IMG/VR virus record: IMGVR_UViG_3300042520_001372
Source: a virus
Strand: one strand, 5' to 3'
Length of the DNA stretch: 64,000 bases
Notes under the pieces: model-generated
The model's database searches: none
Told to the model about the DNA's origin: nothing
The model's input: only the letters and a program-made list of their open reading frames with translations
Made by a program: the position numbers and the translations under genes
In this document: positions 1-64,000 of the stretch, one piece after another
Layout of the letters: the number at the start of each line of letters is the position of its first letter
Position numbering within the stretch: position 1 is the stretch's first letter

Positions 1-88
1 GCGGAAGATGTAGGATTCGAACCTACGGATGCTTTTCAACATCTTTAGTTTTCAAGACTAACGCAATCGGCCACTCTGCCAATCTTCC
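1..88 (-). tRNA. tRNA-Ser(TGA)
   Basis: Reverse complement GGAAGATTGGCAGAGTGG...TTAGT-CTTGAAA-ACTAA, long variable arm, GGTTCGAATCC, acceptor GGAAGAT/ATCTTCC; 3' end at window edge. Confidence 0.95.
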
Positions 89-310
89 AATTTGTGTAAG
101 GTTCCGTTACTTACACGTGCAACATATTTAATGAGAGTGTTTTCGTTCTTGTTGCTTCCCCCTCACGAACACCGGATTTTGTAAAAGAAAAGCTTCGGGT
201 CTTTCAGGGTTTCTGATTAAGTGCAATGAGTGACGCCTACCTACTATTAACCCTTTTTCAGTATTTAAAACACTCTACCTCTCAATTACAGCTTCACTAC
301 TTTTCCTTTG

Positions 311-381
311 TTGCGGACGACAGACTCGAACTATCAACTCTGGGTTATGAGCCCAATATGTTACCATTACACCAATCCGCG
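311..381 (-). tRNA. tRNA-Met(CAT), initiator (fMet)-type
   Basis: CGCGGAT...TTGGG-CTCATAA-CCCAG...GTTCGAGT...GTCCGCAA; C1:A72 mismatch and three G-C pairs in the anticodon stem. Confidence 0.9.
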
Positions 382-410
382 ATTAATTTTTATACGTCAA
401 AGAACTACTT

Positions 411-487
411 TGGTGATCCTGACAGGATTCGAACCTGTGACCTACTGCTTAGAAGGCAGTTGCTCTATCCAGCTGAGCTACAAGATC
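411..487 (-). tRNA. tRNA-Arg(TCT)
   Basis: GATCTTGTAGCTCAGCTGGATAGAGC ACTGC-CTTCTAA-GCAGT ... GGTTCGAATCC...ACCA with encoded CCA. Confidence 0.96.
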
Positions 488-495
488 GGATCAGA

Positions 496-678
496 TTAAT
501 TATCTGACTTTAATTTTTCAACCTCCATGTGGAGTGAATCAGCATGAGCTTCTGAACTCTCAATAAGAGAATCGGTAGCGATAGAATCAACAGAAGTTGA
601 ATCCGTAGAAGTGGTTGAGGTCTCGTTCGAGCAAGCTGCTAAAACGACCATCACGGCGATATAGATTAGTTTTTTCAT
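496..678 (-). CDS. small Ser/Thr-rich lipoprotein
   Basis: Signal peptide with lipobox LAAC; lies between tRNA genes. Confidence 0.75.
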   Translation of the reverse strand: MKKLIYIAVMVVLAACSNETSTTSTDSTSVDSIATDSLIESSEAHADSLHMEVEKLKSDN

Positions 679-682
679 AAGT

Positions 683-771
683 TGGTACTACTGGCCGGGG
701 TCGAACCGGCACTTGCTTTACGGCAAACGGGATTTTAAGTCCCGCGGGTCTACCTATTCCCCCACAGTAGC
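683..771 (-). tRNA. tRNA-Leu(TAA)
   Basis: GCTACTGTGGGGGAATAGGTAGACCCG CGGGA-CTTAAAA-TCCCG, long variable arm, GGTTCGACCCC, encoded CCA. Confidence 0.95.
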
Positions 772-836
772 ATTCTAGTTCGCCTTACAGGTATATATAT
801 AAATATACGAATAACAAATAAACAGGGCAAGCCTTT

Positions 837-1466
837 TTAATAAATAATTGATTCACCGGCATAAAAATCTTTACCAAAGTATTCAACTGCTTTGACAGCA
901 GTCTCAAAGTCTACCTCAAAGAACTCCCGGGCATGACCCTGGTCAGAGTCTCTACGAAATTCCTGCAGGTGACGATGGACCAGGTTTTCAACCTTATAGT
1001 CATTGGTGACCGGTAGAGCATACCTTAAGATCCATTCGGACACGGTACCGGCCGAATTGATACCGTTGATCCTTGTCTCCGGGTTTACTGCCTTACCGAC
1101 CTTACATAAGTTAGGATATGCCTCATTGGTTAAGACGTAGACATACTTACCTGAAGTCTCAGCTCTTTCTCTGTCTTGTAACTTAAGTTTATCTTTAGCA
1201 TATAAAAGTATCCAAGTGATAGAGCCGCCGCCGTCATTAGAGCGTACCTCTATATCGGATACATACTCACATCCTATGAAGTCTAAAACACTTTCCGAAG
1301 GTATCCGGGGGTACTTTAAAAGTAATTTCTGAAAGTTGTTATAGTATTCAGGTAGTTTACCGGGTACGTTAGGTACCGTACTTGGGTTCAACATGCAATA
1401 TATCCTAACGAACCCTTGGGATTCAAGCATTGCTAATTCAAACAAACTAATGTGAGATCTTCTCAT
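837..1466 (-). CDS. GIY-YIG (T5orf172-like) nuclease domain protein
   Basis: C-terminal YVYVLTN...KVG...R...E.LVH...REFF motif; start moved to MRRSH downstream of the promoter motif at about 1482-1493. Confidence 0.75.
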   Translation of the reverse strand: MRRSHISLFELAMLESQGFVRIYCMLNPSTVPNVPGKLPEYYNNFQKLLLKYPRIPSESVLDFIGCEYVSDIEVRSNDGGGSITWILLYAKDKLKLQDRERAETSGKYVYVLTNEAYPNLCKVGKAVNPETRINGINSAGTVSEWILRYALPVTNDYKVENLVHRHLQEFRRDSDQGHAREFFEVDFETAVKAVEYFGKDFYAGESIIY

Positions 1467-1856
1467 AACCTTTATTGTATGTAAATATACGAAGATATAC
1501 TTATATAACCAACTATGCACTAAAAATCTTCCGGAAAAAAAAATTGAGTCTATGGGTTTTCTGACCTAGGTTACAATTTGGAATTCATAGGGGTAGTTTG
1601 GTTATCCAAGTGTTATCACCATATTCATACTATTCATTATAAGTTACATTGTCTTTTAAAAAGACTTTGGGAGATACCTACCTTGTACTTATTATGTTAT
1701 TATATAGATATATACATTATATACTAGGATTTTGTCGGAAAAATACGCGTAGGTCTGGCTACGAGCTAACCGTATACCTACTATAGTGATATTAACTACA
1801 CTTGTATTGAGTACGTACATCGTACCTACTACCTACCTACTACCGTCTGCCTAAGA

Positions 1857-1882
1857 CAGAAAGAGCCGACCGTAGCCGACTC
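1857..1882 (-). terminator. intrinsic terminator closing the early region
   Basis: GAGTCGGC-TACG-GTCGGCTC-TTTC, C(UACG)G tetraloop. Confidence 0.7.
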
Positions 1883-1905
1883 CCCCCTATATGAAAACTA
1901 AAGGT

Positions 1906-2004
1906 TTAAATGTTATATAGAGCAACCACTACTATGGCTCCTATCATTGATGCTCCAAAGAGGTATAGACCTCCTATGATTGATTCTTTAATTAGATTTT
2001 TCAT
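1906..2004 (-). CDS. 32-aa membrane micropeptide (not in ORF track)
   Basis: MKNLIKESIIGGLYLFGASMIGAIVVVALYNI; overlaps the stop of the upstream gene; followed by terminator. Confidence 0.55.
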   Translation of the reverse strand: MKNLIKESIIGGLYLFGASMIGAIVVVALYNI

Positions 2005-2194
2005 CGGCTAAGTATATTGCGTTACATTTAGGACATCCAGCTTCATTTAAGATACTAGCATGGTTTGAACTTAGAGCTGGAGTACCACATAGGTTTCCTG
2101 TTCCTGATTTGTAGATGTGAGCAGTGTTGCTCCATACGTTACCTTTGTTCCCAAAGATTGTGTAGTTTGGTTTTAGTTCTGTTTTGTTTATCAT
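1988..2194 (-). CDS. hypothetical early protein, His/Cys (Zn-finger-like)
   Basis: AH...LCG...CPKC; own promoter at 2209. Confidence 0.75.
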   Translation of the reverse strand: MINKTELKPNYTIFGNKGNVWSNTAHIYKSGTGNLCGTPALSSNHASILNEAGCPKCNAIYLADEKSN

Positions 2195-2263
2195 AACCTT
2201 TTCTTTTGATACCTAAAGATAAGAAGAAAGGCTGGTTAATCCAACCTTTCCTCAAACTTTTTT

Positions 2264-2527
2264 TTAAAGAGTTATTTGGTGTAAGGTGGGGTCGTTAATG
2301 AGTATGTCGGATAAAGACTGACCGTTGTCGGTGCGTCCATTTTGATATATGATATTGTCTTCGAATAAGTTTAATACATAGGATGTTGGTATTAAGGTTT
2401 CGTCGTTATGGGTAATAGAAGGGGCGTTTTTAAATGTGTCTAAAAAGTCGTCTTGGCGACCGTAGAGGGAATAAAGTAATTGAGATTTTTTAAAGTAAGT
2501 AGTTTGGTTGTTTATTTTTTTCTCCAT
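2264..2527 (-). CDS. hypothetical early protein (leaderless)
   Basis: ATG directly abuts the promoter motif. Confidence 0.75.
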   Translation of the reverse strand: MEKKINNQTTYFKKSQLLYSLYGRQDDFLDTFKNAPSITHNDETLIPTSYVLNLFEDNIIYQNGRTDNGQSLSDILINDPTLHQITL

Positions 2528-2578
2528 ACCTAAAGATACGAATAAGGGAGGGAGTTTCCAACCCTCCCCTAATCTTTT

Positions 2579-2863
2579 TTAATTCTTTTTCTTTACTGGC
2601 TTTGCTGTTAGACCTGCCTTCTTCAAAGCAAAATAAACATCTGAGTACTTCACTCCAAGCTCCTTAGCAATCTCTCTGGTGGTCAAAGACCCATCTGCCA
2701 TCTCAACGATGCGAGGATCAACCGGCTTCTTCTCTCTCTTCTGAGCTGTTAGCCCGGTTAAGAATTTGATCAAGTCTTCCTTCTTGGTTTGACTAGCCTT
2801 CTGGAGACCTTTGGTAGTAGCTTCTGCTACTAGTTCTTTGTAAGATAATGTTTGAATGTTCAT
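2579..2863 (-). CDS. HTH DNA-binding protein
   Basis: C-terminal LTTREIAKELGVKYSDVYFALKK helix-turn-helix; basic. Confidence 0.7.
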   Translation of the reverse strand: MNIQTLSYKELVAEATTKGLQKASQTKKEDLIKFLTGLTAQKREKKPVDPRIVEMADGSLTTREIAKELGVKYSDVYFALKKAGLTAKPVKKKN

Positions 2864-2942
2864 AACCTATTTTTTTGTTTCTTTTTTATTATACCTAAAG
2901 ATAAGAAGAAGCCTCCGAAGAGGCAACTCTTTTTTTTATTAT

Positions 2943-3194
2943 TTAGCTAAGCCAAACCATCATTGTGCCTGCATCGTACCACTCAAAGTACCATCCGTTC
3001 TCTTCAACGAAGTCGTTCAATTTAGGCTGTACTCCGAAGGTATCCATCCATCTCTCAGAGTAGTAGTCGAACAGGCTTGGATGAGACTCTCCTGATATCC
3101 AAATACCTTCTCCACCAATGCCGAACTCTTCTGTTGTTCCTACTACATGAACTCCTTTTTCTCGGAGTGCTAAAATCATTCTGTCTCTTGTCAT
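2943..3194 (-). CDS. hypothetical early protein
   Basis: Start corrected to MTRDRM after the promoter at 3214 and A-rich leader AAAAGGTTATG. Confidence 0.75.
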   Translation of the reverse strand: MTRDRMILALREKGVHVVGTTEEFGIGGEGIWISGESHPSLFDYYSERWMDTFGVQPKLNDFVEENGWYFEWYDAGTMMVWLS

Positions 3195-3289
3195 AACCTT
3201 TTTTATTTCTTTGATACCTAAAGATACGAAAACAAAAGCAGGGGACCTACTGGCCCCCAAACTTTTTATCAAAAGAAAATAAAGGTTTC

Positions 3290-4072
3290 TTATTTGTAGA
3301 TGGTCTTTCTAAAATTACCCATCACGTACTCCATTTTGATTCCCTCATGCGTAACAATTCGGTCTTCTTTCTCCACTCTCTTACCGCTGCCATCCTCTTC
3401 ATAGCTCCAATCATATTGAACGTATGTAACTTCTAAATCAACAGTTTTACCAGATTTAGTTGCTTTAACGATTTTTAATTTCTTTACTAGATAAGAAGTC
3501 CATTGGCGATTAAACTCAAAGCATAGATCTGAATTCCACTCCATTCCCTCTCCGTTCAATTTATCGATAATATCTTGCTTTCTAGCTTCTTGCATCTGAT
3601 AATCCTTCTGCTTAATTTCTGATGAAAGAATTTCATATTCGGAAGCCAGAGCAGCTAATTCTACCTTCTTACTATAAGGAGTTGCAAACGCTTCTTTAAT
3701 ACTATCCATATCATTAAGCATCCTTTCAGCAACCTTACCATTGAAAATTAATCTCCTGAATTCAAATTCATCCTCACATATAGTAGCGTAAGTATTAAAG
3801 TAATACTTCCTATCCTTATCTTCATCTCTCCAATAGCTCCTCTCAGTAATGCTCCCAATCTCCTTATGCCCAATCTTAAAATACATCCCACTATACCCCA
3901 TCTCAACAGCAACATCTGCATAAGATACTAATTCATCTGCAAATAGTTTCTCAAAGATTGCCTTCTTTTCTTCCTTAGCTTCCTTCTCAAGAGCCGAACA
4001 AGTAACTTCGATTACATCTCTTTTCTCAATAAGAGCTGCTTTAACGATTTCTAAACTTTCATTTTTTGTCAT
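3290..4072 (-). CDS. hypothetical early coiled-coil protein
   Basis: 260 aa; promoter at 4098. Confidence 0.8.
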   Translation of the reverse strand: MTKNESLEIVKAALIEKRDVIEVTCSALEKEAKEEKKAIFEKLFADELVSYADVAVEMGYSGMYFKIGHKEIGSITERSYWRDEDKDRKYYFNTYATICEDEFEFRRLIFNGKVAERMLNDMDSIKEAFATPYSKKVELAALASEYEILSSEIKQKDYQMQEARKQDIIDKLNGEGMEWNSDLCFEFNRQWTSYLVKKLKIVKATKSGKTVDLEVTYVQYDWSYEEDGSGKRVEKEDRIVTHEGIKMEYVMGNFRKTIYK

Positions 4073-4115
4073 AACCTTTTTTTTATTTCTTTTTTCTATA
4101 CCTAAAGATATGAAA

Positions 4116-4355
4116 TTAATCTTCTGGAGGCAACCCTAATCCTAACTTTTTTGCTAAAATTATCGCTGCATCTTTCTGCTCCTCTGAAGGCTCTGGGAAC
4201 TTATGCCCCAGGTTGTAGAGCTCTTCATATAGCTCCTGCAAGTGTCTCTCAGTCGGAGACCCCCAAAAGTCTTTGCATGTAACAAAAGCGTCACCATATA
4301 GCAAGGCAGCAATCTCAAACAGATCTTCTCTCTTCTCTAATAACTCTTCTATCAT
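4116..4355 (-). CDS. hypothetical early protein (leaderless)
   Basis: ATG abuts promoter at 4354. Confidence 0.7.
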   Translation of the reverse strand: MIEELLEKREDLFEIAALLYGDAFVTCKDFWGSPTERHLQELYEELYNLGHKFPEPSEEQKDAAIILAKKLGLGLPPED

Positions 4356-4357
4356 AT

Positions 4358-4576
4358 CTAAAGATAAGAAATATTTATCGGGATAGCAACCTTTGCCTGC
4401 AAATCCTCTACCGAGCCTTCTAAGCCGGGAGGGTCAAGCCTCTCCATGCACTCTTTAAAAGAGCCTGTGAAGAGGATGCTGCAGTATCTAGCCGGCATGG
4501 CTTTCACACCGGCTATTGCAAACATTCTATTCCCGCAGTGGTTTATATAATCGTAGTAGTTAAATATGGAATCCAT
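4358..4576 (-). CDS. hypothetical protein
   Basis: MDSIFNYY start overlapping the upstream gene end. Confidence 0.55.
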   Translation of the reverse strand: MDSIFNYYDYINHCGNRMFAIAGVKAMPARYCSILFTGSFKECMERLDPPGLEGSVEDLQAKVAIPINISYL

Positions 4577-5099
4577 ATTCCCTTCCTGCAACTAAATTAG
4601 TTAACAAGTAATCATCCCCGGTCAAGAATAATTGACGAAGCATCTGCTCTTCCATCCCTACACTCCGAATGATATACTCCATAGTCTCCCCGTCAACATC
4701 CATATGCTTAAGCATGCTAATAATCTCTTCAACCATTCCAGGGTGACTCTTCATCTGCATAGTATCAGCTTTCTCAAGAATAACCAAATCCTTTAGCTGA
4801 ATTACATAACGGGCATAATCATAACCCTGAGTATCAACCAAGAAGATTTTCTCTTTATAAGTAACCAAGTAGAACTGCTGATCTCCATCCAAAAAGTAAT
4901 CGAAGAATGAGTTCGGGAATTCGACTATCGGAAGACTAGAAACAATCTCTCGAACGCTTTCATGCAATTCATTGAAGTTAATCGATGACCGAACATCATT
5001 CGGATGATTAGGTTTACGTTCATAATCGAGAGTAGGGCGAGTAAGCTTTCTGTACTGCTCGTCAGTAATTGTGTCTGAGAATAATTTTTTGTTTTCCAT
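4560..5099 (-). CDS. hypothetical early protein
   Basis: 179 aa; promoter at 5115. Confidence 0.8.
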   Translation of the reverse strand: MENKKLFSDTITDEQYRKLTRPTLDYERKPNHPNDVRSSINFNELHESVREIVSSLPIVEFPNSFFDYFLDGDQQFYLVTYKEKIFLVDTQGYDYARYVIQLKDLVILEKADTMQMKSHPGMVEEIISMLKHMDVDGETMEYIIRSVGMEEQMLRQLFLTGDDYLLTNLVAGREYGFHI

Positions 5100-5158
5100 A
5101 ACCTTTATTTATCTATACCTAAATATATGAATTATTTTTTAAATAAACAACTTTTTTT

Positions 5159-5254
5159 TTAAACCGCTTTACCGCAATCCCGGCATTTGCGTAATATTAA
5201 CCCTGATACGTGTCTTACTGCAACGTAGGTGGTTTTATGTTGACATGCTTTCAT
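5159..5254 (-). CDS. 31-aa Zn-ribbon micro-protein (not in ORF track)
   Basis: MKACQHKTTYVAVRHVSGLILRKCRDCGKAV; CxH...CxxC. Confidence 0.55.
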   Translation of the reverse strand: MKACQHKTTYVAVRHVSGLILRKCRDCGKAV

Positions 5255-5259
5255 AGCTC

Positions 5260-5511
5260 TTAGAATTTATCTTGATAAGCAAACTCTCCATGCTCGTTGA
5301 ATGCATCAACCATGCTTTCAATTCTTTGAACATCATCATCATCCAACTCCAGAATGATTGAGTAATTATCCTCATCAACAATATCAACATCAAGAACTTT
5401 CGTTCCTTCTGGGTTCATAAATTCTTTATACCAGACATGACGTGTATTATCCATCATGATGTAGTAAGTTCGAACAGTGATTTGTTCTTCGTGATTTTCT
5501 AATATCTTCAT
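5260..5511 (-). CDS. hypothetical acidic early protein
   Basis: Promoter at 5527; D/E-rich. Confidence 0.75.
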   Translation of the reverse strand: MKILENHEEQITVRTYYIMMDNTRHVWYKEFMNPEGTKVLDVDIVDEDNYSIILELDDDDVQRIESMVDAFNEHGEFAYQDKF

Positions 5512-5554
5512 AACCTTTATTTTAATATACCTAAATATAAGAAATATAATTCAA

Positions 5555-5845
5555 TTAACCAACTACTTCCAAAGTAATTTTAATTTTAGCTACTCGGCAA
5601 GCTTCAAACATCTCTGCTTGATTTCTGTAATGTTCCACACTCTTTAAACAAAACTCTAGATACTCTGGGTAAGATTCACCATATGCTTTTGCATTCTTTT
5701 CATGAAATTTAGCTTCTTCAATCCATTTCTTAAGATTGTTCTCTGCTGTTTCTTTCTTAGAGAACATATCCTTGTTGGTAAACATGTTCAAGATTTCTCC
5801 TTCTGGAGTAATAGCAGCATACTTAAATTTTGTATCTATTTTCAT
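5555..5845 (-). CDS. hypothetical early protein
   Basis: Start corrected to MKIDTKF (AAGGTTATG). Confidence 0.7.
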   Translation of the reverse strand: MKIDTKFKYAAITPEGEILNMFTNKDMFSKKETAENNLKKWIEEAKFHEKNAKAYGESYPEYLEFCLKSVEHYRNQAEMFEACRVAKIKITLEVVG

Positions 5846-5850
5846 AACCT

Positions 5851-6027
5851 TTAATTTTCTTCTCCTTGAATGATTAATTGAACAAACCCGTCTTCTTCCT
5901 GGATGTGACACTCCTCGGAAACGAATTCTATTGTCTCTCCAAACCCATACTCAACCAGACCAACAAACTCAATTTCTGATTCTGGATTCTGTTTCTGTAA
6001 TTCTAATATCAAGTCCTTTATTTTCAT
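5851..6027 (-). CDS. 58-aa acidic early protein (leaderless; not in ORF track)
   Basis: MKIKDLILELQKQNPESEIEF...QGEEN; ATG abuts promoter at 6026. Confidence 0.7.
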   Translation of the reverse strand: MKIKDLILELQKQNPESEIEFVGLVEYGFGETIEFVSEECHIQEEDGFVQLIIQGEEN

Positions 6028-6070
6028 ACCTAAAGATAAGAATTATTTTTTTATTAAACAACTTTATTTT

Positions 6071-6253
6071 TCAATACCAACTCTCATTAATAACCACGTG
6101 ATTGTATCTGATATTGTCATTCTTGTCTCTATTCCAGACTTTGACCTCACAGTAGATATTGTTCTTACCATTCTGGTAGCCGACTACCTCATACATGTCA
6201 GCCACCTCCTTCAGATGCTTCCATCTAGACCTACTTATCCTGCTGTAGTTCAT
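6071..6253 (-). CDS. hypothetical protein
   Basis: ATGA overlap with the upstream gene. Confidence 0.65.
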   Translation of the reverse strand: MNYSRISRSRWKHLKEVADMYEVVGYQNGKNNIYCEVKVWNRDKNDNIRYNHVVINESWY

Positions 6254-6468
6254 TTCGCAATCTCTAGCTCCATAGTAGACCCATCCATGAACCGGACCAT
6301 AGTCCCCATAAGCTGAGCGTAAGTATAAATGTTACAATCGAAATCCTGATAAAGAGTTTCCCTCTTATAGGAGCTTGTCAATTCAAGTTTCAATTTATCT
6401 GAAGAAGCAATCTCAAGCTTCCTTCCTTCATCTGTAATGGGCCTGTAACCAACGACTAGCTTTATCAT
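6250..6468 (-). CDS. hypothetical early protein
   Basis: Promoter at 6481. Confidence 0.7.
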   Translation of the reverse strand: MIKLVVGYRPITDEGRKLEIASSDKLKLELTSSYKRETLYQDFDCNIYTYAQLMGTMVRFMDGSTMELEIAK

Positions 6469-6504
6469 AACCTTTTTTCTATACCTAAAGATACGAAAGC
6501 TGGT

Positions 6505-6780
6505 TCAAAGAACCAACTCTCCATCCTTAAAAACGTAAATATTTTTGTCTGCTTTAATCTCGTGAATAGTATTAGCATTAATCATCCTGAATGCTTCTTT
6601 CTGCATATCAAAGACAACGACCAATCCTTTCTCAGAGGGATTGTAAGACATTCCAACTCCTTTGACTCCTTTAGTAACACCCCTACGAGCATTCATCAAT
6701 CTGATTGAACCATCCTTCTTTGTGAAGGAAACTGTGAAGATCTTATCTCCTAGCAATTCTATAACCTTATTAACTTCCAT
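6505..6780 (-). CDS. SH3 beta-barrel / WYL-like (DUF2693-like) protein
   Basis: FTVSFTKKDGSIR...VFD...FR pattern; leaderless. Confidence 0.7.
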   Translation of the reverse strand: MEVNKVIELLGDKIFTVSFTKKDGSIRLMNARRGVTKGVKGVGMSYNPSEKGLVVVFDMQKEAFRMINANTIHEIKADKNIYVFKDGELVL

Positions 6781-6806
6781 ACCTAAAGATAAGAATTATA
6801 TTTCAA

Positions 6807-7115
6807 TTAACCAACAAAAAGTCCCATTTTATGCATTTCATTTTTTGCCTGGAAAGCAATTCGGCTCGAATCTGCTCCGATGTGAAAATCCAAAACCTCA
6901 TCCTCACCAATGGGGCGATAATTTTTCCAATCGTAAACCGTGAATACATCTCCGTCGGGAGTTTCCAAATTGTAATCGATGTTGGTTTTATCCTCCCCGT
7001 CATTACTCTCCCATTGCGGATCTCCGAATGCTGCTCTCAACCTACCCAAGGTCGTTTTAATCGTAATGCCGTGGAAGGAAGTCTCATCGGTGGATTTATT
7101 TGTCTTTTTAACCAT
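6807..7115 (-). CDS. hypothetical early protein (leaderless)
   Basis: Start corrected to MVKKTN at the promoter; FG.P...DK...FTVYDWK...FHIG pattern seen in phage proteins. Confidence 0.75.
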   Translation of the reverse strand: MVKKTNKSTDETSFHGITIKTTLGRLRAAFGDPQWESNDGEDKTNIDYNLETPDGDVFTVYDWKNYRPIGEDEVLDFHIGADSSRIAFQAKNEMHKMGLFVG

Positions 7116-7557
7116 ACCTAAATATACGAAAAAAAAGGGAGGGAACCAACCCTCCCCTAATCTTTTTTTAAGCTTCAACATCGCCGAACCCGGCATTGTC
7201 TGTTAACTCCATCGCTTCATCTAAAATACCGTGTATCTTATCAGGGTCAGCAAGACCCGAAACATAATCCCCAAAGGTGTCTTCCTTGATCTGACATTGA
7301 TTAAGGTCCTTAGCTACAGAGAACATAATATACTCTGGATCTGGAACTACTTCCCCTGTCAGCATGTGTCTCATCAATAAAGATGGTGAAATTAGTTTAG
7401 TAGTAATAGCGTTAGCCATAGCGTGGCATTCAACACCGTAAGTCTCTTTAACTAATTTGTGAATGCTTAGTACATGTTCGTTGTACTCCACAAGTGTTTT
7501 TTTATTTTCTCCCATACCTAAATATACGAAAAAAAAGGGAGGGAACCAACCCTCCCC
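7112..7557. repeat. identical 46-bp direct repeats (7112-7157 and 7512-7557) flanking one gene
   Basis: CCATACCTAAATATACGAAAAAAAAGGGAGGGAACCAACCCTCCCC twice, 400 bp apart. Confidence 0.9.
7168..7515 (-). CDS. hypothetical early protein (leaderless)
   Basis: Start corrected to MGENKK. Confidence 0.75.
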   Translation of the reverse strand: MGENKKTLVEYNEHVLSIHKLVKETYGVECHAMANAITTKLISPSLLMRHMLTGEVVPDPEYIMFSVAKDLNQCQIKEDTFGDYVSGLADPDKIHGILDEAMELTDNAGFGDVEA

Positions 7558-7566
7558 CAATTTTTT

Positions 7567-7917
7567 TTAATCTTCGTTTCCTGCCTCCTCTAAAACATCC
7601 CAAAGAGCTTCCAATGAATCAACAGCTGAATCAATTAAGAAATCCTCATCAATCGCAATTCTATCAATCTCAATTTTATTATCATAACCAATACTTAACT
7701 CAAATTGATCCTTATCAGCAACATCATCCCAATCTTTCTCTGAAAGCATTTGTCGGAAAGTAGTTAGGAGAACATCCTTATCAATTACTTGCTTTGGAGC
7801 TTCATCCTGCATTTCTGCAGATAAATCTGCTAACAACTTAATTACATCATCTTTAGTAAAGATGGAAGGGTAGCTGTTGGAAACCCTGTCGATTGCGTTT
7901 TTAATATTGTTTATCAT
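7567..7917 (-). CDS. hypothetical acidic early protein
   Basis: Promoter at 7940; S.PSIFTKDDV motif; strongly acidic C-terminal half. Confidence 0.75.
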   Translation of the reverse strand: MINNIKNAIDRVSNSYPSIFTKDDVIKLLADLSAEMQDEAPKQVIDKDVLLTTFRQMLSEKDWDDVADKDQFELSIGYDNKIEIDRIAIDEDFLIDSAVDSLEALWDVLEEAGNED

Positions 7918-7964
7918 AACCTTTTTTTATTTCTTTTCTATACCTAAAGATACGAATCTTCTCT

Positions 7965-8144
7965 TTAATAACCAACTTTTATTTTATTTTTTTCCTCAAC
8001 ATAAATGTTAAGAATGTTAGAAGCTCCTTCGTAGTTACCGCTAGTCAACATCATTGTTGATAATGCTAAGATTCTAGCCAAGTCTCTCTCCTTTGGAGTC
8101 CTGCTTGTGTCGTCTGCAATAGCTTGTAGTTCTTTATTTCCCAT
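7965..8144 (-). CDS. hypothetical early protein (leaderless)
   Basis: Start corrected to MGNKEL. Confidence 0.65.
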   Translation of the reverse strand: MGNKELQAIADDTSRTPKERDLARILALSTMMLTSGNYEGASNILNIYVEEKNKIKVGY

Positions 8145-8217
8145 ACCTAAAGATACGAATAAGCCTCTAAACAAACAACTAATTTATTTATTCTTTTGTT
8201 GGAAATTAAAATTGTTT

Positions 8218-8288
8218 TTCGTATCTTTAGGATGTCGGAAAGATGGAGTACGAAGGGCGGGGTAAAAACCTGAAGAAATCAGACGTAG
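8218..8288 (+). ncRNA. promoter plus putative structured small RNA, copy A
   Basis: Plus-strand TTCGTATCTTTAGG followed by about 57 nt conserved with 9736-9805. Confidence 0.5.
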
Positions 8289-8314
8289 GCTGTTCTTTAA
8301 AAAAAAATGGTATG

Positions 8315-8343
8315 AAAAAAAACCGACCCCTTTCGGGGCCAGC
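8315..8343 (-). terminator. intrinsic terminator
   Basis: GCTGGCCCC-GAAA-GGGGTCGGT followed by a T run. Confidence 0.8.
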
Positions 8344-8365
8344 TTCTCATATAACTTAAACCAAA

Positions 8366-8593
8366 CTATTGCTCTGTGAGTTCTTTTACCTTCTCATTGT
8401 GAAGCTCAATCATTGCAAAGTAGAGCTCGATGCTTTGGACTCTGGATTTAGAACTTAATCCCAATGTCTGCTTAGCTGCATCCCTAGCTGAGAATCTAGA
8501 CATCTTCATGCCTGTTTTGATTTCAAATTCAAGACCTGTGATGATTGTCTTCAATCTGAAGAGTTCGATGTTGTTTTTTTCTGTGATTATCAT
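8366..8593 (-). CDS. hypothetical early protein
   Basis: Promoter at 8620; GLEFEIKTGMKMSR motif. Confidence 0.75.
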   Translation of the reverse strand: MIITEKNNIELFRLKTIITGLEFEIKTGMKMSRFSARDAAKQTLGLSSKSRVQSIELYFAMIELHNEKVKELTEQ

Positions 8594-8659
8594 AACCTTT
8601 TTTTTATTTCTTTTTTCCTATACCTAAATATACGAATAAGCCTCCAAGGGACCAACTAA

Positions 8660-8690
8660 AATAAAAAAAAAAATGGGCCCGAAGGCCCAC
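8660..8690 (-). terminator. intrinsic terminator
   Basis: TGGGCC-TTCG-GGCCCA plus long T run. Confidence 0.85.
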
Positions 8691-8693
8691 TCT

Positions 8694-9482
8694 TTAAATG
8701 AACGATTCTGCAAGCTCGTAAAGCTTCTCATTCAATTCAATATCTCTATTGAAGTTCTTGATAGACCTAGCCGTCTTATTTCGGCCGGTAGAGGCTTTGT
8801 ATTTAAAACCACCACGAACCATCTTCTCTTGAATCACATTAAAGACTGTCCAAAGATCATTCCCTTCATCCTCAGAACGAACAGGCTTAAGAATTTCCTC
8901 AGCCGTAACCTCAGCTCCACCTTCTCCAAATCTAATACCCAAAGCAGCTAAAGCCATCTCAACCTTCTGATCCTCAGTCAAAGTAACCTCTCTAAATTTA
9001 TTCAAGGTCTCAACAGTCACCGGTAAGGTTTCAACCAACCCCATAACCGTCTTCTTTAACTCCTCAAAAGAATAGCCCTTATGACGGATGGTCATAGAAC
9101 CGAAATCTTTGGTTGCAATAACCAACCCATTAGAACAAATCAATCTGAACAAACCGGCTCTGAACTGGAATGAAGAAAGACCATCGTGAGAGTTACTCAA
9201 TAGGATCTGAGGGTAAACAACCTCTCCATCCTCACTCTTAATAACTACATCGTCGTTTCTGAATACAACCATGTGCTTACTAAAGCTTCCACCCGCTTCA
9301 TCTTTGCGAGTCTTTCTTTGCTTTGCATCAACAACATTCCATCCCATCGTAGCCATATCACCGATTAAATCGATAGTGGGTACGTGAACATACTTTGAAG
9401 ATACTTTTGAAGAGACACCAGTCTCGAGAACTGCAGGGGCCATAATGGCGATCTGCTCTGTGGTTAAAAATGTGTTTTTCAT
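8694..9482 (-). CDS. DUF932/DUF945 family protein
   Basis: KHMVVFR...PQILLSNSHDG.SSFQFRAGLFRLICSNGLV...R.ED...LWTVFNVIQE; start corrected to MKNTFL. Confidence 0.85.
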   Translation of the reverse strand: MKNTFLTTEQIAIMAPAVLETGVSSKVSSKYVHVPTIDLIGDMATMGWNVVDAKQRKTRKDEAGGSFSKHMVVFRNDDVVIKSEDGEVVYPQILLSNSHDGLSSFQFRAGLFRLICSNGLVIATKDFGSMTIRHKGYSFEELKKTVMGLVETLPVTVETLNKFREVTLTEDQKVEMALAALGIRFGEGGAEVTAEEILKPVRSEDEGNDLWTVFNVIQEKMVRGGFKYKASTGRNKTARSIKNFNRDIELNEKLYELAESFI

Positions 9483-9735
9483 AACTGTTTTTATCTTATT
9501 GATACCTAAATATACGAATAAGCCTCCGAAGAAGCAACCTTTAGACAAAAAAAAATAACGACCATCCAAAGCATTTTTTGTGGCCACTATAGTGTTTCTG
9601 TAGGTTCTAGAAGCTTTTGATTGTTATTTTATTATGTGCCCTAAGCTCGTTTCCTTATGTAACGTCAATGTCTCTGTAGACTACATTAATAAATATGGTA
9701 AAAATAAAAAAAAGTGTTTGTCCCCTGAACTAATG

Positions 9736-9805
9736 TTCGTATCTTTAGGATGTCGGAAGATAGTACGAAGGGCGGCTCCAAAGGGGTTGAAGAAATCAGA
9801 CGTAG
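9736..9805 (+). ncRNA. promoter plus putative structured small RNA, copy B
   Basis: TTCGTATCTTTAGGATGTCGGAAGATAGTACGAAGGGCGG...TGAAGAAATCAGACGTAG, matches 8218-8288. Confidence 0.5.
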
Positions 9806-9819
9806 TTTGGGCCCTGGAA

Positions 9820-10045
9820 TAAGTGGTACTTTCAGTGGTACCTTACCACTCCCCCTAGAACCACATCCCCAAGTCTTCCCCAGCGGTTTCTTTTCCCAGA
9901 CCTCCCCCCCCCCATGTCCCGCCTGCGGCGGGTCTCCCCTTACCCCCCACTGTTCCTGCAGGTCTCCCCCCATGCCCGGGGCGGTACCTCGAGTCGATCG
10001 ACCGGCGAGTCTTGCGAAATCGACCGGAGCGGTACACATGCCGGT
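9820..10045. other. GC-rich, C-tract/palindrome-dense non-coding island (candidate terminus/packaging/origin core)
   Basis: Poly-C runs; hairpins AGTGGTA-CCT-TACCACT and CCCGCC-TGC-GGCGGG; closely spaced palindromes CCTGCAGG, CCCGGG, GGTACC, CTCGAG, GTCGATCGAC. Confidence 0.6.
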
Positions 10046-10252
10046 AAACTCTCCTAAATACTCTCCACTCTTCCCTTGTCTATTTTCTACACACCATTAC
10101 CATTCTTTTATATAGTACCATGTTATACCCACTACTAGTTAACACACATTACTTTTCATTACACACTTCCCATATCACCCTTACCCTTTATATTATGTTT
10201 TCTCATTGTCTTATAGTCTTACCATACGTCTATACTTATCTATAGTATACTC

Positions 10253-10426
10253 TACGGTTTAATAAGCTACGGTCGTCTAACACTACGGTTGACTCCTTAC
10301 GGTTTTCTTTACAGTTCCCTATACGGTTTACTCACTACGGTTGTCTAGTTCCTACGGTTACCTATCTTACGGTTACCTCTACCATACTATCCTACGGTTG
10401 ACTCTTCTACGATTTTCTATACGGTT
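10253..10426 (+). repeat. array of about 12 TACGGTT heptamers
   Basis: Copies at 10253, 10268, 10284, 10298, 10310, 10322, 10336, 10353, 10368, 10393, 10408, 10420 (three carry one mismatch). Confidence 0.85.
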
Positions 10427-10475
10427 TTCTTTATATTGGCTATACCCTGAATTACTCTACTCCTTCTTACTAGGT

Positions 10476-11012
10476 TCAATATTCATGTCTCATAGCTTTC
10501 TTTAATACCTTTCTTGCTTTATACAATTGTGATCGGACAGTTACATGCCCTACATTTAATTCCTTTGCTATCTCTGGTCCAGATAGTCCTTCAATACAGA
10601 ACATTTCAATCACTCTTTTATATCCCGGTGCTAAATTATCTATACATTTCATAACCACCTGTAAGTCCATAGGTGAATGAGTATCATTACATCTTCCTGG
10701 ATTTACTACGGTTACATCTTTCTGATATTGCTCATACTTTCTCTTCTTTATATGATTAAGTGCTGTGGTTATTACCACTCTACCACACCATGCTACTAAG
10801 TAATTATCATCCTTTAGTTGTCCAATATACCTAAAGATTCTTACAAAGCTATCACAGACTACATCATCTGTATCATCTACATTATTGACATACTTGTATG
10901 CTAGTTTTGAAAAGTATGCCTTATACCTAGTATAGAGAAGTGCTTTAGCACTCTCTGAACCTGCTTTAAGTTCTTGAGCTAGCTTAACCGTATCTACCTG
11001 TTCCTGTTCCAT
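10476..11012 (-). CDS. ECF-type RNA polymerase sigma-70 factor
   Basis: Region 2 (DDVVCDSFVRIF...W..R...T.ALN) and region 4 (L.PGYKRV...EGLS..EIA.ELNV...TVRSQL.KAR). Confidence 0.9.
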   Translation of the reverse strand: MEQEQVDTVKLAQELKAGSESAKALLYTRYKAYFSKLAYKYVNNVDDTDDVVCDSFVRIFRYIGQLKDDNYLVAWCGRVVITTALNHIKKRKYEQYQKDVTVVNPGRCNDTHSPMDLQVVMKCIDNLAPGYKRVIEMFCIEGLSGPEIAKELNVGHVTVRSQLYKARKVLKKAMRHEY

Positions 11013-11049
11013 CTACTTAATATACGAATCATATTTCAACTAAACAACT

Positions 11050-11075
11050 AAAAGAATGGGGCCCGTAGGCCCCTT
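11050..11075 (-). terminator. intrinsic terminator
   Basis: GGGGCC-TACG-GGCCCC-ATTCTTTT. Confidence 0.75.
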
Positions 11076-11136
11076 ACTCTTACTCATATCTTCTCCCCGT
11101 GTGGGGAAGTTCTTGAGAATTCGCGCGATCTTCTTT

Positions 11137-11493
11137 TTAATCTTGCGCTGGTTTTTTCTTAGCCGGACGCTTACGCTTTGCTTTTGGTTTCACAGCAGGG
11201 GCTTCTTGAGTTGTTACCATCTCCTGTACTGCTGCTTTAACTGCAGCCATTTCCTGTACTACTGCTTTAGCTGCTAATGCTTCTACTACTGCAGGAATCT
11301 CTTTTACAGCTACTACTGCAGGTTTAACTTTAGCTACGACCGGAGCAGGTTTTGCTACGGGAGCTTTTTGACGAAGAATTTCTTCTTCCATTTCAGCGAT
11401 TAACTCTTGACGAGTTTTTCTTGACTGAAGGTAGGCAGCGATTACCAAAATGATAAATGCGCCTACGATACCGAGTACGAGTACGTTTGTCAT
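11137..11493 (-). CDS. membrane-anchored A/V/K/P-rich protein
   Basis: N-terminal TM helix, low-complexity middle, basic tail. Confidence 0.7.
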   Translation of the reverse strand: MTNVLVLGIVGAFIILVIAAYLQSRKTRQELIAEMEEEILRQKAPVAKPAPVVAKVKPAVVAVKEIPAVVEALAAKAVVQEMAAVKAAVQEMVTTQEAPAVKPKAKRKRPAKKKPAQD

Positions 11494-11494
11494 A

Positions 11495-12418
11495 TTATTG
11501 TCTAAGTGTTTTTTTGTTTCTGTAATTTACATCTGTGAACATTGTTGGGATCATATCTGTATGAGTTGCTCTGATAGGATTAATATCCAATCCTCCTCTA
11601 CGGGTATACAAACAAGCTACCATCAAACGAGAAGGTTGATAAGCTTCTGTTAAATGCATAAACATCATCTCACAAATCTCTTCGTGGAAATGAGACACCT
11701 CTCTATGAGATACGATGTACTTTGCTAACGATTTGAAATCAGGAGCATTTGTTCCGGTAGTCTCAATCTCGATATAAACATCACCCCAGTCTGGTTGGTT
11801 GGTTACCCTACAGTTACTTCTCAAAAGGTTTGAAGTTATCTTAGTCGTAACTGCTACCTCATTAGGAGCTACTTCCATTGATTGCAACTGACTAGCATCT
11901 GAATGGAATGTATCGAAAGTTTCTTCGTCTAAATTAACTGCCTGGTCAAGGTGTATGTAATCTGTTCCAAACTCTACCTCAGGAGTAAACTCGTTCGTAA
12001 AGAACTTAACTTCAACTTCTGTCTGTAATAGTTTAGATAGATCTTTAGTGACCATCTGCTCAACTAAGTTAACACATTCGTGTGCTGTAGAACCCAAACG
12101 GGTCATGTTAAAGGAGTTCAAGTAAAGCTTGATTGACTTAGACTCTACGTGAGCAGGACTATCTGCCGGACAGTAGATCTTCATCATTCCGTTTACCGGA
12201 CGTCCATTCTCTGTGATTGCTGATACTTCATAAGCATTCCAAACATCACCGCCTACAAAGGGTAGGTCACCTTCTTTAATGCTGTAACTCTCTCGGTTGT
12301 AGTAGCGAGGTACTGCAACGAGAAGCTCAGGAGCATACGTTGACTTGTAACCCTCACCGCCTACCTTACCAAGGTGTTTGCCGGCAATTTCAATTACTGT
12401 ATTTTGATTATTATCCAT
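11495..12418 (-). CDS. queF: NADPH-dependent preQ0 reductase (bimodular QueF)
   Basis: VESKSIKLYLNSF, LLRSNCRVTNQPDWG, FHEEICE, YTRRGGLDINP. Confidence 0.95.
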   Translation of the reverse strand: MDNNQNTVIEIAGKHLGKVGGEGYKSTYAPELLVAVPRYYNRESYSIKEGDLPFVGGDVWNAYEVSAITENGRPVNGMMKIYCPADSPAHVESKSIKLYLNSFNMTRLGSTAHECVNLVEQMVTKDLSKLLQTEVEVKFFTNEFTPEVEFGTDYIHLDQAVNLDEETFDTFHSDASQLQSMEVAPNEVAVTTKITSNLLRSNCRVTNQPDWGDVYIEIETTGTNAPDFKSLAKYIVSHREVSHFHEEICEMMFMHLTEAYQPSRLMVACLYTRRGGLDINPIRATHTDMIPTMFTDVNYRNKKTLRQ

Positions 12419-12947
12419 GATTCTTTATTGTTGTATAAAATTTTTCTAATCTTTCTTCTACTGATCCTGTTAGGTATACTACAGGAACTTTTATATGCTT
12501 AATGTATCGTTCAAATAAGTCTACTATATCATCTCTGAATTGAGTATTAGTGCTCCTGGTTCCATCGTCTACGATATCGAATTCAGGCTTTAGATAGAAG
12601 ATATAATCATAGCGATCCTTGTAATGATTGAATACGTTCATAGAGTATTCCCATACCCACTTCTCAACACTACCTTGCTGGTATAACCAATGAGTATAAA
12701 CTACTCCGTCGATGACACATCTATCCATAATAGCATCAGTATACAGAGTATTCTTAATATGCTCATTCATAATTAGAAGCTGGGTAGTATTACCTCCTGC
12801 TTCGTTTATCTTCAAACCCTTCTTAACCATCCGGCGGGTAATCTCGTCGATGAATTCGTATTTGTACCTGAACTCCTCGTTCTGCTTAATTGCTTCTAGT
12901 AGAGTAGTCTTACCTGTTGATTGAGCTCCTGTAAATGATATTCTCAT
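12411..12947 (-). CDS. P-loop nucleotide kinase (AAA_28/dNMP kinase-like)
   Basis: GAQSTGKTT, DR..ID..VY, DDGTR. Confidence 0.8.
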   Translation of the reverse strand: MRISFTGAQSTGKTTLLEAIKQNEEFRYKYEFIDEITRRMVKKGLKINEAGGNTTQLLIMNEHIKNTLYTDAIMDRCVIDGVVYTHWLYQQGSVEKWVWEYSMNVFNHYKDRYDYIFYLKPEFDIVDDGTRSTNTQFRDDIVDLFERYIKHIKVPVVYLTGSVEERLEKFYTTIKNHG

Positions 12948-12974
12948 TAGTATTAATATACGAAGTTAATTTGA

Positions 12975-13520
12975 TTAAAGCCAATGTCTTTTAAGAAAGT
13001 TTACCCACATATCGACTGAGATGTTATGCAGCTTCTGAAACATTTCATCCATTGTAAGGTTCCTGATGCTTATCTGCTGAGATCTAACTACCGGACCATC
13101 ATCCACTCCTGCTGTTACTTGATGAATTACACAGCCGGAACTACTCAAATCTAGATTCCAGGCTTTCATCTGAGGATCTTTTCCTTTCAGTTCAGGGTAT
13201 TTAGTGATCAAACCAGGATGTCCATTGTAGATAGTTGAATACTCTTCAATCACTTCTGTAGGTATTACTCTTAACCATCCATGTAAGGTGATCACGTATG
13301 TATCAATACCGATTGCTTCTGCTAAGACGCTACGGTAGTCTTCTACGGTTGGTTGGTTCGGTAATGTTATAATATTTTTAGAGAGCACCTCTTGGTTTAT
13401 TTTCCTTAACCGGGCCGGTCTTTCATTGGTAATAATAACATCAGGCCATCGATCTAAATGATTACTTACTTCAGCAATCTCGTTGCCAGTCTGAGAGAAG
13501 AATGCAATCCACTTACCCAT
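12975..13520 (-). CDS. dpdN: PurN-like formyltransferase; probable preQ1 formyltransferase (DpdN-like)
   Basis: FFSQTG, LHGWLRVIP, NGHPG, GCVIH.V..GVDDGP; sits between the DpdA-like gene and queF; start corrected to MGKW. Confidence 0.75.
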   Translation of the reverse strand: MGKWIAFFSQTGNEIAEVSNHLDRWPDVIITNERPARLRKINQEVLSKNIITLPNQPTVEDYRSVLAEAIGIDTYVITLHGWLRVIPTEVIEEYSTIYNGHPGLITKYPELKGKDPQMKAWNLDLSSSGCVIHQVTAGVDDGPVVRSQQISIRNLTMDEMFQKLHNISVDMWVNFLKRHWL

Positions 13521-14304
13521 TCCACCATGCTTTAAAGACGTCAATATTCCAATCTAAGTTATGCTTGCTGATTTGGTCTGCCGGGTAGTTAATTAATTCA
13601 AATAGCTTCTGAGACTCTTTTGTCTTAAGCCCGGAGTGAGGATAAGGAATTCCTTTAATAGCATGTACTACTGGGTTAGAAGTATCCATTGAGTAAATCC
13701 AATCATATCCTTTGTAGAACTGACCTTCTTGAGGTAATGCACAACCGAGTAAGTGGTGAGGCTTTTGCTTATTAATAATACCGTCCTTCTCTAATCTGCC
13801 TAGCAAAGCAACTCTTCCTAGCATCCAGCTTACAAGCTTGTTCGGATTAGGAACTATTTTTTCATAGAGAGAATAATCAAAAGAGATTGCAATCATATCA
13901 ACATCCAGCTTGTCATCTAAAGTCTGATAGCATTCCACGATCTCCTCATAAGTCTTTCCTTGAACTACTGCAATACTTTTACCCTTAGCGGTTGGTCTAT
14001 GAAACTGATTCCATACGTAAGCATTAAAGATTGTTGTCTTTGCATCCTCTAAAGCATCTGGGATGATGTACCAGGTAGGCTCAAGCTTATTATTCCATTC
14101 GAAGAACTTCTTCATATCAAAAGCCTCTCCTAATTCAAAGATTGAATTATCTAAAATAACTTCTCGTTCTTTACAGGCTTCAACAAAGGCTTCTTTATAG
14201 GCTTCACTCTCCTCTAACAAATGAACTAAGCAGTAATCGTAATCAGTCTTAGTTTGAACGTAAGAGAATAAATCGATAGGAGATTCGTGCGCTATCTTAA
14301 TCAT
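13513..14304 (-). CDS. dpdA: TGT-fold 7-deazaguanine transglycosylase (DpdA/DpdA3-like)
   Basis: ILDNS, IIPD, AVVQG, HHLLG, SMDTS motifs of TGT/DpdA barrels; in operon with folE and queF. Confidence 0.75.
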   Translation of the reverse strand: MIKIAHESPIDLFSYVQTKTDYDYCLVHLLEESEAYKEAFVEACKEREVILDNSIFELGEAFDMKKFFEWNNKLEPTWYIIPDALEDAKTTIFNAYVWNQFHRPTAKGKSIAVVQGKTYEEIVECYQTLDDKLDVDMIAISFDYSLYEKIVPNPNKLVSWMLGRVALLGRLEKDGIINKQKPHHLLGCALPQEGQFYKGYDWIYSMDTSNPVVHAIKGIPYPHSGLKTKESQKLFELINYPADQISKHNLDWNIDVFKAWWNG

Positions 14305-14981
14305 TACTTGCAGCTATATCCTTTAACGAATTCGTAAAACTCTGCTCTTGCTGAATCTTCCATCATGAAGCATCCTGATAACTTTGAAGTTTTCATAGAA
14401 GCTCCTGCATGCTTTACTCCTCTGCAAGATACGCAATTGTGGGTTGCTTCGACCATTACAGCTACTCCCTGATTACCTTCACAAATCTTATTCACTGCGT
14501 TATGGACTGCAACTGTATATTGTTCTTGGATTGTTCCTCTTCTTCCGAAGTATTCAACAATCCTATTTAGCTTTGATAAACCGACAACCTTACCTTCTGG
14601 AGAAGGAATGTAACCGATATGAACCCGGCCTTGGATTGTTTGGTGATGATGAGAACACATAGAGGTAATTGGAATATTGCCTTCAAATACCATTCCGTCG
14701 TATCCATCTGAAGGAAATGCAGTAACGTTATCCATCATATCGTAACGTCCTTTCCATAAATCGAATACGTATGCTTTTGCTACCCTGCGAGGAGTATCAG
14801 AAGAGTTAGGATCATTCTTCCAATCACAACCTAATGCATCTAGAAACTTTCCGTAAGCATCTGCTGCCTTATCAACCATCTTCCATTTCTCTTTTTCGGT
14901 GAACGGATAACCGGGTGCCTTGCCGTTAGCAAAGCCCATGCTCGCTAATTCAAGACCGTCTGAAAATTCTTTTAAATCCAT
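14304..14981 (-). CDS. folE: GTP cyclohydrolase I
   Basis: DTPRRVAK, SMCSHH, GLSKLNR, IQE, H.C...RGV. Confidence 0.96.
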   Translation of the reverse strand: MDLKEFSDGLELASMGFANGKAPGYPFTEKEKWKMVDKAADAYGKFLDALGCDWKNDPNSSDTPRRVAKAYVFDLWKGRYDMMDNVTAFPSDGYDGMVFEGNIPITSMCSHHHQTIQGRVHIGYIPSPEGKVVGLSKLNRIVEYFGRRGTIQEQYTVAVHNAVNKICEGNQGVAVMVEATHNCVSCRGVKHAGASMKTSKLSGCFMMEDSARAEFYEFVKGYSCK

Positions 14982-15017
14982 AAATATAATATAGTAACTT
15001 TTGTTTTAGTATGCAAC

Positions 15018-15344
15018 TTATAATCCAGCAACGGAAGTTCTTTCTGCTTCTACTCTAGTCTCTCCTCCTTGGTAGATGATCTTACCTTTCTCATGCTCGT
15101 GAGGATTACAGCGGATATTAGTCTTATAGAAGTATACAGGACCATTATACTCGAAAGTCTCGCTACCTAAATGCTCTCCTAATGCTATCCCTTTCGGGCC
15201 AGAGATTCTTCTCGGTCCATTAAACGATCTGAAATCAATATCTAATGCTCGGTACCACTTACCGTTATTCATTTGAATTTCATGTGCCCATGCGGTATTA
15301 AAATCAAATTCTAATTTACCAGTATTGCCTCTTTTTTCTCCCAT
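15018..15344 (-). CDS. hypothetical protein (leaderless)
   Basis: Early-type promoter at 15343 abuts the ATG; FRSFNGPRRI motif. Confidence 0.75.
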   Translation of the reverse strand: MGEKRGNTGKLEFDFNTAWAHEIQMNNGKWYRALDIDFRSFNGPRRISGPKGIALGEHLGSETFEYNGPVYFYKTNIRCNPHEHEKGKIIYQGGETRVEAERTSVAGL

Positions 15345-15359
15345 GCCTAAAGATACGAA

Positions 15360-15566
15360 TTAATCTGGGAGTAAGCCAGCTTTTTCTACTGCAGTCCAAA
15401 CTCTAGTCTTCCAAAGATCTATTCTTATTCCTTCAATCTCCTGGAGTCCGTTTATGGTTTCTTTCGATAGGTGAACAATACATAAATCAAACATTCTATC
15501 TGCTTGTGCAATGTTACCTTCTTTTGCAAATTTTCTACCTAGTTTATATTTTTCCTTTAATGTCAT
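15360..15566 (-). CDS. hypothetical protein
   Basis: In-operon ORF. Confidence 0.65.
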   Translation of the reverse strand: MTLKEKYKLGRKFAKEGNIAQADRMFDLCIVHLSKETINGLQEIEGIRIDLWKTRVWTAVEKAGLLPD

Positions 15567-15570
15567 AACT

Positions 15571-15777
15571 TTAGTTTTTATAACGAACTGATTTAAACTG
15601 CATTTCTTCCTCTGCCATCTGGTAATCTAAGCAAAGGAATACACATAAGTCACGCAGCTGTTGAGGGTAAATGAGAGCCATCTCTACCAGCAGTTCGTCT
15701 TCCATTGATTCAAATACATGACTGAAGCTTTCAATCTCTTCAGGGTGCTCTTGAGGTGTTTTCTTAATCTTCTTCAT
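15571..15777 (-). CDS. hypothetical protein
   Basis: In-operon ORF. Confidence 0.65.
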   Translation of the reverse strand: MKKIKKTPQEHPEEIESFSHVFESMEDELLVEMALIYPQQLRDLCVFLCLDYQMAEEEMQFKSVRYKN

Positions 15778-15879
15778 AAGCTACGTAGGTCTTTTTCATC
15801 ACAGGCTTTGGCTTCCTTGTCTTAAAGGAGTCTAACCATGTTTTCAAAACGTGTAGCTTTTGGTGGTTTGATGTTTTGC

Positions 15880-16407
15880 TCATATTTTAATCCATTTATT
15901 TTTATAGTCCTTATTTGATGCTGCGTACTGAGCGTAACCGTTTCTGATAGGTCGGCCGGAGTTATAAGCACCGCATGCTAACATCCAATCACCATGCATT
16001 GAGTACCACTTACGGAGCATCTGCATACTGATCTTAACATTCAAATCAATATTAGTCTTTAATTCTTTCTCACTCAATCGCTTCCTAACATAAGGCCTAG
16101 CCCATCGAGTAATAATCTGCATCGGACCAACAGCACCTGCGAATGAGGTCTGGTATGGGTTATAATCAAAATCAAAAGGACCTTGGTATCTAGTCTCTAA
16201 GTAAGCAACGTTGTATGCAATATGCTTCGGTATCTTTAAACTATCACTCCAGTGCTCAATCGACTCATACATCTGGAGTGAGATAGTTCCGTTAGCTAAA
16301 TCTAAACGTTCTTCAAAGTAATCCAGGCGTTGATTGAAGTTAATATACATCAACCCAATAACTCCCAAGAGAATAATTAAATACCAGTTTCTTACTTTAG
16401 CAAACAT
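15880..16407 (-). CDS. lytic transglycosylase (SLT domain) with N-terminal membrane anchor
   Basis: Catalytic ET, S.AGAVGPMQI, N...G/S...L, AYNSG. Confidence 0.88.
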   Translation of the reverse strand: MFAKVRNWYLIILLGVIGLMYINFNQRLDYFEERLDLANGTISLQMYESIEHWSDSLKIPKHIAYNVAYLETRYQGPFDFDYNPYQTSFAGAVGPMQIITRWARPYVRKRLSEKELKTNIDLNVKISMQMLRKWYSMHGDWMLACGAYNSGRPIRNGYAQYAASNKDYKNKWIKI

Positions 16408-16415
16408 CCTTTAGT

Positions 16416-16733
16416 TTATTTAGTTGATACCGGACTAGCAATCTTAGAAGCATACATCTTAAAGATAATTCGTCCGATTGAGTCACTATAAATAGTATAG
16501 CTACCAGTCTTGCGATCCATCATAATCAATTTGTCTTCTGAATCGATTGCGATTCGAACTTCTTTATTCAAGATAGTTTCATTAACTGCTTTAGGTTTCA
16601 TCTTCAATTCATTGAAGTAGTAACCGAGACCAAAGCCTCCAATTAAGGTTGCAGTAACAATTGCAACGTTCATAAATCGGTTGAAGATAACTTTCAACTT
16701 GTCTTTTTGTTCTGTACTAATTAGATTTTTCAT
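16416..16733 (-). CDS. membrane protein
   Basis: Single TM segment VAIVTATLIGGFGLGYYF. Confidence 0.7.
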   Translation of the reverse strand: MKNLISTEQKDKLKVIFNRFMNVAIVTATLIGGFGLGYYFNELKMKPKAVNETILNKEVRIAIDSEDKLIMMDRKTGSYTIYSDSIGRIIFKMYASKIASPVSTK

Positions 16734-17037
16734 AACTTATTTCTTTTTGTTTTAAATGTTTTATTGCTTCAACTACTTCCCGGCATTGTTCGTATAATTC
16801 ATTATCTACCAGTACTTTTAAATTCTTCTCTAAAGTAACGATAAATTCTTCAGGATTGCAAGTTAAATCATAAAATTCTTCTTCATCTTCCATCTCTACT
16901 GAGATAATATGCACATGCTTCTTAGTACAATCTAGATTAGCTATAATTGCAGTACATATAATAGAGGCAAGCTTGGCATCTCCTTGCTTAACTCTTTCCA
17001 TAAAATCTGCTTCAGACTTAACCTTATATGTTCTCAT
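16717..17037 (-). CDS. hypothetical protein with C-terminal UVR-like motif
   Basis: L..NELYEQC.EV...I; start MRTYK. Confidence 0.65.
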   Translation of the reverse strand: MRTYKVKSEADFMERVKQGDAKLASIICTAIIANLDCTKKHVHIISVEMEDEEEFYDLTCNPEEFIVTLEKNLKVLVDNELYEQCREVVEAIKHLKQKEISYEKSN

Positions 17038-17038
17038 C

Positions 17039-17194
17039 TCAGAATAAATCAAGGGGATTTCTTTTTAGGGTGTATTTTTTCATCTGAGTGGCTTTCTCAT
17101 CTGCTTTGAGCATTTCGGTTGCAATTCTCTCCAAATGCTTTCTCTTCTCTTTTTCCTTATTCTCTAGGATCTTTTCGTGCTTTGTCTTCTTCAT
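17039..17194 (-). CDS. 51-aa basic protein (not in ORF track)
   Basis: MKKTKHEKILENKEKEKRKHLERIA...NPLDLF fills the gap with coupled start and stop. Confidence 0.55.
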   Translation of the reverse strand: MKKTKHEKILENKEKEKRKHLERIATEMLKADEKATQMKKYTLKRNPLDLF

Positions 17195-17823
17195 AAGCGG
17201 CTGATGAAATCATCCTGCTTCGGTTCTTCATCTGTCAATCCCAACTCTTTTAATCTCTGAAGTTGGTATTCGTCAAGTTCCCAGCTAGGTTCTTCCTGCT
17301 TATAAATAGTTACGTGATCTTCAAGTCCTTGTATTTGTTTATTTTCAAATACGTCTCCTACTGTTAAGAAGAAGCAATTGTAGCAAAGTAGGTCTAAGTT
17401 TTCTGCTCGGTAGTTCTTTTTATTACCATCCTTAAAGTGCATAAGGAGAGGCATTTTGTAATCAAGGACTCTCCTCTCACTAAAATGGCAATTGTAACAT
17501 TCCTCTAGTAGGTAACCTTCAGTGATCATTCGATCTTTTATCTTTGCCGGTGTAAAGGAATGCGGTGATGCATTACCTTCTACGATATCCAATAAAGATG
17601 GTTCATCTGATTTACCTGTTAAGAACTTTGGAATGCCTGTACCGGATTGGTTTTTATGCTTTTCCCATAGAGATATTCCTAGTGCTTCATCCTTGTATTG
17701 TTTAGCATATTTTTTATAATGCACAAAAGATACTGAAAGATACCGGGCAGCTGCTCGGTTAGATCTAGTTCGGCTCATCGCCGATAAGACCATATCCTTA
17801 GATAGAAACTTAATCTTGGTCAT
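17191..17823 (-). CDS. HTH plus HNH-like Zn-finger protein
   Basis: SNRAAARYL.VS HTH; CYNC...LMHFKDGNKKN...NL.LLCYNC. Confidence 0.75.
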   Translation of the reverse strand: MTKIKFLSKDMVLSAMSRTRSNRAAARYLSVSFVHYKKYAKQYKDEALGISLWEKHKNQSGTGIPKFLTGKSDEPSLLDIVEGNASPHSFTPAKIKDRMITEGYLLEECYNCHFSERRVLDYKMPLLMHFKDGNKKNYRAENLDLLCYNCFFLTVGDVFENKQIQGLEDHVTIYKQEEPSWELDEYQLQRLKELGLTDEEPKQDDFISRL

Positions 17824-18067
17824 TGTCTATCAATTCATCATCCCGAAAGTTTGATGTTGATTGATTTTTCTTTCCAAAGACTTGGTCATACTGATCTGCT
17901 TCCATGATAACTAAGTCGTTGAAAGTATCTTCACCCTCTCCTTTTGTTATTGTGATAGATCTTTTCATCTTAGATGATGAACAACTAACGCATGTTGTAG
18001 CACTTGGAAGTGCTTTCAATCGACCTTCCGGGATTGCTTCTTTACATTTAATACACTGTACTGTCAT
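17810..18067 (-). CDS. TraR/DksA C4-type zinc-finger protein
   Basis: CIKCKEAIPEGRLKALPSATTCVSC. Confidence 0.85.
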   Translation of the reverse strand: MTVQCIKCKEAIPEGRLKALPSATTCVSCSSSKMKRSITITKGEGEDTFNDLVIMEADQYDQVFGKKNQSTSNFRDDELIDNDQD

Positions 18068-18122
18068 AACTTACTATTTTATTTTGTTATAATATATGAA
18101 TTTCTTTAGGGAATAGCAAGTT

Positions 18123-18521
18123 TTATAAGTCGAACTTAAAAACAATTAGCTCATAAAGATCTCCGGGAGTCTTAAAGAAGTATTCTGTTCCATCTTCATC
18201 CTCCCAGGCCATTATATCTCCAGCTGCATTCTTTCTCTCATAAACATACCACCAAACAATACTAGCAACCTCTTCATTAAAGGCAAAGCTTAACATCTCT
18301 TCCATCATAGTCCAGTATGGAGCAACGATAGTTGAGGTATCGATCCCTGTCTGAGTGAATGTTTTATGCTCGTTAGTAACTAACTTCTCTAAATGATTAA
18401 TCATCTTGGTGAAGAGTTTCTTTTCTTCTTCCAAGATTCCATCCTCTGTTATATCAATAACTTTAAACCTAACCCCAAGAGCCTTTTCAAGACCCTTCTT
18501 AATACTTTCAAAACCTTCCAT
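18123..18521 (-). CDS. hypothetical protein
   Basis: 132 aa; WWYVYER...TP.DLY. Confidence 0.75.
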   Translation of the reverse strand: MEGFESIKKGLEKALGVRFKVIDITEDGILEEEKKLFTKMINHLEKLVTNEHKTFTQTGIDTSTIVAPYWTMMEEMLSFAFNEEVASIVWWYVYERKNAAGDIMAWEDEDGTEYFFKTPGDLYELIVFKFDL

Positions 18522-18525
18522 AAGA

Positions 18526-18696
18526 TTATCTAAGACGTGATTTTATATTTGTAACTGAGAATATCTCTAAAAATTGTTCGACTGGTAAGCCTTTCATTGC
18601 TGCAAAGAAGCTAACTGCTTGCTGCATAGTTTCAGCTGCTTGGGTCATTATTACCTCCTTGTTAGGATCATTCTTTCTATAGAATCCGAATTTCAT
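18526..18696 (-). CDS. 56-aa hypothetical protein (not in ORF track)
   Basis: MKFGFYRKND...AVSFFAAMKGLPVEQFLEIFSV; ATGA overlap. Confidence 0.65.
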   Translation of the reverse strand: MKFGFYRKNDPNKEVIMTQAAETMQQAVSFFAAMKGLPVEQFLEIFSVTNIKSRLR

Positions 18697-19010
18697 ATTT
18701 TATCTATTAGGTTTTTAATTTCAACACATTTTAAGTAATCTTCTTCCTGCTGATAAATAGTTAGAATAAGGTTTAATAATTTCTTGAACTGCTTCCTCTC
18801 GACTGAAAGATCTAATCCATAGTAAACCATTCTAAATAAGACTAGTTCGTCTCTTCCATCATTGATTGCATCGGTGATTCTTTCTAATACTCTCAACTTA
18901 ATAACTTCTTTGAACTCAGGAGTCTTGAGAGTTTCGGCAAAGCTTTGTTCAATATCTTCTTCGTCCTCAAAATAAACTTCGAGGTAGATTGGCTCATCTA
19001 TTTTCTTCAT
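18693..19010 (-). CDS. hypothetical protein with C-terminal UVR-like motif
   Basis: L.IY.QEEDYLKC.EIKNLI. Confidence 0.7.
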   Translation of the reverse strand: MKKIDEPIYLEVYFEDEEDIEQSFAETLKTPEFKEVIKLRVLERITDAINDGRDELVLFRMVYYGLDLSVERKQFKKLLNLILTIYQQEEDYLKCVEIKNLIDKI

Positions 19011-19762
19011 AGTATAAATTTTAAATTAGTTTCTGGATGAGAATAAATATAGCTACTCCATTTGTATTTTGCATACTCGTGTCCTTTTTGTTCTGCCTGC
19101 AGTCTTTTTTCGCCGTTAGTTGAAATGGAAGCAAAATGGTAAAAGTGACAATTATATGTTCTAACCATTTTTAAATCTGATATAGCACATTTTAAAAAGA
19201 AATCCCAATCAGCTACCATACCTGCTTCATAATTTTCATCCCATCCGCCTAATCTTATGTAATCATATTTGTTCATAAAGATCGGTAAAGTTGATCCCGA
19301 TTCTTCTGTTTTACCCTCCCTGACTGAATTTTCGTAATCCCAGTAAGTTTGTAGGTCAAACGTTTTAGGATCTCTTCCTAGATCCTTAATATGGAATTGT
19401 CTGAAGATAGAAGGAGAAGGCTCGATTTGATTAGGAGCTAATACATATCCGGGTTTATATTCCTCAAGTAACACTTGATCCCATACATCCGGAAAGACAT
19501 TATCATCATTTACAATCAGAATCTTATCAAACTTAGCATTATAAACTCCTAAGTTAGTTGCCCGGCAAAGCCCGACGTTCTCTTCTAAAACTAGAATCTC
19601 AACAGAGTCTTTATACCTATCAAGAACCTCCTTATTAACCTCATAGAACCCATCTACCACTACTATAATTTGGTTGTTTAACCTCTGTCCGTTAATGGCT
19701 GATCTTAAACATAAGTCCAGCGTTTCAGGCTCTTTATATGTAGGGATGATTACTGAGATCAT
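19007..19762 (-). CDS. glycosyltransferase family 2
   Basis: ISVIIPTY, VVVDG, N.G...A.N.G, VNDD, GGWDE, D.DF. Confidence 0.9.
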   Translation of the reverse strand: MISVIIPTYKEPETLDLCLRSAINGQRLNNQIIVVVDGFYEVNKEVLDRYKDSVEILVLEENVGLCRATNLGVYNAKFDKILIVNDDNVFPDVWDQVLLEEYKPGYVLAPNQIEPSPSIFRQFHIKDLGRDPKTFDLQTYWDYENSVREGKTEESGSTLPIFMNKYDYIRLGGWDENYEAGMVADWDFFLKCAISDLKMVRTYNCHFYHFASISTNGEKRLQAEQKGHEYAKYKWSSYIYSHPETNLKFIL

Positions 19763-20454
19763 ACTAAGCTCCAATCTGTTAGAGGTGATAGCCAAGCTGT
19801 CTCTCCATGAGTTGCATACCCGGGAATAGAGCTTATTAATAACTCTCCCTGCTCTCTCAAATCTAAGAACATTTTAAAGTCCTCAGGATAGCTTCCTTGA
19901 GTATACTTACGGAGAGTTTCTTCTGTTCTCTTTAATGTTGAGACTGTAGCTGCAAAGGTCATAGTAGTTGAGTTTGTTATCTTCCAATGAGTTGATTCCG
20001 TTAAGTATACTCGAGTATCTTCTGCTCCTCCTTCACAGTAGGGATTCCCTCCTCGGGATGGCGGTAGATACTTATCAGGATGATCATATAAAGATATGAA
20101 CGAAGCTCCTAATTGCAAACCTTCTTTAATAATTTTATCTGAGTTTGGTTTATGTAAGTAATCATTCTCTAGGAAGTAAACAACTTCTTCATCCGGTAAT
20201 TGCAGCGCTTCATCTAAAGCCAAGTTAAAGGTACCTGCTCCATGACCGACAGAAATATACTCAATAAAGTTTCTAGGGCTATGCTTTTGAATCATATCGT
20301 TAGTCTCTTCTGAGATATTATCTGCAAGGATAGTCCAGTCGTTATCAAACCAAGGGAAGGTCTGGATAGCATTCTTCAGACAGGCCTCATTGTTTATGTA
20401 AACTGGTTTTACTTTGCTATAACCTGAATCGGATATTCTATAGATTATTTTCAT
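19759..20454 (-). CDS. GT-A fold glycosyltransferase-like protein
   Basis: ILADN, VVYFLENDYLH, SLYDHPD, STTMTFA. Confidence 0.7.
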   Translation of the reverse strand: MKIIYRISDSGYSKVKPVYINNEACLKNAIQTFPWFDNDWTILADNISEETNDMIQKHSPRNFIEYISVGHGAGTFNLALDEALQLPDEEVVYFLENDYLHKPNSDKIIKEGLQLGASFISLYDHPDKYLPPSRGGNPYCEGGAEDTRVYLTESTHWKITNSTTMTFAATVSTLKRTEETLRKYTQGSYPEDFKMFLDLREQGELLISSIPGYATHGETAWLSPLTDWSLV

Positions 20455-20457
20455 ATA

Positions 20458-21348
20458 CTATGATAGCAAATTTATTATATGATTTGCAACTTCTTTATCG
20501 GCTAAGTAGGCATCTAGTACCGTATGAGGATCTCCAAAATATTCTCTAGGACCTAAACGAGGCTGTTTAATCTGCTTTAACACTCCATTCCAACCGTAAA
20601 GCTGTAAATTAAAGTCGCCTGTAATTACAGTCTTAGTCCCTACTCCTGCAGCAATTGTAGCTAATCCTCCATCAGTTCCGATAAATGCAACACAATGCTT
20701 CATTATAGAAGCTTCAAACAAAAGTGATTTTTGATCATCATCTGGCAAATATAAAGTCTGTTGCTGGTTGGCATCTCCAACACCGATTGGGTATAAAGTA
20801 AAATGCTCCTGCAGTTCGTTTACTATGTATTGAATGTCTCTATGTGCTCCTCCGTAACCTAGGTTTGGAACATCTACACCTGCTTCATACTGCTCAGGAG
20901 TAAATAGGTAAGTCTTTGGTTGCCAATTAGTCATAAAAGCAAGAACTGGTTTGTTACCTGTCTGTCTTAATTCAACAACAACATCTCTAGCAATAGCATC
21001 ATATTCCGGAGTGGTGTAAACTACATACCCGGAGGATAATTCTTCAAAGCCGGCTTGCTGTTGGTATTGTTCGCAAGGAGTAATTTGATAGTCTAAAGCT
21101 CCTAACTCAATAACCTTGCTGTAATTATTCCCAGTACAGGGATGATAAGGTTTAGGGCCTGGTATTTGTGATATAAAGACCCTATCTATAAATGGATTGT
21201 TCTCAACTAATTGAGCTACTTGTGGAAAGCCGATTAAGTAATCTACTTGAGAATAACCTTCTCCTTTTAGCTTTTCAGCTAAGGATGTTGCGAAGATAAT
21301 ATCTCCAAAGAAGCCAAAAGTTACTACTAAACAATTAGTATTGCTCAT
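20458..21348 (-). CDS. GT9/heptosyltransferase-like GT-B glycosyltransferase
   Basis: FGDIIFATS, L.ENNPFIDRV, FIGTDGG...IAAG.G. Confidence 0.8.
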   Translation of the reverse strand: MSNTNCLVVTFGFFGDIIFATSLAEKLKGEGYSQVDYLIGFPQVAQLVENNPFIDRVFISQIPGPKPYHPCTGNNYSKVIELGALDYQITPCEQYQQQAGFEELSSGYVVYTTPEYDAIARDVVVELRQTGNKPVLAFMTNWQPKTYLFTPEQYEAGVDVPNLGYGGAHRDIQYIVNELQEHFTLYPIGVGDANQQQTLYLPDDDQKSLLFEASIMKHCVAFIGTDGGLATIAAGVGTKTVITGDFNLQLYGWNGVLKQIKQPRLGPREYFGDPHTVLDAYLADKEVANHIINLLS

Positions 21349-21712
21349 AGGATTTTTCTTCCACAAATAATGAACCTGTCAGTAGGTTAATTTCTTTTTT
21401 AACTTCTGCTCTCTTGTCGTTAGTAACATAAATTTGTCTAGCATAATGAATAAACTCTTCATCAAAGACTTTATTCTTCTCTTTCATTCGAATATCATCC
21501 TCTAGATCCCAAAGTGTTTCGTTAACTGTTTTCACTTTTTCGTATAGGATACGAACCTGCTCATCTTCTAAAAGGCTAGCTCCTATATTAGTTAATTCTG
21601 TATACTCTGTATGTATGTTCTTCAGTTTACTTTCGTCTGAAATCCGTTCTAATTTAATTTGCAGTATGCTAATTTTATCTAGCAACTCTCCGTCTGATAT
21701 TTCTACTTTCAT
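21335..21712 (-). CDS. DUF6165 family protein
   Basis: S.GELLDKISILQIK...N..LWD.ED..R...AR.IY..ND.R...K..IN...S...EEKSY. Confidence 0.85.
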   Translation of the reverse strand: MKVEISDGELLDKISILQIKLERISDESKLKNIHTEYTELTNIGASLLEDEQVRILYEKVKTVNETLWDLEDDIRMKEKNKVFDEEFIHYARQIYVTNDKRAEVKKEINLLTGSLFVEEKSYEQY

Positions 21713-22437
21713 AAATTTATTTTGTAGTTGTTTGATTTAATCCATTTTACATTCTCTAATCCTATTGGTATTTCCTCTAAAGTATATTCAATATTATCAT
21801 AACCAACATGCCTATATTCATAAGCTTTTTGGTATAGCATCTTTCCTTCGTAGAAGTCTCTTTGATCCTGTTCTGGTTTCAAATGCATTGCTCCATTATC
21901 ATCATGGTACAAACAGAAATAAGTACCTTCAGACTGTCTCACTACAGGAATACTAGCCCATCTTAGTCTCTCTCTTAAGTCTTCATCTTCGTTACCCCAC
22001 CCTTTATATAGAGGATTTAAACCGTTAATAACCTCAAACTGCTCTCTTGACATCATTACAACCCCGCCGTAAAAATTAGGATCGATTGCTTGAGAGAAGC
22101 TTCTGTAACCGCCTGGAATGTCATGCTCAGGCCTTAAGCTTGCGTTGTCCTTATCAAGGAAGAATGCTTTTGCTCCCATTAGAGTAACAGTTCCGGTAAA
22201 AGTATAATCTAAATCGTCAGCTGGATAATAATCAACCTGATGTAGAATAATAACATCCCCGGTTGCTTCTTTGAAGCCAATATTATTTACAATAGCAATC
22301 TGGAAATTATCTTCGTTACCTTGTTCGGAGATTATAATTTCATATTCTTTATCTGCAAACTTATCTTGCAGTCTTGGTAGCAATACCTCCAGATGCTCTT
22401 CCCTATTCCGGTAAGGTATAATAATTGAGTATTTCAT
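21709..22437 (-). CDS. galactosyltransferase-like (GT7/GT2) glycosyltransferase
   Basis: IIIPYRNREEHL, GGV, NG....Y.GWGNEDED. Confidence 0.88.
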   Translation of the reverse strand: MKYSIIIPYRNREEHLEVLLPRLQDKFADKEYEIIISEQGNEDNFQIAIVNNIGFKEATGDVIILHQVDYYPADDLDYTFTGTVTLMGAKAFFLDKDNASLRPEHDIPGGYRSFSQAIDPNFYGGVVMMSREQFEVINGLNPLYKGWGNEDEDLRERLRWASIPVVRQSEGTYFCLYHDDNGAMHLKPEQDQRDFYEGKMLYQKAYEYRHVGYDNIEYTLEEIPIGLENVKWIKSNNYKINL

Positions 22438-23203
22438 CTCCGAATCTATCATATTGGTGAATAACTGTGTAGTCTTTTAAAGTATTCAAATCAAACTTAA
22501 CCACTCCTTCTTTAATAACATGTAGATGAACTGCAAATTTATCTTCTAGACTTGTGAAGGTTGTTTTATGTTTGTAAGAATTTCTTGTAAGATAATTAAA
22601 AGAAGTCTGATCGGCAACTTTAAATTTACCACAAGACATTAGGAAGATATCTTTACATAGAGCTTTAACATCCTCTGCTCCGCCTCCAAATACTCCAACA
22701 TTAAGAACTTCCTCTTCTGCTAATTCAGATCCTAGGAAGCCTAAGTTAACATAAAGATGTTCTAAGTTCCATCTGTGATCTTCATACTTAATAACCTCCC
22801 CGGTTGCAATGATGCCTTCTAAAGGTACTCTTGAAAAAGGTGATTGAGTAAACACAACGTCCTTCACATCTGTTATGAATACTTTCTCATACTGCATATC
22901 ATTAAGGAAGTTAGCAATGTGAAGGAACCGAATATTATGTACTAGGTTGTAAGAGCTTTCCGGGGTTACTCTTCCGGTGTCTGTCAAAAACTCATCCTGT
23001 ATCGCTCCAAAGAAATTAACCTGTGGAAGGTAAACATCTACATTATTTTCAGCTAAGTATGATACTAAAGGTGAATTTGAATTTCCATTATATAAATACA
23101 AGACTCTGTCTGTATCTTCGAACTTAGAAGTTTGCACCCAATTCTTAATATCAGCAACAGAATAGTTATTACTGATTGCTCCTATAAGTAAATTTTTATT
23201 CAT
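22403..23203 (-). CDS. GT-A glycosyltransferase-like protein
   Basis: RF...FITDVKDVVF...PF, LNVGVFGG, DQ..FN, HQYDR. Confidence 0.75.
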   Translation of the reverse strand: MNKNLLIGAISNNYSVADIKNWVQTSKFEDTDRVLYLYNGNSNSPLVSYLAENNVDVYLPQVNFFGAIQDEFLTDTGRVTPESSYNLVHNIRFLHIANFLNDMQYEKVFITDVKDVVFTQSPFSRVPLEGIIATGEVIKYEDHRWNLEHLYVNLGFLGSELAEEEVLNVGVFGGGAEDVKALCKDIFLMSCGKFKVADQTSFNYLTRNSYKHKTTFTSLEDKFAVHLHVIKEGVVKFDLNTLKDYTVIHQYDRFGDEILNYYTLPE

Positions 23204-24017
23204 TAAAGTTAATATAATTAATTTCTGGGTTAACGAACCAACCGATATTGTCTGAATACTTCTCTTCACCTATCCAATGGTAAGCATCTCCGGTCATTGG
23301 TAATTCAATAATTCGTTTCTTATCTAAAGCGGAAGCAATTGAGGATGGTCCTGATAAGTTACCTACATAGAGTGCTGCTGAGTTAATTGCTGTAAACCAA
23401 TTATGCACATCCCCTATTTGGTAGAACTCACATTGATCTTTGAATGGGAATAAATCATAATCCTTCTGCTCAGTACCGATAAAGACAACCTGTCCCGGAT
23501 AAGCTTCCATAATACTTTGGTAAGGGAATTCATTATTAATCCTTGAGTGACTGTACCTCCTGTTAATAATAACCTTATCGGTAAAGTATGGATCAATCTC
23601 ATTGAACTGTATCCACTGATAAGGCTTTTTAATTTCAAAATCAAAAGTTAAGCTAAAGATTTCAGACCAGCAAGTCTTATAGAGGTGAGGAGATCTCATA
23701 AAATGCTCTAGGTGCGTAAAGCCTTCCTCTACCAATTTAGGTTCGTAGACTTCAATAGGCCCACTAATAACATTTGGATTAGTAGGCACTATCTTAAAGT
23801 CCTCAAGCATCTGAAAGGAATTAACAAATGGTTGGTTCATTACCAAGTCGCGAAGTTCCTTGTATGCTGTATCAGTTCCTAATTCGAACCCTCCTTCAAC
23901 ATGGTAGAGGTAAATATCTGCCATTGTATTATTCTTCTCACATAGATGCTTCATACCGAACATCATATGCATAAAGTCACCAAGCTTACCGCAGATAGTA
24001 AAGTTCTCAGTTCTCAT
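23196..24017 (-). CDS. GT-B-like glycosyltransferase
   Basis: GKLGD, VVFIG, YVGNLSGP.SIA.AL. Confidence 0.65.
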   Translation of the reverse strand: MRTENFTICGKLGDFMHMMFGMKHLCEKNNTMADIYLYHVEGGFELGTDTAYKELRDLVMNQPFVNSFQMLEDFKIVPTNPNVISGPIEVYEPKLVEEGFTHLEHFMRSPHLYKTCWSEIFSLTFDFEIKKPYQWIQFNEIDPYFTDKVIINRRYSHSRINNEFPYQSIMEAYPGQVVFIGTEQKDYDLFPFKDQCEFYQIGDVHNWFTAINSAALYVGNLSGPSSIASALDKKRIIELPMTGDAYHWIGEEKYSDNIGWFVNPEINYINFNE

Positions 24018-24646
24018 TAAATTCTCTTCTTGAAGCAAGCTGTTAAGATGTTTGGTGACAATGCTTTATCAACTCGAACCTTATCTTCAACATTGCAGTA
24101 ATTAATCATATCGAACCCTTGCCTGTTCATAAAAGCTTCTAAACTCTTTTCTGTGAAATGGTACAAGTGTTCATCAGGCTTTCTATGCTTCCAGGTTTCA
24201 AACCAAGCATCATCTAAGCCATTAACGCACCAAGGTAAGCTGATAACAGCATACTTACATTGAAGGTTCTTAACGAACTCAATATCGCCAAAATGTTCTA
24301 AGCTATCAAAGAATGTAATAACGTCAGCGTACTGGTTAGTAATATCATCAACGAAGTTAATTCCCGGGTTCAAAGGATAGGCTGGCTGTATATCGTTACC
24401 GTAAAGCTCTCCAATAAATCCTCGGCAAGATTCTAAAAAGTCTCCATTACCGTATCCAACATCCATAAGCGATTTAGGGACCTCTCCAGTTGCGCCAATA
24501 ATATAACCCAATCTCAAATTCAAAATGTTTCCTCTGTCATTGAAGTGAGAGTATCTACTATCTGAATAATCAATGTCGTAGTTGTAAGGCTTACATTCGA
24601 TTTGCTTAATAACACCGTCCTGTGTTAATTCGTAGTTGTTTAACAT
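24017..24646 (-). CDS. class I SAM methyltransferase
   Basis: LMDVGYGNGDF, ITFFDSLEH, EHL.HF. Confidence 0.85.
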   Translation of the reverse strand: MLNNYELTQDGVIKQIECKPYNYDIDYSDSRYSHFNDRGNILNLRLGYIIGATGEVPKSLMDVGYGNGDFLESCRGFIGELYGNDIQPAYPLNPGINFVDDITNQYADVITFFDSLEHFGDIEFVKNLQCKYAVISLPWCVNGLDDAWFETWKHRKPDEHLYHFTEKSLEAFMNRQGFDMINYCNVEDKVRVDKALSPNILTACFKKRI

Positions 24647-24689
24647 AATATTATAATATAAGGATTAGTTTAGTAAATAGCAATTTATC

Positions 24690-25517
24690 TTAAGAAAAAT
24701 CTACATCTGTTGCCCAGTAAGCATGACCGCCTCTTTCTGTCTCCATTACATCGTAGTGGTATTGTTGCATTCCATTTTTAGGCCACTGCATTTGTATTTT
24801 TGGAAAAAGTAGGAACAGTTCTTCCATCACTTCCTGACTTGTGTTTAAAGCTTCTGATACTTTCGGTGCTTTATCTTTTAAGTATGTATCAGCATCTGTA
24901 AGGTGCTTAGCTGCCTCTTTGTTATATTTAGCAACGTAAGGAATGGTTAGGTAAACTTCTGACCTTGTATAAAGCTCTTCGTAAGGCCTACTTAACGCTG
25001 CTTCATCATGCCAAGACATATCATACTCAATTCCAAATAAGGTAAGTAGGTCTTCTTTTCTGCCCCAGAATATATGATCAATCGGATGGTAAGGATAATC
25101 TTTACACATAGCCATAATACCGATTTTAGCTAATGGTTTAGTTTCTTCTCTAAAATACTCTGAGTTGATTTCATTTTTGCTGAAGTAGTAATCATAAAGC
25201 TTCAACATGCTCTCCAAAGAAACTATTTGATCTCCTCTCATCTTTATTACATACTCAGCAGCGGTTGCTTTAATACCTTCGTAAGAGGACTTAACTAATC
25301 GGTTTCTATTCCAGCTTCCAGGAAATTCTACATCCTTACTCTTCAATACATAGATCTTTGGATTTTCCCAATCAATCATAGTATCGTCAATATCAGGGCA
25401 AGTCTCCCAGCAGGATATTACTACAGCATTTACAAAAGGTAATTTTGTATAGTGATCAGCAATACGAGCAGTGTATGGCTGCAAAGGTCCTTGCAGAACA
25501 ATATCTATAGGTATCAT
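24690..25517 (-). CDS. WavE-like polysaccharide synthesis protein
   Basis: IVLQGP, ISCW, N.N....SS..G, K.R.D, YH..DHIFWG. Confidence 0.75.
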   Translation of the reverse strand: MIPIDIVLQGPLQPYTARIADHYTKLPFVNAVVISCWETCPDIDDTMIDWENPKIYVLKSKDVEFPGSWNRNRLVKSSYEGIKATAAEYVIKMRGDQIVSLESMLKLYDYYFSKNEINSEYFREETKPLAKIGIMAMCKDYPYHPIDHIFWGRKEDLLTLFGIEYDMSWHDEAALSRPYEELYTRSEVYLTIPYVAKYNKEAAKHLTDADTYLKDKAPKVSEALNTSQEVMEELFLLFPKIQMQWPKNGMQQYHYDVMETERGGHAYWATDVDFS

Positions 25518-25972
25518 AACAGAGTTTCTACTTCATGTAAATAATCCGAACATACTCCATAAACATCTTGAGCTATATAACCATACTCGTTAATGCTTTG
25601 AAGATCTAGCAAAGGGATAATTGATTTACTATTAGCAGATTCTAAGTCATGAGACCAGATCAGATTAGTATTGTTAATAATAGTTTGCCTTTCCTGTTCG
25701 TGGAAAAAGATTCTTAGACCTGTCTCGATTAGGAAATCCAGACTCTCAAAATCTTTTGTATGCACCCACAGCTTATCTTTTCTTTCCAGTAGCCAGCTCA
25801 ACTCAACTCGATATTGCGGATGGTCGTGACCTAGATACAGTTGACCTTCTTTCATTCGAACATCAATCTCAACATCGTATCCTAAAGTAATAGTATCCTG
25901 AATGTAGCTAGGTCGGTTCTCGGAGTCCGGTATCCTGCCGGTAATGTTTCCTCTATGTGAAATTAAAATCAT
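25514..25972 (-). CDS. GDPD/PI-PLC-like phosphodiesterase
   Basis: ISHRGN...EN.P...GYDVEIDV...LGHD...WVH.K...GVCSD. Confidence 0.8.
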   Translation of the reverse strand: MILISHRGNITGRIPDSENRPSYIQDTITLGYDVEIDVRMKEGQLYLGHDHPQYRVELSWLLERKDKLWVHTKDFESLDFLIETGLRIFFHEQERQTIINNTNLIWSHDLESANSKSIIPLLDLQSINEYGYIAQDVYGVCSDYLHEVETLL

Positions 25973-26319
25973 AATTCTTCTATTCTTTTTGCTTTATCGT
26001 CAACAACTAAATCATAAAGAGGTTTTTTATCTCCAACCTCTAGGTTGTGGAACTTTGCTCCCCATTCCTTTAATTGCTTTAAAGTTAATGCTCGGTATTC
26101 TTCCATACGCTCTTTGTTGGTAGGATCAGAACTTCCTCTAGCTGTCCAATAAGTAATAATCCAACCTTCATTATAAAGCTTGTTTATCTTCTGAATGTTT
26201 TCCCGGCTTGGTGTAGCTAATTCATAGACTCTATCTCCTTCATAGAAGCAAATCGTCTCATCTATATCAACAAAAGCTATAGGGTAAGCATTGTTTTTAT
26301 TGTGTATCTCCTTGTTCAT
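25969..26319 (-). CDS. HAD-family phosphatase (capsule-type)
   Basis: VDIDETIC, YWTARG, KP.YD..VDDKA. Confidence 0.85.
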   Translation of the reverse strand: MNKEIHNKNNAYPIAFVDIDETICFYEGDRVYELATPSRENIQKINKLYNEGWIITYWTARGSSDPTNKERMEEYRALTLKQLKEWGAKFHNLEVGDKKPLYDLVVDDKAKRIEEL

Positions 26320-27127
26320 TATATTCCTTCCAGTACCTATAAGTTCTAATTAAATCCTCTTCGCTTCTAACTTGTAGACCTCTTAAGATTGTTTGCCATG
26401 CTTCAAAGTTCTCAACCTCTTCTGGAGTGCCGAACACTGTAACGAAGTCGGTAGGGTAGCAAGTCACTTTCAAATTATCCTGAATCAATAAATTATAAAC
26501 TAACGTAACGTAATATTCTCCGTTGTAGTTTATATCTAAGTCCATGAGTTGTTGGAAATACTTCTTAATATAAAATCCTTTCTTAAAGTAGTAAGTCCCG
26601 GTAGAGGCATGCTCCTGCATCGGATCTTCCGTATAAGGCTCTTTCTCTTTTATCTCAGAAACCGCTAAGTCACTTTCTTTCATATAAGCCATAAAGGTAG
26701 AGCTTAATCGGTGAGGATGAAATCCAACATGACTCAAAATACATCCATCACTTTCACTTTCCTTAATCCATTTTTTAAATTCTGCGTAGTTCCACAAGTA
26801 GGGATTATCACAGTAGCAAACTATAACCTCTTCATTATCATCAATATAGCTCTCCATTCCTGTCATAGTGTATACCGGGCCTTTTTTGTGAGGAGGTACT
26901 CCAACGATGGTAGCATCAGACCTAATATTAATTATAATTTCTCTCATGGAGGTTGTTGTTAGGTGATGGTGATTGCAGATAAAAATCAACTCATCTTCTT
27001 TATTAAACATACCGCAGATGTATTCAAGAATCCTTTTTCCGTTAACTGTAATAAGAGGTTTTGGATCTCTGTACCCTGCTTTTACAAACCGGTTACCAAA
27101 TCCGGCCATTGGTATAATTACTTTCAT
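26297..27127 (-). CDS. sugar-phosphate nucleotidyltransferase
   Basis: IIPMAGFG.RF..AGY..PKPLI, EK, A.TG.YYF, NGEYYV, FGTPEE. Confidence 0.88.
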   Translation of the reverse strand: MKVIIPMAGFGNRFVKAGYRDPKPLITVNGKRILEYICGMFNKEDELIFICNHHHLTTTSMREIIINIRSDATIVGVPPHKKGPVYTMTGMESYIDDNEEVIVCYCDNPYLWNYAEFKKWIKESESDGCILSHVGFHPHRLSSTFMAYMKESDLAVSEIKEKEPYTEDPMQEHASTGTYYFKKGFYIKKYFQQLMDLDINYNGEYYVTLVYNLLIQDNLKVTCYPTDFVTVFGTPEEVENFEAWQTILRGLQVRSEEDLIRTYRYWKEYNEQGDTQ

Positions 27128-28596
27128 AAACTCTTTCTGTATTTTTCTGATTCTAAACTTAAAAGCTCAAACATATCATCACTGAATAATGTATGTCTGG
27201 ACTGTAGTGTTTCTGTAATGTAGTGAATATAGTTGTTGAAGGCAAGTACTTCCAGGCTTTGTTTTTTATCTGAGAAGATTACTGCGTCAGGGAAGTAATA
27301 ATGCTCACTCTTCTTCTCTTTAGCAAAAGCTAATGTAAATGTTATAAAGCTTAATATCTGGTTCTGCAAATACTTCTGTGCTTTGTATGTAATATCTTTC
27401 ACCAAAGTTAACGCTTCTTCCTTTGAATCTGAACTTATTATCAATCCGTGGTTCTGTAAGAAGGTAATGCTTGGTTTGTCTTTCAATCGCTCTAAAGCTT
27501 TGAATAGGGAATACCCAGGTGCTGTATAAGGAACATAGGTATATTCATAATCGTTATAAATTTCCTGAAGAACTTCTTTTACATTACCTAAGCAAAGAAT
27601 AGCTGTCAGGTAAACAGGGTGCAGGTGGATAGTGTATTTGTTTAATAAAGCATGTAAGCCAACTTCCATCGAAGGTCTTTTACCTGTGTAGAATATATCA
27701 GATTCAAATAAAGCATCATACCTCTCAGAGGTTGAAATACCTTTCATCATAGCAGGTCGAACAATTGAGTAACCATTCACTCTACTCACATCTTTCATCT
27801 TAAAGCCAGAAGCTTTTATAAACATATGATCACCGGTCTTTATAGAGATATTTCCTCCTGTGTGTTGACATAGTAAGATATCAGCTCCAAGGTTATTAGA
27901 AAGTTCAATAAAGTCTTTTATGTCTGTGTTATAGTCTTTAACAAAAGTAAATAAGTATTCATTAGCAGGTTTTATAAACCGGTAACTTATTACTACATCA
28001 ACTACTTCATTCTTATCTCCAATGTTCCTAATTGGCTTTTCTGGTATCATATCAACAATAACATCCGCAATAGCAATTTGCCTTTCGTTTATTTTTATAG
28101 CATCAAGCTTCCTCCTATTGATTGCATCTATGACAGCACTGTACTTATAGCCCCTCTTTTCAGTATCTCTGATTATCTTCCAGTGAGTACGTAATGTTTC
28201 GTCTGTATTAATAAAGATTTTAAGATCAGTTAACTGCTGAGATTGTTCAGTATAGAATGCATGAAGGCCTTGATTGATAATTATTCTATTAGATTCAATC
28301 TTTTCAGGTGCTTTAAATGTTCCTGTACCGTGGTCGTAAGCAGAACGATAAATAGAATTACCTTCAGATAGTTCCTTTAAGTGAATATCTCCTAACTCTA
28401 AGTTATTAGCTTCTGGGTTAAGGTGGGTAAAGATATCCCAATTCGGACTTGTCCTTTCCCACCTATGCAAATCATCTGTACTAAGAGTGATTGTATTTTC
28501 TTTTCCAAAAAACAATTGCACAATCCCGGTCATTGTAGATTTACCTACTCCAGATTCTCCAGCAATACCTATTATGTAAGGTTTTACTAAACTCAT
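27124..28596 (-). CDS. phosphoribulokinase/uridine kinase fused to class II aldolase-like domain
   Basis: N: IGIAGESGVGKST, DD.H.WER, Y.H.TG.F, GLH, WKI.RD...RG; C: GGNIS.K, KASG, RPSME..LH, H.HP, LQNHGL. Confidence 0.85.
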   Translation of the reverse strand: MSLVKPYIIGIAGESGVGKSTMTGIVQLFFGKENTITLSTDDLHRWERTSPNWDIFTHLNPEANNLELGDIHLKELSEGNSIYRSAYDHGTGTFKAPEKIESNRIIINQGLHAFYTEQSQQLTDLKIFINTDETLRTHWKIIRDTEKRGYKYSAVIDAINRRKLDAIKINERQIAIADVIVDMIPEKPIRNIGDKNEVVDVVISYRFIKPANEYLFTFVKDYNTDIKDFIELSNNLGADILLCQHTGGNISIKTGDHMFIKASGFKMKDVSRVNGYSIVRPAMMKGISTSERYDALFESDIFYTGKRPSMEVGLHALLNKYTIHLHPVYLTAILCLGNVKEVLQEIYNDYEYTYVPYTAPGYSLFKALERLKDKPSITFLQNHGLIISSDSKEEALTLVKDITYKAQKYLQNQILSFITFTLAFAKEKKSEHYYFPDAVIFSDKKQSLEVLAFNNYIHYITETLQSRHTLFSDDMFELLSLESEKYRKSL

Positions 28597-29822
28597 TATT
28601 TACTGATGATCTCAAATTTAGGACAAGGTACAATAAATTTACCACCTTTATTTAAGAACTCTTGCTCTCTTGAAACAAACTCGCTAATAAAGTGCCAGGG
28701 AAGTACTAATAAGTAATCAGGCTTAGCTGCTCTCATTTCATCTTCTGAGATGATTGGAATGTCTGTTCCGATTGTTTTCAATCCGAACTTATAAGGACTG
28801 CGTTCGGCAATAGCTGTAATCAAAGTGTGGTCTAATTCAAAGTACTGAAGCAGAGTGTTTCCTTTTGTTGATGCTCCATATCCGTAAATTGTTTTTCCTT
28901 TGGCTACTTCTCCTTTGATAAAGGAAACTGTTTCTTCTTTTAAAGCATCAATTTGATTTTGATACTCAGCCCATACCTCTGGAGATTCAATATTGATCTT
29001 CTCTTCTAAAGAAAGTATTGATTGAATTCGATAATTGCAAACATCTCTTAATGGTGAAGTTCCAAACGAAGTAACATCGGCATTATTCTTCTGTACGTAG
29101 ATGCGGAAGCTTCCTCCGTTAACATCATTCAATTCACAATCAACAATCTTTAAGCTGTGGTTAGCAAAGAGATTCATAACTGTCTTCAGTGAATAGTAGT
29201 AGCGATGCTCATGGCAAATATTGTCAAATGCAAGCTGTTGGATCATTAGTGGAGTATAACTCAACTGTAATACCCAAACACCATTATCATCTAGGATCTT
29301 TGTAACATCGTGAACAAATGAATTCGGATCAGATAAGTCGTAAAACATTGCAATGGTTGTAATTACCTTTGCTTTCTTATCACCATGACCGGTCCTTTGG
29401 TAAGCATCATAAGAAAAATAATCCTGAATGACTGTTCCGTGTTTAGAAGATTCTTGGTAAAAGGAATCATCGCAAGGGTCGATACCTAGCTTAACAAACT
29501 CATTAGGAATCTGTTTAAGCATTGTGCCATCATTACAGGCAATATCTAACCACACATCCCCTTCCTTGTACTTCACCCGAGAGGTAATTTCGCTAACAAT
29601 GTTCCCTAGCTCTTTAGTCATGGTAGCATTAATACCAGAACGGTACCAATACTTACCCCACATTGTTTCGTTGGGAGCATCTTCTACTAATCTAACAGCA
29701 CCTGTACTTTCTTCTATCTGCAAATCCAGGCTGTATTTGTTTCTGCCTTCATAATCTGTTTCGTCTTTAATAAAATCTGAAACGTAGTGTGAGTTTAACT
29801 TTAATACTGTATTTGTTTTCAT
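28596..29822 (-). CDS. NDP-sugar C-methyltransferase
   Basis: Y.YRSG...TM, LDIACNDG, AMFYDL, FD.ICHEH.YY, NGGS.R, YGASTKGNTLLQ, PDY.LVLPWHF. Confidence 0.9.
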   Translation of the reverse strand: MKTNTVLKLNSHYVSDFIKDETDYEGRNKYSLDLQIEESTGAVRLVEDAPNETMWGKYWYRSGINATMTKELGNIVSEITSRVKYKEGDVWLDIACNDGTMLKQIPNEFVKLGIDPCDDSFYQESSKHGTVIQDYFSYDAYQRTGHGDKKAKVITTIAMFYDLSDPNSFVHDVTKILDDNGVWVLQLSYTPLMIQQLAFDNICHEHRYYYSLKTVMNLFANHSLKIVDCELNDVNGGSFRIYVQKNNADVTSFGTSPLRDVCNYRIQSILSLEEKINIESPEVWAEYQNQIDALKEETVSFIKGEVAKGKTIYGYGASTKGNTLLQYFELDHTLITAIAERSPYKFGLKTIGTDIPIISEDEMRAAKPDYLLVLPWHFISEFVSREQEFLNKGGKFIVPCPKFEIISK

Positions 29823-30775
29823 CTCTTTAAATCGTGGTTAACCATTTTTGTAATCATTTCTTCGAATGAGGTTTTAGGAGCCCATCCTAAATGATTGTTT
29901 ATTTTACTGTAATCTCCTTTTAAATCTTGAATATCGTTATTGCGGACAAACTTTGGATTAATTGTAATATAGGCATTGTAGTCAGTTATTCCAACTGCTT
30001 TAAAAGCAACCTCTAGCAAATATCTTAGAGAGTGAGACTCGTTAGTTGATATAACAAAGTCTTCAGCGGTATCATTTTGTAACATCAACCACATAGCTTC
30101 AACGAAGTCAGGAGCATAACCCCAATCCCTTGTCACATCTAAATTACCTAGTTCAATACTATCGATTTCTCCTTTAGCTATTTTAGCTATTCCATTAGTA
30201 ATCTTTCTAGTAACAAACTCCAAGCCTCTTCTTTCTGATTCGTGGTTAAAGCTGATACCATTACAGGCAAACAGTCCATAGGACTCTCTGTAGTTTCTAA
30301 TGATCCATTGAGCGTATAACTTAGCTACTCCGTAAGGTGACTTTGGGTAAGGAATAGTCTGTTCGTTAGCCGTAGTGTACTTTAAGTTACCAAAGATTTC
30401 ACTAGTGCCTGCTTGGTAAAATTTAATATCAGGATTGACCTGTTTAATTGCTTCTAAGAATCTTAATACACCAACACCATTTACGTTAGCGGTATACTCT
30501 GGGGTAATCCAGCTATTCGGTGCAAAAGATACTGCACCAAAGTTATAGATTTCATCCGGGTTGGCTTGGGTGACTGCTTTGTAGAGTGATGCTTGGTCAT
30601 TTATATCGACTTGTAAGAAATTTATTTTATCTTGAATCTGAACAATGTTATCTTTTTTAGATGTGTTTATATCCCTGGTTGATCCATAAACGGTATAGCC
30701 TTTCTCTAACAGAAAATCCGCCATGTGGCTTCCAACCATCCCAGTAACTCCTGTTATTAATGCTACCTTTGTCAT
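29819..30775 (-). CDS. gmd: GDP-mannose 4,6-dehydratase
   Basis: ALITGVTG..GS, PDEIYN, QA.TSE.FG, SPYGVAK, FNHES.RRG..FVTRK, LGNL...RDWG.A. Confidence 0.92.
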   Translation of the reverse strand: MTKVALITGVTGMVGSHMADFLLEKGYTVYGSTRDINTSKKDNIVQIQDKINFLQVDINDQASLYKAVTQANPDEIYNFGAVSFAPNSWITPEYTANVNGVGVLRFLEAIKQVNPDIKFYQAGTSEIFGNLKYTTANEQTIPYPKSPYGVAKLYAQWIIRNYRESYGLFACNGISFNHESERRGLEFVTRKITNGIAKIAKGEIDSIELGNLDVTRDWGYAPDFVEAMWLMLQNDTAEDFVISTNESHSLRYLLEVAFKAVGITDYNAYITINPKFVRNNDIQDLKGDYSKINNHLGWAPKTSFEEMITKMVNHDLKR

Positions 30776-30777
30776 AA

Positions 30778-31401
30778 TTACTTAACGTAGGTGAAAAGGT
30801 AATGATCTTCAAAAGATACTTTTTCCCATACGTAACCTGGTAGTAATGCTTGTACAGCTTCCACTGTCACTCCTAAATGTATTTCGACCATAACATCAGG
30901 ATGATTTTGCTCAATTGTTTTTTGAGCTCCTCTTAAAACTTCTAACTCTAAACCTTCAACATCTATTTTAATAAAAGTAACATTTAAAAAATCATAACTA
31001 TCTAATGTTCTTAGTACTATTGGATGTCCGTTTGAACTTACTTTAGATGTTCCTGAGTTATGATCCATACTATTTACAAATTCTAGGAACCCTTGTATAT
31101 TGTCAGAAGAGATTCCTACATCATAAATTTCACAATCTGAGCAGTTTTTGTGTAATAAAGGAAGGTTATCGGGGTGAGGTTCAAAACAAACCACCCGATC
31201 TGCTTTACATACTTTCTTAAAAAACAAAGCGTGATTACCAATGTTTGCACCTACATCTATAACAAAATCAAAAGACTTTACTTTTTCTTTTAACGGTGTC
31301 AATAGCCATTCCTCAAAAAAAGTATTATTTTCTGAAGCTATCCGCCCTATAAGGTCTGGGTGGTACTGTATCTCATACTCTTTATCTTCGTATTTTATCA
31401 T
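30778..31401 (-). CDS. FkbM-family methyltransferase
   Basis: IDVGANIG.H, FEP, IKIDVEG.E..VL.GA. Confidence 0.9.
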   Translation of the reverse strand: MIKYEDKEYEIQYHPDLIGRIASENNTFFEEWLLTPLKEKVKSFDFVIDVGANIGNHALFFKKVCKADRVVCFEPHPDNLPLLHKNCSDCEIYDVGISSDNIQGFLEFVNSMDHNSGTSKVSSNGHPIVLRTLDSYDFLNVTFIKIDVEGLELEVLRGAQKTIEQNHPDVMVEIHLGVTVEAVQALLPGYVWEKVSFEDHYLFTYVK

Positions 31402-32012
31402 AATGTTTCGTAATAATTGTTTTGTTTTTCCTGTCTTTCGATAGTCTTAGGGTGAATCAAAGCTAATTCATCTACTGCAGGTAAGGTAGTATATTGTTTG
31501 AACCCAACAATCTTTTCATGAACTTTATTCTCCCATTTGATCTCTGGGTTGTTTCTATAGATTCTGCTCTGGTAATCAGGCCAATTCACTCTTCCGTTCT
31601 GTACTCTCCAACCCCATTTCTGTATATGCTCCGGGGTGAGACCACTTACAGTATTAATCCTAGGAACATAGTACAGATCAACTTCGGGGTTAGCTTCCAG
31701 TATTTGATGAAGGAGGTCGATAAACTCTGCAGGTAAGTATTCATCAGCATCTATCTGGAATATGAAATCGCCGGTACAGTGTGATGATAATAAGTTCTTC
31801 CAGTCTGCAAAATGTCCTTCAAAGCGGTTGCTTACTAAACATCCTTCTGATTTAATTGTATCAAGGTAGGTTATTACTTCTTGAGTGCCTTTACTCTGAT
31901 CGAATAGGATTATTATCTCATCTTCTTTGTGTTTGTTAGAAATAAGGAAATCAACTAAGCGTTTAATCTCCTCTAATTCATCACAGACTGTAATAGCATA
32001 GCTAATTTTCAT
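31398..32012 (-). CDS. glycosyltransferase family 2
   Basis: ISYAITVC.E, F...KN, FQIDADE, NWPDYQ.R, VHE. Confidence 0.88.
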   Translation of the reverse strand: MKISYAITVCDELEEIKRLVDFLISNKHKEDEIIILFDQSKGTQEVITYLDTIKSEGCLVSNRFEGHFADWKNLLSSHCTGDFIFQIDADEYLPAEFIDLLHQILEANPEVDLYYVPRINTVSGLTPEHIQKWGWRVQNGRVNWPDYQSRIYRNNPEIKWENKVHEKIVGFKQYTTLPAVDELALIHPKTIERQEKQNNYYETL

Positions 32013-32028
32013 ATTATTAATATATGAA

Positions 32029-32484
32029 TTAAGCTCCTAAAATGCCAATATATTCTAGAGCATCCATGAAGTCTTTTTCTTCAAAGTACTTAGCTGTAGA
32101 CATATCCATTCTGAATTCATAGTATTCGTTCTTCTTGCCTGGCTTAGGATACTTCTTCTTCTCCTCTTCCTTGACAGGAACTGCCTTAACTCCGGTCCAT
32201 CTCCATTCACTCTTATTTGATCCTTGAGCAAATACCATTCCTTTATCGGGCTGGTTAACCGTATTTGGCATCCAGATCTTACCTTCTGCATCTTTAAAGA
32301 ATAGATCTTTGTAGAGCTCAGGAAGAATTTCTGCCTGTAAAGTAATAAATTCGCTTCCTTCAGTCATAACAGTGTTGGTAATAAACCCGCAACCGTAACA
32401 AAGGTAGTTAGTAACTTCAGGAGAGACTTCCTGAGTGTAGCAAGCATCGGAGCCGCATCTATCGCAGATTGTTAAATTGTCCAT
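32029..32484 (-). CDS. Zn-ribbon hypothetical protein
   Basis: CDRCGSDAC...C.GCGF. Confidence 0.75.
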   Translation of the reverse strand: MDNLTICDRCGSDACYTQEVSPEVTNYLCYGCGFITNTVMTEGSEFITLQAEILPELYKDLFFKDAEGKIWMPNTVNQPDKGMVFAQGSNKSEWRWTGVKAVPVKEEEKKKYPKPGKKNEYYEFRMDMSTAKYFEEKDFMDALEYIGILGA

Positions 32485-32669
32485 TTAGTCTTTTTTTTAT
32501 AGTCTTCTAAAGCTTTCAAGGATGCTTTTCTTTGAACTACTTTAGTTTTAGTCACGTAGTTATTCATATACTTACCCAGAAGTCTTTCGTGGGTTAGTTT
32601 CTGTACCTCTCTCCGGGTACGTCTGAAGAGGTATCTAAAGTTTAAGATAACTGTTAGTAAGTCTTTCAT
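32472..32669 (-). CDS. small basic hypothetical protein
   Basis: Coupled start and stop. Confidence 0.5.
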   Translation of the reverse strand: MKDLLTVILNFRYLFRRTRREVQKLTHERLLGKYMNNYVTKTKVVQRKASLKALEDYKKKTKWTI

Positions 32670-33970
32670 TATAGCTTTTTAAGTTTAGGTAGTTCAATTT
32701 TCTTTAACTGAGGTAGTTGAAGCTTTATCTCCTTTGGGAATTCAGGTATATGCTTGGTTAATAACGTATCTAATCTCTCTTTCATCTTATCATAAGAGAA
32801 TTCAGTTTTCGACCTATAAGCCTGTCTCTTTGCTCCGTCAGTATACTTTTTGTAGTTCTCAAATACATCCCTCATTTTTGCTCCTAACATACCTGCATCA
32901 GGTGAAAACCATTGAGCGCCTTCTAAAATAATTCCCGGTACGTAAGCACTTGGATGGACTGGTTTTAGTTTTCCTGGGATTAAGGTAACGAATTCTGAAT
33001 CTAAATAATCTAAGTGTCCAGACCAATCACTAACTAGGATCGGTTTCTTTATTAACGAAAATTCTAATAAAGGTCTTCCAAAGCCTTCACCCTTGGTTAG
33101 ATTAACCATTGCTTTTACTTTAGGGTGATTATATAGCTGGTTAACCTCTTGATCGGAAAACTCTCCATGAAGTAGGTAGACGTTCGGGATATTAACAGAA
33201 TTGACAGTCTTTCTGATTGAGGCAATTCTTTTTAGTATCTCTTCTCGGTCCATATAAGAAGTTCCGCCCATTGAAGTTTTAAGTATCAATGCAGGTTTTT
33301 TAGCTTTATTCTTAAATGTTTCATAGAATGCTTTGATGAGTAACCCAACATTCTTTCTATCCTCTCCAAGGTCTCCTTGCAGCCAATGACCGACAAATAA
33401 ATAAGCGAAGTCTTCCTTAATGCTAGAAAGATTAATATCAACTACCTCTTTAGATTCTAAAGGAAGATATTTCGTAATATCTACTCCTTCAAATAAAACC
33501 TCTAAAGGCTTTTCAAGCTTAATAGTTCGTATTAACTGATTTGTTTTTTTATCTTTCTCTTCGAAGTTTGATTTCTCTAAAGCCTCTTTTGAAAATGTAG
33601 ATGATACGAAAGTAATATCCATTCTATTTAGTCCTTCAATCCACTCCGGCGCACACATCGTAGTCTCAACTCCGGCTGTAAAGCCGATGTTGTATTTACC
33701 TACAGCCTGGAATTCATTAGGAACTGTTAACTGAGACCAGATTTCTGGCTGACGGGGTAATTGAGGAGATGTTAAAATATGTTCTTTAAGAAAGCCCCAA
33801 TCCTCTTTAAAGTCTTCGATAAAGCCCCAGGGAGTACTTCCCCATCTTTGTGGTAGTATCTTAACATCATACTTGTCGAGTTCGATGATTGCTTTAACTA
33901 AGTCTCTTGATCTTGATCCATACCCGGAATAGGTATCTATCGGGCAACTAATTACGTATAATGGCTTCAT
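32669..33970 (-). CDS. glycosyltransferase family 4-like (GT-B)
   Basis: SGYG..SR, RKN...L, KGEGFGRPLLE, WSGH.D. Confidence 0.88.
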   Translation of the reverse strand: MKPLYVISCPIDTYSGYGSRSRDLVKAIIELDKYDVKILPQRWGSTPWGFIEDFKEDWGFLKEHILTSPQLPRQPEIWSQLTVPNEFQAVGKYNIGFTAGVETTMCAPEWIEGLNRMDITFVSSTFSKEALEKSNFEEKDKKTNQLIRTIKLEKPLEVLFEGVDITKYLPLESKEVVDINLSSIKEDFAYLFVGHWLQGDLGEDRKNVGLLIKAFYETFKNKAKKPALILKTSMGGTSYMDREEILKRIASIRKTVNSVNIPNVYLLHGEFSDQEVNQLYNHPKVKAMVNLTKGEGFGRPLLEFSLIKKPILVSDWSGHLDYLDSEFVTLIPGKLKPVHPSAYVPGIILEGAQWFSPDAGMLGAKMRDVFENYKKYTDGAKRQAYRSKTEFSYDKMKERLDTLLTKHIPEFPKEIKLQLPQLKKIELPKLKKL

Positions 33971-35406
33971 TAATATTTTAATTTATGAACTATCTTCTTT
34001 CTAGCAACTTCTCCTGCAAGGATTAATTCGTATTTTTCTCTCGGTGTCCAAGTTTCAAATAGAGTATCCATATGCTTAACGATTCTTTCTCCCATGATTT
34101 TAGAAGTAAACCCTGCTTCCGGACCTGCAGCCCACTTCCTACCAGCTTCACCTCTCCTCTTTCTCTCTGTATTTCCAAGCAAGTACACCTCCTCGATCAT
34201 CTGAGCAGCATCCTCTGCTTCACATCTATCATCCCAGATGTAAGGAGTTGGTACTGAACCTTGGATTGATCTTGAGACTGGATAGACTGGGAATGCCCAC
34301 TCTCCATGCTCTCTATAAGTACCTCTGTGATTGGATGGGAAATCGTAATCAAAGTCCATCCATACTCCATCTTTAACAAATCTCATCTGGTCTTGCATTC
34401 CACCGGTAACGTTTGCAATAATAGGCATACCTACAAGTAGAGCCTCAGTCAAACATAAACCCCATCCCTCATTCGAGGTTAATAGTATGCAAGTATCTGC
34501 GAGGTTATACAACCAGTTCATCCGAGTATGATCGAACATACCTCCTGTGAAATGAACGTTGATATGCTCCTCCGAACAGAATAATTCAACGACTGCATTT
34601 AAGTCTGTTCCATGCTCTTCAACCGGCTGGGTATGCATAAGAAGTAAACACTTCTTTGCTTTCTCTTTTGGAAGACTATCCACGAAGTGTCTGAATGCTA
34701 AGATTGTATCCGGGATCTGTTTCCGGCGAATGTTCCTGGAATTAAATAGAACGACGAAGTCGATCTCCTTTCCTTGAAACATCTGCTTTTTAAACTCCGT
34801 AAACTCTTTTGAACCTAATACGTCTTCAGTTAACGGTTTAAAATTGTCTTCGTTTACTCCATGAGGTACATACTCAATCATTTTATATTGAGCTTTATCT
34901 CCTAAGACTAATTTATTGATATTAACTGTCTGCTTTGAAATGCCGAACAATGCATCACACGACTCATAAAACTCTTTATTGTAGAGAGGTGCCGGATAGT
35001 CATCCCAAATATTCAAATACACGATCGGGATGTGTCTCCGGATCTCATTCTCCATTTGGAATAACCAAGTCCAATATCTTGGATCGGTAATGATGAAGAT
35101 TGCATCCGGCTTCTCCATTTGAATTAACTGGCGGGTTAGATCGGGATTTCCGTACCCGTCTGTCGGATAGAGCATCACCGAGGAATCCTGGATGCCGGCT
35201 TGCCTGTTAGTATCCTCGGAGAGATCAAAGCGTTGACCAGCTTCTGGATGCTTGACAGCTCCTCCTAAGTTAACCCAATTAAAGTGGTGAGCTGTATTGA
35301 TCACAAGCTCCCGACCCATGTGAGCGATACCGGAATGAACCCGAATGTCATCGCACATTAATAAAATTTTCTTTCGTTTGTCTTTTCGTATGTAACCGTC
35401 TTTCAT
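33970..35406 (-). CDS. glycosyltransferase family 4-like (GT-B)
   Basis: SGIA, YVPHG, RNIRRK, SNEGWGL...EA...G.PII...TGG..DQ. Confidence 0.9.
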   Translation of the reverse strand: MKDGYIRKDKRKKILLMCDDIRVHSGIAHMGRELVINTAHHFNWVNLGGAVKHPEAGQRFDLSEDTNRQAGIQDSSVMLYPTDGYGNPDLTRQLIQMEKPDAIFIITDPRYWTWLFQMENEIRRHIPIVYLNIWDDYPAPLYNKEFYESCDALFGISKQTVNINKLVLGDKAQYKMIEYVPHGVNEDNFKPLTEDVLGSKEFTEFKKQMFQGKEIDFVVLFNSRNIRRKQIPDTILAFRHFVDSLPKEKAKKCLLLMHTQPVEEHGTDLNAVVELFCSEEHINVHFTGGMFDHTRMNWLYNLADTCILLTSNEGWGLCLTEALLVGMPIIANVTGGMQDQMRFVKDGVWMDFDYDFPSNHRGTYREHGEWAFPVYPVSRSIQGSVPTPYIWDDRCEAEDAAQMIEEVYLLGNTERKRRGEAGRKWAAGPEAGFTSKIMGERIVKHMDTLFETWTPREKYELILAGEVARKKIVHKLKY

Positions 35407-35448
35407 AATATAACTTTAAAATAACTAATTAGTGGGAGGAAGGCAAGC

Positions 35449-35637
35449 TTATTTCTCTTGATAATCGATAATTGCCTTTCGAAAGTCTTTATCGTTCAAA
35501 TAAAGGTGAATGCATTTATTTACAAGGTTATGCAGAGTGAACCGGTCGCGTACGCACTCTACTTTAAAATCATTGAACTGGTCTTGTTCCACCTTCACGG
35601 AGGTTAATACCATTGTTTTAGTTGTATCTTTTGTCAT
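35449..35637 (-). CDS. ribbon-helix-helix-like small regulator
   Basis: LTSVKV....F..FK......F.L..LV....HLY. Confidence 0.65.
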   Translation of the reverse strand: MTKDTTKTMVLTSVKVEQDQFNDFKVECVRDRFTLHNLVNKCIHLYLNDKDFRKAIIDYQEK

Positions 35638-35687
35638 AAATATATCTTTATAATAAATATATACTGTCCTAAATTCGCGATCTAGAT

Positions 35688-36641
35688 TTATTTAAACTTC
35701 GCCCCTGCATGCTCGCAGTGCCTTGGCTGTTCGTAGAACGGACAAAACTTACAAGCACTAGCCGAGGGTGTTCTTGCATACACTCTCTCTTTTATCTCCC
35801 CTGTCGGTTCGAAACATTCTTTAATAAACTCTTCCATCTTACCAACTGCTTTCTTAGTCTTAATCGGACCTGAAGCTGGAATGAACTCCTGCACTCTCTT
35901 CTGAACGAAATCAGATTGTTCCCAAAGCTTTCTTTTAACAATAAAGAACTTAATATGAATCTTCTCCGGATTAACTCCGAACTGCTTATTAAAGAAATTC
36001 TTATAGAGGATCAATTGAGATTGTTTCATCTCGTCTTTCTTATCCTTGTCACCCCAACCTCTGGTCGAAGTCTTGATATCAAAGATATGATACTCGTCTG
36101 AAGGTTCATGATATAGAACTAAGTCAATAAAGCCTTTGAATAATACTCCCGGATGGTCTTCAATAGGTTGAATCATTAGTGGAATTTCAACTCCTACTAA
36201 ATGCCAACCCTGTTTGCCGAAGTAAGCTGCTCTATTCTTTTTAATATACTTAAGGATAGTGCAGCCGTCTTCGTAGAACTCCTGTAAGTCTTTCGCAGTA
36301 ACAAAATGCTCTCCGTTGTTATTCTTCTTCTCGTCTGAGTAATGGAAGATTAATCCTTCGTAAAGTTTATCTTCTAAGTCCATCGCATCGGCTGCCACTC
36401 CTGATACTTCATATAGGGTTGTTAGCCAGTCCTGAACTGTTTCATGGAATGCTTTACCGAACACAGTATGAATGGAAGGCTTATAGACTTTAATCTTGTC
36501 TTTATAAGTTAGCTTCCAACGGTGAGGACATTGATTATAGACCTGCATTTGAGAGTAAGAGATGTTCTTCTGAGTCTCTTTGTCGATCTCCAGAAGCTTA
36601 TGCTCCCGGATCTGCTTAATTACTTTCGGTAACTTGATCAT
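35688..36641 (-). CDS. PD-(D/E)XK Cas4/RecB-like exonuclease with Fe-S cysteines
   Basis: SYSQ...Y..CP, G...H, E..., GFID, D.KTS, QL..Y, C.FCPF....C. Confidence 0.88.
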   Translation of the reverse strand: MIKLPKVIKQIREHKLLEIDKETQKNISYSQMQVYNQCPHRWKLTYKDKIKVYKPSIHTVFGKAFHETVQDWLTTLYEVSGVAADAMDLEDKLYEGLIFHYSDEKKNNNGEHFVTAKDLQEFYEDGCTILKYIKKNRAAYFGKQGWHLVGVEIPLMIQPIEDHPGVLFKGFIDLVLYHEPSDEYHIFDIKTSTRGWGDKDKKDEMKQSQLILYKNFFNKQFGVNPEKIHIKFFIVKRKLWEQSDFVQKRVQEFIPASGPIKTKKAVGKMEEFIKECFEPTGEIKERVYARTPSASACKFCPFYEQPRHCEHAGAKFK

Positions 36642-36852
36642 CGATCTCCTGTTTAAGTCTTTCTAAGTATAGAATACCGTCCATGAGTTCTTCTTGGGCG
36701 TGGTTGATCCATTCTACTTTACTTAGATCTTTTCTATCGAGAGTGTTGCTGTATTTCTTAAAGCCCATCTCGGCTCTATCAACAAACTTATTTAAGATAG
36801 AATCAACAATAGAATCAGGAATGAAGTTAGTATAATTAATCTTTCTGCTCAT
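36616..36852 (-). CDS. small all-alpha NTP pyrophosphohydrolase-like (MazG-like) protein
   Basis: R...G..KY...L.R.D....W..HAQEELMD..LY (EExxD). Confidence 0.55.
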   Translation of the reverse strand: MSRKINYTNFIPDSIVDSILNKFVDRAEMGFKKYSNTLDRKDLSKVEWINHAQEELMDGILYLERLKQEIDDQVTESN

Positions 36853-37081
36853 CAGCGTATTCCTCTCTTAAGTCTTTAGGTAAAGTATCTAATAGGATCT
36901 TTCCTGTCTTAACGTCGTAGAATACTGGGATGGGCATTACTGCATCTTCGTCAGTACCTGCAACAAAGCGAGAGATTTTCCTTAGGATCATTCCTTCGGC
37001 AAAAACGTGGTTACCTTCTGGTGATAATACCGGCTGGGTATTTTTAAGGTCGATGTTGAGTTTTAAGTCTTGTTGTTTCAT
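36836..37081 (-). CDS. conserved phage hypothetical protein
   Basis: F..G..LRK.S.F..GT..D...PIPVF. Confidence 0.75.
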   Translation of the reverse strand: MKQQDLKLNIDLKNTQPVLSPEGNHVFAEGMILRKISRFVAGTDEDAVMPIPVFYDVKTGKILLDTLPKDLREEYADEQKD

Positions 37082-37344
37082 AATTCGTAATCTCCGTAAA
37101 TGGAATATTGTTTTGGTTGTTCTTCTGGTATTTCTACTTCACTAGTTCTAATTGCAAATAATTTACCCTGGATTGGTTCCAGACGGTAGGCTAAAGGCTT
37201 TGAGGTTGCTTTCTGGTAATAAGCTTCTAAAGCATCAGTTATGCTCTTCCTGATCTCCATCTCCCCCTCCAAGGTCCATCTGTCCCCCGGCGGTGTTCTC
37301 TGTGCTATCAACTGTAAGCTCTCCTTGATTTCTGTCTTGTTCAT
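37078..37344 (-). CDS. hypothetical protein
   Basis: A.R.PPGDRW motif; in operon. Confidence 0.7.
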   Translation of the reverse strand: MNKTEIKESLQLIAQRTPPGDRWTLEGEMEIRKSITDALEAYYQKATSKPLAYRLEPIQGKLFAIRTSEVEIPEEQPKQYSIYGDYEL

Positions 37345-37543
37345 CTTCTAATGGTTCAACTGTTTGTACTTCATTAACAAAGAAGTATTCGTCTCCGTGT
37401 TTGAATACTTTCTCGGCATGCCATGCCTCTTTTATTTCATTGGCTGATTCGGTAGGGAGAACAGCTCCAGGTCGAAGCTTTAAGATCCTAACAACCTCAT
37501 ACATGTTATCCTGTATAAGAACTATTCTCCCCTTGCCAACCAT
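37235..37543 (-). CDS. hypothetical protein
   Basis: Coupled to the groEL stop; C-terminus overlaps the next gene. Confidence 0.6.
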   Translation of the reverse strand: MVGKGRIVLIQDNMYEVVRILKLRPGAVLPTESANEIKEAWHAEKVFKHGDEYFFVNEVQTVEPLEDEQDRNQGELTVDSTENTAGGQMDLGGGDGDQEEHN

Positions 37544-39171
37544 TACCCTAGCATTAATTGATTAGACGCATCGTCCATGCTGTTAGAACCGTTCTCTGTA
37601 AGTTCATCTGCAACTACACATTCAGTCAATAGGATTGTTCCTGCTACTGATGCTGCATTCTCTAGAGCCGTTCTAGTTACTTTAAATGGATCAATGATAC
37701 CAGCATCTTTTAAATTAGTAACATTCTCTTCTGTAAGATTCCAACCTGTCCACTTATCGGAATTCGCGCAAATTTGCCCGCTAATATCAGATATTTGTTG
37801 GTACTCATAACCAGCATTAGTTAGAATTTTATAGAATGGCATTGTACATGCCATGTATATAATTTGATATCCGGTACTTGTCTCACTGGCAGTCCAGCTA
37901 GGCATACTTCGTAGTAAAGCAATTCCGCCGCCAGGAACAATTCCTTCAGCAATAGCAGCTCTTGTAGCATGTAAAGCATCCTCTACTCGGTCCTTCTTCT
38001 CTTTCATTTCAAGTTCTGAATTACCTCCAACGTGAATGATTGATACCCCGCCTGTAAATTTAGCTAAACGCTCCTGAAGCTTCTCCATCTCAAAAGGACT
38101 CTTTGCATTATCGATCTGAGCTTTCAAGTCTTCAATACGAGAAGTAATAGCTTCTACTTCACCTTTACCGTCGATGATAGTAGTAGATTCTTTCTGGATA
38201 TTAGCCTTGCGTGCTTCACCTAACCATGCTTTATCTACCCGGCTTAACTTCATTCCTTTCTCAGGAGAGATTACTTGACCGCCTGTCAAGACTGCAATGT
38301 CTTCCATGATAAGCTTTCTTCTATCTCCGAAGTCAGGAGCTTTAACTGCACATACTTTAATAGTACCTCTCATCTTATTTACAATCAAGGTAGCCAAAGC
38401 TTCATTATCAATATCTTCGCAGATGATCAACAACGATTTATTATCAGATGAAACTGATTCGAGGATAGGAAGTAAGTCCTTAGCCTGTGAAAGCTTCCCA
38501 TCATAAATTAAAACTAAGGGATTGTCTAACACTGAAGACATAGTTGCATTATCAGTAACGAAGTGAGGTGATTTAAATCCTCGATCGAACTGAATACCTT
38601 CAACTGTCTCTAAGTAGGTATCACCCGTCCTAGATTCTTCAATAGTAACAATCCCGTCTCTGCCTACTGCAGCTAATGCTGAAGTGATTAGAGAACCTAC
38701 CTCAGGGTCGTTGTTTGCAGACACAGAAGCGATCTGGTCTAACTGCCCCTCTGAAGTAATATCTTCAGCGATATTTTCTTTGATGTAAGCAATTACTTCT
38801 TTAACTGCTTTATCGATATCGCGTTTAATTTGTACTGCATTACCTCCGTTATCTAAGGCTTTTAATCCTTGATTGGTAATGAATTGAGCAAGTAGGGTTG
38901 CTGTAGTAGTTCCATCACCAGCAATGTTTGCTGTCTTGATAGCTGCTTGTTTAAGCATATCAACGGCGATTGAATGTACTGGGTCTTTCAAAGAGATAAT
39001 CTTTGCAACCGTAACTCCGTCCTTGGTAGAACGAACTTCACCTGTCTCATTTCTATAAACAACATTCCGGCCGTTAGGTCCTAAAGTTGCTGTAACTGCA
39101 TTTGCAATCTTATCAATTCCTTCTGATAATTTCTTGCGTGCTTGGTTTGAATATTCTATCTGTTTGCTCAT
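37543..39171 (-). CDS. groEL: chaperonin GroEL
   Basis: TLGPNGRNV, TKDGVTVAK, AGDGTTTAT, KAPDFGDRRK, GIVPGGG, IIDP.KVTR. Confidence 0.97.
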   Translation of the reverse strand: MSKQIEYSNQARKKLSEGIDKIANAVTATLGPNGRNVVYRNETGEVRSTKDGVTVAKIISLKDPVHSIAVDMLKQAAIKTANIAGDGTTTATLLAQFITNQGLKALDNGGNAVQIKRDIDKAVKEVIAYIKENIAEDITSEGQLDQIASVSANNDPEVGSLITSALAAVGRDGIVTIEESRTGDTYLETVEGIQFDRGFKSPHFVTDNATMSSVLDNPLVLIYDGKLSQAKDLLPILESVSSDNKSLLIICEDIDNEALATLIVNKMRGTIKVCAVKAPDFGDRRKLIMEDIAVLTGGQVISPEKGMKLSRVDKAWLGEARKANIQKESTTIIDGKGEVEAITSRIEDLKAQIDNAKSPFEMEKLQERLAKFTGGVSIIHVGGNSELEMKEKKDRVEDALHATRAAIAEGIVPGGGIALLRSMPSWTASETSTGYQIIYMACTMPFYKILTNAGYEYQQISDISGQICANSDKWTGWNLTEENVTNLKDAGIIDPFKVTRTALENAASVAGTILLTECVVADELTENGSNSMDDASNQLMLG

Positions 39172-39174
39172 AAC

Positions 39175-39486
39175 TTAAAAAGGTACTGATGTAAAATCGT
39201 CTTCGATGATAGCTAAGATTTGATTCTCTGGACCGATGTAGTAATCTTCTCCTTTGAATTCGAACTTAGTAAAGCCCATCGTTGGTAGAACGGCAATATC
39301 ACCGAACTTGGCTGTAGTCTTTACGAAACCAACTCCTGGGATTGTTATTCCGTCTCCGACAGATATTACCTGGCCGATCTTATTCTTTTCATTTCCTAAA
39401 TCTGGAACGATGATGTTCCCGTGTAACTCTTCCTCCAACTCGTAAGGCTTAAGGATAACTGCGTTATAAATTGCTTTTAATTTCAT
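39175..39486 (-). CDS. groES: co-chaperonin GroES
   Basis: GNIIVPD, G.VISVG.G, GD.., E..ILAI; adjacent to groEL. Confidence 0.92.
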   Translation of the reverse strand: MKLKAIYNAVILKPYELEEELHGNIIVPDLGNEKNKIGQVISVGDGITIPGVGFVKTTAKFGDIAVLPTMGFTKFEFKGEDYYIGPENQILAIIEDDFTSVPF

Positions 39487-39770
39487 TTTATTGTTATTTG
39501 TTTTAGTTCTTGTAAACGTGTTTTATGACCGGAGATAAATTTCTGCAGGGAATCATAATCTTTATTCTTAATTGAATCTTCTGCAATCACATCTAAACAT
39601 CTTTCTAGATCAGAATAGTAACCAATCGTTTGATCTCTCTCTCTTCCGGAAGTTCCGGCAATAATTTTCTTAATAGCTGTGTAGCAATACTGATCGTATT
39701 GAATGTAATAGGGTTCTAATAACGGATCGGTAATCGTGTAAATACTCGAGTTTTTCTCTTTTTTATCCAT
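39483..39770 (-). CDS. hypothetical protein
   Basis: I.DP.LEPY.I..D.YCYT...GYY. Confidence 0.7.
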   Translation of the reverse strand: MDKKEKNSSIYTITDPLLEPYYIQYDQYCYTAIKKIIAGTSGRERDQTIGYYSDLERCLDVIAEDSIKNKDYDSLQKFISGHKTRLQELKQITIK

Positions 39771-39827
39771 AACTTTACTTTTAATATACGAACTTTTATT
39801 TAAATTGCAACTTGTTTATTATAAATA

Positions 39828-40160
39828 TTAAATACCAAAACTTTCACCGCAGCCGCAAGTCCTGCTTGCGTTTGGGTTAGTGAATAGGAATCCTTTGCCG
39901 TTTAGGCCTTCAGTAAAGTCTAATTCGGTTCCTAATAAATACAGTAGAGATCTTTTATCAATAACTAATTTTAAACCTTGATCTTCTGATATTTCATCAA
40001 AAGGAACTATCGTATCATCAAAGTCTAAATCATAAGTTAGACCAGAACAACCTCCACCTTTCACCGATACTCTTAAAAAATGATCTTCGGTGCATTGTTC
40101 CTCCACCATCAGTTTGTCTAATTGGGATTTGGCTTTCGTGGTCAAAGTGAATATTTTCAT
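39828..40160 (-). CDS. iscA: IscA/HesB Fe-S cluster carrier
   Basis: GGGCSG..Y, G..LDF, NPNA..TCGCGESF. Confidence 0.93.
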   Translation of the reverse strand: MKIFTLTTKAKSQLDKLMVEEQCTEDHFLRVSVKGGGCSGLTYDLDFDDTIVPFDEISEDQGLKLVIDKRSLLYLLGTELDFTEGLNGKGFLFTNPNASRTCGCGESFGI

Positions 40161-40317
40161 TTCCTATGGTATGTTTTGGTTTGTATGGACAATTTAAGCA
40201 TTTATTTCCGCAACACCTACCTAATTTAAGTAAAGTTTCTGCTGATAATGGGAGTGGTTTTCGTTTTAAGCTGTACCAATCATCATCATCTAATCGTTCA
40301 AGTGTTGTTTTATCCAT
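40030..40317 (-). CDS. DUF5522-like Cys-rich protein
   Basis: L.LGRCCGNKCLNCPY. Confidence 0.65.
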   Translation of the reverse strand: MDKTTLERLDDDDWYSLKRKPLPLSAETLLKLGRCCGNKCLNCPYKPKHTIGNENIHFDHESQIPIRQTDGGGTMHRRSFFKSIGERWRLFWSNL

Positions 40318-40361
40318 TTAGATGTTTATTCTAATAATCGATTATTTTATATAAATATTGC

Positions 40362-42698
40362 TTAGTGACCATCCCTAAAATTCTTTGCTATTTCCGGTGG
40401 TGCCTTTAAGGTTACCCCTGGTAGCTGGGTAGTGGTTTCCATAACATGCTTAACTACTTCAGCTGCTTCATGAACTAAGTCTTCTCTAATCTTAATGATC
40501 AATTGGTCATGAATCTGGGCAATAACGATACCGTCCCAGTCTCTTCTCTTAAACTCCCTATTAATGGCTAAAGCTGCTCGATTAACCACTGATGCTGCTA
40601 AAGATTGAATTTGAAAGTTTAAGCAGTTATTCAAAGCATTCTTATAATCTCCGTAGAGTCTCTTTACATTATCTCCTCCAATCTCTTTAGTAAGATCATT
40701 TCTAAACTTCCAATCCATAATCCTTTCTCCAAAAGAATCATAAACCGCTTTACCTCTATCAAGGTGTCGGATTCGACCTACTTGGTTTTTAATAAAGCCA
40801 TCTCTTTTAAACAATGCTCTTGAATTGTCAATCCATTCAGCAACTCCCGGGAACCCTTTCATATAACCTTCGTGAAGCCTCTTTCCTTCTTCTTGAGGTA
40901 CTCCTAAGGACATTGCAAGTGCGTAAGGAGACATTCCGTAAGCAACTCCTAACGAATAACCCTTTGCTTGATTTCGTTTAGGTGCATCAAGCTTCTTAAG
41001 GAAGTTAGGAGCCTTTTTATCAGCTGATACTCCGTCGGGGTACTTATCTCTTTGTTCGTCAAGCTTTTCGGTTCGGATAGCAACCGTTGAATAGAAATCA
41101 TGACCTTGACTAAAGATCTCTTGCATGGCTTCGTCATTAGATATGGAAGCGAAAATGTGAGGCTCTAAAGACTCGAAGTCATTATCAATCAACAAGTAAC
41201 CAGGGTCTGTTGTAAAGAATGCTCTGATCTCGTTATTGTATTTAACGATGATTGGATCTGCTTCTCCATCTTCTTTAGGCTTAGGTAACTGCTGAAGGTC
41301 AGATCCGTATCTGCCTGACACAGTTCCGTTCTGTTTAAAATAAGGGAAGAAACGTCCATCCTCTGCTTGATCGTAAAATCGATCCACGTAGGTTGACTTA
41401 ATCTTTAGGAGCTTATTATAGATACGTAAGTTCCTACACCATTCGTATTTGTCTGATAAAGCTTGAATCATATCATCATCGAATTGAGCTTGGCCTTTAG
41501 TCGTTTTAGATAACGGCTTCTCTTTCAAGTAGTTAAAAGCGATATCACCTAACTGCTTCTTTGATTGAATATTTAACCACTCCCCGTCGTTAAAGTCTTT
41601 CCAAAGCTTCATAGAAACTTTAGTAACAACTTCTTCAGTTAAGCAATCTAAATCTCCAGAAAGCAAATAATCTTTTACCGGACTATCCTCTAGTATAAGG
41701 ATGTTAGCCTGCTTTAAAGAATAGTTTCTCGAGTTTTTAGGTATAGGGAGCTTATACATATCAACCAACGTACAAGCCCAAGTTCCTTTATGACCTGGAG
41801 GGAATTCAGTTAATGCTGAATCGATAATCCATTCTTTAACTTTTTGTAGCTTAAGTAGTTCTTCAATTACTGCCCGGCGATACTTCTCCTGGTCAGTTAA
41901 GATAGCATCTCTAGTTTGTTCTATCAAAGGTATATCAAGGGCTATCCCTTCGATTTCCATTGGTATAGTAACCTCTCTATAAAGGGGCATTACTTCGTCT
42001 TCAAAGAAGAACTTAGTTAGTCCTTCATGCTCGAGAACCGGTAGAAAGTGATTACAAATACGCAAAGTAAGATCCGTATCCGCAGCAGCATATTCACTCA
42101 ACAGGTTAATATCTGCTTTGTAAATCTCAAAGTTATCTTTAGTAACTGAACCGCCATTCTCCTTAATTGAGTTCTTAAGGTTGATCTGTTCTTGGTTAGC
42201 TGCTTCTTCAACATTCAAACCGATCTTATCTTGAATCATAATGGCGATTGATTTTAGTCCGAAAGGACTTGCTCCATACCCGAATGCTCCTTCTTCTTTT
42301 ACCGTGTGAACTAGTAAAGCAGTATCAACCCAAAGTGAAGGTAGCAAGTTGACTTTGTAGAAGTTATCTGTATAACGGCAGTCAAAAGAAGCATTATGCA
42401 TAACAAGTTTCTTTCCAACCAGCATCGAAATAATCTTCTTTGCTATTCGATGACAGCCAATGCTTTCAATCTGACACTCGTCAAGAGTTTGAGTTTCGTT
42501 ATTCCAAAACATAGTCGGCATATAAAAGCCCATTCCTTCTTCACCCGAAACAGAAAAACCAATAATCCTTCCTTTGCGAGTATTTAAAGAGTCTGTTTCT
42601 GTATCATAAGCAAGAATCTCTTTCTCGTTAATATGCTGGATAAGGAGATCAACTAGCTCTTTGCTATTGACAAGGTAATACTTTTTTTCGACAACCAT
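40362..42698 (-). CDS. polA: family A DNA polymerase with 3'-5' exonuclease
   Basis: Exo DTET, HNASFD, YAAAD; pol GTVSGR, DFESLE, R..AK...LG..YG, IHDQL. Confidence 0.95.
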   Translation of the reverse strand: MVVEKKYYLVNSKELVDLLIQHINEKEILAYDTETDSLNTRKGRIIGFSVSGEEGMGFYMPTMFWNNETQTLDECQIESIGCHRIAKKIISMLVGKKLVMHNASFDCRYTDNFYKVNLLPSLWVDTALLVHTVKEEGAFGYGASPFGLKSIAIMIQDKIGLNVEEAANQEQINLKNSIKENGGSVTKDNFEIYKADINLLSEYAAADTDLTLRICNHFLPVLEHEGLTKFFFEDEVMPLYREVTIPMEIEGIALDIPLIEQTRDAILTDQEKYRRAVIEELLKLQKVKEWIIDSALTEFPPGHKGTWACTLVDMYKLPIPKNSRNYSLKQANILILEDSPVKDYLLSGDLDCLTEEVVTKVSMKLWKDFNDGEWLNIQSKKQLGDIAFNYLKEKPLSKTTKGQAQFDDDMIQALSDKYEWCRNLRIYNKLLKIKSTYVDRFYDQAEDGRFFPYFKQNGTVSGRYGSDLQQLPKPKEDGEADPIIVKYNNEIRAFFTTDPGYLLIDNDFESLEPHIFASISNDEAMQEIFSQGHDFYSTVAIRTEKLDEQRDKYPDGVSADKKAPNFLKKLDAPKRNQAKGYSLGVAYGMSPYALAMSLGVPQEEGKRLHEGYMKGFPGVAEWIDNSRALFKRDGFIKNQVGRIRHLDRGKAVYDSFGERIMDWKFRNDLTKEIGGDNVKRLYGDYKNALNNCLNFQIQSLAASVVNRAALAINREFKRRDWDGIVIAQIHDQLIIKIREDLVHEAAEVVKHVMETTTQLPGVTLKAPPEIAKNFRDGH

Positions 42699-42700
42699 TA

Positions 42701-42741
42701 CTTAAATATATGAAAAAAGCCCTTGGGTTGCAAGGGCTCTT
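42701..42741 (-). promoter_or_regulatory. terminator hairpin fused to promoter upstream of DNA polymerase
   Basis: AGCCCTTG-CAACC-CAAGGGCT-TTTTT then TTCATATATTTAAG. Confidence 0.7.
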
Positions 42742-42763
42742 AAAAGTTTATTTTTTGGTTTGC

Positions 42764-43612
42764 TTAGATTAGAGCATTCCCTATGTGAGTCATAATATCT
42801 TGTCTAGCACCGTCAACCATTCCTGGCTCTGTCATTGACCCTGCTTTCCATACATTCCAAGCTTTCTCTACCATCTTAACACCGTCTTCGAAGTCAGAAC
42901 CTAGTACATCAATATACCCACCGATCATTTCTTCCTTAATAGTTTGCTTTTCAGCCCATGCAGCAACAATTTTTTCTGCTTCAGCAAGTACACCGTCTTC
43001 ACCATCTACCCTAGTTATAAGTTTTTCAATATACGCCTGAGCTGCTTTCTTTGAAACTACTCCGGATAGAAACTCGTCAGCTTGTCTATTTTCGCCTAGT
43101 TCATCAGCAAGCATCATAATCATACCCATCTGTTCAAAGCTTATAGCGTGAGCTGGTCTGTTTAAGATCTCAGCTGATTTGCTAGATGCTTCATTTATAG
43201 GGCTATCCTCTGGCATTTCTTCAATATAATCTATATCGCTTTCTTGGAAATCCCAGTCACCGCCACCAGCTTCTGTGCCGACAACGCTGCCGCCGTAAGT
43301 CTTACCTGTTGTAGGTGAATAACCATGTACAGTTAAGTCAGCACTATAATTGTCATAGTAGTCTAATACGTCTGCAACTTCCCATTTAATATCGGTAGGA
43401 ATATTACTACCCTCCTTCATTGGAACTGCTCCAGGAACTACAGAAGGTCCGCTACGGAGATCCATTTCTTTTTCTTCTTTTTCGTATTTATTGATAGCAG
43501 CCATTGCAGCAGCATCTTTCTCCTCTTCGGGAGTCATTACACCAGAATTTGTCTTTGGAGCTACTTCACGCATTGATCTTTTAATAAGTTCTTTTATTAC
43601 TGAACGTTTCAT
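42764..43612 (-). CDS. acidic modular protein, candidate internal head protein
   Basis: TATTTAT motif 5 nt upstream; N-terminal MK.S.IKELI....RE; repeated hydrophobic-x-E sites. Confidence 0.6.
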   Translation of the reverse strand: MKRSVIKELIKRSMREVAPKTNSGVMTPEEEKDAAAMAAINKYEKEEKEMDLRSGPSVVPGAVPMKEGSNIPTDIKWEVADVLDYYDNYSADLTVHGYSPTTGKTYGGSVVGTEAGGGDWDFQESDIDYIEEMPEDSPINEASSKSAEILNRPAHAISFEQMGMIMMLADELGENRQADEFLSGVVSKKAAQAYIEKLITRVDGEDGVLAEAEKIVAAWAEKQTIKEEMIGGYIDVLGSDFEDGVKMVEKAWNVWKAGSMTEPGMVDGARQDIMTHIGNALI

Positions 43613-43626
43613 ATCTTATAAATAGG

Positions 43627-44148
43627 TTATTTTTTCTGTTCCCAAGCATTAGTACCGCCTTGCCACTGACCGTCGTAGAGTTCGTCTACAGGAGCATTCT
43701 CATGGAAGAACATTTGAGCTGCTCTAGCATTCTTTTCTAAGATTAAGAATACGCTAACAATCATCACCGTACCCATTTTCTCTGTTTCATATCCTGAATC
43801 CCAAACGGGAGAAACAATCGAAGTTCCTGTCCTGTACAGAGAAGATCTATGAAGAACAAACCCAGTTGCATTGTCAGGAATCTTACATCCTTCGTTGAAG
43901 GTGATTGCGTAACTTCCTTTGTCTAATCTCCAGCATTCCTTGCCGTCAATCTTAACGGTATCAACTTCCATGAAGTTTAAAGGATCTATAATAGTTAAGT
44001 CCTTGTAAACTACTGAACCTGCTAAAATGCGTTCAACTTTACATACTGAAAGGTCAATTCCAACCTGGGTTGGTTTTGAGTACTGCGAAGGAATTACAAT
44101 CCCTCTCTCTAATATTTCTTTGCTTGTTAGTAACATATTATTCTTCAA
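43627..44148 (-). CDS. dUTPase/dCTP deaminase family protein
   Basis: GIDL, HRSSL.R, V.DSGY, R.AQ, Y.GQWQ. Confidence 0.85.
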   Translation of the reverse strand: MKNNMLLTSKEILERGIVIPSQYSKPTQVGIDLSVCKVERILAGSVVYKDLTIIDPLNFMEVDTVKIDGKECWRLDKGSYAITFNEGCKIPDNATGFVLHRSSLYRTGTSIVSPVWDSGYETEKMGTVMIVSVFLILEKNARAAQMFFHENAPVDELYDGQWQGGTNAWEQKK

Positions 44149-44647
44149 TTATTTCTCCGGTGATAAAAGGCTGGTTTCGCTTAGTTCCGTTAGTTGCATC
44201 AAGGCCGTAACCTACCAACCATGCTTCATTATTTAATTCAAATCCGTAGATAAGATCCTCCATATAGGAATAGCTTCTTTTAAATAAAGTAACCGGAGTA
44301 ATTGACTTAGCTCCCTTAGTTTGAAGATGGGCTATCAAGCGTTTCATAGTGTTACCCGAATCGTAGATGTCGTCAACTATAAAGACGTCCTTATCTTTTA
44401 AATCAATTGAGACATCCTTCAGAATATCTACCCGGTCTTGAACTTGCCCTAAGTATGATTTTGCTTGCATAAAGTCGATTTCACAATCAACCTCCATGTT
44501 ACGAACCAGGTCTGCGAAGAACATAAATGCTCCGTTTAGAACTCCGATCATAACCCTTGATGAATTCTCAGGATTGTTTTTGTAGCTTACCTCAAGGGCA
44601 AGACTTTTTACTCTTGTTTGAATTTCCTCTTCTGTGAATAGAACCAT
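44138..44647 (-). CDS. hpt: hypoxanthine/guanine phosphoribosyltransferase-like
   Basis: VLNGAFMFFADL, SY, IVDDIYDSG.T, VGYGLD...RN. Confidence 0.9.
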   Translation of the reverse strand: MVLFTEEEIQTRVKSLALEVSYKNNPENSSRVMIGVLNGAFMFFADLVRNMEVDCEIDFMQAKSYLGQVQDRVDILKDVSIDLKDKDVFIVDDIYDSGNTMKRLIAHLQTKGAKSITPVTLFKRSYSYMEDLIYGFELNNEAWLVGYGLDATNGTKRNQPFITGEIIEE

Positions 44648-44652
44648 ATAAC

Positions 44653-45228
44653 TTATTTAATTTTGTACTGCGTATAACTACTTAATGTTGGAACTGTATT
44701 GGAAAAATAATAAACTTCTGTCGTATTTGCAACTTTAATTGTCTTAAAAAATCCATCCGGAATAGTTGCACCGGTTGGTAGCTTCTGAGATCTTGGAGAG
44801 TAAACCATTCTGATCTCAACAAACACTTTACCTTGTTTAGCTAATTCCCTTTCTCTAACCTCTAACATTCTCCAGACTCCTCTGTTTAGTCTTTCATGCT
44901 GTAGTACGCAGTTCACATAGGAGAAAGTCTTAAGGAGCATTTCTCTTGTGCAATTAAAATCAGCAGCAGGAGCACAATGACCTTTGTCCCAAACATTAGC
45001 AACATAGTCGTTAGCATCTGAGGTTACGATGCCAGGAACGGTATAAAAATCCATGCCTGTTCTAGCAGCGGTGCCGGCAGTGCATTGAACTGTGTACCAT
45101 ACTCGTTTAGGTTGTTGAAGAACCTCGGAATAAACTGCTTCATAAATGTCTGTTTTAATATAGATTGAATCTCTTAACTGTGCTAATAATGATAACGGAA
45201 GTAAAAATAAAACTATAATGAATCTCAT
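44653..45228 (-). CDS. secreted DNA/RNA non-specific endonuclease (NucA-like)
   Basis: Signal peptide; P..V.Y, DKGH.AP..D, TF...N...Q...LNRG.W..LE, IP..F.K. Confidence 0.9.
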   Translation of the reverse strand: MRFIIVLFLLPLSLLAQLRDSIYIKTDIYEAVYSEVLQQPKRVWYTVQCTAGTAARTGMDFYTVPGIVTSDANDYVANVWDKGHCAPAADFNCTREMLLKTFSYVNCVLQHERLNRGVWRMLEVRERELAKQGKVFVEIRMVYSPRSQKLPTGATIPDGFFKTIKVANTTEVYYFSNTVPTLSSYTQYKIK

Positions 45229-45243
45229 ATTAATAAATATGGA

Positions 45244-46407
45244 TTAATTACTTAACGGTGCTTTGATTATTGGGTGTGATTGGTAATTAGTTAACTGGAT
45301 ATCTTCTAATAGGCATTTACAGAAATTATCATCTGCTAAGCCTGAAATGAAGCCTGAAGTGCTAATTGGACCTACTCCGCATTCTCCTGATTCTGTTTGC
45401 CAGAATTCGGTGTTTATATTTAGTGTAGGTAACTCAAATGGCTCTCTGCTAATCTGCTCCTTTGCTTGTTCAATATGGTTGTTATATAGATGCGTATCAC
45501 CTAAATGGCCAACCAGATGCTCAGGTACCATGTTAACTACCTTAGCAATAATTTCTAATAACAAACCGTATGAAGCAATATTAAACGGCAAACCTAAAAA
45601 CACATCAACCGATCTTTGGTTCCAAGATAATGAGATTGCTCGCTTAGGAGTAGATGGTTTAGCTATCTCTTCTACTATGTAAAGATTTTCCCATTCAACA
45701 TTAGTATTCTTCATAACCCATTGAACTTGTTCTTCCCATGTTAGTTCTCTTGTATAAACTTGAAATCCATAATGACAAGGTGGAAGTACCATTTGGTCTA
45801 ATTCACCTACATTCCAAGCATTAACCATTAATCGTCTTGAGTCTGGGTTTGTTTTGAGTTCAGAGATTAGGTTTGCGATTTGGTCAAAATTACCCCAACC
45901 CAATTCATAGCTTGTAGATGTTAATTGTGTTTTTGTTACACCTTCCCAATTTCTCCATTGTTTACCATAGATTGGACCTAATTCACCCCACGTATTAGCA
46001 AACTCATCATCGGTTTTGATTTTGTCAATGAATTCTTCTATTGTAAATGGTTCAGTTAATGTTCTGTTTTTCTTAGAATTCTCTAATAATTTGGTTTTAC
46101 CAACATATTCACCTTTATTATATCTTTTAATATAGGCTTGGTAAGCATCACCATTCCAAATATTACATCCGTTATCAACTAAATATTTAATATTTGTATC
46201 TCCTTTTAAGAACCACATCAATTCAGTAGCCATTGTTTTAAATGCAACCTTTTTAGTAGTTAGTAGTGGAAAACCATTCCTCATGTTATGATGAATCATG
46301 TAACCAAAAATACTTTTAGTTCCAGTTCCTGTTCTGTCTTGCTTGTCGGCTCCAAAGTCAATAATGTCCTGAAGGAGGGATTGGTATTGTTCGTCTAATC
46401 GATTCAT
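45244..46407 (-). CDS. thyA: thymidylate synthase ThyA (with insertions)
   Basis: DRTGTGT, FPLLTTKK, ELMWF, LGPIYG.QWR, PDSRR, LPPCH, QRS.D.FLGLPFNIASY, GD.HLY.NH. Confidence 0.96.
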   Translation of the reverse strand: MNRLDEQYQSLLQDIIDFGADKQDRTGTGTKSIFGYMIHHNMRNGFPLLTTKKVAFKTMATELMWFLKGDTNIKYLVDNGCNIWNGDAYQAYIKRYNKGEYVGKTKLLENSKKNRTLTEPFTIEEFIDKIKTDDEFANTWGELGPIYGKQWRNWEGVTKTQLTSTSYELGWGNFDQIANLISELKTNPDSRRLMVNAWNVGELDQMVLPPCHYGFQVYTRELTWEEQVQWVMKNTNVEWENLYIVEEIAKPSTPKRAISLSWNQRSVDVFLGLPFNIASYGLLLEIIAKVVNMVPEHLVGHLGDTHLYNNHIEQAKEQISREPFELPTLNINTEFWQTESGECGVGPISTSGFISGLADDNFCKCLLEDIQLTNYQSHPIIKAPLSN

Positions 46408-46410
46408 AAC

Positions 46411-46593
46411 TTAATCTTGTTTTGTTCCTAATGCCCAAATCGAGTCTGGAAATAATTCAATTCGTAATTTTAAAATAGTGTCTCTGTGTTCCTGGAATTT
46501 ATCTCCCTCAACAGATTTGTGTCCATTTAATATGGCTTTAGTCATCTCATAATCCAACTTAGATATTAAAGCTAACTTTTCAGGCTCGGTCAT
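46411..46593 (-). CDS. hypothetical protein
   Basis: ATGA-coupled. Confidence 0.55.
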   Translation of the reverse strand: MTEPEKLALISKLDYEMTKAILNGHKSVEGDKFQEHRDTILKLRIELFPDSIWALGTKQD

Positions 46594-46991
46594 AATTTAG
46601 ATTCGGGTATTTTAAATGCTCTCTTAACTTGTTCTGAAATTGGGATAGGAATTCCTTCATCGTCTACTCTAACGAAGGTCATGTTGGTTGCAAGTAGAAT
46701 AGCTTCATCGCCTCTAAAAACATTGTAGGCTCTTGCTTGAATCCGGAACGTTGCTGAGGTATTTCCAACCTTAAACATTTCTGCATAGATTTTTATCAGC
46801 TGTTTTTCCTTGGCAGGTTTTCTAAAAACACACTCGTCAAGAGCAATAGTAATCATATTCTGTGACCGGCATTTCTCCATTGCATAAGCTGCCACGGCAG
46901 CATCTACCCATGAAAGCAATTTGCCTCCGAATAGATTGCCGTGAAAGCCTAAATCAGATTTCTTAACGGGGTGTGTTGATAGTAAGTCCAT
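46590..46991 (-). CDS. acyl-CoA thioesterase (hotdog fold)
   Basis: HGNLFGG.LL.W.D, F..P, G.TS, TFV..D..G.P. Confidence 0.88.
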   Translation of the reverse strand: MDLLSTHPVKKSDLGFHGNLFGGKLLSWVDAAVAAYAMEKCRSQNMITIALDECVFRKPAKEKQLIKIYAEMFKVGNTSATFRIQARAYNVFRGDEAILLATNMTFVRVDDEGIPIPISEQVKRAFKIPESKL

Positions 46992-47185
46992 TATCGATCT
47001 ACTTCAATTTTATGACCTATTTGATAAGGCATTACTGAAATCACTGTGAATGTATCACATATGCGATCTATCTTTTTCATAGCAGTACTATCCTGCCTAG
47101 GTCGAACTTTAACTGCTTTGTAGCTATACATGTCCTGTGAAAGGTCTGCATGAATTAATGCTACTATAATTAAAACTGTTTTCAT
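46991..47185 (-). CDS. hypothetical protein
   Basis: Coupled start and stop. Confidence 0.5.
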   Translation of the reverse strand: MKTVLIIVALIHADLSQDMYSYKAVKVRPRQDSTAMKKIDRICDTFTVISVMPYQIGHKIEVDR

Positions 47186-47976
47186 TATACTGCTCGCTTA
47201 GTGTCCCAGCTTATTATGTGATCCCTTCCTGTCCAATTGTAGCCCATGTCGAATGCTTTTTCTAATGAGATTGGATACTGCTTGATCAATTCCTCTCTGT
47301 TATCACCAGCAGGCATCAACCAGGTTTTATTCTTAGGGATGTTGTGCTTTACTCTAAATTCTTCAATCTCATTCATTGTTTCTTCAGTACCGTCATACAC
47401 TGGTTTGTAATGGTAGTCCGAATGGTATGCAAGGGTCTTCTCAATTGCATCATCATTTAAACGTAGCTTATTATGCTGATCGATCATCTTCTGGTCGACC
47501 AGTTTACCCATTGGAGTAGTAACATCAAGCTTAGGCACACTATTACTAAACTTAGGTGATAGGGAAATAAGACCAATTGGATAATCCGTCTCGACAAAAT
47601 GAGAACCTTCTGTTTCAATAGTTATAAATATTCCTCTTTGATTAGCAAAATGCGTTAATTCATTACATAGATCTGGCTGCATGGTAGGTGAACCTCCAGT
47701 CAACATCATTTCAGTAATGGTTGGATTCTCATCATAAATTTTAATGATGTCGTTAAATGTAATATGCCCTTTCTCAGGGTGTATACTGCTATACCAACTA
47801 TCACACCATCCGCCTTCGCCAAACCAACATCTGTGAGTACATCCGGTTGTTCTGATAGCAACGGTAGGTCTTCCCTGCCTTGAACCTTCAGACTGGATGC
47901 AAGTATAAAGTTCGATGATGGGTAATTTTTTGTTGTAATCTAAAATACGACCTGGTTTTTTAATTTCTATTGACAT
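47185..47976 (-). CDS. queE: 7-carboxy-7-deazaguanine synthase (radical SAM)
   Basis: E.Y..IQSEG...G.P...IR..GC..RC...WCD, LTGG.P, IETEG, SLSPK, LMP.G, R.H...W. Confidence 0.93.
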   Translation of the reverse strand: MSIEIKKPGRILDYNKKLPIIELYTCIQSEGSRQGRPTVAIRTTGCTHRCWFGEGGWCDSWYSSIHPEKGHITFNDIIKIYDENPTITEMMLTGGSPTMQPDLCNELTHFANQRGIFITIETEGSHFVETDYPIGLISLSPKFSNSVPKLDVTTPMGKLVDQKMIDQHNKLRLNDDAIEKTLAYHSDYHYKPVYDGTEETMNEIEEFRVKHNIPKNKTWLMPAGDNREELIKQYPISLEKAFDMGYNWTGRDHIISWDTKRAV

Positions 47977-48006
47977 AATATTTTTTATTAATATAGTTAT
48001 TTTTTA

Positions 48007-48546
48007 TTATAGATCCAACTTTTTATTTTGGTTCTTTCTCTTTAATGTTTCTGAGATTTTTTTCTTTTGCTCTTCAGACATTAGCTTACCTAAATTAGTA
48101 CCGACCATGCCTTTTTTAGCTTCTGATATTCTCCTACCTACTTCAACTGGCATTTTTTTACCTTTGTTTGTTCCTCGAGAACCTTCTGCGTAAGCTTTTT
48201 TTAGACTTTCTGAGATTTTCTTTTTATGCTCTTCTGTTTTTTTATTTAAGCTTTCTTTTATTCTCTGGTATGTTTTTGCAGAAACTCTGTACCTACTTTG
48301 GTTGCTTGCTTCCATTGTTGCCATCATCCACAGAGCGTATTTCAGTTTTTGATTTGTTGGGTAAATTTCAGTAAGAAGTAAGTGGGCTAAGAAATGCTCT
48401 TTAGCTGTAAGCTTTACGAGGTTATCTGGATTATTAGTTCCGTGTAAGCATCTAGGTATTATATGATGTGTTTCAAAATACCCACTTATTTCTTCTCTAG
48501 TCTTAGCTTTCAGTACTAATTGATAATAAATTTTTTGATAGTCCAT
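48007..48546 (-). mobile_element. free-standing HNH homing endonuclease with NUMOD3 repeats
   Basis: Y.E.HHIIPR...G.N...NLV.LT..EHF.AH.LL; EEHKKKISES repeats; inserted between queD and queE. Confidence 0.88.
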
Positions 48547-48613
48547 TTATTATAAATAGTAGTAAAAATAATTTACTAAGGGTCACACTAGATTTTAATT
48601 TCTACTGTCATAA

Positions 48614-49078
48614 TTATCCTTCGTAAATTGCTGAATTGCGTCCATGTTCCATAAAGTCTACTCGAACTACTCTCACTCTGCCTTCTGTCTCTGTATGAAT
48701 AAATTCCTGAAGCTTATTAAAGATATGCTCAGCAAATTTCTCTGCTCCTACTGCGGGTAGGATTCTTACTTGAGCTGCTCCTGCTCGATCCATTAACTTA
48801 AATGATTCAAGGAACGGATCATCTTCGGCAATAATCATAGTATGATCGAACATATAGTCCATCCATGCTTTTGGATTCATTCCGTCGATAGTTCCTTTAG
48901 CTCTCTTCATTCCTCCGAAATCCCATACCCAGTTCTTTTCGTCTAACTCTCCTTCAAACCATACTTTAAAAGATACTCCGTATCCATGAACGTACTTACA
49001 ATGAGTTCCCTCTGCTTTCCATTGACGGAATACGCAGCTGAATCCGTCAAATACTTTTGTTGATTGATATTTTCCCAT
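48614..49078 (-). CDS. queD: 6-carboxy-5,6,7,8-tetrahydropterin synthase
   Basis: HC..VHGY, WV.DFG..K, FDHT, G.E.FAE, EH.RNSA. Confidence 0.92.
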   Translation of the reverse strand: MGKYQSTKVFDGFSCVFRQWKAEGTHCKYVHGYGVSFKVWFEGELDEKNWVWDFGGMKRAKGTIDGMNPKAWMDYMFDHTMIIAEDDPFLESFKLMDRAGAAQVRILPAVGAEKFAEHIFNKLQEFIHTETEGRVRVVRVDFMEHGRNSAIYEG

Positions 49079-49115
49079 AACTTAATATATGAACTTTATT
49101 TAATATAAGCAAGCC

Positions 49116-49364
49116 TTAAGCATTATTGTATGCGTTCATAACTGCTGTCGGAGTTTGAACTCCAACCATTCTGTTAACTACTTCACCGTCCTTAACAATG
49201 ATTACTGTAGGTACATTACGTACTGAGTAAGCAGTAGCTAGGTCAGGTTGATCGTCAACATTAATTTTTTGTACTGGGATTGATTGTCCCATCTGTTCCA
49301 TTACTGGTCCGAATTGCTTACAAGGACCGCACCAAGGTGCACTAAAATATAAAATTTTCTTCAT
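49116..49364 (-). CDS. trxA: thioredoxin
   Basis: WCGPC, VPT. Confidence 0.92.
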   Translation of the reverse strand: MKKILYFSAPWCGPCKQFGPVMEQMGQSIPVQKINVDDQPDLATAYSVRNVPTVIIVKDGEVVNRMVGVQTPTAVMNAYNNA

Positions 49365-49516
49365 ACTAATTCTTCTATAATACCTATTAATTCTGATAAG
49401 ATTAAAATAAATGCTCCAAGGCTGATGCTCCAGAATAGAGCAACGTAGCCGGAGATTCTAACAGCTGATTTTAAAAAGCTTACCAGCTGGTGTAGTTTAG
49501 GGTCTGGTTGGTTCAT
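49361..49516 (-). CDS. 51-aa membrane protein (not in ORF track)
   Basis: MNQPDPKLHQLVSFLKSAVRISGY...ELIGIIEELV; ATGA-coupled at both ends. Confidence 0.65.
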   Translation of the reverse strand: MNQPDPKLHQLVSFLKSAVRISGYVALFWSISLGAFILILSELIGIIEELV

Positions 49517-49683
49517 AGTTCTAATAATTCTGTTCCTGGGTTTGATACTAATACTCGTGATGTATTTTCTTTGTGTAGAGCTTTTCCTGCAGCCCAGTTG
49601 TGAGTCCAGATCAGAGAGCCTTGTACCATACCGGCATAAGCTTCTCCGTCTTTATTTACTATTAGGTAATACTTATCCTTCAT
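49513..49683 (-). CDS. 56-aa hypothetical protein (not in ORF track)
   Basis: MKDKYYLIVNKDGEAYAG...; fills the gap between queC and the next ORF. Confidence 0.55.
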   Translation of the reverse strand: MKDKYYLIVNKDGEAYAGMVQGSLIWTHNWAAGKALHKENTSRVLVSNPGTELLEL

Positions 49684-50491
49684 GCTTACTCAAAACGTTT
49701 TTAACATGTTCAACTACTTGCTCCCAAGTTACCGGTCCGCCTTCGTCAGCGTATTGAACTGGATCTTTTCTTTGTAGTTTAATGAATGCTTCTACTCTCT
49801 CTACTGAGGATGCTGACTTGTAATCAGAGTACCACCTACCGTTGATCTGGATTGGCTTATAAGAGGTGTTAGTCTTTTCATAAACAGAATCAAAGTCAAT
49901 ATGCATTTTATCGCAGCACTTCTCTCCATCTCTCAAGATTCCAAACTTGGTTGACTTTAGATAGGGAGTATAAAGGCTTACTTTATCTGCACCCCAGTTA
50001 CCTGATTTAAATGCTTCAAAGTCTGCATCCCTAAATTCTTCCCGGCAGTCTGGATAAATAGCATGATCGCCAGAATGGATTCCCATTGCAATAACGCATT
50101 TAGTATTCTTCTGTTCTGAAACTGATAATGCAACTGCTTGAATGATTGAACTGAAGATTTTATTCCTATTCGGAACAACGGTTGCTTTCATATTCTCTTC
50201 AGCATAATGCCCTTCAGGAACATCAGCACCGCCTGTAACTAGAGTAGAGTTAAGCAATTGAGCTAAACCGTCAAGCTTAATTACTTGATATCTGATTACT
50301 GGATACCCTAAGGGGGTTACTTGGTGATTTAAATATTGAACTAGAGCTTTTGCTCTTTCGAGTTCAACTTTATGTTTCTGACCGTAGTCAAAGGATAGTG
50401 CTGTAACTTCGTAGCCATCGGCAAGTAGACGTAGTAACAGTGTTGAGGAATCCATCCCCCCGGATAAGCTAAGCACTGCTTGTTTATTCAT
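49673..50491 (-). CDS. queC: 7-cyano-7-deazaguanine synthase
   Basis: SLSGGMDS, FDYGQKH..E, S.L, T.VPNRN, YPDCR.EF. Confidence 0.95.
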   Translation of the reverse strand: MNKQAVLSLSGGMDSSTLLLRLLADGYEVTALSFDYGQKHKVELERAKALVQYLNHQVTPLGYPVIRYQVIKLDGLAQLLNSTLVTGGADVPEGHYAEENMKATVVPNRNKIFSSIIQAVALSVSEQKNTKCVIAMGIHSGDHAIYPDCREEFRDADFEAFKSGNWGADKVSLYTPYLKSTKFGILRDGEKCCDKMHIDFDSVYEKTNTSYKPIQINGRWYSDYKSASSVERVEAFIKLQRKDPVQYADEGGPVTWEQVVEHVKNVLSKHEG

Positions 50492-50628
50492 AATTTTGTT
50501 TTGTTAGCTAATTTACGTAATTTTTCTAAATTATTCAAGTTTATTCGAAAACGATTTTCCCAAATAGCATCTAATACTTTCTTAATTTCAGCTTCATAAG
50601 CTGAATTAATGTCTATTTTTTGCATAGC

Positions 50629-50904
50629 TTAAAGAAGTAAGTCGTCTGGTTCGTTGTAAAGAATCTTTGTGCTTGGCGTAGCTCCTGTGTCAAAATATGC
50701 TTCTAGCCAATATACAGGGTACATTTTAATTTCTCCTTTGTATTGTCTGTTAGAAACATTTTTTGTTTGTACCACAATTCCTTCTACGAGAGCTGCTTTA
50801 GCTACTTCCAATCCTAATTCACGACCAGCAGCTTTGCCTAAAAAGTCGAAGAGTGATTTGAATTCCATACTACTGCTCATCGTCATTGTCCTCCGGGCCT
50901 TCAT
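50629..50904 (-). CDS. hypothetical protein
   Basis: SL.D.LG.AAG..LG..V...Y.G....YP...L..YF. Confidence 0.7.
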   Translation of the reverse strand: MKARRTMTMSSSMEFKSLFDFLGKAAGRELGLEVAKAALVEGIVVQTKNVSNRQYKGEIKMYPVYWLEAYFDTGATPSTKILYNEPDDLLL

Positions 50905-51070
50905 TAAGAGTGTCTAAGTAGATGAGACCTGATATTACAGCAGAAATTCCATGCCCGAATGCAATCCAAGCGGTTCCTACCCACACTCCTAGAATCATTC
51001 CGAGAATGTTAGCGACTAAAGAGAAAAGAGCGAATCCTTTCCATAATTTTTTTTGTGTAACCTTATTCAT
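50870..51070 (-). CDS. two-TM membrane protein
   Basis: Two hydrophobic segments. Confidence 0.65.
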   Translation of the reverse strand: MNKVTQKKLWKGFALFSLVANILGMILGVWVGTAWIAFGHGISAVISGLIYLDTLNEGPEDNDDEQ

Positions 51071-51270
51071 TATTTTGTTTTTAATTTTCTTTTCTTTTTT
51101 TCCTTTAAAGAATCTAAATACTCTTTTGAATATTTGTGATCTACGCGGTAAGGTCCGCTGGTAGATACGCTCTTGTCATAATACCAAGTAGATACTATCC
51201 CTGTTTCATTAACATACTCCCGAACGTATTTGTCCAAAGGAGCCGGAGGTGGTTTAGGAACGTATGCCAT
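51070..51270 (-). CDS. hypothetical protein
   Basis: Promoter motif at 51281; W.YD.....GP. Confidence 0.7.
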   Translation of the reverse strand: MAYVPKPPPAPLDKYVREYVNETGIVSTWYYDKSVSTSGPYRVDHKYSKEYLDSLKEKKKRKLKTK

Positions 51271-51359
51271 AACTTTTATTATACTTAAAGATACGAACTA
51301 TTAGTTACAAAAGCAACTAAAAAATTTCGTAGATTGTATTTGCTTCTTTTTCAGTAACC

Positions 51360-52157
51360 TTACTTATCAACCTCCACCATGGATTGTTTGACAGTGACTT
51401 TGGAATTTTGGTTGACCCGTAATTCTTTTTCTTGGTGTTTTTTCTTTGACGATGTATTTTCATAGATCTTTAAATTTAATTTATCTATAATACATAGTGC
51501 CATCTTTTTATGCCCTGTAGCGGTCATATGACATAAAAAGTCTCCACAATCAGTTCTTGAAATGCAGTGTGTCTCAATGACTACTGCTCCTTTAATAGAA
51601 TCAATAAGATACTGTTGGAACTTAGCATAACGTTGAGGATAACCTTTATATACATCCCTTCCCTTAATGTTAATACAAGTCACCGGATCAAATCCGGTAA
51701 TAACAATTGGAGTTACTCCGTGTCGGTTGCACATATTAACAATTGCCTGAATATTCTTAACTGATTTCATAGGCGGTCTGTTACCGGCCATATCATTAGC
51801 ACCTCCGTAGATGAAGCAGTAATCAAAGTACTCAGTCACTTTTGCTCTTGCCTGTTCAACCATCCATGCTGTTTGCTTCCCGCCAACGGCAGTATTCAAA
51901 TAAGTCATCTTAGTCTTCTTACAGAGCTGATGCTGCCATCCGTAGTCAGCTGCCGAGTGTGAATCACCAATAAACAAAGCCTTCTTTCCTTTAACTGAAA
52001 GGACTGTGTCTTGTTTGATTGTATCCTGCTTGATAGTATCTACTTGAGGTAATTCACCCCAGGCTAAAGGATCTCTAACGGCAGGTTTTGATTCTACTAC
52101 CACCCATCCCACTACCAGGCTCAAGGCTACTAATACAAGTGCGTCTTTAACTGTCAT
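51360..52157 (-). CDS. SGNH/GDSL hydrolase with N-terminal anchor
   Basis: FIGDS, G, GGAND, D..H. Confidence 0.85.
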   Translation of the reverse strand: MTVKDALVLVALSLVVGWVVVESKPAVRDPLAWGELPQVDTIKQDTIKQDTVLSVKGKKALFIGDSHSAADYGWQHQLCKKTKMTYLNTAVGGKQTAWMVEQARAKVTEYFDYCFIYGGANDMAGNRPPMKSVKNIQAIVNMCNRHGVTPIVITGFDPVTCINIKGRDVYKGYPQRYAKFQQYLIDSIKGAVVIETHCISRTDCGDFLCHMTATGHKKMALCIIDKLNLKIYENTSSKKKHQEKELRVNQNSKVTVKQSMVEVDK

Positions 52158-52579
52158 TTTTTAATCTTGATTAAGTATCCTTCCGGAACTGATTTAAATT
52201 CTTCAGCAATCATTCCTTTAAATGATTCGTCAAACATTCCCATATCATATCCTGAATGTAGATAAGGTCCGCCTGAAGGATCGATCATATCGATTTTAGT
52301 AGTATCTGAATAGACTAAACCTCGGTATTTTTTAGATAGTGGAGTTGATTCAAATGTTTTCTTATCGTATTCGTGAACGGCTTCTTTAAACTTACCTAGA
52401 GTCATTTGTTTATCAGTATCAACATCAGCACAATAGGCTTCATAAGCTCTATTATAAACGTTAGGCCACCCGCATCGCATCCATTTAAACTCTCCTTCAA
52501 ACAGAATATCTCCTTCGTCAGTTTTACTAAACGTATAGATGTCCCGGTACCGGTTTTCAAATTCTATTTTACTTTTCAT
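52154..52579 (-). CDS. hypothetical protein
   Basis: NRY.D...; IDPSGGPY motif. Confidence 0.75.
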   Translation of the reverse strand: MKSKIEFENRYRDIYTFSKTDEGDILFEGEFKWMRCGWPNVYNRAYEAYCADVDTDKQMTLGKFKEAVHEYDKKTFESTPLSKKYRGLVYSDTTKIDMIDPSGGPYLHSGYDMGMFDESFKGMIAEEFKSVPEGYLIKIKK

Positions 52580-52874
52580 CTTTATTGTATTCCTCCCAGT
52601 TACTGAATTTAAGACCCCACATTAAGCTGCACATAGCCATTTCGCGTTCGGCTACTTTAGCATATAGCTTAAGTTCCTTCATAAGGTATTTCTTACCCCA
52701 TGCTTTCCATTCTTCACTCTGCTCAACAGTCATAGTCCATTGAGCATACCAATCGTCTTTTCGGTCCTTGATATCCTCGTAAGTGACTTCGTGACCGGCT
52801 ACTTCAAACATCTTGTTGATTAGCTCAACAACTGCTTTATTCCATTTCTCTTCTCTACTTAATCGTTTTACCAT
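52569..52874 (-). CDS. hypothetical Trp-rich protein
   Basis: Promoter motif at about 52879. Confidence 0.75.
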   Translation of the reverse strand: MVKRLSREEKWNKAVVELINKMFEVAGHEVTYEDIKDRKDDWYAQWTMTVEQSEEWKAWGKKYLMKELKLYAKVAEREMAMCSLMWGLKFSNWEEYNKDEK

Positions 52875-52910
52875 ATCCTTAATATACGAATAATCTTTCA
52901 GAATTCCAAC

Positions 52911-53333
52911 TCAATCCCACCATTCTTCAATCCTATCGTTCATTATTTTGAACAATAAACGTTTGGCTTTATTATGCTGTGCTTGTATTCTATAATACAT
53001 TTCACCAGTCATAGGTTTAGTATCATAATATTCAGCATAATAATCCTCGTTTTGTATTTTATTGATTAGTCTAACACAGGTCATCATTAATTCAGCATCA
53101 CGTTGGGCGCCATTATGAAAACCAACATGGGCTAAGTGTTTAGCCTGTTTCTCTAATTTAAATTTTAATACCTGAAAAATATAATGATGATCCCAGTCTC
53201 TATCTTTCCAAATGACCCAAAACCATTTATACAAGTTTTTAACTCCATACTTAGTATATTTGTACTGGTAGGGTAGTTCCCATCTTACCCACCTGTAGAG
53301 TTTCCAGTACCATTGATCGTATTCTTCGTTCAT
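52911..53333 (-). CDS. hypothetical protein
   Basis: W...IWKDRDWD...L..KL...WWD family pattern. Confidence 0.75.
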   Translation of the reverse strand: MNEEYDQWYWKLYRWVRWELPYQYKYTKYGVKNLYKWFWVIWKDRDWDHHYIFQVLKFKLEKQAKHLAHVGFHNGAQRDAELMMTCVRLINKIQNEDYYAEYYDTKPMTGEMYYRIQAQHNKAKRLLFKIMNDRIEEWWD

Positions 53334-53683
53334 AACTTAAATAATTCGTATACGCTGTTCCTTGTATTAAACTTAAGATACGAACCATCCTCTGAAGATT
53401 CAACTATTTCTGTAATATCTGTTGTCATCCAAGTAAAGAAATCATTAAACGGAGACATAAGTAATGATCGTCCTATTGCCGGTTCAGTACAGTCTTGCTT
53501 AACTCTACCTTCCTCGTTCCATTCCAACCATTTTATATCCCTGGATTGATTAACTAAGCCATCACGTTCACGAACTAATTTCCAGTTAAATTCGTTTTCA
53601 ATTACTCTTTGCTCAACAGCAATTTTAAATACATTATCCTCAGTTAGGATCATCGGTATTTTTGTTTGTTTAATCTTACTCAT
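53330..53683 (-). CDS. hypothetical protein
   Basis: P..G.SL.....F.W.TT.ITEI...F.T.NS.Y.L. Confidence 0.75.
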   Translation of the reverse strand: MSKIKQTKIPMILTEDNVFKIAVEQRVIENEFNWKLVRERDGLVNQSRDIKWLEWNEEGRVKQDCTEPAIGRSLLMSPFNDFFTWMTTDITEIVESSEDGSYLKFNTRNSVYELFKL

Positions 53684-53918
53684 CTGATTTGTGTTTAAGT
53701 ATAAATTTAATACATCCTTTGTAAATTAGCAACTTACATATCCACTTAGGTAGCCAACCTGCCATGTAAGGTTCTGTTTTAGTTAGAACATAGAAGTGAT
53801 TTCCAAACTCAATAGTAGCCAATTCACCTCTTGCTCTAAAGTAGAAGGGTTGCTTTAAGAACCAACCTTCTGCCTGTACCGGGCAATTACCTGACGGTTT
53901 ATATTTCCATTTAATCAT
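53676..53918 (-). CDS. hypothetical protein
   Basis: GNCPVQAEG....FYFRAR. Confidence 0.7.
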   Translation of the reverse strand: MIKWKYKPSGNCPVQAEGWFLKQPFYFRARGELATIEFGNHFYVLTKTEPYMAGWLPKWICKLLIYKGCIKFILKHKSDE

Positions 53919-54097
53919 TCTAGAGTAAATTTACTATTTAGACCTTCCTTTATTCTTGCTAATTCTAACTTATCACTCATCTCTTCATAGATCTCATCAA
54001 AACCTTCCCCACTCTCTTTTGAGAGTTTGTATTGCTCCTCAGTAAGTTCTACTTCGTAGATGCGTTCAGTTCTTTCTATTTTAATTAATTTAGGCAT
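53915..54097 (-). CDS. hypothetical protein
   Basis: Coupled ORF. Confidence 0.55.
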   Translation of the reverse strand: MPKLIKIERTERIYEVELTEEQYKLSKESGEGFDEIYEEMSDKLELARIKEGLNSKFTLE

Positions 54098-54200
54098 AAT
54101 TTTAGTTTTGTATTTCTATTTAATTATTGCTTATTTATTTTTCTTAGTTCAAAAACTATTTGCCATAAAGGTAAAGCTATTAGTAGTGCTGCTAACATTA

Positions 54201-54419
54201 TCATTGCTCACCTCCTCCGTAGGTTTCGTTGTAGTATTGTTCTGCCCATGTATCGCCAGGTCCAGGTCCTGCGTACAATAAAGTATTAGCGGCATCAATG
54301 ATTTGTTGTTTCTCCATTTCTTTGGCTTGTTCTTTCCATTCAGAAGGTATTGAATAACCTGCAAAAAGGAATCTGTCATACAACCACTCCACTGCCGTTT
54401 GTTGTTTATTGTTTGTCAT
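54201..54419 (-). CDS. KQTAVEWL...EQYY-family small protein, paralog 1
   Basis: KQQTAVEWL...AKEMEKQQIIDA...EQYYNETYGGGEQ. Confidence 0.75.
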   Translation of the reverse strand: MTNNKQQTAVEWLYDRFLFAGYSIPSEWKEQAKEMEKQQIIDAANTLLYAGPGPGDTWAEQYYNETYGGGEQ

Positions 54420-54735
54420 TGCTCGCTAATTTTGATTGCAAAAATTCAATTAGTTGTTTCAATTCGTCTTGGTTTAAGAATAATGTTTCTATACCTAAAA
54501 ATGCACATTCAATTCCAACATCCCCGTCTGGATAACCTTTTATACTCCATTGGGAAAGTTCTTGTTGAATGTCAATCCTATCCCATTGTGGGTTTTCTTG
54601 GTACTTGATGTATTTAAATCTTTGTTTATTGTTTTCCATTCTTTTATCGTTTAAAAATTTGTTTAGTGTTTCAGTTGTTTCATTGCTTAATGCTTCATCA
54701 AGTTTGTTTTCAAGTTTGTTTAAGTCAAGGCTCAT
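54406..54735 (-). CDS. hypothetical protein
   Basis: Coupled; internal MENNKQ second start. Confidence 0.65.
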   Translation of the reverse strand: MSLDLNKLENKLDEALSNETTETLNKFLNDKRMENNKQRFKYIKYQENPQWDRIDIQQELSQWSIKGYPDGDVGIECAFLGIETLFLNQDELKQLIEFLQSKLASNDKQ

Positions 54736-54953
54736 TGCTCACCTCCTCCGTAGGTTTGTTGGTAGTATTGTTCGCCCGAAACACATTGTAAATTGTTCAC
54801 TCCTTTCATTTTGATTCCGTGAGCCCATATAATTTCACTCTTATGCATTGCCATATGCTCCTCTAATATAGCATACCAAATGAATTTATCCTTTGGTGTA
54901 TCCCATAACTTGTGGAATAACTGTTCTATTGATGTTTGTTTATTGTTGCTCAT
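54732..54953 (-). CDS. KQTAVEWL...EQYY-family small protein, paralog 2
   Basis: MSNNKQTSIEQL...EQYYQQTYGGGEQ. Confidence 0.75.
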   Translation of the reverse strand: MSNNKQTSIEQLFHKLWDTPKDKFIWYAILEEHMAMHKSEIIWAHGIKMKGVNNLQCVSGEQYYQQTYGGGEQ

Positions 54954-55158
54954 TTATTATGCCTTTTTTCAATACAGCTTTAATTTTCCACATATACTCT
55001 CTATAAAGCATATAACTGTGTCTTGCTTGTTGACCGCCCTTTACATTGTGTAAATCTGAAATCATGTCGTCCATTAATCTAGATAAGAAATCTAAATCCT
55101 CAAACACATTTTTTAATGTATTTTCATCCATGTTTACTGTTTTCATATTATTGCTCAT
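54940..55158 (-). CDS. hypothetical protein
   Basis: MSNN start overlapping the upstream NEQ stop. Confidence 0.6.
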   Translation of the reverse strand: MSNNMKTVNMDENTLKNVFEDLDFLSRLMDDMISDLHNVKGGQQARHSYMLYREYMWKIKAVLKKGIINEQQ

Positions 55159-55318
55159 TATTTTTATAAATTACAATACCCCATTTTAACCAACCTATTA
55201 CAATAACACCATTCCCAAATCTTTCCCTAAAAGATTGTTTGTAGTAATAAATTGTAGGAAGTATTTCTACTATATTTTCAAAATACTCAAACCTAATTTT
55301 AATTTTACTGTTACTCAT
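55148..55318 (-). CDS. hypothetical protein
   Basis: Start corrected to MSNSK. Confidence 0.55.
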   Translation of the reverse strand: MSNSKIKIRFEYFENIVEILPTIYYYKQSFRERFGNGVIVIGWLKWGIVIYKNNEQ

Positions 55319-55628
55319 TGCTGTTAAATACTTTAGGAAGTTCATCTAATGTCATTCTACTATTATCGGCTTGCATTTTATACAATTCATCTTGTACTTT
55401 ATCATAGATATTTATTCTACTCATAATCCTAGGATCATTTGATTCTACTGATATAAATTCTAATGTTAGAATAAGTCGTTTAACACCTATTAAAGCACAT
55501 TGTATTGCTTCTTTATAACGTCTATCACAGCTCATAAGCCCATGATTTAATGAACCATTATTAGGCAGTGCGTAATAATATTCATGAATAATTTCTAGTG
55601 CTACTCTTCTATATTGATCTATTTCCAT
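55311..55628 (-). CDS. hypothetical protein
   Basis: A.QCALI.V motif. Confidence 0.65.
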   Translation of the reverse strand: MEIDQYRRVALEIIHEYYYALPNNGSLNHGLMSCDRRYKEAIQCALIGVKRLILTLEFISVESNDPRIMSRINIYDKVQDELYKMQADNSRMTLDELPKVFNSNE

Positions 55629-55629
55629 A

Positions 55630-55908
55630 TTACCATTGACTTAAAGTGTAGATTAATTTAGCAACATCACTTGCTGTTTGACGAGGCATAACATCACTTC
55701 CATCTACAATCTCAAACCATCTCTCTCCATCAGTCATCAACCAATTCCCTTGATTATCCCAAGCAGCTACTTCTGCTGTTGTTTCACCAGCATCACTGTA
55801 GGTGTGCTTGCCGAACTGAACGCTAATAGTACATCCGTTTTCGAAGGTCATTTGGAAGCCCTTATTGTAGCCTCTCTCAACCATTGTCTTAAATGCTTTA
55901 TCTTTCAT
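55630..55908 (-). CDS. hypothetical protein
   Basis: GF.MTFENG.TISVQF...AEVA.W; promoter at about 55924. Confidence 0.75.
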   Translation of the reverse strand: MKDKAFKTMVERGYNKGFQMTFENGCTISVQFGKHTYSDAGETTAEVAAWDNQGNWLMTDGERWFEIVDGSDVMPRQTASDVAKLIYTLSQW

Positions 55909-55966
55909 AACTTTTATTTATACTAATATACGAAAAAAGGCTCACATAAGCAAGCCTTTCCTCAAA

Positions 55967-56617
55967 TTAATCCATGTCTTTTTCTGTAGAAGACCTAGTT
56001 TGTTTCTTTTCTAATTCTTCTAATTGCCTTTCTAAACGATCAATACTACCCCAGATAATACTTGCTTTAGGATCTAGTCTCATAATATCAGCTACTAACT
56101 CTTCCTGCCTGCCTCTGCTATAAAACCCACTTTCAATATCATCAGCTAGATCTTGCAAATGTTTAGGTGCATGAATAGAGATACGTAGGTCATAGTCTTG
56201 CCATTTAGTCTTCCAATCTACAAAAGCAATACCTTTAGTTAGCTTGCGTAGTAAGTTATGCAAAGTCCAGTTACGAACTCTTACAATAGATTTATCACTA
56301 CCAAACACATGTAAGAAGCGTAAAAACCATCTTGGGCAGAATTTAGGCTTAGCTTCATAGTCCATAGCGAGTACTAGAGGATAAAGAGCATTAAAGTAAT
56401 CACCTCCTTCATCCCATATTTGTGTTCCTAAATACCCATACTTCTCAAATCCTTTAGGAAAGAATATGAAACGGAAATCATCTAACTCTATGTTACGAGT
56501 ATAAATCCTTCCTTTACTGCGTCCTCTCCAAAATAATATACTATACTTGATATTATCTAAACGCTCTTTAAGCGTTGGTGGTTTGTAAAATTTACTATTT
56601 TTATCTATTTTGCTCAT
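55967..56617 (-). CDS. hypothetical protein
   Basis: Start corrected to MSKID. Confidence 0.75.
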   Translation of the reverse strand: MSKIDKNSKFYKPPTLKERLDNIKYSILFWRGRSKGRIYTRNIELDDFRFIFFPKGFEKYGYLGTQIWDEGGDYFNALYPLVLAMDYEAKPKFCPRWFLRFLHVFGSDKSIVRVRNWTLHNLLRKLTKGIAFVDWKTKWQDYDLRISIHAPKHLQDLADDIESGFYSRGRQEELVADIMRLDPKASIIWGSIDRLERQLEELEKKQTRSSTEKDMD

Positions 56618-56619
56618 AA

Positions 56620-56976
56620 TTATCTTCCGTAAAAAGTTCCGTAGAACCAGTTTGACCAACTGCGTTTCATTTTAGTTACTTTGATATCTACCCGTCGTTT
56701 TGCACAAGTAATCATATAAGTCTTTGGCTTTCCTTCTAAGCTTCTAGTATACTGCTTTAAAGCTTTGCCAAAATCTATCTTATAGATACTAAACAGGAAC
56801 CAGAATAGTTTCTGCTGATGATAGTCGTCAAAGATCCATCGACCGCTCTTGTAAGTAGCTAATTTGCTGTTAGTAGTTGAACCTTCATGCCCGCTGAATA
56901 GTTCAAAATGATCTCGTTGAGGTTTAAAAACCAGGTACTCGGTTTCGCTTAAATTGTAAATGAATGTATTTTCCAT
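56620..56976 (-). CDS. hypothetical protein
   Basis: 118-aa ORF. Confidence 0.7.
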   Translation of the reverse strand: MENTFIYNLSETEYLVFKPQRDHFELFSGHEGSTTNSKLATYKSGRWIFDDYHQQKLFWFLFSIYKIDFGKALKQYTRSLEGKPKTYMITCAKRRVDIKVTKMKRSWSNWFYGTFYGR

Positions 56977-57134
56977 AACTTTTATTTCTTATATCGATTT
57001 TCAAAAGAGTATTTTTGAACTGCTGCCACAATAAGGGCGATTAATCCGTAGAGGAATAGTACTGCTAAATATTTCATAACTTATTTTTTTTATCTTATAC
57101 TTAAGATACGAACAATAATTCAATAAAGCAACTA

Positions 57135-58166
57135 TTAGTAAACTTTTCCTAAATCATCAGTCTTAGCTCGATTAGAAGCTTCCTGTATCTTTGATCTCTT
57201 ACCCCAGGCTGAAAGATGCTTATCGTTTTCGATAGTTTCAATTTGGGTCTGTAGAGGGGGTTTCTGTTCTCCGGTGTAAACTTCGTAAGGTTCTTTTTCT
57301 TCATCTTCGATTTTCCAATCATCCTCCTCTTCTTTAACTAAGGGTGCGTCTAACCATTCCTTATCTTCTTCAGTTAATTTAGGAGTAGGCTGTTCTTCCT
57401 TCTTTGTAAAAGCAAAGTTAGCAGCAATCACCAAAGCAATCGCCAATGGATCAAATACAAAAATAATAACCAGTAAGAACCAGTTGATGATTTTATCCAT
57501 GGGCTGTCCTGTAAGCCCGGAAAGGTATTTCAAAGGACCTAACTCAGAAGAAACTGTTGAGTTTGTTTTAACTTCTAAAATTTTATTCTCTAATGAGAAG
57601 ATAGAATCATTAACTCTATCGAGTTTACTGGAAAGTTTCTCGTCTGAATTAGATGCTGATTCGATTTGTTTGATGCTTGCATTATTGGACCTAACTACTA
57701 AGTTACCTTTTTTGTCTGTGAATTGAGTTGTTGATCCTTTAGATAAACTCTCTTTTAATCCGGCTAAAGATTGTTTCTCTTTGTAGATTCCTTCTTGGGT
57801 CTGCTGATAAAGTTTCTTCTTAGTTTCAAGAGCAAGGATCTGCTGGTCGACAATGGTTGCTTTATTTGCTGTCTCTTGATAGGCTGATGATAAGAATCCG
57901 TAAATACCTGCCGAGGTGATCAGGATTAACACAAAGGCTGCAATTGTTAGATAGGTTCTTAGTACCTTATTTAATTCAGACCAGTATTGATATAGGAGTG
58001 AAGCAGTAACTAGTTTAGCTACTTCTAGTGATCCAGCCATGATTCCTACTGCCAAAGATGCTCCGGCAAATAATTTCATTATACCGGACACAGAATAGAA
58101 TGCAGCTGAAGCTGAAACTGCTAGAGCTGAGAATGCAATAATATATGGAAACAGTTTTTTACCCAT
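57135..58166 (-). CDS. multi-TM plus coiled-coil membrane protein
   Basis: Three N-terminal TMs, LEVAKLV, TS.GIYGFLS, coiled coil, ELGPLKYL, IIFVFDPLAI. Confidence 0.8.
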   Translation of the reverse strand: MGKKLFPYIIAFSALAVSASAAFYSVSGIMKLFAGASLAVGIMAGSLEVAKLVTASLLYQYWSELNKVLRTYLTIAAFVLILITSAGIYGFLSSAYQETANKATIVDQQILALETKKKLYQQTQEGIYKEKQSLAGLKESLSKGSTTQFTDKKGNLVVRSNNASIKQIESASNSDEKLSSKLDRVNDSIFSLENKILEVKTNSTVSSELGPLKYLSGLTGQPMDKIINWFLLVIIFVFDPLAIALVIAANFAFTKKEEQPTPKLTEEDKEWLDAPLVKEEEDDWKIEDEEKEPYEVYTGEQKPPLQTQIETIENDKHLSAWGKRSKIQEASNRAKTDDLGKVY

Positions 58167-58202
58167 ACTCTTAATGTATGTAATAAATAACTAAAGGGCA
58201 AG

Positions 58203-58604
58203 TTATTCTGATTTATGTTTATCGATCTTATCTAGGATCGCTGTCAAAGCTTCATTCTTAATGAAGCCGGCCTGTGCTGCATTCTTTAATGCACTGATTA
58301 CCTGAAATACTATTAATGGGATTAGAATCGTTTCTGATAACCAGGATGTTCCTTTGAATCCAGCTTCAACCATTATTAAGGCCGTCAAGGTTATGATCCA
58401 GGCAGTTAATGTTTTTAAGATTCTAACTGCTTTGTAAGTCTTAAAGCCTTCTCTTTTAGTTCCGGCAATGATACCGAAAAAACCATCCATGAAGATTACT
58501 GCAACAACGGCAAGGTACTGCTCTGAGTTTTCCATTGCTAGGTTAAAAAAGTAGCTGCAAATGAATGCAAATGCTGCTGATGTTGCAAGAATCGTCGTCT
58601 TCAT
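58203..58604 (-). CDS. phage holin-like protein
   Basis: 3-4 TMs, D...G, S.L.N...G pattern; in lysis cluster. Confidence 0.65.
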   Translation of the reverse strand: MKTTILATSAAFAFICSYFFNLAMENSEQYLAVVAVIFMDGFFGIIAGTKREGFKTYKAVRILKTLTAWIITLTALIMVEAGFKGTSWLSETILIPLIVFQVISALKNAAQAGFIKNEALTAILDKIDKHKSE

Positions 58605-58605
58605 A

Positions 58606-58986
58606 TTATCCTATAAAATCATCTAAGTGGTCTGGAATGCCGTCACCGTCAACGTCGCATATTTCAACGTATCCGAATGCTTTCATAAAACTAGCCACTC
58701 TCTCTTTTAGATCATTGTCTGTATCTTCAAACCAATCTTCTTTTAGATTGTCATGATCTAAGATAGCAATCAGTGCGCTATAAATTTTATCAACATTCTC
58801 AACCAGGTAGATGTCGGATGCCATAAAGTCTAAGCTAAAAGCATAATCATCAATCTGTGGAATTTTAGTTAAAGAATCAATTTTACCAATCTTCTTTTCT
58901 TTTAAAGGCATTTCTTTGCCGAACTTATGAACGTATTCGCCCACGTAGATGTAACCCTGTCCTTCTGGTAATGTAAATTCGCTCAT
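58606..58986 (-). CDS. hypothetical protein with C-terminal DxDGDGIPD Ca-binding-like motif
   Basis: GYIYV...KIG N-terminus; DVDGDGIPDHLDD. Confidence 0.65.
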   Translation of the reverse strand: MSEFTLPEGQGYIYVGEYVHKFGKEMPLKEKKIGKIDSLTKIPQIDDYAFSLDFMASDIYLVENVDKIYSALIAILDHDNLKEDWFEDTDNDLKERVASFMKAFGYVEICDVDGDGIPDHLDDFIG

Positions 58987-58987
58987 C

Positions 58988-59821
58988 TTATTTTAGTAAA
59001 TTGTAATACTCTTTGAAATGTTTAATTCTGTCAGCAAGTCCAATTGTACCACCGTTAACCCTTTTAGTAACTGCAGTAACTGTTGCATCATCTGCTCCTC
59101 TGTCGCAAATGCCCCATAGCTTATTTGTATCAAAGAACCAAGCAGCTGATGCTAAAGGATACTTTGTAGCTACTAAATCTGGATTGGTTGTTGTATCCTC
59201 AGGAACAAACTTGTCGAAAGCCATGTAATTTGCTTTTCCGGTCAATTGAATGTAACCTCTTCCTCTGAATTTAAAACCTTCTCCTGTTGCTTCTACTCCA
59301 TTACCCATTCTACCTCCGTAGACTCTTGAAGCAATCTTTTCTGGCTTACGAGCATAAGCTTCAGCTAAAGCCAAAGTTGGAAAGTATTTTCCAAAGATGC
59401 CCTGTAGTCCTTTTGAGGAGTAGTTTAAATTCTCCTGAACGGCTTTAAACCCACCTGATTCATGGCCGCATTGGGCCAAGAAGTGAGCAAGTCTTAAAGG
59501 AGAGGTGATATTAAATTTTACAGCAGTGTCAGCAATTTGAGCTATTACTGCGTCGGGAATGTGTCCCTTTAGTTTGTCTAATTTAAATGGACCTGATGGG
59601 ATAGAAGCTGCAGCTGGTGCAGGGGCAGTACCTGGAGTTGTCCCGAACATCTTATTCCATGTTCCGTCTCCTACTATACCGTCAGCAGTTAATGCATTAG
59701 CTCTTTGCCATGCCTTGACCGCTTCTTCTGTCTTAGGTCCAAAAGTACCTATTGCTTCAACGCCTAATTTGGCTTGAAGTTTTTTAACGTCTTCGTTATT
59801 ATCACCTCTTTTTAGTAACAT
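58988..59821 (-). CDS. endolysin: PG-binding domain plus GH19
   Basis: L..G....VK.LQ...FG..TE.AVK.WQ...L.ADGIVG..TW; HFLAQ..HESG, ENLNYS, RGRG.IQLTG..NY, NGG..GL.DR. Confidence 0.93.
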   Translation of the reverse strand: MLLKRGDNNEDVKKLQAKLGVEAIGTFGPKTEEAVKAWQRANALTADGIVGDGTWNKMFGTTPGTAPAPAAASIPSGPFKLDKLKGHIPDAVIAQIADTAVKFNITSPLRLAHFLAQCGHESGGFKAVQENLNYSSKGLQGIFGKYFPTLALAEAYARKPEKIASRVYGGRMGNGVEATGEGFKFRGRGYIQLTGKANYMAFDKFVPEDTTTNPDLVATKYPLASAAWFFDTNKLWGICDRGADDATVTAVTKRVNGGTIGLADRIKHFKEYYNLLK

Positions 59822-59823
59822 GA

Positions 59824-60093
59824 TTACCCTTCTTCTTCTTCTTGTTTTGGACTTTCGATGTCTTTCTTTCTGTTAGTCCATTTGTCAATAGATGCAATAC
59901 CGAATGAACCTAACACCATTACCATAAATCCGTCGAAGATAATTTTGTTAACAACAAATTCTTTACCTGCATAGCCGGTGATAATGTCTACTAAGAATGC
60001 TATACAAAGCATTAAGAATGCGATGAAACCCACAACGCTTTTTTCGTTGATTGAGTTGTTATCGTCAAATAATTGATGGAAAAATTTTTTCAT
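59824..60093 (-). CDS. two-TM holin/antiholin-like protein
   Basis: Two TMs, charged tail, directly upstream of the endolysin. Confidence 0.65.
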   Translation of the reverse strand: MKKFFHQLFDDNNSINEKSVVGFIAFLMLCIAFLVDIITGYAGKEFVVNKIIFDGFMVMVLGSFGIASIDKWTNRKKDIESPKQEEEEG

Positions 60094-60117
60094 ATCTTTT
60101 TTCTTTTGTTATAAATA

Positions 60118-60567
60118 TCAGAACTTTTTGGAAGCATCCTTAAGACTGGCTTGTAATGCTTTAGAAAATGCTTTTTTATTCAAAGGAACCTCACCATTTT
60201 CAACATTTAAGAACATTGCAAAGACGAAAGTGCGTCTTTCTCCTATTCCTTCCCAAGTTCCTGTATTAAAGGCTACTGAAGTTTTAACAATATAATCCTT
60301 TCTTAACCATTGAATGCCCATAATATTAAGCATTTGCTGTGGAGAATAAACAGAATCGATATAAACAGTGACTGTAAACCCTGAAGAATCTTTAGGAGAG
60401 TATCCTTTCTGTTCAATAATATATTCCTCAACTGTTTCTTTTACCCCGAAGGTAATGTCTCTTCCTCCAACCTTTTCAATTTTAGTATTGTTAACAACAT
60501 CAACATGGAAGAAGGTTGAATCGGCAGGAGCCAAAGCAAATAAAACGGTAGCAAGTAGGTTTAACAT
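60118..60567 (-). CDS. exported protein, CsgG/TolB-N-like fold candidate
   Basis: Signal peptide; V.N......FGVK...EE...GY pattern. Confidence 0.55.
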   Translation of the reverse strand: MLNLLATVLFALAPADSTFFHVDVVNNTKIEKVGGRDITFGVKETVEEYIIEQKGYSPKDSSGFTVTVYIDSVYSPQQMLNIMGIQWLRKDYIVKTSVAFNTGTWEGIGERRTFVFAMFLNVENGEVPLNKKAFSKALQASLKDASKKF

Positions 60568-60579
60568 CTGTTATAAATA

Positions 60580-61785
60580 TTAGTAAGTTACTGCCCCGGA
60601 GTATCCTGGTGCAATGATATAGAGGTTAAGTGTTCCTCCTGATGTTAAAGTGGAGGTAGTATGGTTAGTTACTCCCGGATAAGTTGCTCTTAGGTTTGTT
60701 GTACCTGCAGCAATAGCATTGTACTGAGCAGTTGTAAAGATTCTCACATCAGGAGCTATTCTCCATTTAGAAAACCTACCAGCCTTCCTTGCAGCAACGT
60801 AGTATTTGTCTGCAACAGAAATTATTCCATCGTCATTTACATCAAACATATGAAATGATAAACCGGTTCTAGCAGTCTTATTTAAAACAGTATTTGAAAC
60901 AGCTTGAATGTCTGCTGTAGTATAGGCCTGTATTCTGGTTGGAGCGTCTACTTGAATTGTAAATTGATCACCGGCTGCTGTAGTTCTTGAAAAAGAATAA
61001 TATCCTGATGAGTTTGTATTTGCGGTAGCATCTAATGAAGTGGAGGATGTTGTAGTACTTGAGGATGTATTTATCTCCCAGCTAGTACCCGAGAAGGAAC
61101 CTGAAGTAACTAATGTGCTTGCTAACCAAGCACTACCTGTTGATATACCCATCACCTCCTGGTTAGAACCATCTGCAGTAAATGTTCTCCAAACCACTAT
61201 CTGCTTTGAAGCTTGATTTTTAATGAAATATAAATCCCAGGTGTAGTTTACTCCTGTCTGATTGTATTTGCAATTACCTTCGTATCTTACTCTAAACACG
61301 TCTCCGTAAGTTGCATCTGTGTAACTTTCAGTTGAAACATAAGAAACGTTGTTGTCTGTAGAGCTATTATCTACCGAACCTATATGAATGGTTGGTTGAT
61401 TAGGACTAGTAGCATTTCCATTATATCCTGAGCTTGAGCTTGTTCCAAAACAAAACCAAGAGTTAGCATTTACGTGACCTGATGAATAAGTAGTACCTGC
61501 ATAAGAAGGACTAAACCCAGAAGGAAAAGTAACAGCAACAGATGTTTCATCTGTATTAGCACTAGAAAAAAGCACTGAGGTTCCTCTTCCTCTATCAGAA
61601 GGAATACCTGATGTTATTTTAGCTAGAGTACCTGATTTAGTAGTAGCACCTGCTGTACTTTTATAAAGTTTTACCGGAACATTATTTGCTCCAGATCCGT
61701 TTGCGTTGTAGAGGTAACCTGAGTAGGTAAATTGACCCATCAGGGAGTTAGTTAAAAAAAATAGTATAGCTATTAACCACCTCAT
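60580..61785 (-). CDS. exported S/T/G-rich beta protein with dockerin-like EF-hand
   Basis: Signal peptide; SG.LY...G..NVPV.L and T.TNSSGYYSF Ig-like halves; DVNDDGIISVAD. Confidence 0.65.
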   Translation of the reverse strand: MRWLIAILFFLTNSLMGQFTYSGYLYNANGSGANNVPVKLYKSTAGATTKSGTLAKITSGIPSDRGRGTSVLFSSANTDETSVAVTFPSGFSPSYAGTTYSSGHVNANSWFCFGTSSSSGYNGNATSPNQPTIHIGSVDNSSTDNNVSYVSTESYTDATYGDVFRVRYEGNCKYNQTGVNYTWDLYFIKNQASKQIVVWRTFTADGSNQEVMGISTGSAWLASTLVTSGSFSGTSWEINTSSSTTTSSTSLDATANTNSSGYYSFSRTTAAGDQFTIQVDAPTRIQAYTTADIQAVSNTVLNKTARTGLSFHMFDVNDDGIISVADKYYVAARKAGRFSKWRIAPDVRIFTTAQYNAIAAGTTNLRATYPGVTNHTTSTLTSGGTLNLYIIAPGYSGAVTY

Positions 61786-63167
61786 ATTTTCATTTTTGCT
61801 CCCATTAGTATTTGGTAGTTTAGGATATCCTTACCGGCAATATAAGTACCTCCGGCAGTAATTCCAACTCCAAACGTCTTAGTTAGTCTGTAATTAAGGT
61901 TTAGGAATGGAATAACGATCGGTTTAGATTCAAAGAGAGACTCTGTGTAGTACTTGGAATACGGTGAATACACACCGGCCATGATCACTGTAGCATCTAA
62001 ACTCTTAGTTACTTTTCCTTTATACATAAAACCACCAATAACGATAGTTGAAATCATTTCTTCTCCGAACATCTTACCGTAAGAACCAGCTGCACCGTAA
62101 AGTGCTGTAAAGTTTTTAACTGAGTTTACTCTAACAAATAGAGCTGTATTTGTAATTGATTTAGGTAAAATACTTAACCCATCTGAAATTACATTAATGT
62201 GTTTGTTTCCTTTCTTGTTTGCTCCTATCCAAGATCTAACTACTGAGAAGTTTCCAATCTTTGCATTGACCATGTAGTCAGCTGAGAAGCCTATTGAGGC
62301 TGATCCATCTCCTTTTACTTTGGTGAATGAAGCTGTTCCTCTTGCATCCTGTGCTCCATTAGCTTTAGTCTGAACTCCAACAATATCTCCTGTCATTAGG
62401 ATTGCAGGCTTGGCCGTCTCGACCTTGCCTTTACCGGCTGCCTTAGCCGAACTACTGGATTGTGATTTTTGTGTTTCGGTCTTTTGCTCTTCTACTTTCT
62501 CAGCAGAAGGTTCTTCAGTTTTTGGCTCTTCTGTCTTATTGCCTTCCCCACTGCCTGAACCAGACCCCGAACCTGAACCGCTACCGGAACCCGAACCGGA
62601 CGAACCTGACCCCGACGAGCCGTTCCCGCTGCCGCTTCCAGTGCCTGAACCAGGATCACTGCCATTACCGCTAGGAGGAGGAGGATTTCCATCTTCTGAT
62701 TTTTCGTTTGACTGGTTGTTTTCATTTTTTGAATCAACACTTCCCGAACCAGATGAGGTTGTACCGCCAACGTTATTACCTACTCCTGCACCAGCAGAGC
62801 TACCAACGGATGAAAAATCTAAATTCGAAATTGAATTTAGGTTCATAACGTTGTTAACAATGTTTGAAACCGTATTTGTTTGAGTGGTAGTTGTGGTGGT
62901 TGTAACTGCCCCTTGACAAGGTGATGTTGTTTTGTACTGGTTATAAATATTATTCATCCATAAATCAAAAGTACCATCTTGCAGTTCTAGGTAGCTGAAT
63001 GCTTTTACTTGTCCGTAGTATGCAATTACAATCGGAGTAGACATATCAGCATTAATAAATTTGATCTCTTTAGTGCAAGGATCAACGTACGAATACATAA
63101 AGGACTGCCCGTTTAGAGACAGTCCTATCATGAATAAAAAAAATAATATTTTAGTTTTTAAAGACAC
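61782..63167 (-). CDS. exported protein with G/S linker and probable C-terminal beta-barrel
   Basis: Signal peptide; two Cys in the N-domain; TTTT and GSGS low-complexity linker; about 210 aa of amphipathic strands. Confidence 0.6.
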   Translation of the reverse strand: MSLKTKILFFLFMIGLSLNGQSFMYSYVDPCTKEIKFINADMSTPIVIAYYGQVKAFSYLELQDGTFDLWMNNIYNQYKTTSPCQGAVTTTTTTTQTNTVSNIVNNVMNLNSISNLDFSSVGSSAGAGVGNNVGGTTSSGSGSVDSKNENNQSNEKSEDGNPPPPSGNGSDPGSGTGSGSGNGSSGSGSSGSGSGSGSGSGSGSGSGEGNKTEEPKTEEPSAEKVEEQKTETQKSQSSSSAKAAGKGKVETAKPAILMTGDIVGVQTKANGAQDARGTASFTKVKGDGSASIGFSADYMVNAKIGNFSVVRSWIGANKKGNKHINVISDGLSILPKSITNTALFVRVNSVKNFTALYGAAGSYGKMFGEEMISTIVIGGFMYKGKVTKSLDATVIMAGVYSPYSKYYTESLFESKPIVIPFLNLNYRLTKTFGVGITAGGTYIAGKDILNYQILMGAKMKI

Positions 63168-63837
63168 CGTTCCTGATTAAGCTTTCGATTACTTTGGTGG
63201 TAGCAGTCTCTAAAGACTTTCTAGTTGCTTTACCCACAGTACTTTGTGAAAACTTCATATCAAGAGATTTCAAGAACGATTCTCCTACTTTTGTTGACTC
63301 TCCTTCTCCAGATCCGATGTAGACCTGTCCCGTTGTAGCATCAACGAACCTAACTTGGAGACGTATGAAAGTAGTAACAACAACTTTGCTTTTACCCTTT
63401 TCAACAGTCTCATCTTCATCAACAGCAAAATCGGCCACAGTAACATAAACAAAGTAACGAGCAGCTTTAATCTTACCCTTTCCATCAATGGGCTCTTCGA
63501 AGACTCCTTTTTTAGAAGCTTTGAATTGGGTAACCATTCTTTCTTTGATTTCAGCTTTCTCTTCGGTGAATATAAATCTTCTTGTTTCATCTAAATAATC
63601 TAGTACTGATTCGGCAAATCCTAACCCAACGTTCTTCTCTTGAAGGTCTGGGTACAAAGCTAAAACTTTAGTCATATCAACGTTAATTACCTGGACAGCA
63701 TATTTCAAGCTATCTGTGTAATTTGATACTGAAGAGATATCTTTAGTTTCAATAACGTCTTGTTCGGTTGTAGTTTTCATTGAACCACATCCAATCATAA
63801 TAACCAATAAAAAAGCAACAAGGATATTTCTTACCAT
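63151..63837 (-). CDS. CsgG-like lipoprotein
   Basis: Lipobox IGC; G.G....L..T.RF...E, A.Y.V...V.DF, I.LQVRFVD.TTG.V..GSG.G. Confidence 0.75.
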   Translation of the reverse strand: MVRNILVAFLLVIMIGCGSMKTTTEQDVIETKDISSVSNYTDSLKYAVQVINVDMTKVLALYPDLQEKNVGLGFAESVLDYLDETRRFIFTEEKAEIKERMVTQFKASKKGVFEEPIDGKGKIKAARYFVYVTVADFAVDEDETVEKGKSKVVVTTFIRLQVRFVDATTGQVYIGSGEGESTKVGESFLKSLDMKFSQSTVGKATRKSLETATTKVIESLIRNGVFKN

Positions 63838-64000
63838 GGATCTTCTTCTTTAGGTTCAGGCTTGGTAGCAGGAGCAGCAACAGGTTTTTCAACTACACGC
63901 TCTTTAATGATTGTGTTTGTTCCACCGCTTGACTGCTTCTGTTGATTTGTGTTGTTGTTCTCTAGATTCACGTTAATAACAGGAGCAGGACCTTGTTCTG
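63831..64000 (-). CDS. partial ORF (5' end outside window)
   Basis: ...EQGPAPVINVNLENNNTNQQKQSSGGTNTIIKERVVEKPVAAPATKPEPKEEDPW*; overlaps the CsgG-like start. Confidence 0.65.
   Translation of the reverse strand, partial: EQGPAPVINVNLENNNTNQQKQSSGGTNTIIKERVVEKPVAAPATKPEPKEEDPW

Follow-up and report, generated by a model that had tools for sequence, protein, structure and literature searches.

A function is known for few phage non-coding RNAs, and most of these imitate an RNA of the host that can be recognised. Known decoy RNAs usually resemble an RNA of the host. Pseudo-ToxI of phage phiTE and rAcrVIA1 belong to the decoy and anti-CRISPR RNAs of phages. Further phage precedents are the Racrs (PMC10651486), the vsgRNAs (10.64898/2026.06.01.729453) and rAcrIIA1 (10.64898/2026.06.03.729762), and FopS provides a precedent within the phylum Bacteroidota for multicopy small RNAs that act by base-pairing (PMC11697453). 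Here we describe two related stretches of a 64-kb window (the whole stretch of phage DNA that was analysed, part of a complete virus record of 166,276 bp) which, judged from their sequence, are very probably stand-alone early small RNA genes. This family is kept behind an early promoter, usually as a pair, by large aquatic phages of Bacteroidota that belong to two unrelated lineages.

Two early promoters on the plus strand

The nearest cultured relative of the window phage is Flavobacterium phage vB_FspM_immuto (here immuto; PolA 61% identical) of the genus Immutovirus. Nearly all genes of the window lie on the minus strand. A 13-mer early promoter, which we take to be of the Bacteroidota −33/−7 type (TTG / TAnnTTTG), matches the window 27 times at one mismatch or fewer, against 0.34 matches expected. 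A preliminary description of this DNA had recognised only two copies in the plus orientation, at 8218 and 9736, and this is true for the window and for the entire 166,276-bp genome. As that description also held, the same element follows both (copy B is 84% identical to copy A, E 1e-14). The copy A promoter is identical in consensus to the minus-strand early promoters. The features of the locus are as follows.

8198..8230, plus strand: promoter of copy A, with a −33-like GTTG at 8198-8201 and a −7-like TATCTTTAG at 8222-8230
8232..8298, plus strand: small RNA copy A, predicted ends
8366..8593, minus strand: 75-aa early gene between the copies, no fixed partner of the element, replaced in relatives
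8694..9482, minus strand: DUF932 gene of 262 aa between the copies
9716..9748, plus strand: promoter of copy B, with TTTG at 9717-9720 and TATCTTTAG at 9740-9748
9750..~9810, plus strand: small RNA copy B, 3′ end undefined
9840..10040, no strand assigned: GC-rich island directly 3′ of copy B, also found after the second copy in relatives
10250..10430, plus strand: ten short ACGGT(T) repeats, iteron-like, with similar ones in L144, L229 and L221 and 13 ACGGGT in immuto

Copy A opens with UGUC at 8233 and continues through a short linker, a conserved block (8247-8257), a hairpin that we call P3 (8258-8272), a further conserved block (8273-8288) and a tail (8289-8298) that closes in a short U run. 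In copy B, UGUC at 9751 precedes a conserved block (9762-9772), P3 (9773-9789) and the other conserved block (9790-9805). This copy lacks a U tract, so its 3′ end is undefined and may extend into the GC island. The element had been given an extent of roughly 57 nt; it is real, but reaches about 10 nt further in the 3′ direction, and the tail to about 8298 is common to the jumbo-phage copies described below.

The variable middle forms a hairpin in copy A and in copy B, as originally proposed. When each copy was folded against its own shuffles there was no excess stability (z +0.35 and −0.29), and structure was therefore judged from homologues, among which the pairing of the hairpin is kept. The notion of a structured RNA is supported, although single copies fold no better than shuffles. 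The end-to-end stem that had also been suggested is paired in 81% of cells but is weak and tolerates mismatches. The closing stem P1 is weaker than P3 and has no fixable register, different lineages fitting different ones.

The two copies bracket the DUF932 gene in the window and its close relatives, and do not do so in L144, L229, L221 and L244. Neighbouring genes vary freely, and the clade of the window has no same-strand gene downstream. Because the neighbours vary, a cis-acting leader is unlikely and the element is better regarded as a stand-alone unit. The ACGGT-type repeats have the same orientation as the RNA gene, and together with the GC island (window 9840-10430) they are a candidate for the replication origin or a genome-end signal of the clade.

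RNA contigs from freshwater metatranscriptomes cover the minus-strand early genes of window 7500-9520, and in run X1 the contig ends lie near predicted promoters at 8124, 8604 and 9521. Across four metatranscriptomes, such contigs cover the neighbouring minus-strand genes and leave 8204-8337 and 9678-9811 uncovered. Since the contigs carry no strand and short RNAs are lost from libraries, these uncovered stretches are uninformative about the small RNA.

Several other genes of the window may be recorded here. Just past the repeat region the phage encodes an ECF-type sigma factor (10476-11012), and a QueF gene lies at 11495-12418. Work on 7-deazaguanine DNA modification discusses immuto (10.1101/2023.04.13.536721); given QueF in the window, the DNA of the window phage is probably modified too. 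A fusion of phosphoribulokinase/uridine kinase with class II aldolase (27124-28596), a Cpn60 chaperonin (37543-39171) and a 91-aa early gene whose homologues match WYL_2 (PF10902; 6505-6780) are also encoded.

Homologues and conserved features

We gathered homologues by pattern scans of viral and metagenome contigs, from DUF932 gene loci and from contigs of linked proteins, and discarded most pattern matches in viral contigs as in-frame coding look-alikes. The 26 distinct homologous sequences belong to two phage groups. One is an Immutovirus-like clade, whose members mostly carry two copies, separated by 0.8-1.8 kb. The other consists of jumbo phages of about 480 kb (L013, a 476-kb record; L133, L145, L495-497 and L501); the complete jumbo record that was searched has one copy of the element and no homologue of the window phage PolA. 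A model built from close relatives only recovered the held-out sequence L243 and the jumbo copies with E values of 1e-10 to 1e-12, and four further jumbo variants were found by model beside a linked gene. In one jumbo contig (L145:760-1100) the RNA gene is followed, on the same strand, by several sequences that resemble tRNAs and have T-loops, none of which ARAGORN calls.

Genome G014 has two copies that have diverged strongly, both preceded by the same promoter; their 5′ conserved block is partly altered or lost, and for this reason the binding face proposed below is not sharply defined. A third promoter in G014 (L558:1623, plus strand) lies back-to-back with the RNA gene, and its opening bases are those of the second G014 copy; this is possibly another non-coding unit.

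Searching complete relatives with the model mostly returned nothing, which does not show absence because the model also misses the candidate in immuto. There, a stretch of 25 kb yielded a single antisense early promoter, and a similar element follows it at the matching position, at about 67,460-67,521 on the minus strand of NC_055915.1. The element matches the family pattern, which was written after seeing it, and 20 shuffled genomes gave no match; the family model gives it no score. We therefore treat it, by sequence likeness, as a diverged candidate and not as a proven member. The candidate RNA and its antisense promoter overlap the 32-aa hypothetical gene KNV73_gp146 of immuto (L251:7455-7553; NC_055915.1 67454-67552), whose annotation may be mistaken.

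The general order of parts is UGUC, a short purine linker, an optional hairpin, a conserved block, P3, a conserved block and a tail. The 5′ conserved block reads AGUACGAAGGG in most members and the 3′ block reads RAGARAUCA, whereas the optional second hairpin is an insertion of 0-30 nt at one fixed site. In jumbo copies, a stem and then a U tract form the 3′ end, and copies of the copy A type finish with a shorter U run. In all 21 members checked, which come from both lineages, the conserved UGUC lies 11 nt beyond the start of the −7 box. Wherever orthologous loci were compared, conservation was higher in the element than in the flank downstream of it.

P3 differs among members in both length and sequence while its pairing is kept, and its purine-rich flanks are conserved. 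All sequences share its C-G pair; the pair after it is either G-U or G-C, and the fourth pair occurs as G-C in 13 sequences, C-G in 10 and A-U in 3. The covariation score of P3 is 0.303, compared with 0.166 ± 0.015 for shuffled alignments (none of 500 shuffles reaches it), to be read with the caveat that the sequences are related and that they were aligned by fitting them to the model. Two counts of pair types did not rise above shuffles (390 and 354 of 500). A lack of homologues or covariation, or a match to an Rfam family, had been named in advance as grounds for dismissing the element; homologues and P3 covariation were found, and there was no Rfam match.

Proposed role and competing explanations

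In the model we favour, each copy would be a gene for a 60-95-nt non-coding RNA. The host sigma70 holoenzyme would transcribe it from the phage early promoter, and the RNA would thus be made in the first minutes of infection. The RNA would fold round a hairpin whose length and sequence are irrelevant, with the two conserved purine-rich strands held side by side and flanking stems closing the structure. Through the conserved purine face, the RNA would most likely bind an RNA-binding protein of the host, for which a defence effector, a translation factor or an RNA-turnover factor are candidates. The RNA would titrate this partner as a decoy, and two or more copies would raise the dose; titration is proposed as the mode because the gene is retained in two or more copies. 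As the jumbo phage lacks a PolA homologue, a target shared by both lineages is more likely to belong to the host than to the phage.

The fixed promoter spacing, the conservation, P3 covariation, the occurrence in two phage lineages and the lack of a fixed neighbour gene are consistent with a decoy that occupies an RNA-binding protein of the host, a reading that we put forward tentatively and at somewhat less than even chances. Against it stand the shuffle-level folding of single copies and pair-type counts, and the fact that no mimicked host RNA was found, whereas known decoys usually have one. Comparisons with host genomes, rRNA, Cas13b repeats and T4 RNAs revealed no host RNA open to mimicry. 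A pattern search of GTDB yielded no credible host homologue, its matches not being homologous, and a model search of two samples of 151 Bacteroidota genomes each (about 300 in total) found none. One host candidate (L481; 23.5 bits, E 0.004, in 1 of 151 genomes) was rejected as chance, as it is not conserved in 40 relatives. Comparison with the sarcin-ricin loop, peptidyl-transferase centre and 5S loop E of Escherichia coli rRNA gave matches of 7-9 nt (P 0.08-0.94 against shuffles), and comparison with two Bacteroidota Cas13b repeats gave P 0.10-0.98; mimicry was not supported in either case. Cas13b itself is present in 2 of 401 Bacteroidota genomes.

An anti-defence decoy may be the form that such a role takes, and is our leading guess, with no target found. 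There is a small chance that a phage-specific RNA fold, common to unrelated Bacteroidota phage lineages, neutralises a host defence by binding an effector protein or an alarm nucleotide. A partner would point to an unrecognised RNA-binding target of defence or takeover, in a phylum whose transcription and translation signals are unusual. A first test is within reach through the candidate copy in a cultured pair, immuto and Flavobacterium sp. LMO8.

Other explanations make different use of the same observations. The RNA could silence host mRNAs by base-pairing during takeover in the manner of FopS, given that it is multicopy, has its own sigma70 promoter and conserves its 5′ end. We consider this unlikely: pairing to 214 start regions of the phage, which included phage genes only, showed no preference for start regions or codons and stayed at shuffle level (36-40 of 40 shuffles equal it), and Bacteroidota chromosomes hold no credible homologue in the GTDB pattern search or in the 151 + 151 genomes searched by model. 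Bacteroidota initiation regions are purine-rich, as are the conserved parts of the RNA, and the two would therefore pair poorly. Nor is it at all likely that copy B yields an origin-linked transcript which primes or opens replication, by an R-loop, at the GC island and repeats. The adjoining GC island had suggested such a primer from the start, and the layout recurs: in the window and in L144, L229 and L221, a GC island with ACGGT-type repeats comes after the second copy, immuto has the same arrangement, and copy B lacks a U tract. Copy A and the jumbo copies are nevertheless unsuitable, the former lying 1.5 kb upstream and closing in a U run, the latter ending in a terminator-like stem, with neither GC island nor repeats downstream in L013; moreover, priming needs no sequence conservation across unrelated replication systems. 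A DNA-level site beside the promoter (an operator or a site for a replication protein), with the RNA incidental or absent, would accommodate the weak predicted folding and the fact that the RNA is read from sequence only. G-U pairs, compensatory changes and length-variable hairpins in P3, the stem with U tract and the fixed orientation to the promoter fit an RNA instead, which makes this explanation improbable.

The remaining alternatives are weaker still. If the RNA were an independent aptamer that soaks up a nucleotide signal, such as a CBASS cyclic dinucleotide, and had either arisen from the c-di-AMP riboswitch or converged on it, this might explain why jumbo variants look superficially like the first three-way junction of that riboswitch and why the optional hairpin sits at its P2 site. 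However, profiles of 25 real riboswitches score the phage RNAs at −5 to −22 bits in register, compared with 45-65 bits for real members, and 0.8-18% of genome positions match the phage RNA score. The 6-bp P3, second junction and pseudoknot of the riboswitch are absent, the RNA has no 5′ leader position, and cmscan finds no RF00379 match at E ≤ 10. We thus reject derivation from this riboswitch and judge the aptamer explanation very unlikely. The preliminary description put forward, among its hypotheses, a 6S-like decoy that sequesters RNA polymerase holoenzyme, and two short pieces of the window copies do match the promoter template strand. The longest such match is 6 nt and is reached by 47% of shuffles (P about 0.47); the two pieces lie 3-28 nt apart among homologues and are absent in L544. 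They do not track the promoter either, as the same core is kept in jumbo phages that have a different promoter. With the mimic unsupported, the 6S-like decoy idea is unsupported too, and an RNA of one third to half the size of 6S, with no long helices around a central bubble and no Rfam 6S match, makes it very doubtful. A new small self-cleaving ribozyme could be imagined from the junction-like layout, conserved purine strands and dispensable helices. It is highly improbable, as hammerhead, hairpin, twister, pistol and HDV-type ribozymes gave no match and there is no flanking RNA that needs release. Equally improbable is a leaderless mRNA that encodes a micro-peptide from a 5′ AUG. Most copies have an NTG codon at the 5′ end, and 14 of 20 keep the core in frame. 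In L496 and the variants with a long insert, the frame is broken or meets a stop after four codons, L144-B lacks a start codon, and the core changes observed are all non-synonymous (T to M, K to E) while third positions are invariant; a peptide gene was rejected on these grounds. The 13-aa open reading frame of copy A is present, and the original view that constraint acts on nucleotides rather than peptide agrees with these data.

Comparison with known RNA families and systems

Copies A and B have no match in Rfam 15, even at E ≤ 10, in line with the initial impression that the element is of no recognised family. An Rfam search with one jumbo variant returned nothing relevant, and a literature search for the core sequence found no relevant context. 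This phage small-RNA family is uncatalogued with respect to Rfam 15 and the literature searched. Readings of the element as a K-turn, S-turn, anticodon loop or hairpin ribozyme, judged by eye, were rejected because required bases are missing or unconserved. A pseudo-ToxI decoy of a type III toxin-antitoxin system was rejected as well, since there are no tandem 35-55-nt pseudoknot repeats and the units are dispersed with their own promoters.

Like 6S RNA (RF00013; 6S-Flavo RF01685), the phage RNA is small and stand-alone and has a purine-rich internal loop. However, 6S RNA is a rod of about 180 nt with a central bubble between long helices, whereas the phage RNA has 60-95 nt, short weak helices and, with a null P of 0.47 and variable spacing, no conserved open-promoter mimicry of the 6S kind. 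The c-di-AMP (ydaO/yuaA) aptamer RF00379 shares superficially with the jumbo variants a P1-linker-P2 start and a 3′ strand, and differs in its long P3, second junction, pseudoknot and place in 5′ leaders. Riboswitches of this class occur above the Rfam cut-off in 4 of 121 sampled Bacteroidota genomes (L532-L535). The stable RNAs C and D of T4 (rnaC, rnaD) are likewise orphan phage small RNAs of unknown function, but belong to a tRNA cluster transcript, whereas the phage RNA has its own early promoter; neither sequence nor structure matched at E ≤ 1 with filters off.

FopS/GibS of Bacteroides thetaiotaomicron (PMC11697453) resemble the phage RNA in being multicopy, in their canonical sigma70 promoters and in a conserved 5′ end. 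In contrast, the phage RNA was found in phages only, with no match in about 300 Bacteroidota genomes, and no seed pairing to phage start regions was detected for it; FopS was compared here by description. Compared with the Racrs and vsgRNAs, the phage RNA has no guide segment, its variable part being a hairpin, and was not found to resemble CRISPR repeats, tracrRNAs or any other RNA of the host. For CRISPR-repeat and tracr likeness, this statement covers the Rfam search and two Cas13b repeats. What it has in common with the Racrs, vsgRNAs and rAcrIIA1 is that it is a phage-encoded, stand-alone, promoter-driven small RNA of an early accessory region with a proposed decoy role. A counter-defence RNA of this sort that resembles no host RNA would, should that small chance hold, be the RNA counterpart of the protein ‘sponge’ and inhibitor counter-defences.

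Follow-up and report, generated by a model that had tools for sequence, protein, structure and literature searches.

Replacement of all dG by fdPreQ1 has been measured only in Flavobacterium phage immuto_2-6A (Cui 2023, PMC10516641). The system was there called post-replicative; reconstitution of its transglycosylase DpdA3 was unsuccessful, DpdA3 alone showing no activity in an E. coli DNA assay in which DpdA1/2 do work, and the kinase gene of the cluster goes unmentioned in that paper (0 occurrences). Campylobacter phage CP220 (dADG) and Cellulophaga phage phiST (dDG) likewise show full G replacement and carry a DpdA3 homologue with a neighbouring kinase gene. They differ in the final base; phiST has another kinase family, DpdL and MazG, and CP220 is a T4-like phage. 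For Campylobacter phages, a route through modified dGTP was suggested earlier (PMC6884629) and dropped once DpdA3 was found (PMC10516641). The DpdA1/DpdA2 systems (9g, CAjan, iggy) and bacterial DpdA/TGT have in common a TIM-barrel transglycosylase, three catalytic aspartates and the preQ0 pathway. However, the DpdA1/DpdA2 systems give partial, motif-specific substitution (motif-limited, 16-28% of G, for the DNA-acting DpdA1 enzymes; PMC10484667) with a longer, neutral-to-basic enzyme and no companion kinase. A literature search, subscription journals excepted, turned up no work on either a pre-replicative deazaguanine route or this kinase.

The stretch of 64,000 nucleotides analysed here (the window) is part of a complete 166-kb Immutovirus-like lake phage, which encodes folE-dpdA3-dpdN-kinase-queF plus queE, queD and queC, all named genes lying on the minus strand (Table 1). 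The gene set is the known fdPreQ1 system of immuto_2-6A, with a full complement of FolE, QueD, QueE, QueC, QueF, DpdA3 and DpdN, from which the same modification is predicted. The order dpdA3-dpdN-kinase-queF is the same in both phages, whereas here folE abuts dpdA3, queE/D/C, HPRT and polA lie 26-36 kb off, and a DCD-like gene stands in for the PRA-PH NTPase. All genes named by the initial annotation were found in their places. The oligonucleotide bias of the genome (CCGG 1.26, GGATCC 0.35), considered as a clue to the modification route, is uninformative on it.

Table 1. Features of the deazaguanine system and of the candidate accessory genes in the window
Feature	Position	Strand	Evidence or remark
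queF, preQ0 reductase (preQ0 -> preQ1)	11495..12418	-	PF14819 + PF14489
P-loop nucleoside/nucleotide kinase (dNK/TMPK/NadR-type)	12411..12947	-	Pfam, PHROG and solved-structure matches
Promoter-like 9-mer TCGTATATT	12955..12963	-	directly upstream of kinase, within dpdN-kinase gap
dpdN, PurN-like preQ1 formyltransferase, 181 aa	12975..13520	-	PF00551; E 3e-65 to immuto gp67 (DpdN)
dpdA3, compact acidic TGT-fold 7-deazaguanine transglycosylase (predicted)	13513..14304	-	homology, fold model, conserved aspartates
folE, GTP cyclohydrolase I (GTP -> H2NTP)	14304..14981	-	PF01227, E 4e-44
78-aa helical-hairpin protein with EELMD motif	36616..36852	-	pathway link weak
Family A DNA polymerase (PolA)	40362..42698	-	PF00476
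DCD/archaeal-type dUTPase-like protein	43627..44148	-	PF22769; PDB 9w59 (probable dUTPase) E 2e-12; coupled to HPRT gene
HPRT-type purine phosphoribosyltransferase	44138..44647	-	best PDB matches HGXPRT/HPRT, E 5e-27
queE, CDG synthase	47185..47976	-	radical SAM; E 5e-122 to immuto QueE
queD, CPH4 synthase	48614..49078	-	PTPS; E 6e-78 to immuto QueD
queC, preQ0 synthase	49673..50491	-	PF06508, E 3e-38
Small domain upstream of queC	50629..50904	-	fused elsewhere to DpdA3 or kinase

The folE stop and the dpdA3 start share 1 nt, and dpdN starts with an ATG (13520) that overlaps the stop codon of dpdA3, a longer dpdN TTG frame reaching to 13544 being probably an over-call. The kinase gene had been described as translationally coupled inside the operon; this holds downstream, where it overlaps queF by 8 nt, but not upstream, where a spacing of 27 nt with TCGTATATT separates it from dpdN. 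The genome holds 12 copies of the 9-mer, each of them on the coding strand with an ORF start 13-131 nt downstream, a placement that is promoter-like and suggests such a function.

The transglycosylase, previously noted as “DpdA-like” and not recognised as DpdA3, the subfamily already tied to 100% G replacement, belongs to this subfamily by its homology to the proteins of immuto (60% identity), CP220 (40%) and phiST (gp65, E 8e-8), its TGT/DpdA TIM barrel and its aspartates. DpdA3 proteins form 3,380 clusters at 90% and 1,445 representatives at 50%. The structure model (pLDDT 93) aligns with archaeal TGT (Z 17.7) and with DpdA 7ui4 (Z 17.3) over 231 residues at an rmsd of 2.9-3.4. D52, D83 and D207 are at least 99% conserved across 133 homologues and, judging from their position in the fold, would serve as acid/base, in base recognition and as nucleophile, respectively. 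The protein is acidic (net charge -11, pI 5.2), and so is the subfamily, with a charge per 100 aa of -3.45 against +0.32 in DpdA1; FolE, QueC and QueE show no such difference between DpdA3 and DpdA1 loci. The missing Zn motif of DpdA3 was dropped as an argument because phage DpdA1 also lacks it.

The TGT/DpdA fold and catalytic residues are what the published model expects, in which DpdA3 is a sequence-independent DNA transglycosylase swapping every G after replication (PMC10516641). The kinase would then be a housekeeping or salvage enzyme, either a dTMP/dNMP kinase or one that recycles modified nucleotides from turned-over phage DNA. Yet activity of DpdA3 on DNA was never demonstrated (PMC10516641), its acidity is unlike DpdA1, and a flip-and-exchange cycle would be needed at every G before packaging. 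The small domain upstream of queC is found as a C-terminal fusion to DpdA3 in two proteins (P0263, P0265), and its nearest named look-alike, the Atlas cluster of antirepressor KilAC at 0.85, is a lead only; an antirepressor-like domain on two DpdA3 proteins would speak for the published model. The same domain is fused to the kinase in two others (L055, L060).

The kinase weighs against action on DNA. The protein matches AAA_28 (E 1.6e-19), dNK (4.9e-5) and the PHROG “thymidylate kinase” (2.4e-25); among solved structures, NadR ribosylnicotinamide kinase and dNK/dGK come out nearest, by a small margin over TMPK, and an ExxR motif aligns, a pattern that fits a nucleoside or a monophosphate substrate alike. 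The kinase lies within 5 kb of DpdA3 in 71 of 79 clusters at 90% identity and 14 of 17 at 60%, and is present in 96 of the 107 DpdA3 loci with full flanks, these and the following co-occurrence counts carrying phylogenetic dependence. Four of five apparent exceptions that were checked have the kinase elsewhere on the contig. All 24 whole larger DpdA3 records encode a kinase, 21 of them of the window's family and the remaining three (phiST type) an AAA_18 kinase that adjoins DpdA3 or is fused to DpdL. In DpdA1 controls, the window's kinase family is found in 0/65 loci and 0/37 whole records, and any small P-loop ORF near only one of the 65 loci. In all three chemically verified full-replacement phages (immuto, CP220 and phiST) the kinase gene adjoins DpdA3 or is 2-3 genes away, and MA9V-3 and the 53-kb Firmicute phage Youna2 also have one near DpdA3. 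Moreover, 21 DpdA3 loci that lack DpdN still carry the kinase, which therefore tracks DpdA3 rather than the formyl product. Fusions of DpdA3-DpdN (P0150/P0196), DpdN-kinase (P0272), DpdL-kinase and kinase-dUTPase were detected as well, whereas a search for long DpdA3 fusions, crowded by other matches, yielded none.

The linkage is not without exceptions. Five capsid-selected relatives have the kinase 50-100 kb away from DpdA3, three short contigs (L108, L116, L117) show a DpdA3 cluster with no kinase in view, and 45 Streptomyces phage records contain the window's kinase family too, the one checked being without DpdA3. A capsid-based search for relatives devoid of DpdA3 yielded none among five large contigs. 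Nonetheless, one would not look for a housekeeping kinase beside DpdA3 in unrelated phages, drawn from two families, when DpdA1 phages are without it, and we regard the published model as unlikely, if still to be reckoned with.

Since DpdA3 almost always travels with a nucleotide kinase, and its DNA-acting relatives do not in any genome checked, we favour a swap of guanine that probably takes place on free nucleotides before the DNA is copied, and not after it as published. To a route through the nucleotide pool as a whole we give a probability of about 0.75. The initial annotation had already proposed that modified G is made as a free nucleotide with a kinase in the pathway, and the linkage of kinase and DpdA3 across unrelated lineages supports it, together with the two kinase families, the gene fusions, the absence of the kinase with DpdA1 and the acidic DpdA3.

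For each step of such a route we infer the substrate. DpdA3 would use the double displacement of TGT on free dGMP instead of DNA, releasing d(preQ1)MP and guanine; no described example of a transglycosylase acting on dGMP was found. DpdN would add the formyl to the aminomethyl group of either the base or the nucleotide, small-molecule substrates being favoured because DpdN is fused to both DpdA3 and kinase. The cluster kinase would then give the diphosphate and host NDK the triphosphate, so that the normal phage PolA could incorporate modified dGTP up to the ~100% fdPreQ1 measured in immuto_2-6A. A step from dGTP to dGMP would be required, for which the DCD/dUTPase-like protein is the best local candidate. 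That the swap is made on dGMP, with the kinase feeding a modified dGTP pool and an ordinary polymerase incorporating it, we hold to be slightly better than an even bet.

The route had been likened to the Z-genome pathway (PurZ, MazZ, DatZ, DpoZ), which achieves complete purine replacement via the pool with dGMP as its start. Here there is no PurZ-type enzyme, and neither a polymerase of dedicated function nor a conserved dNTPase is in evidence, and the likeness is closer to the T4 hmC pathway, in which a dNMP is modified, phosphorylated by a phage kinase and incorporated. The SPO1-type hmU pathway (PMC8989533) resembles the proposed model in the same way. Both differ in employing thymidylate-synthase-type enzymes on pyrimidines and known dNTPases.

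Perhaps the exchange occurs in the pool at the nucleoside level instead, DpdA3 acting on deoxyguanosine in the manner of a nucleoside 2'-deoxyribosyltransferase and the kinase, as a deoxynucleoside kinase, yielding the monophosphate. This would suit the slight precedence of NadR kinase and dNK/dGK over TMPK and the aligned ExxR motif, and an acidic enzyme needs no phosphate site. However, the step from monophosphate to diphosphate would be left to host Gmk, which makes contact with N7 of guanine, the pools of free dG are small, and the phiST-type kinase looks NMP-kinase-like (AAA_18). We consider this quite improbable, even with the ADG nucleoside detected in the cytoplasm of CP220-infected cells (PMC10516641).

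A precedent that counts against the pool reading is that P-loop kinases encoded in modification clusters may have DNA as their substrate, as with the 5-hmU DNA kinase (PMC8989533). A mixed route may accordingly be imagined, in which the kinase acts on modified DNA, or pool synthesis is followed by clean-up of residual dG on DNA by DpdA3, and with which the lack of an identified dGTPase would agree. Nevertheless, DG, ADG and formyl-preQ1 have no phosphorylatable group in common, nor does any of these products bear a phosphate (PMC10516641), and DG lacks a 7-substituent altogether, which makes this the least credible of the readings considered.

The initial annotation had cast the route differently: HPRT would join preQ0 or preQ1 to PRPP, the kinase and a class II RNR would lead to the modified dNTP, a MazG-like protein would destroy dGTP and a dedicated PolA would select. 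HPRT, kinase, RNR (genome 29589-31445) and PolA are indeed all present. The phosphoribosyltransferase shows the VDD motif for PRPP binding and is homologous to HPRTs of solved structure, and a PRTase is found near 63 of 107 DpdA3 loci and in 17 of 24 DpdA3 records. It is not diagnostic of the pathway, as 19/65 post-replicative DpdA1 loci have one as well, in many cases as a fusion with FolE (matches of the PRTase profile to FolE ORFs proved on checking to be real fusions), and none was detected in CP220. Moreover, a universally conserved, catalytically intact DpdA3 would be left without a job and modified ribonucleotides would enter RNA; we therefore hold this scheme to be very unlikely. In the favoured pool route on dGMP, HPRT is probably accessory, salvaging the released guanine to GMP and GTP, which would pull the reversible swap and refill FolE.

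The rest of this cast is mostly unsupported. The 78-aa ORF does carry EELMD, but the label “MazG-like” was not confirmed: no Pfam, named PHROG or PDB sequence match was obtained, fold and sequence searches gave nothing above noise, and the modelled structure forms a simple helical hairpin of no clear fold match with one EExxD, against the paired ExxE/ExxD of MazG/PRA-PH. The ORF is carried by 8/32 DpdA3 records and none of the three verified phages (immuto, CP220, phiST), lies inside the modification cluster in one lineage only, and most of the 179 phage records that carry it are other phages.

Several interchangeable NTP pyrophosphatase genes lie near DpdA3, none of them universal, and a dUTPase role is equally likely for them. 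Among 24 DpdA3 records no conserved dGTP-destroying enzyme was found (MazG in 4, PRA-PH in 10, DCD-like in 9), and CP220, G001 and G005 are without all three. The DCD-like gene, whose product is probably a dUTPase, occurs near 19/107 DpdA3 loci versus 1/65 DpdA1 loci and never together with the PRA-PH NTPase in the 24 records, an alternation that dUTPase function would explain no less simply.

As for the polymerase, its atypical motif C is confirmed (H730-D731-Q732 instead of the usual HDE, with Leu at the O-helix 762-equivalent), its dedicated role is not. PolA is 61% identical to that of immuto, and HDQ was present in all 60 relatives where the motif was read. None of 11 capsid-selected relatives has an HDQ PolA, and the five large contigs among them use PolB; another DpdA3 phage (L428) has DnaE and the PolA of Youna2 has HDS. 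With the family varying between A, B and C among DpdA3 phages, HDQ was rejected as the mark of a dedicated polymerase; PolA is replicative, its HDQ form lineage-specific, and the polymerase is not conserved with the modification genes as in Z-type systems. That neither a universal dGTPase nor a dedicated polymerase was found also agrees with the published model.

For the route to 100% guanine replacement in phages, action of DpdA3 on DNA had been proposed, but DpdA3 failed in the one test made. In view of the kinase link, reconstitution may have failed because the kinase and pool enzymes were missing. If the exchange indeed takes place in the nucleotide pool, it would constitute a second purine-replacement pathway beside Z, extend the TGT fold to a new class of substrates and offer enzymatic access to 7-deaza-dGTP analogues and restriction-resistant DNA.

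Besides its queF, dpdN and kinase genes, the window, which is 34379-98378 (minus strand) of a 166,276-bp phage record rated complete, bearing direct terminal repeats and found in lake and freshwater metagenomes, encodes a 263-aa DpdA3. Its structural model (pLDDT 93) finds top fold matches in archaeal TGT (Z 17.7) and bacterial DpdA (Z 17.3). D52, D83 and D207 are near-invariant among 133 homologues, and the paper on the DpdA structure gives three such aspartates acid/base, recognition and nucleophile roles (PMC10164549). With this gene set the window adds one more member to a system already described; at issue is the route. In immuto_2-6A, dG was measured to be completely replaced by fdPreQ1 (Cui et al. 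2023, PMC10516641). The same study gave DpdN its name, drew the conclusion that every 7-deazaguanine modification is post-replicative, and describes unsuccessful efforts to test DpdA3 in E. coli; its text does not contain the word "kinase". A modified-dGTP route had been proposed for Campylobacter phages before DpdA3 was recognized (PMC6884629).

Modification genes and other features of the window
Feature	Position	Strand	Remark
queF	11495-12418	minus	operon member
kinase	12411-12947	minus	operon member
dpdN	12975-13520	minus	operon member
dpdA3	13513-14304	minus	operon member
folE	14304-14981	minus	operon member
glycosyltransferase, methyltransferase and sugar-nucleotide genes	19007-35406	minus	~16-kb run
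GroEL/GroES and IscA-like Fe-S assembly gene	37543-39486 and 39828-40160	minus	phage-encoded
DCD-like gene	43627-44148		
queE, queD, queC	47185-50491		apart from the operon
small unnamed domain	50629-50904	minus	upstream of queC

Comparison of sequences leads us to favor, at a probability of roughly 0.55, a route at the level of the nucleotide pool. DpdA3 would exchange guanine on dGMP for the preQ1 base, DpdN would formylate it, the kinase and host NDK would phosphorylate the modified nucleotide, an ordinary replicase would incorporate it and HPRT would recycle the released guanine. The model's largest gap is dGTP removal, for which there are candidate enzymes only.

The kinase was surveyed at 248 DpdA3 loci, counting clusters only with enough flank. 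It lies within 5 kb of DpdA3 in 71/79 clusters (90% identity) and 14/17 (60%). Twenty-one loci without DpdN still carry it, and in 4 of the 5 apparently kinase-less loci checked it is elsewhere on the contig. Larger DpdA3 records hold the window's kinase family in 21/24; the other three, of phiST type, have an AAA_18 kinase adjoining DpdA3 or fused to DpdL (a proposed CDG decarboxylase; in phiST-like phages this fusion is seen at L088:7082-7996 and L089-L091:5489-6457). All three phages with measured 100% replacement (immuto, CP220 and phiST) have a kinase gene at DpdA3. The window's kinase family was not detected near DpdA1 (0/65 loci, of which a single one contains a small P-loop ORF of some kind) or in whole DpdA1 records (0/37). 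In the cultured Chryseobacterium phage MA9V-3 (L434) and Weizmannia phage Youna2 (L435), a 53-kb Firmicute phage, a kinase adjoins an unannotated DpdA3, and this takes some force from the objection that kinases are just what any large genome carries; both are candidates for full G replacement. Fusions also join parts of the pathway (DpdA3-DpdN, DpdN-kinase, DpdL-kinase, kinase-dUTPase). The kinase counts are not ancestry-independent, but they come from at least four phage groups unrelated to one another and involve kinases of two families. The initial annotation had the kinase translationally coupled inside the operon; it does belong there, yet coupling is downstream only, since it overlaps queF by 8 nt, whereas a 27-nt gap towards dpdN holds a promoter-like 9-mer (12 copies, on the genome's coding strand).

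Because the kinase looks as similar to NadR and dNK as it does to TMPK, a nucleoside-level version of the pool route deserves some weight, improbable as it is. Alternatively, the kinase might act on DNA, as P-loop kinases can phosphorylate DNA bases (PMC8989533), but DG, ADG and formyl-preQ1 have no common acceptor. A search of 50,697 phage records gave 66 kinase matches, in Campylobacter, Flavobacterium and Streptomyces phages; 45 are Streptomyces records (~30% identity), and DpdA3 was not found in the one kinase-bearing Streptomyces phage genome checked. In Streptomyces phage PumpkinSpice (L005:7210-8621) the distant homologue is coupled to a methyltransferase gene; such homologues may mark another pool-level modification.

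DpdA3 proteins are shorter than the DNA-acting DpdA1 (268 vs 315 aa) and acidic (charge per 100 residues -3.45 vs +0.32), with no charge difference in FolE, QueC and QueE of the same loci; this is an indirect sign against a DNA-acting enzyme. Absent Zn cysteines were dropped as an argument because DpdA1 also lacks them. The published DNA-level model is unlikely in our estimate, and a mixed route most improbable. CCGG is over-represented genome-wide (1.26) and GGATCC (0.35) and CCATGG (0.38) are avoided, although full G modification is expected. In P0212 DpdA3 is fused to a C-terminal domain with weak likeness to GNAT, and in P0123 (L433:6001-7761, a QueF locus without DpdN) to an unnamed region of 317 aa at its N-terminus; such proteins possibly yield other acylated preQ1 products. 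The small domain upstream of queC, whose closest named look-alike is, as a lead only, the antirepressor KilAC domain, is fused to DpdA3 in P0263 and P0265 and to the kinase in L055 and L060. The IscA-like gene could serve the radical-SAM QueE.

The dedicated PolA envisaged earlier is not borne out. Its HDQ motif is common to all 60 relatives in which the motif was read; five large capsid-selected contigs that have DpdA3 and the kinase encode PolB and lack a PolA of this type; and in a pig-gut phage (L428:978-9866) one run of genes encodes DnaE, DpdA3, DpdN, a kinase-dUTPase fusion, QueF and FolD, the last of which would provide the donor of the formyl group. The polymerase family has been exchanged inside a single phage group: close capsid relatives (G006-G010, 61-65%) have PolB in place of PolA. 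The 7-substituents of deazaguanines face the major groove, and ordinary polymerases accept 7-deaza-dGTP. The pool route needs no dedicated polymerase.

The positions initially given for HPRT, PolA and the 78-aa ORF were correct; the roles read into the first and last of these were not confirmed. A PRTase occurs near 63/107 DpdA3 loci, but also at 19/65 DpdA1 loci, where most are FolE fusions (L264, L271, L273, L300, L303, L335 and others), and was not detected in CP220; guanine salvage fits both pool and post-replicative routes, and a route through the PRTase itself is very doubtful. Fold comparison gave no clear MazG match for the 78-aa ORF, which lies within the modification cluster in one lineage only and occurs in 8/32 DpdA3 records, 0/3 verified phages and 179 mostly unrelated phage records. 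As candidates for dGTP removal, DpdA3 clusters repeatedly contain genes of the PRA-PH, MazG, dGTP_diPhyd_N and DCD-like types. The window's DCD-like gene and the PRA-PH gene (9 and 10 of 24 records) probably do the same job, as they never occur together; dUTPase is a simpler reading of it than dGTP removal.

Taken together, the dGMP, nucleoside and PRTase versions make some pool-level route quite probable. Read on comparative evidence only, such a route contradicts the published conclusion that these modifications are post-replicative.
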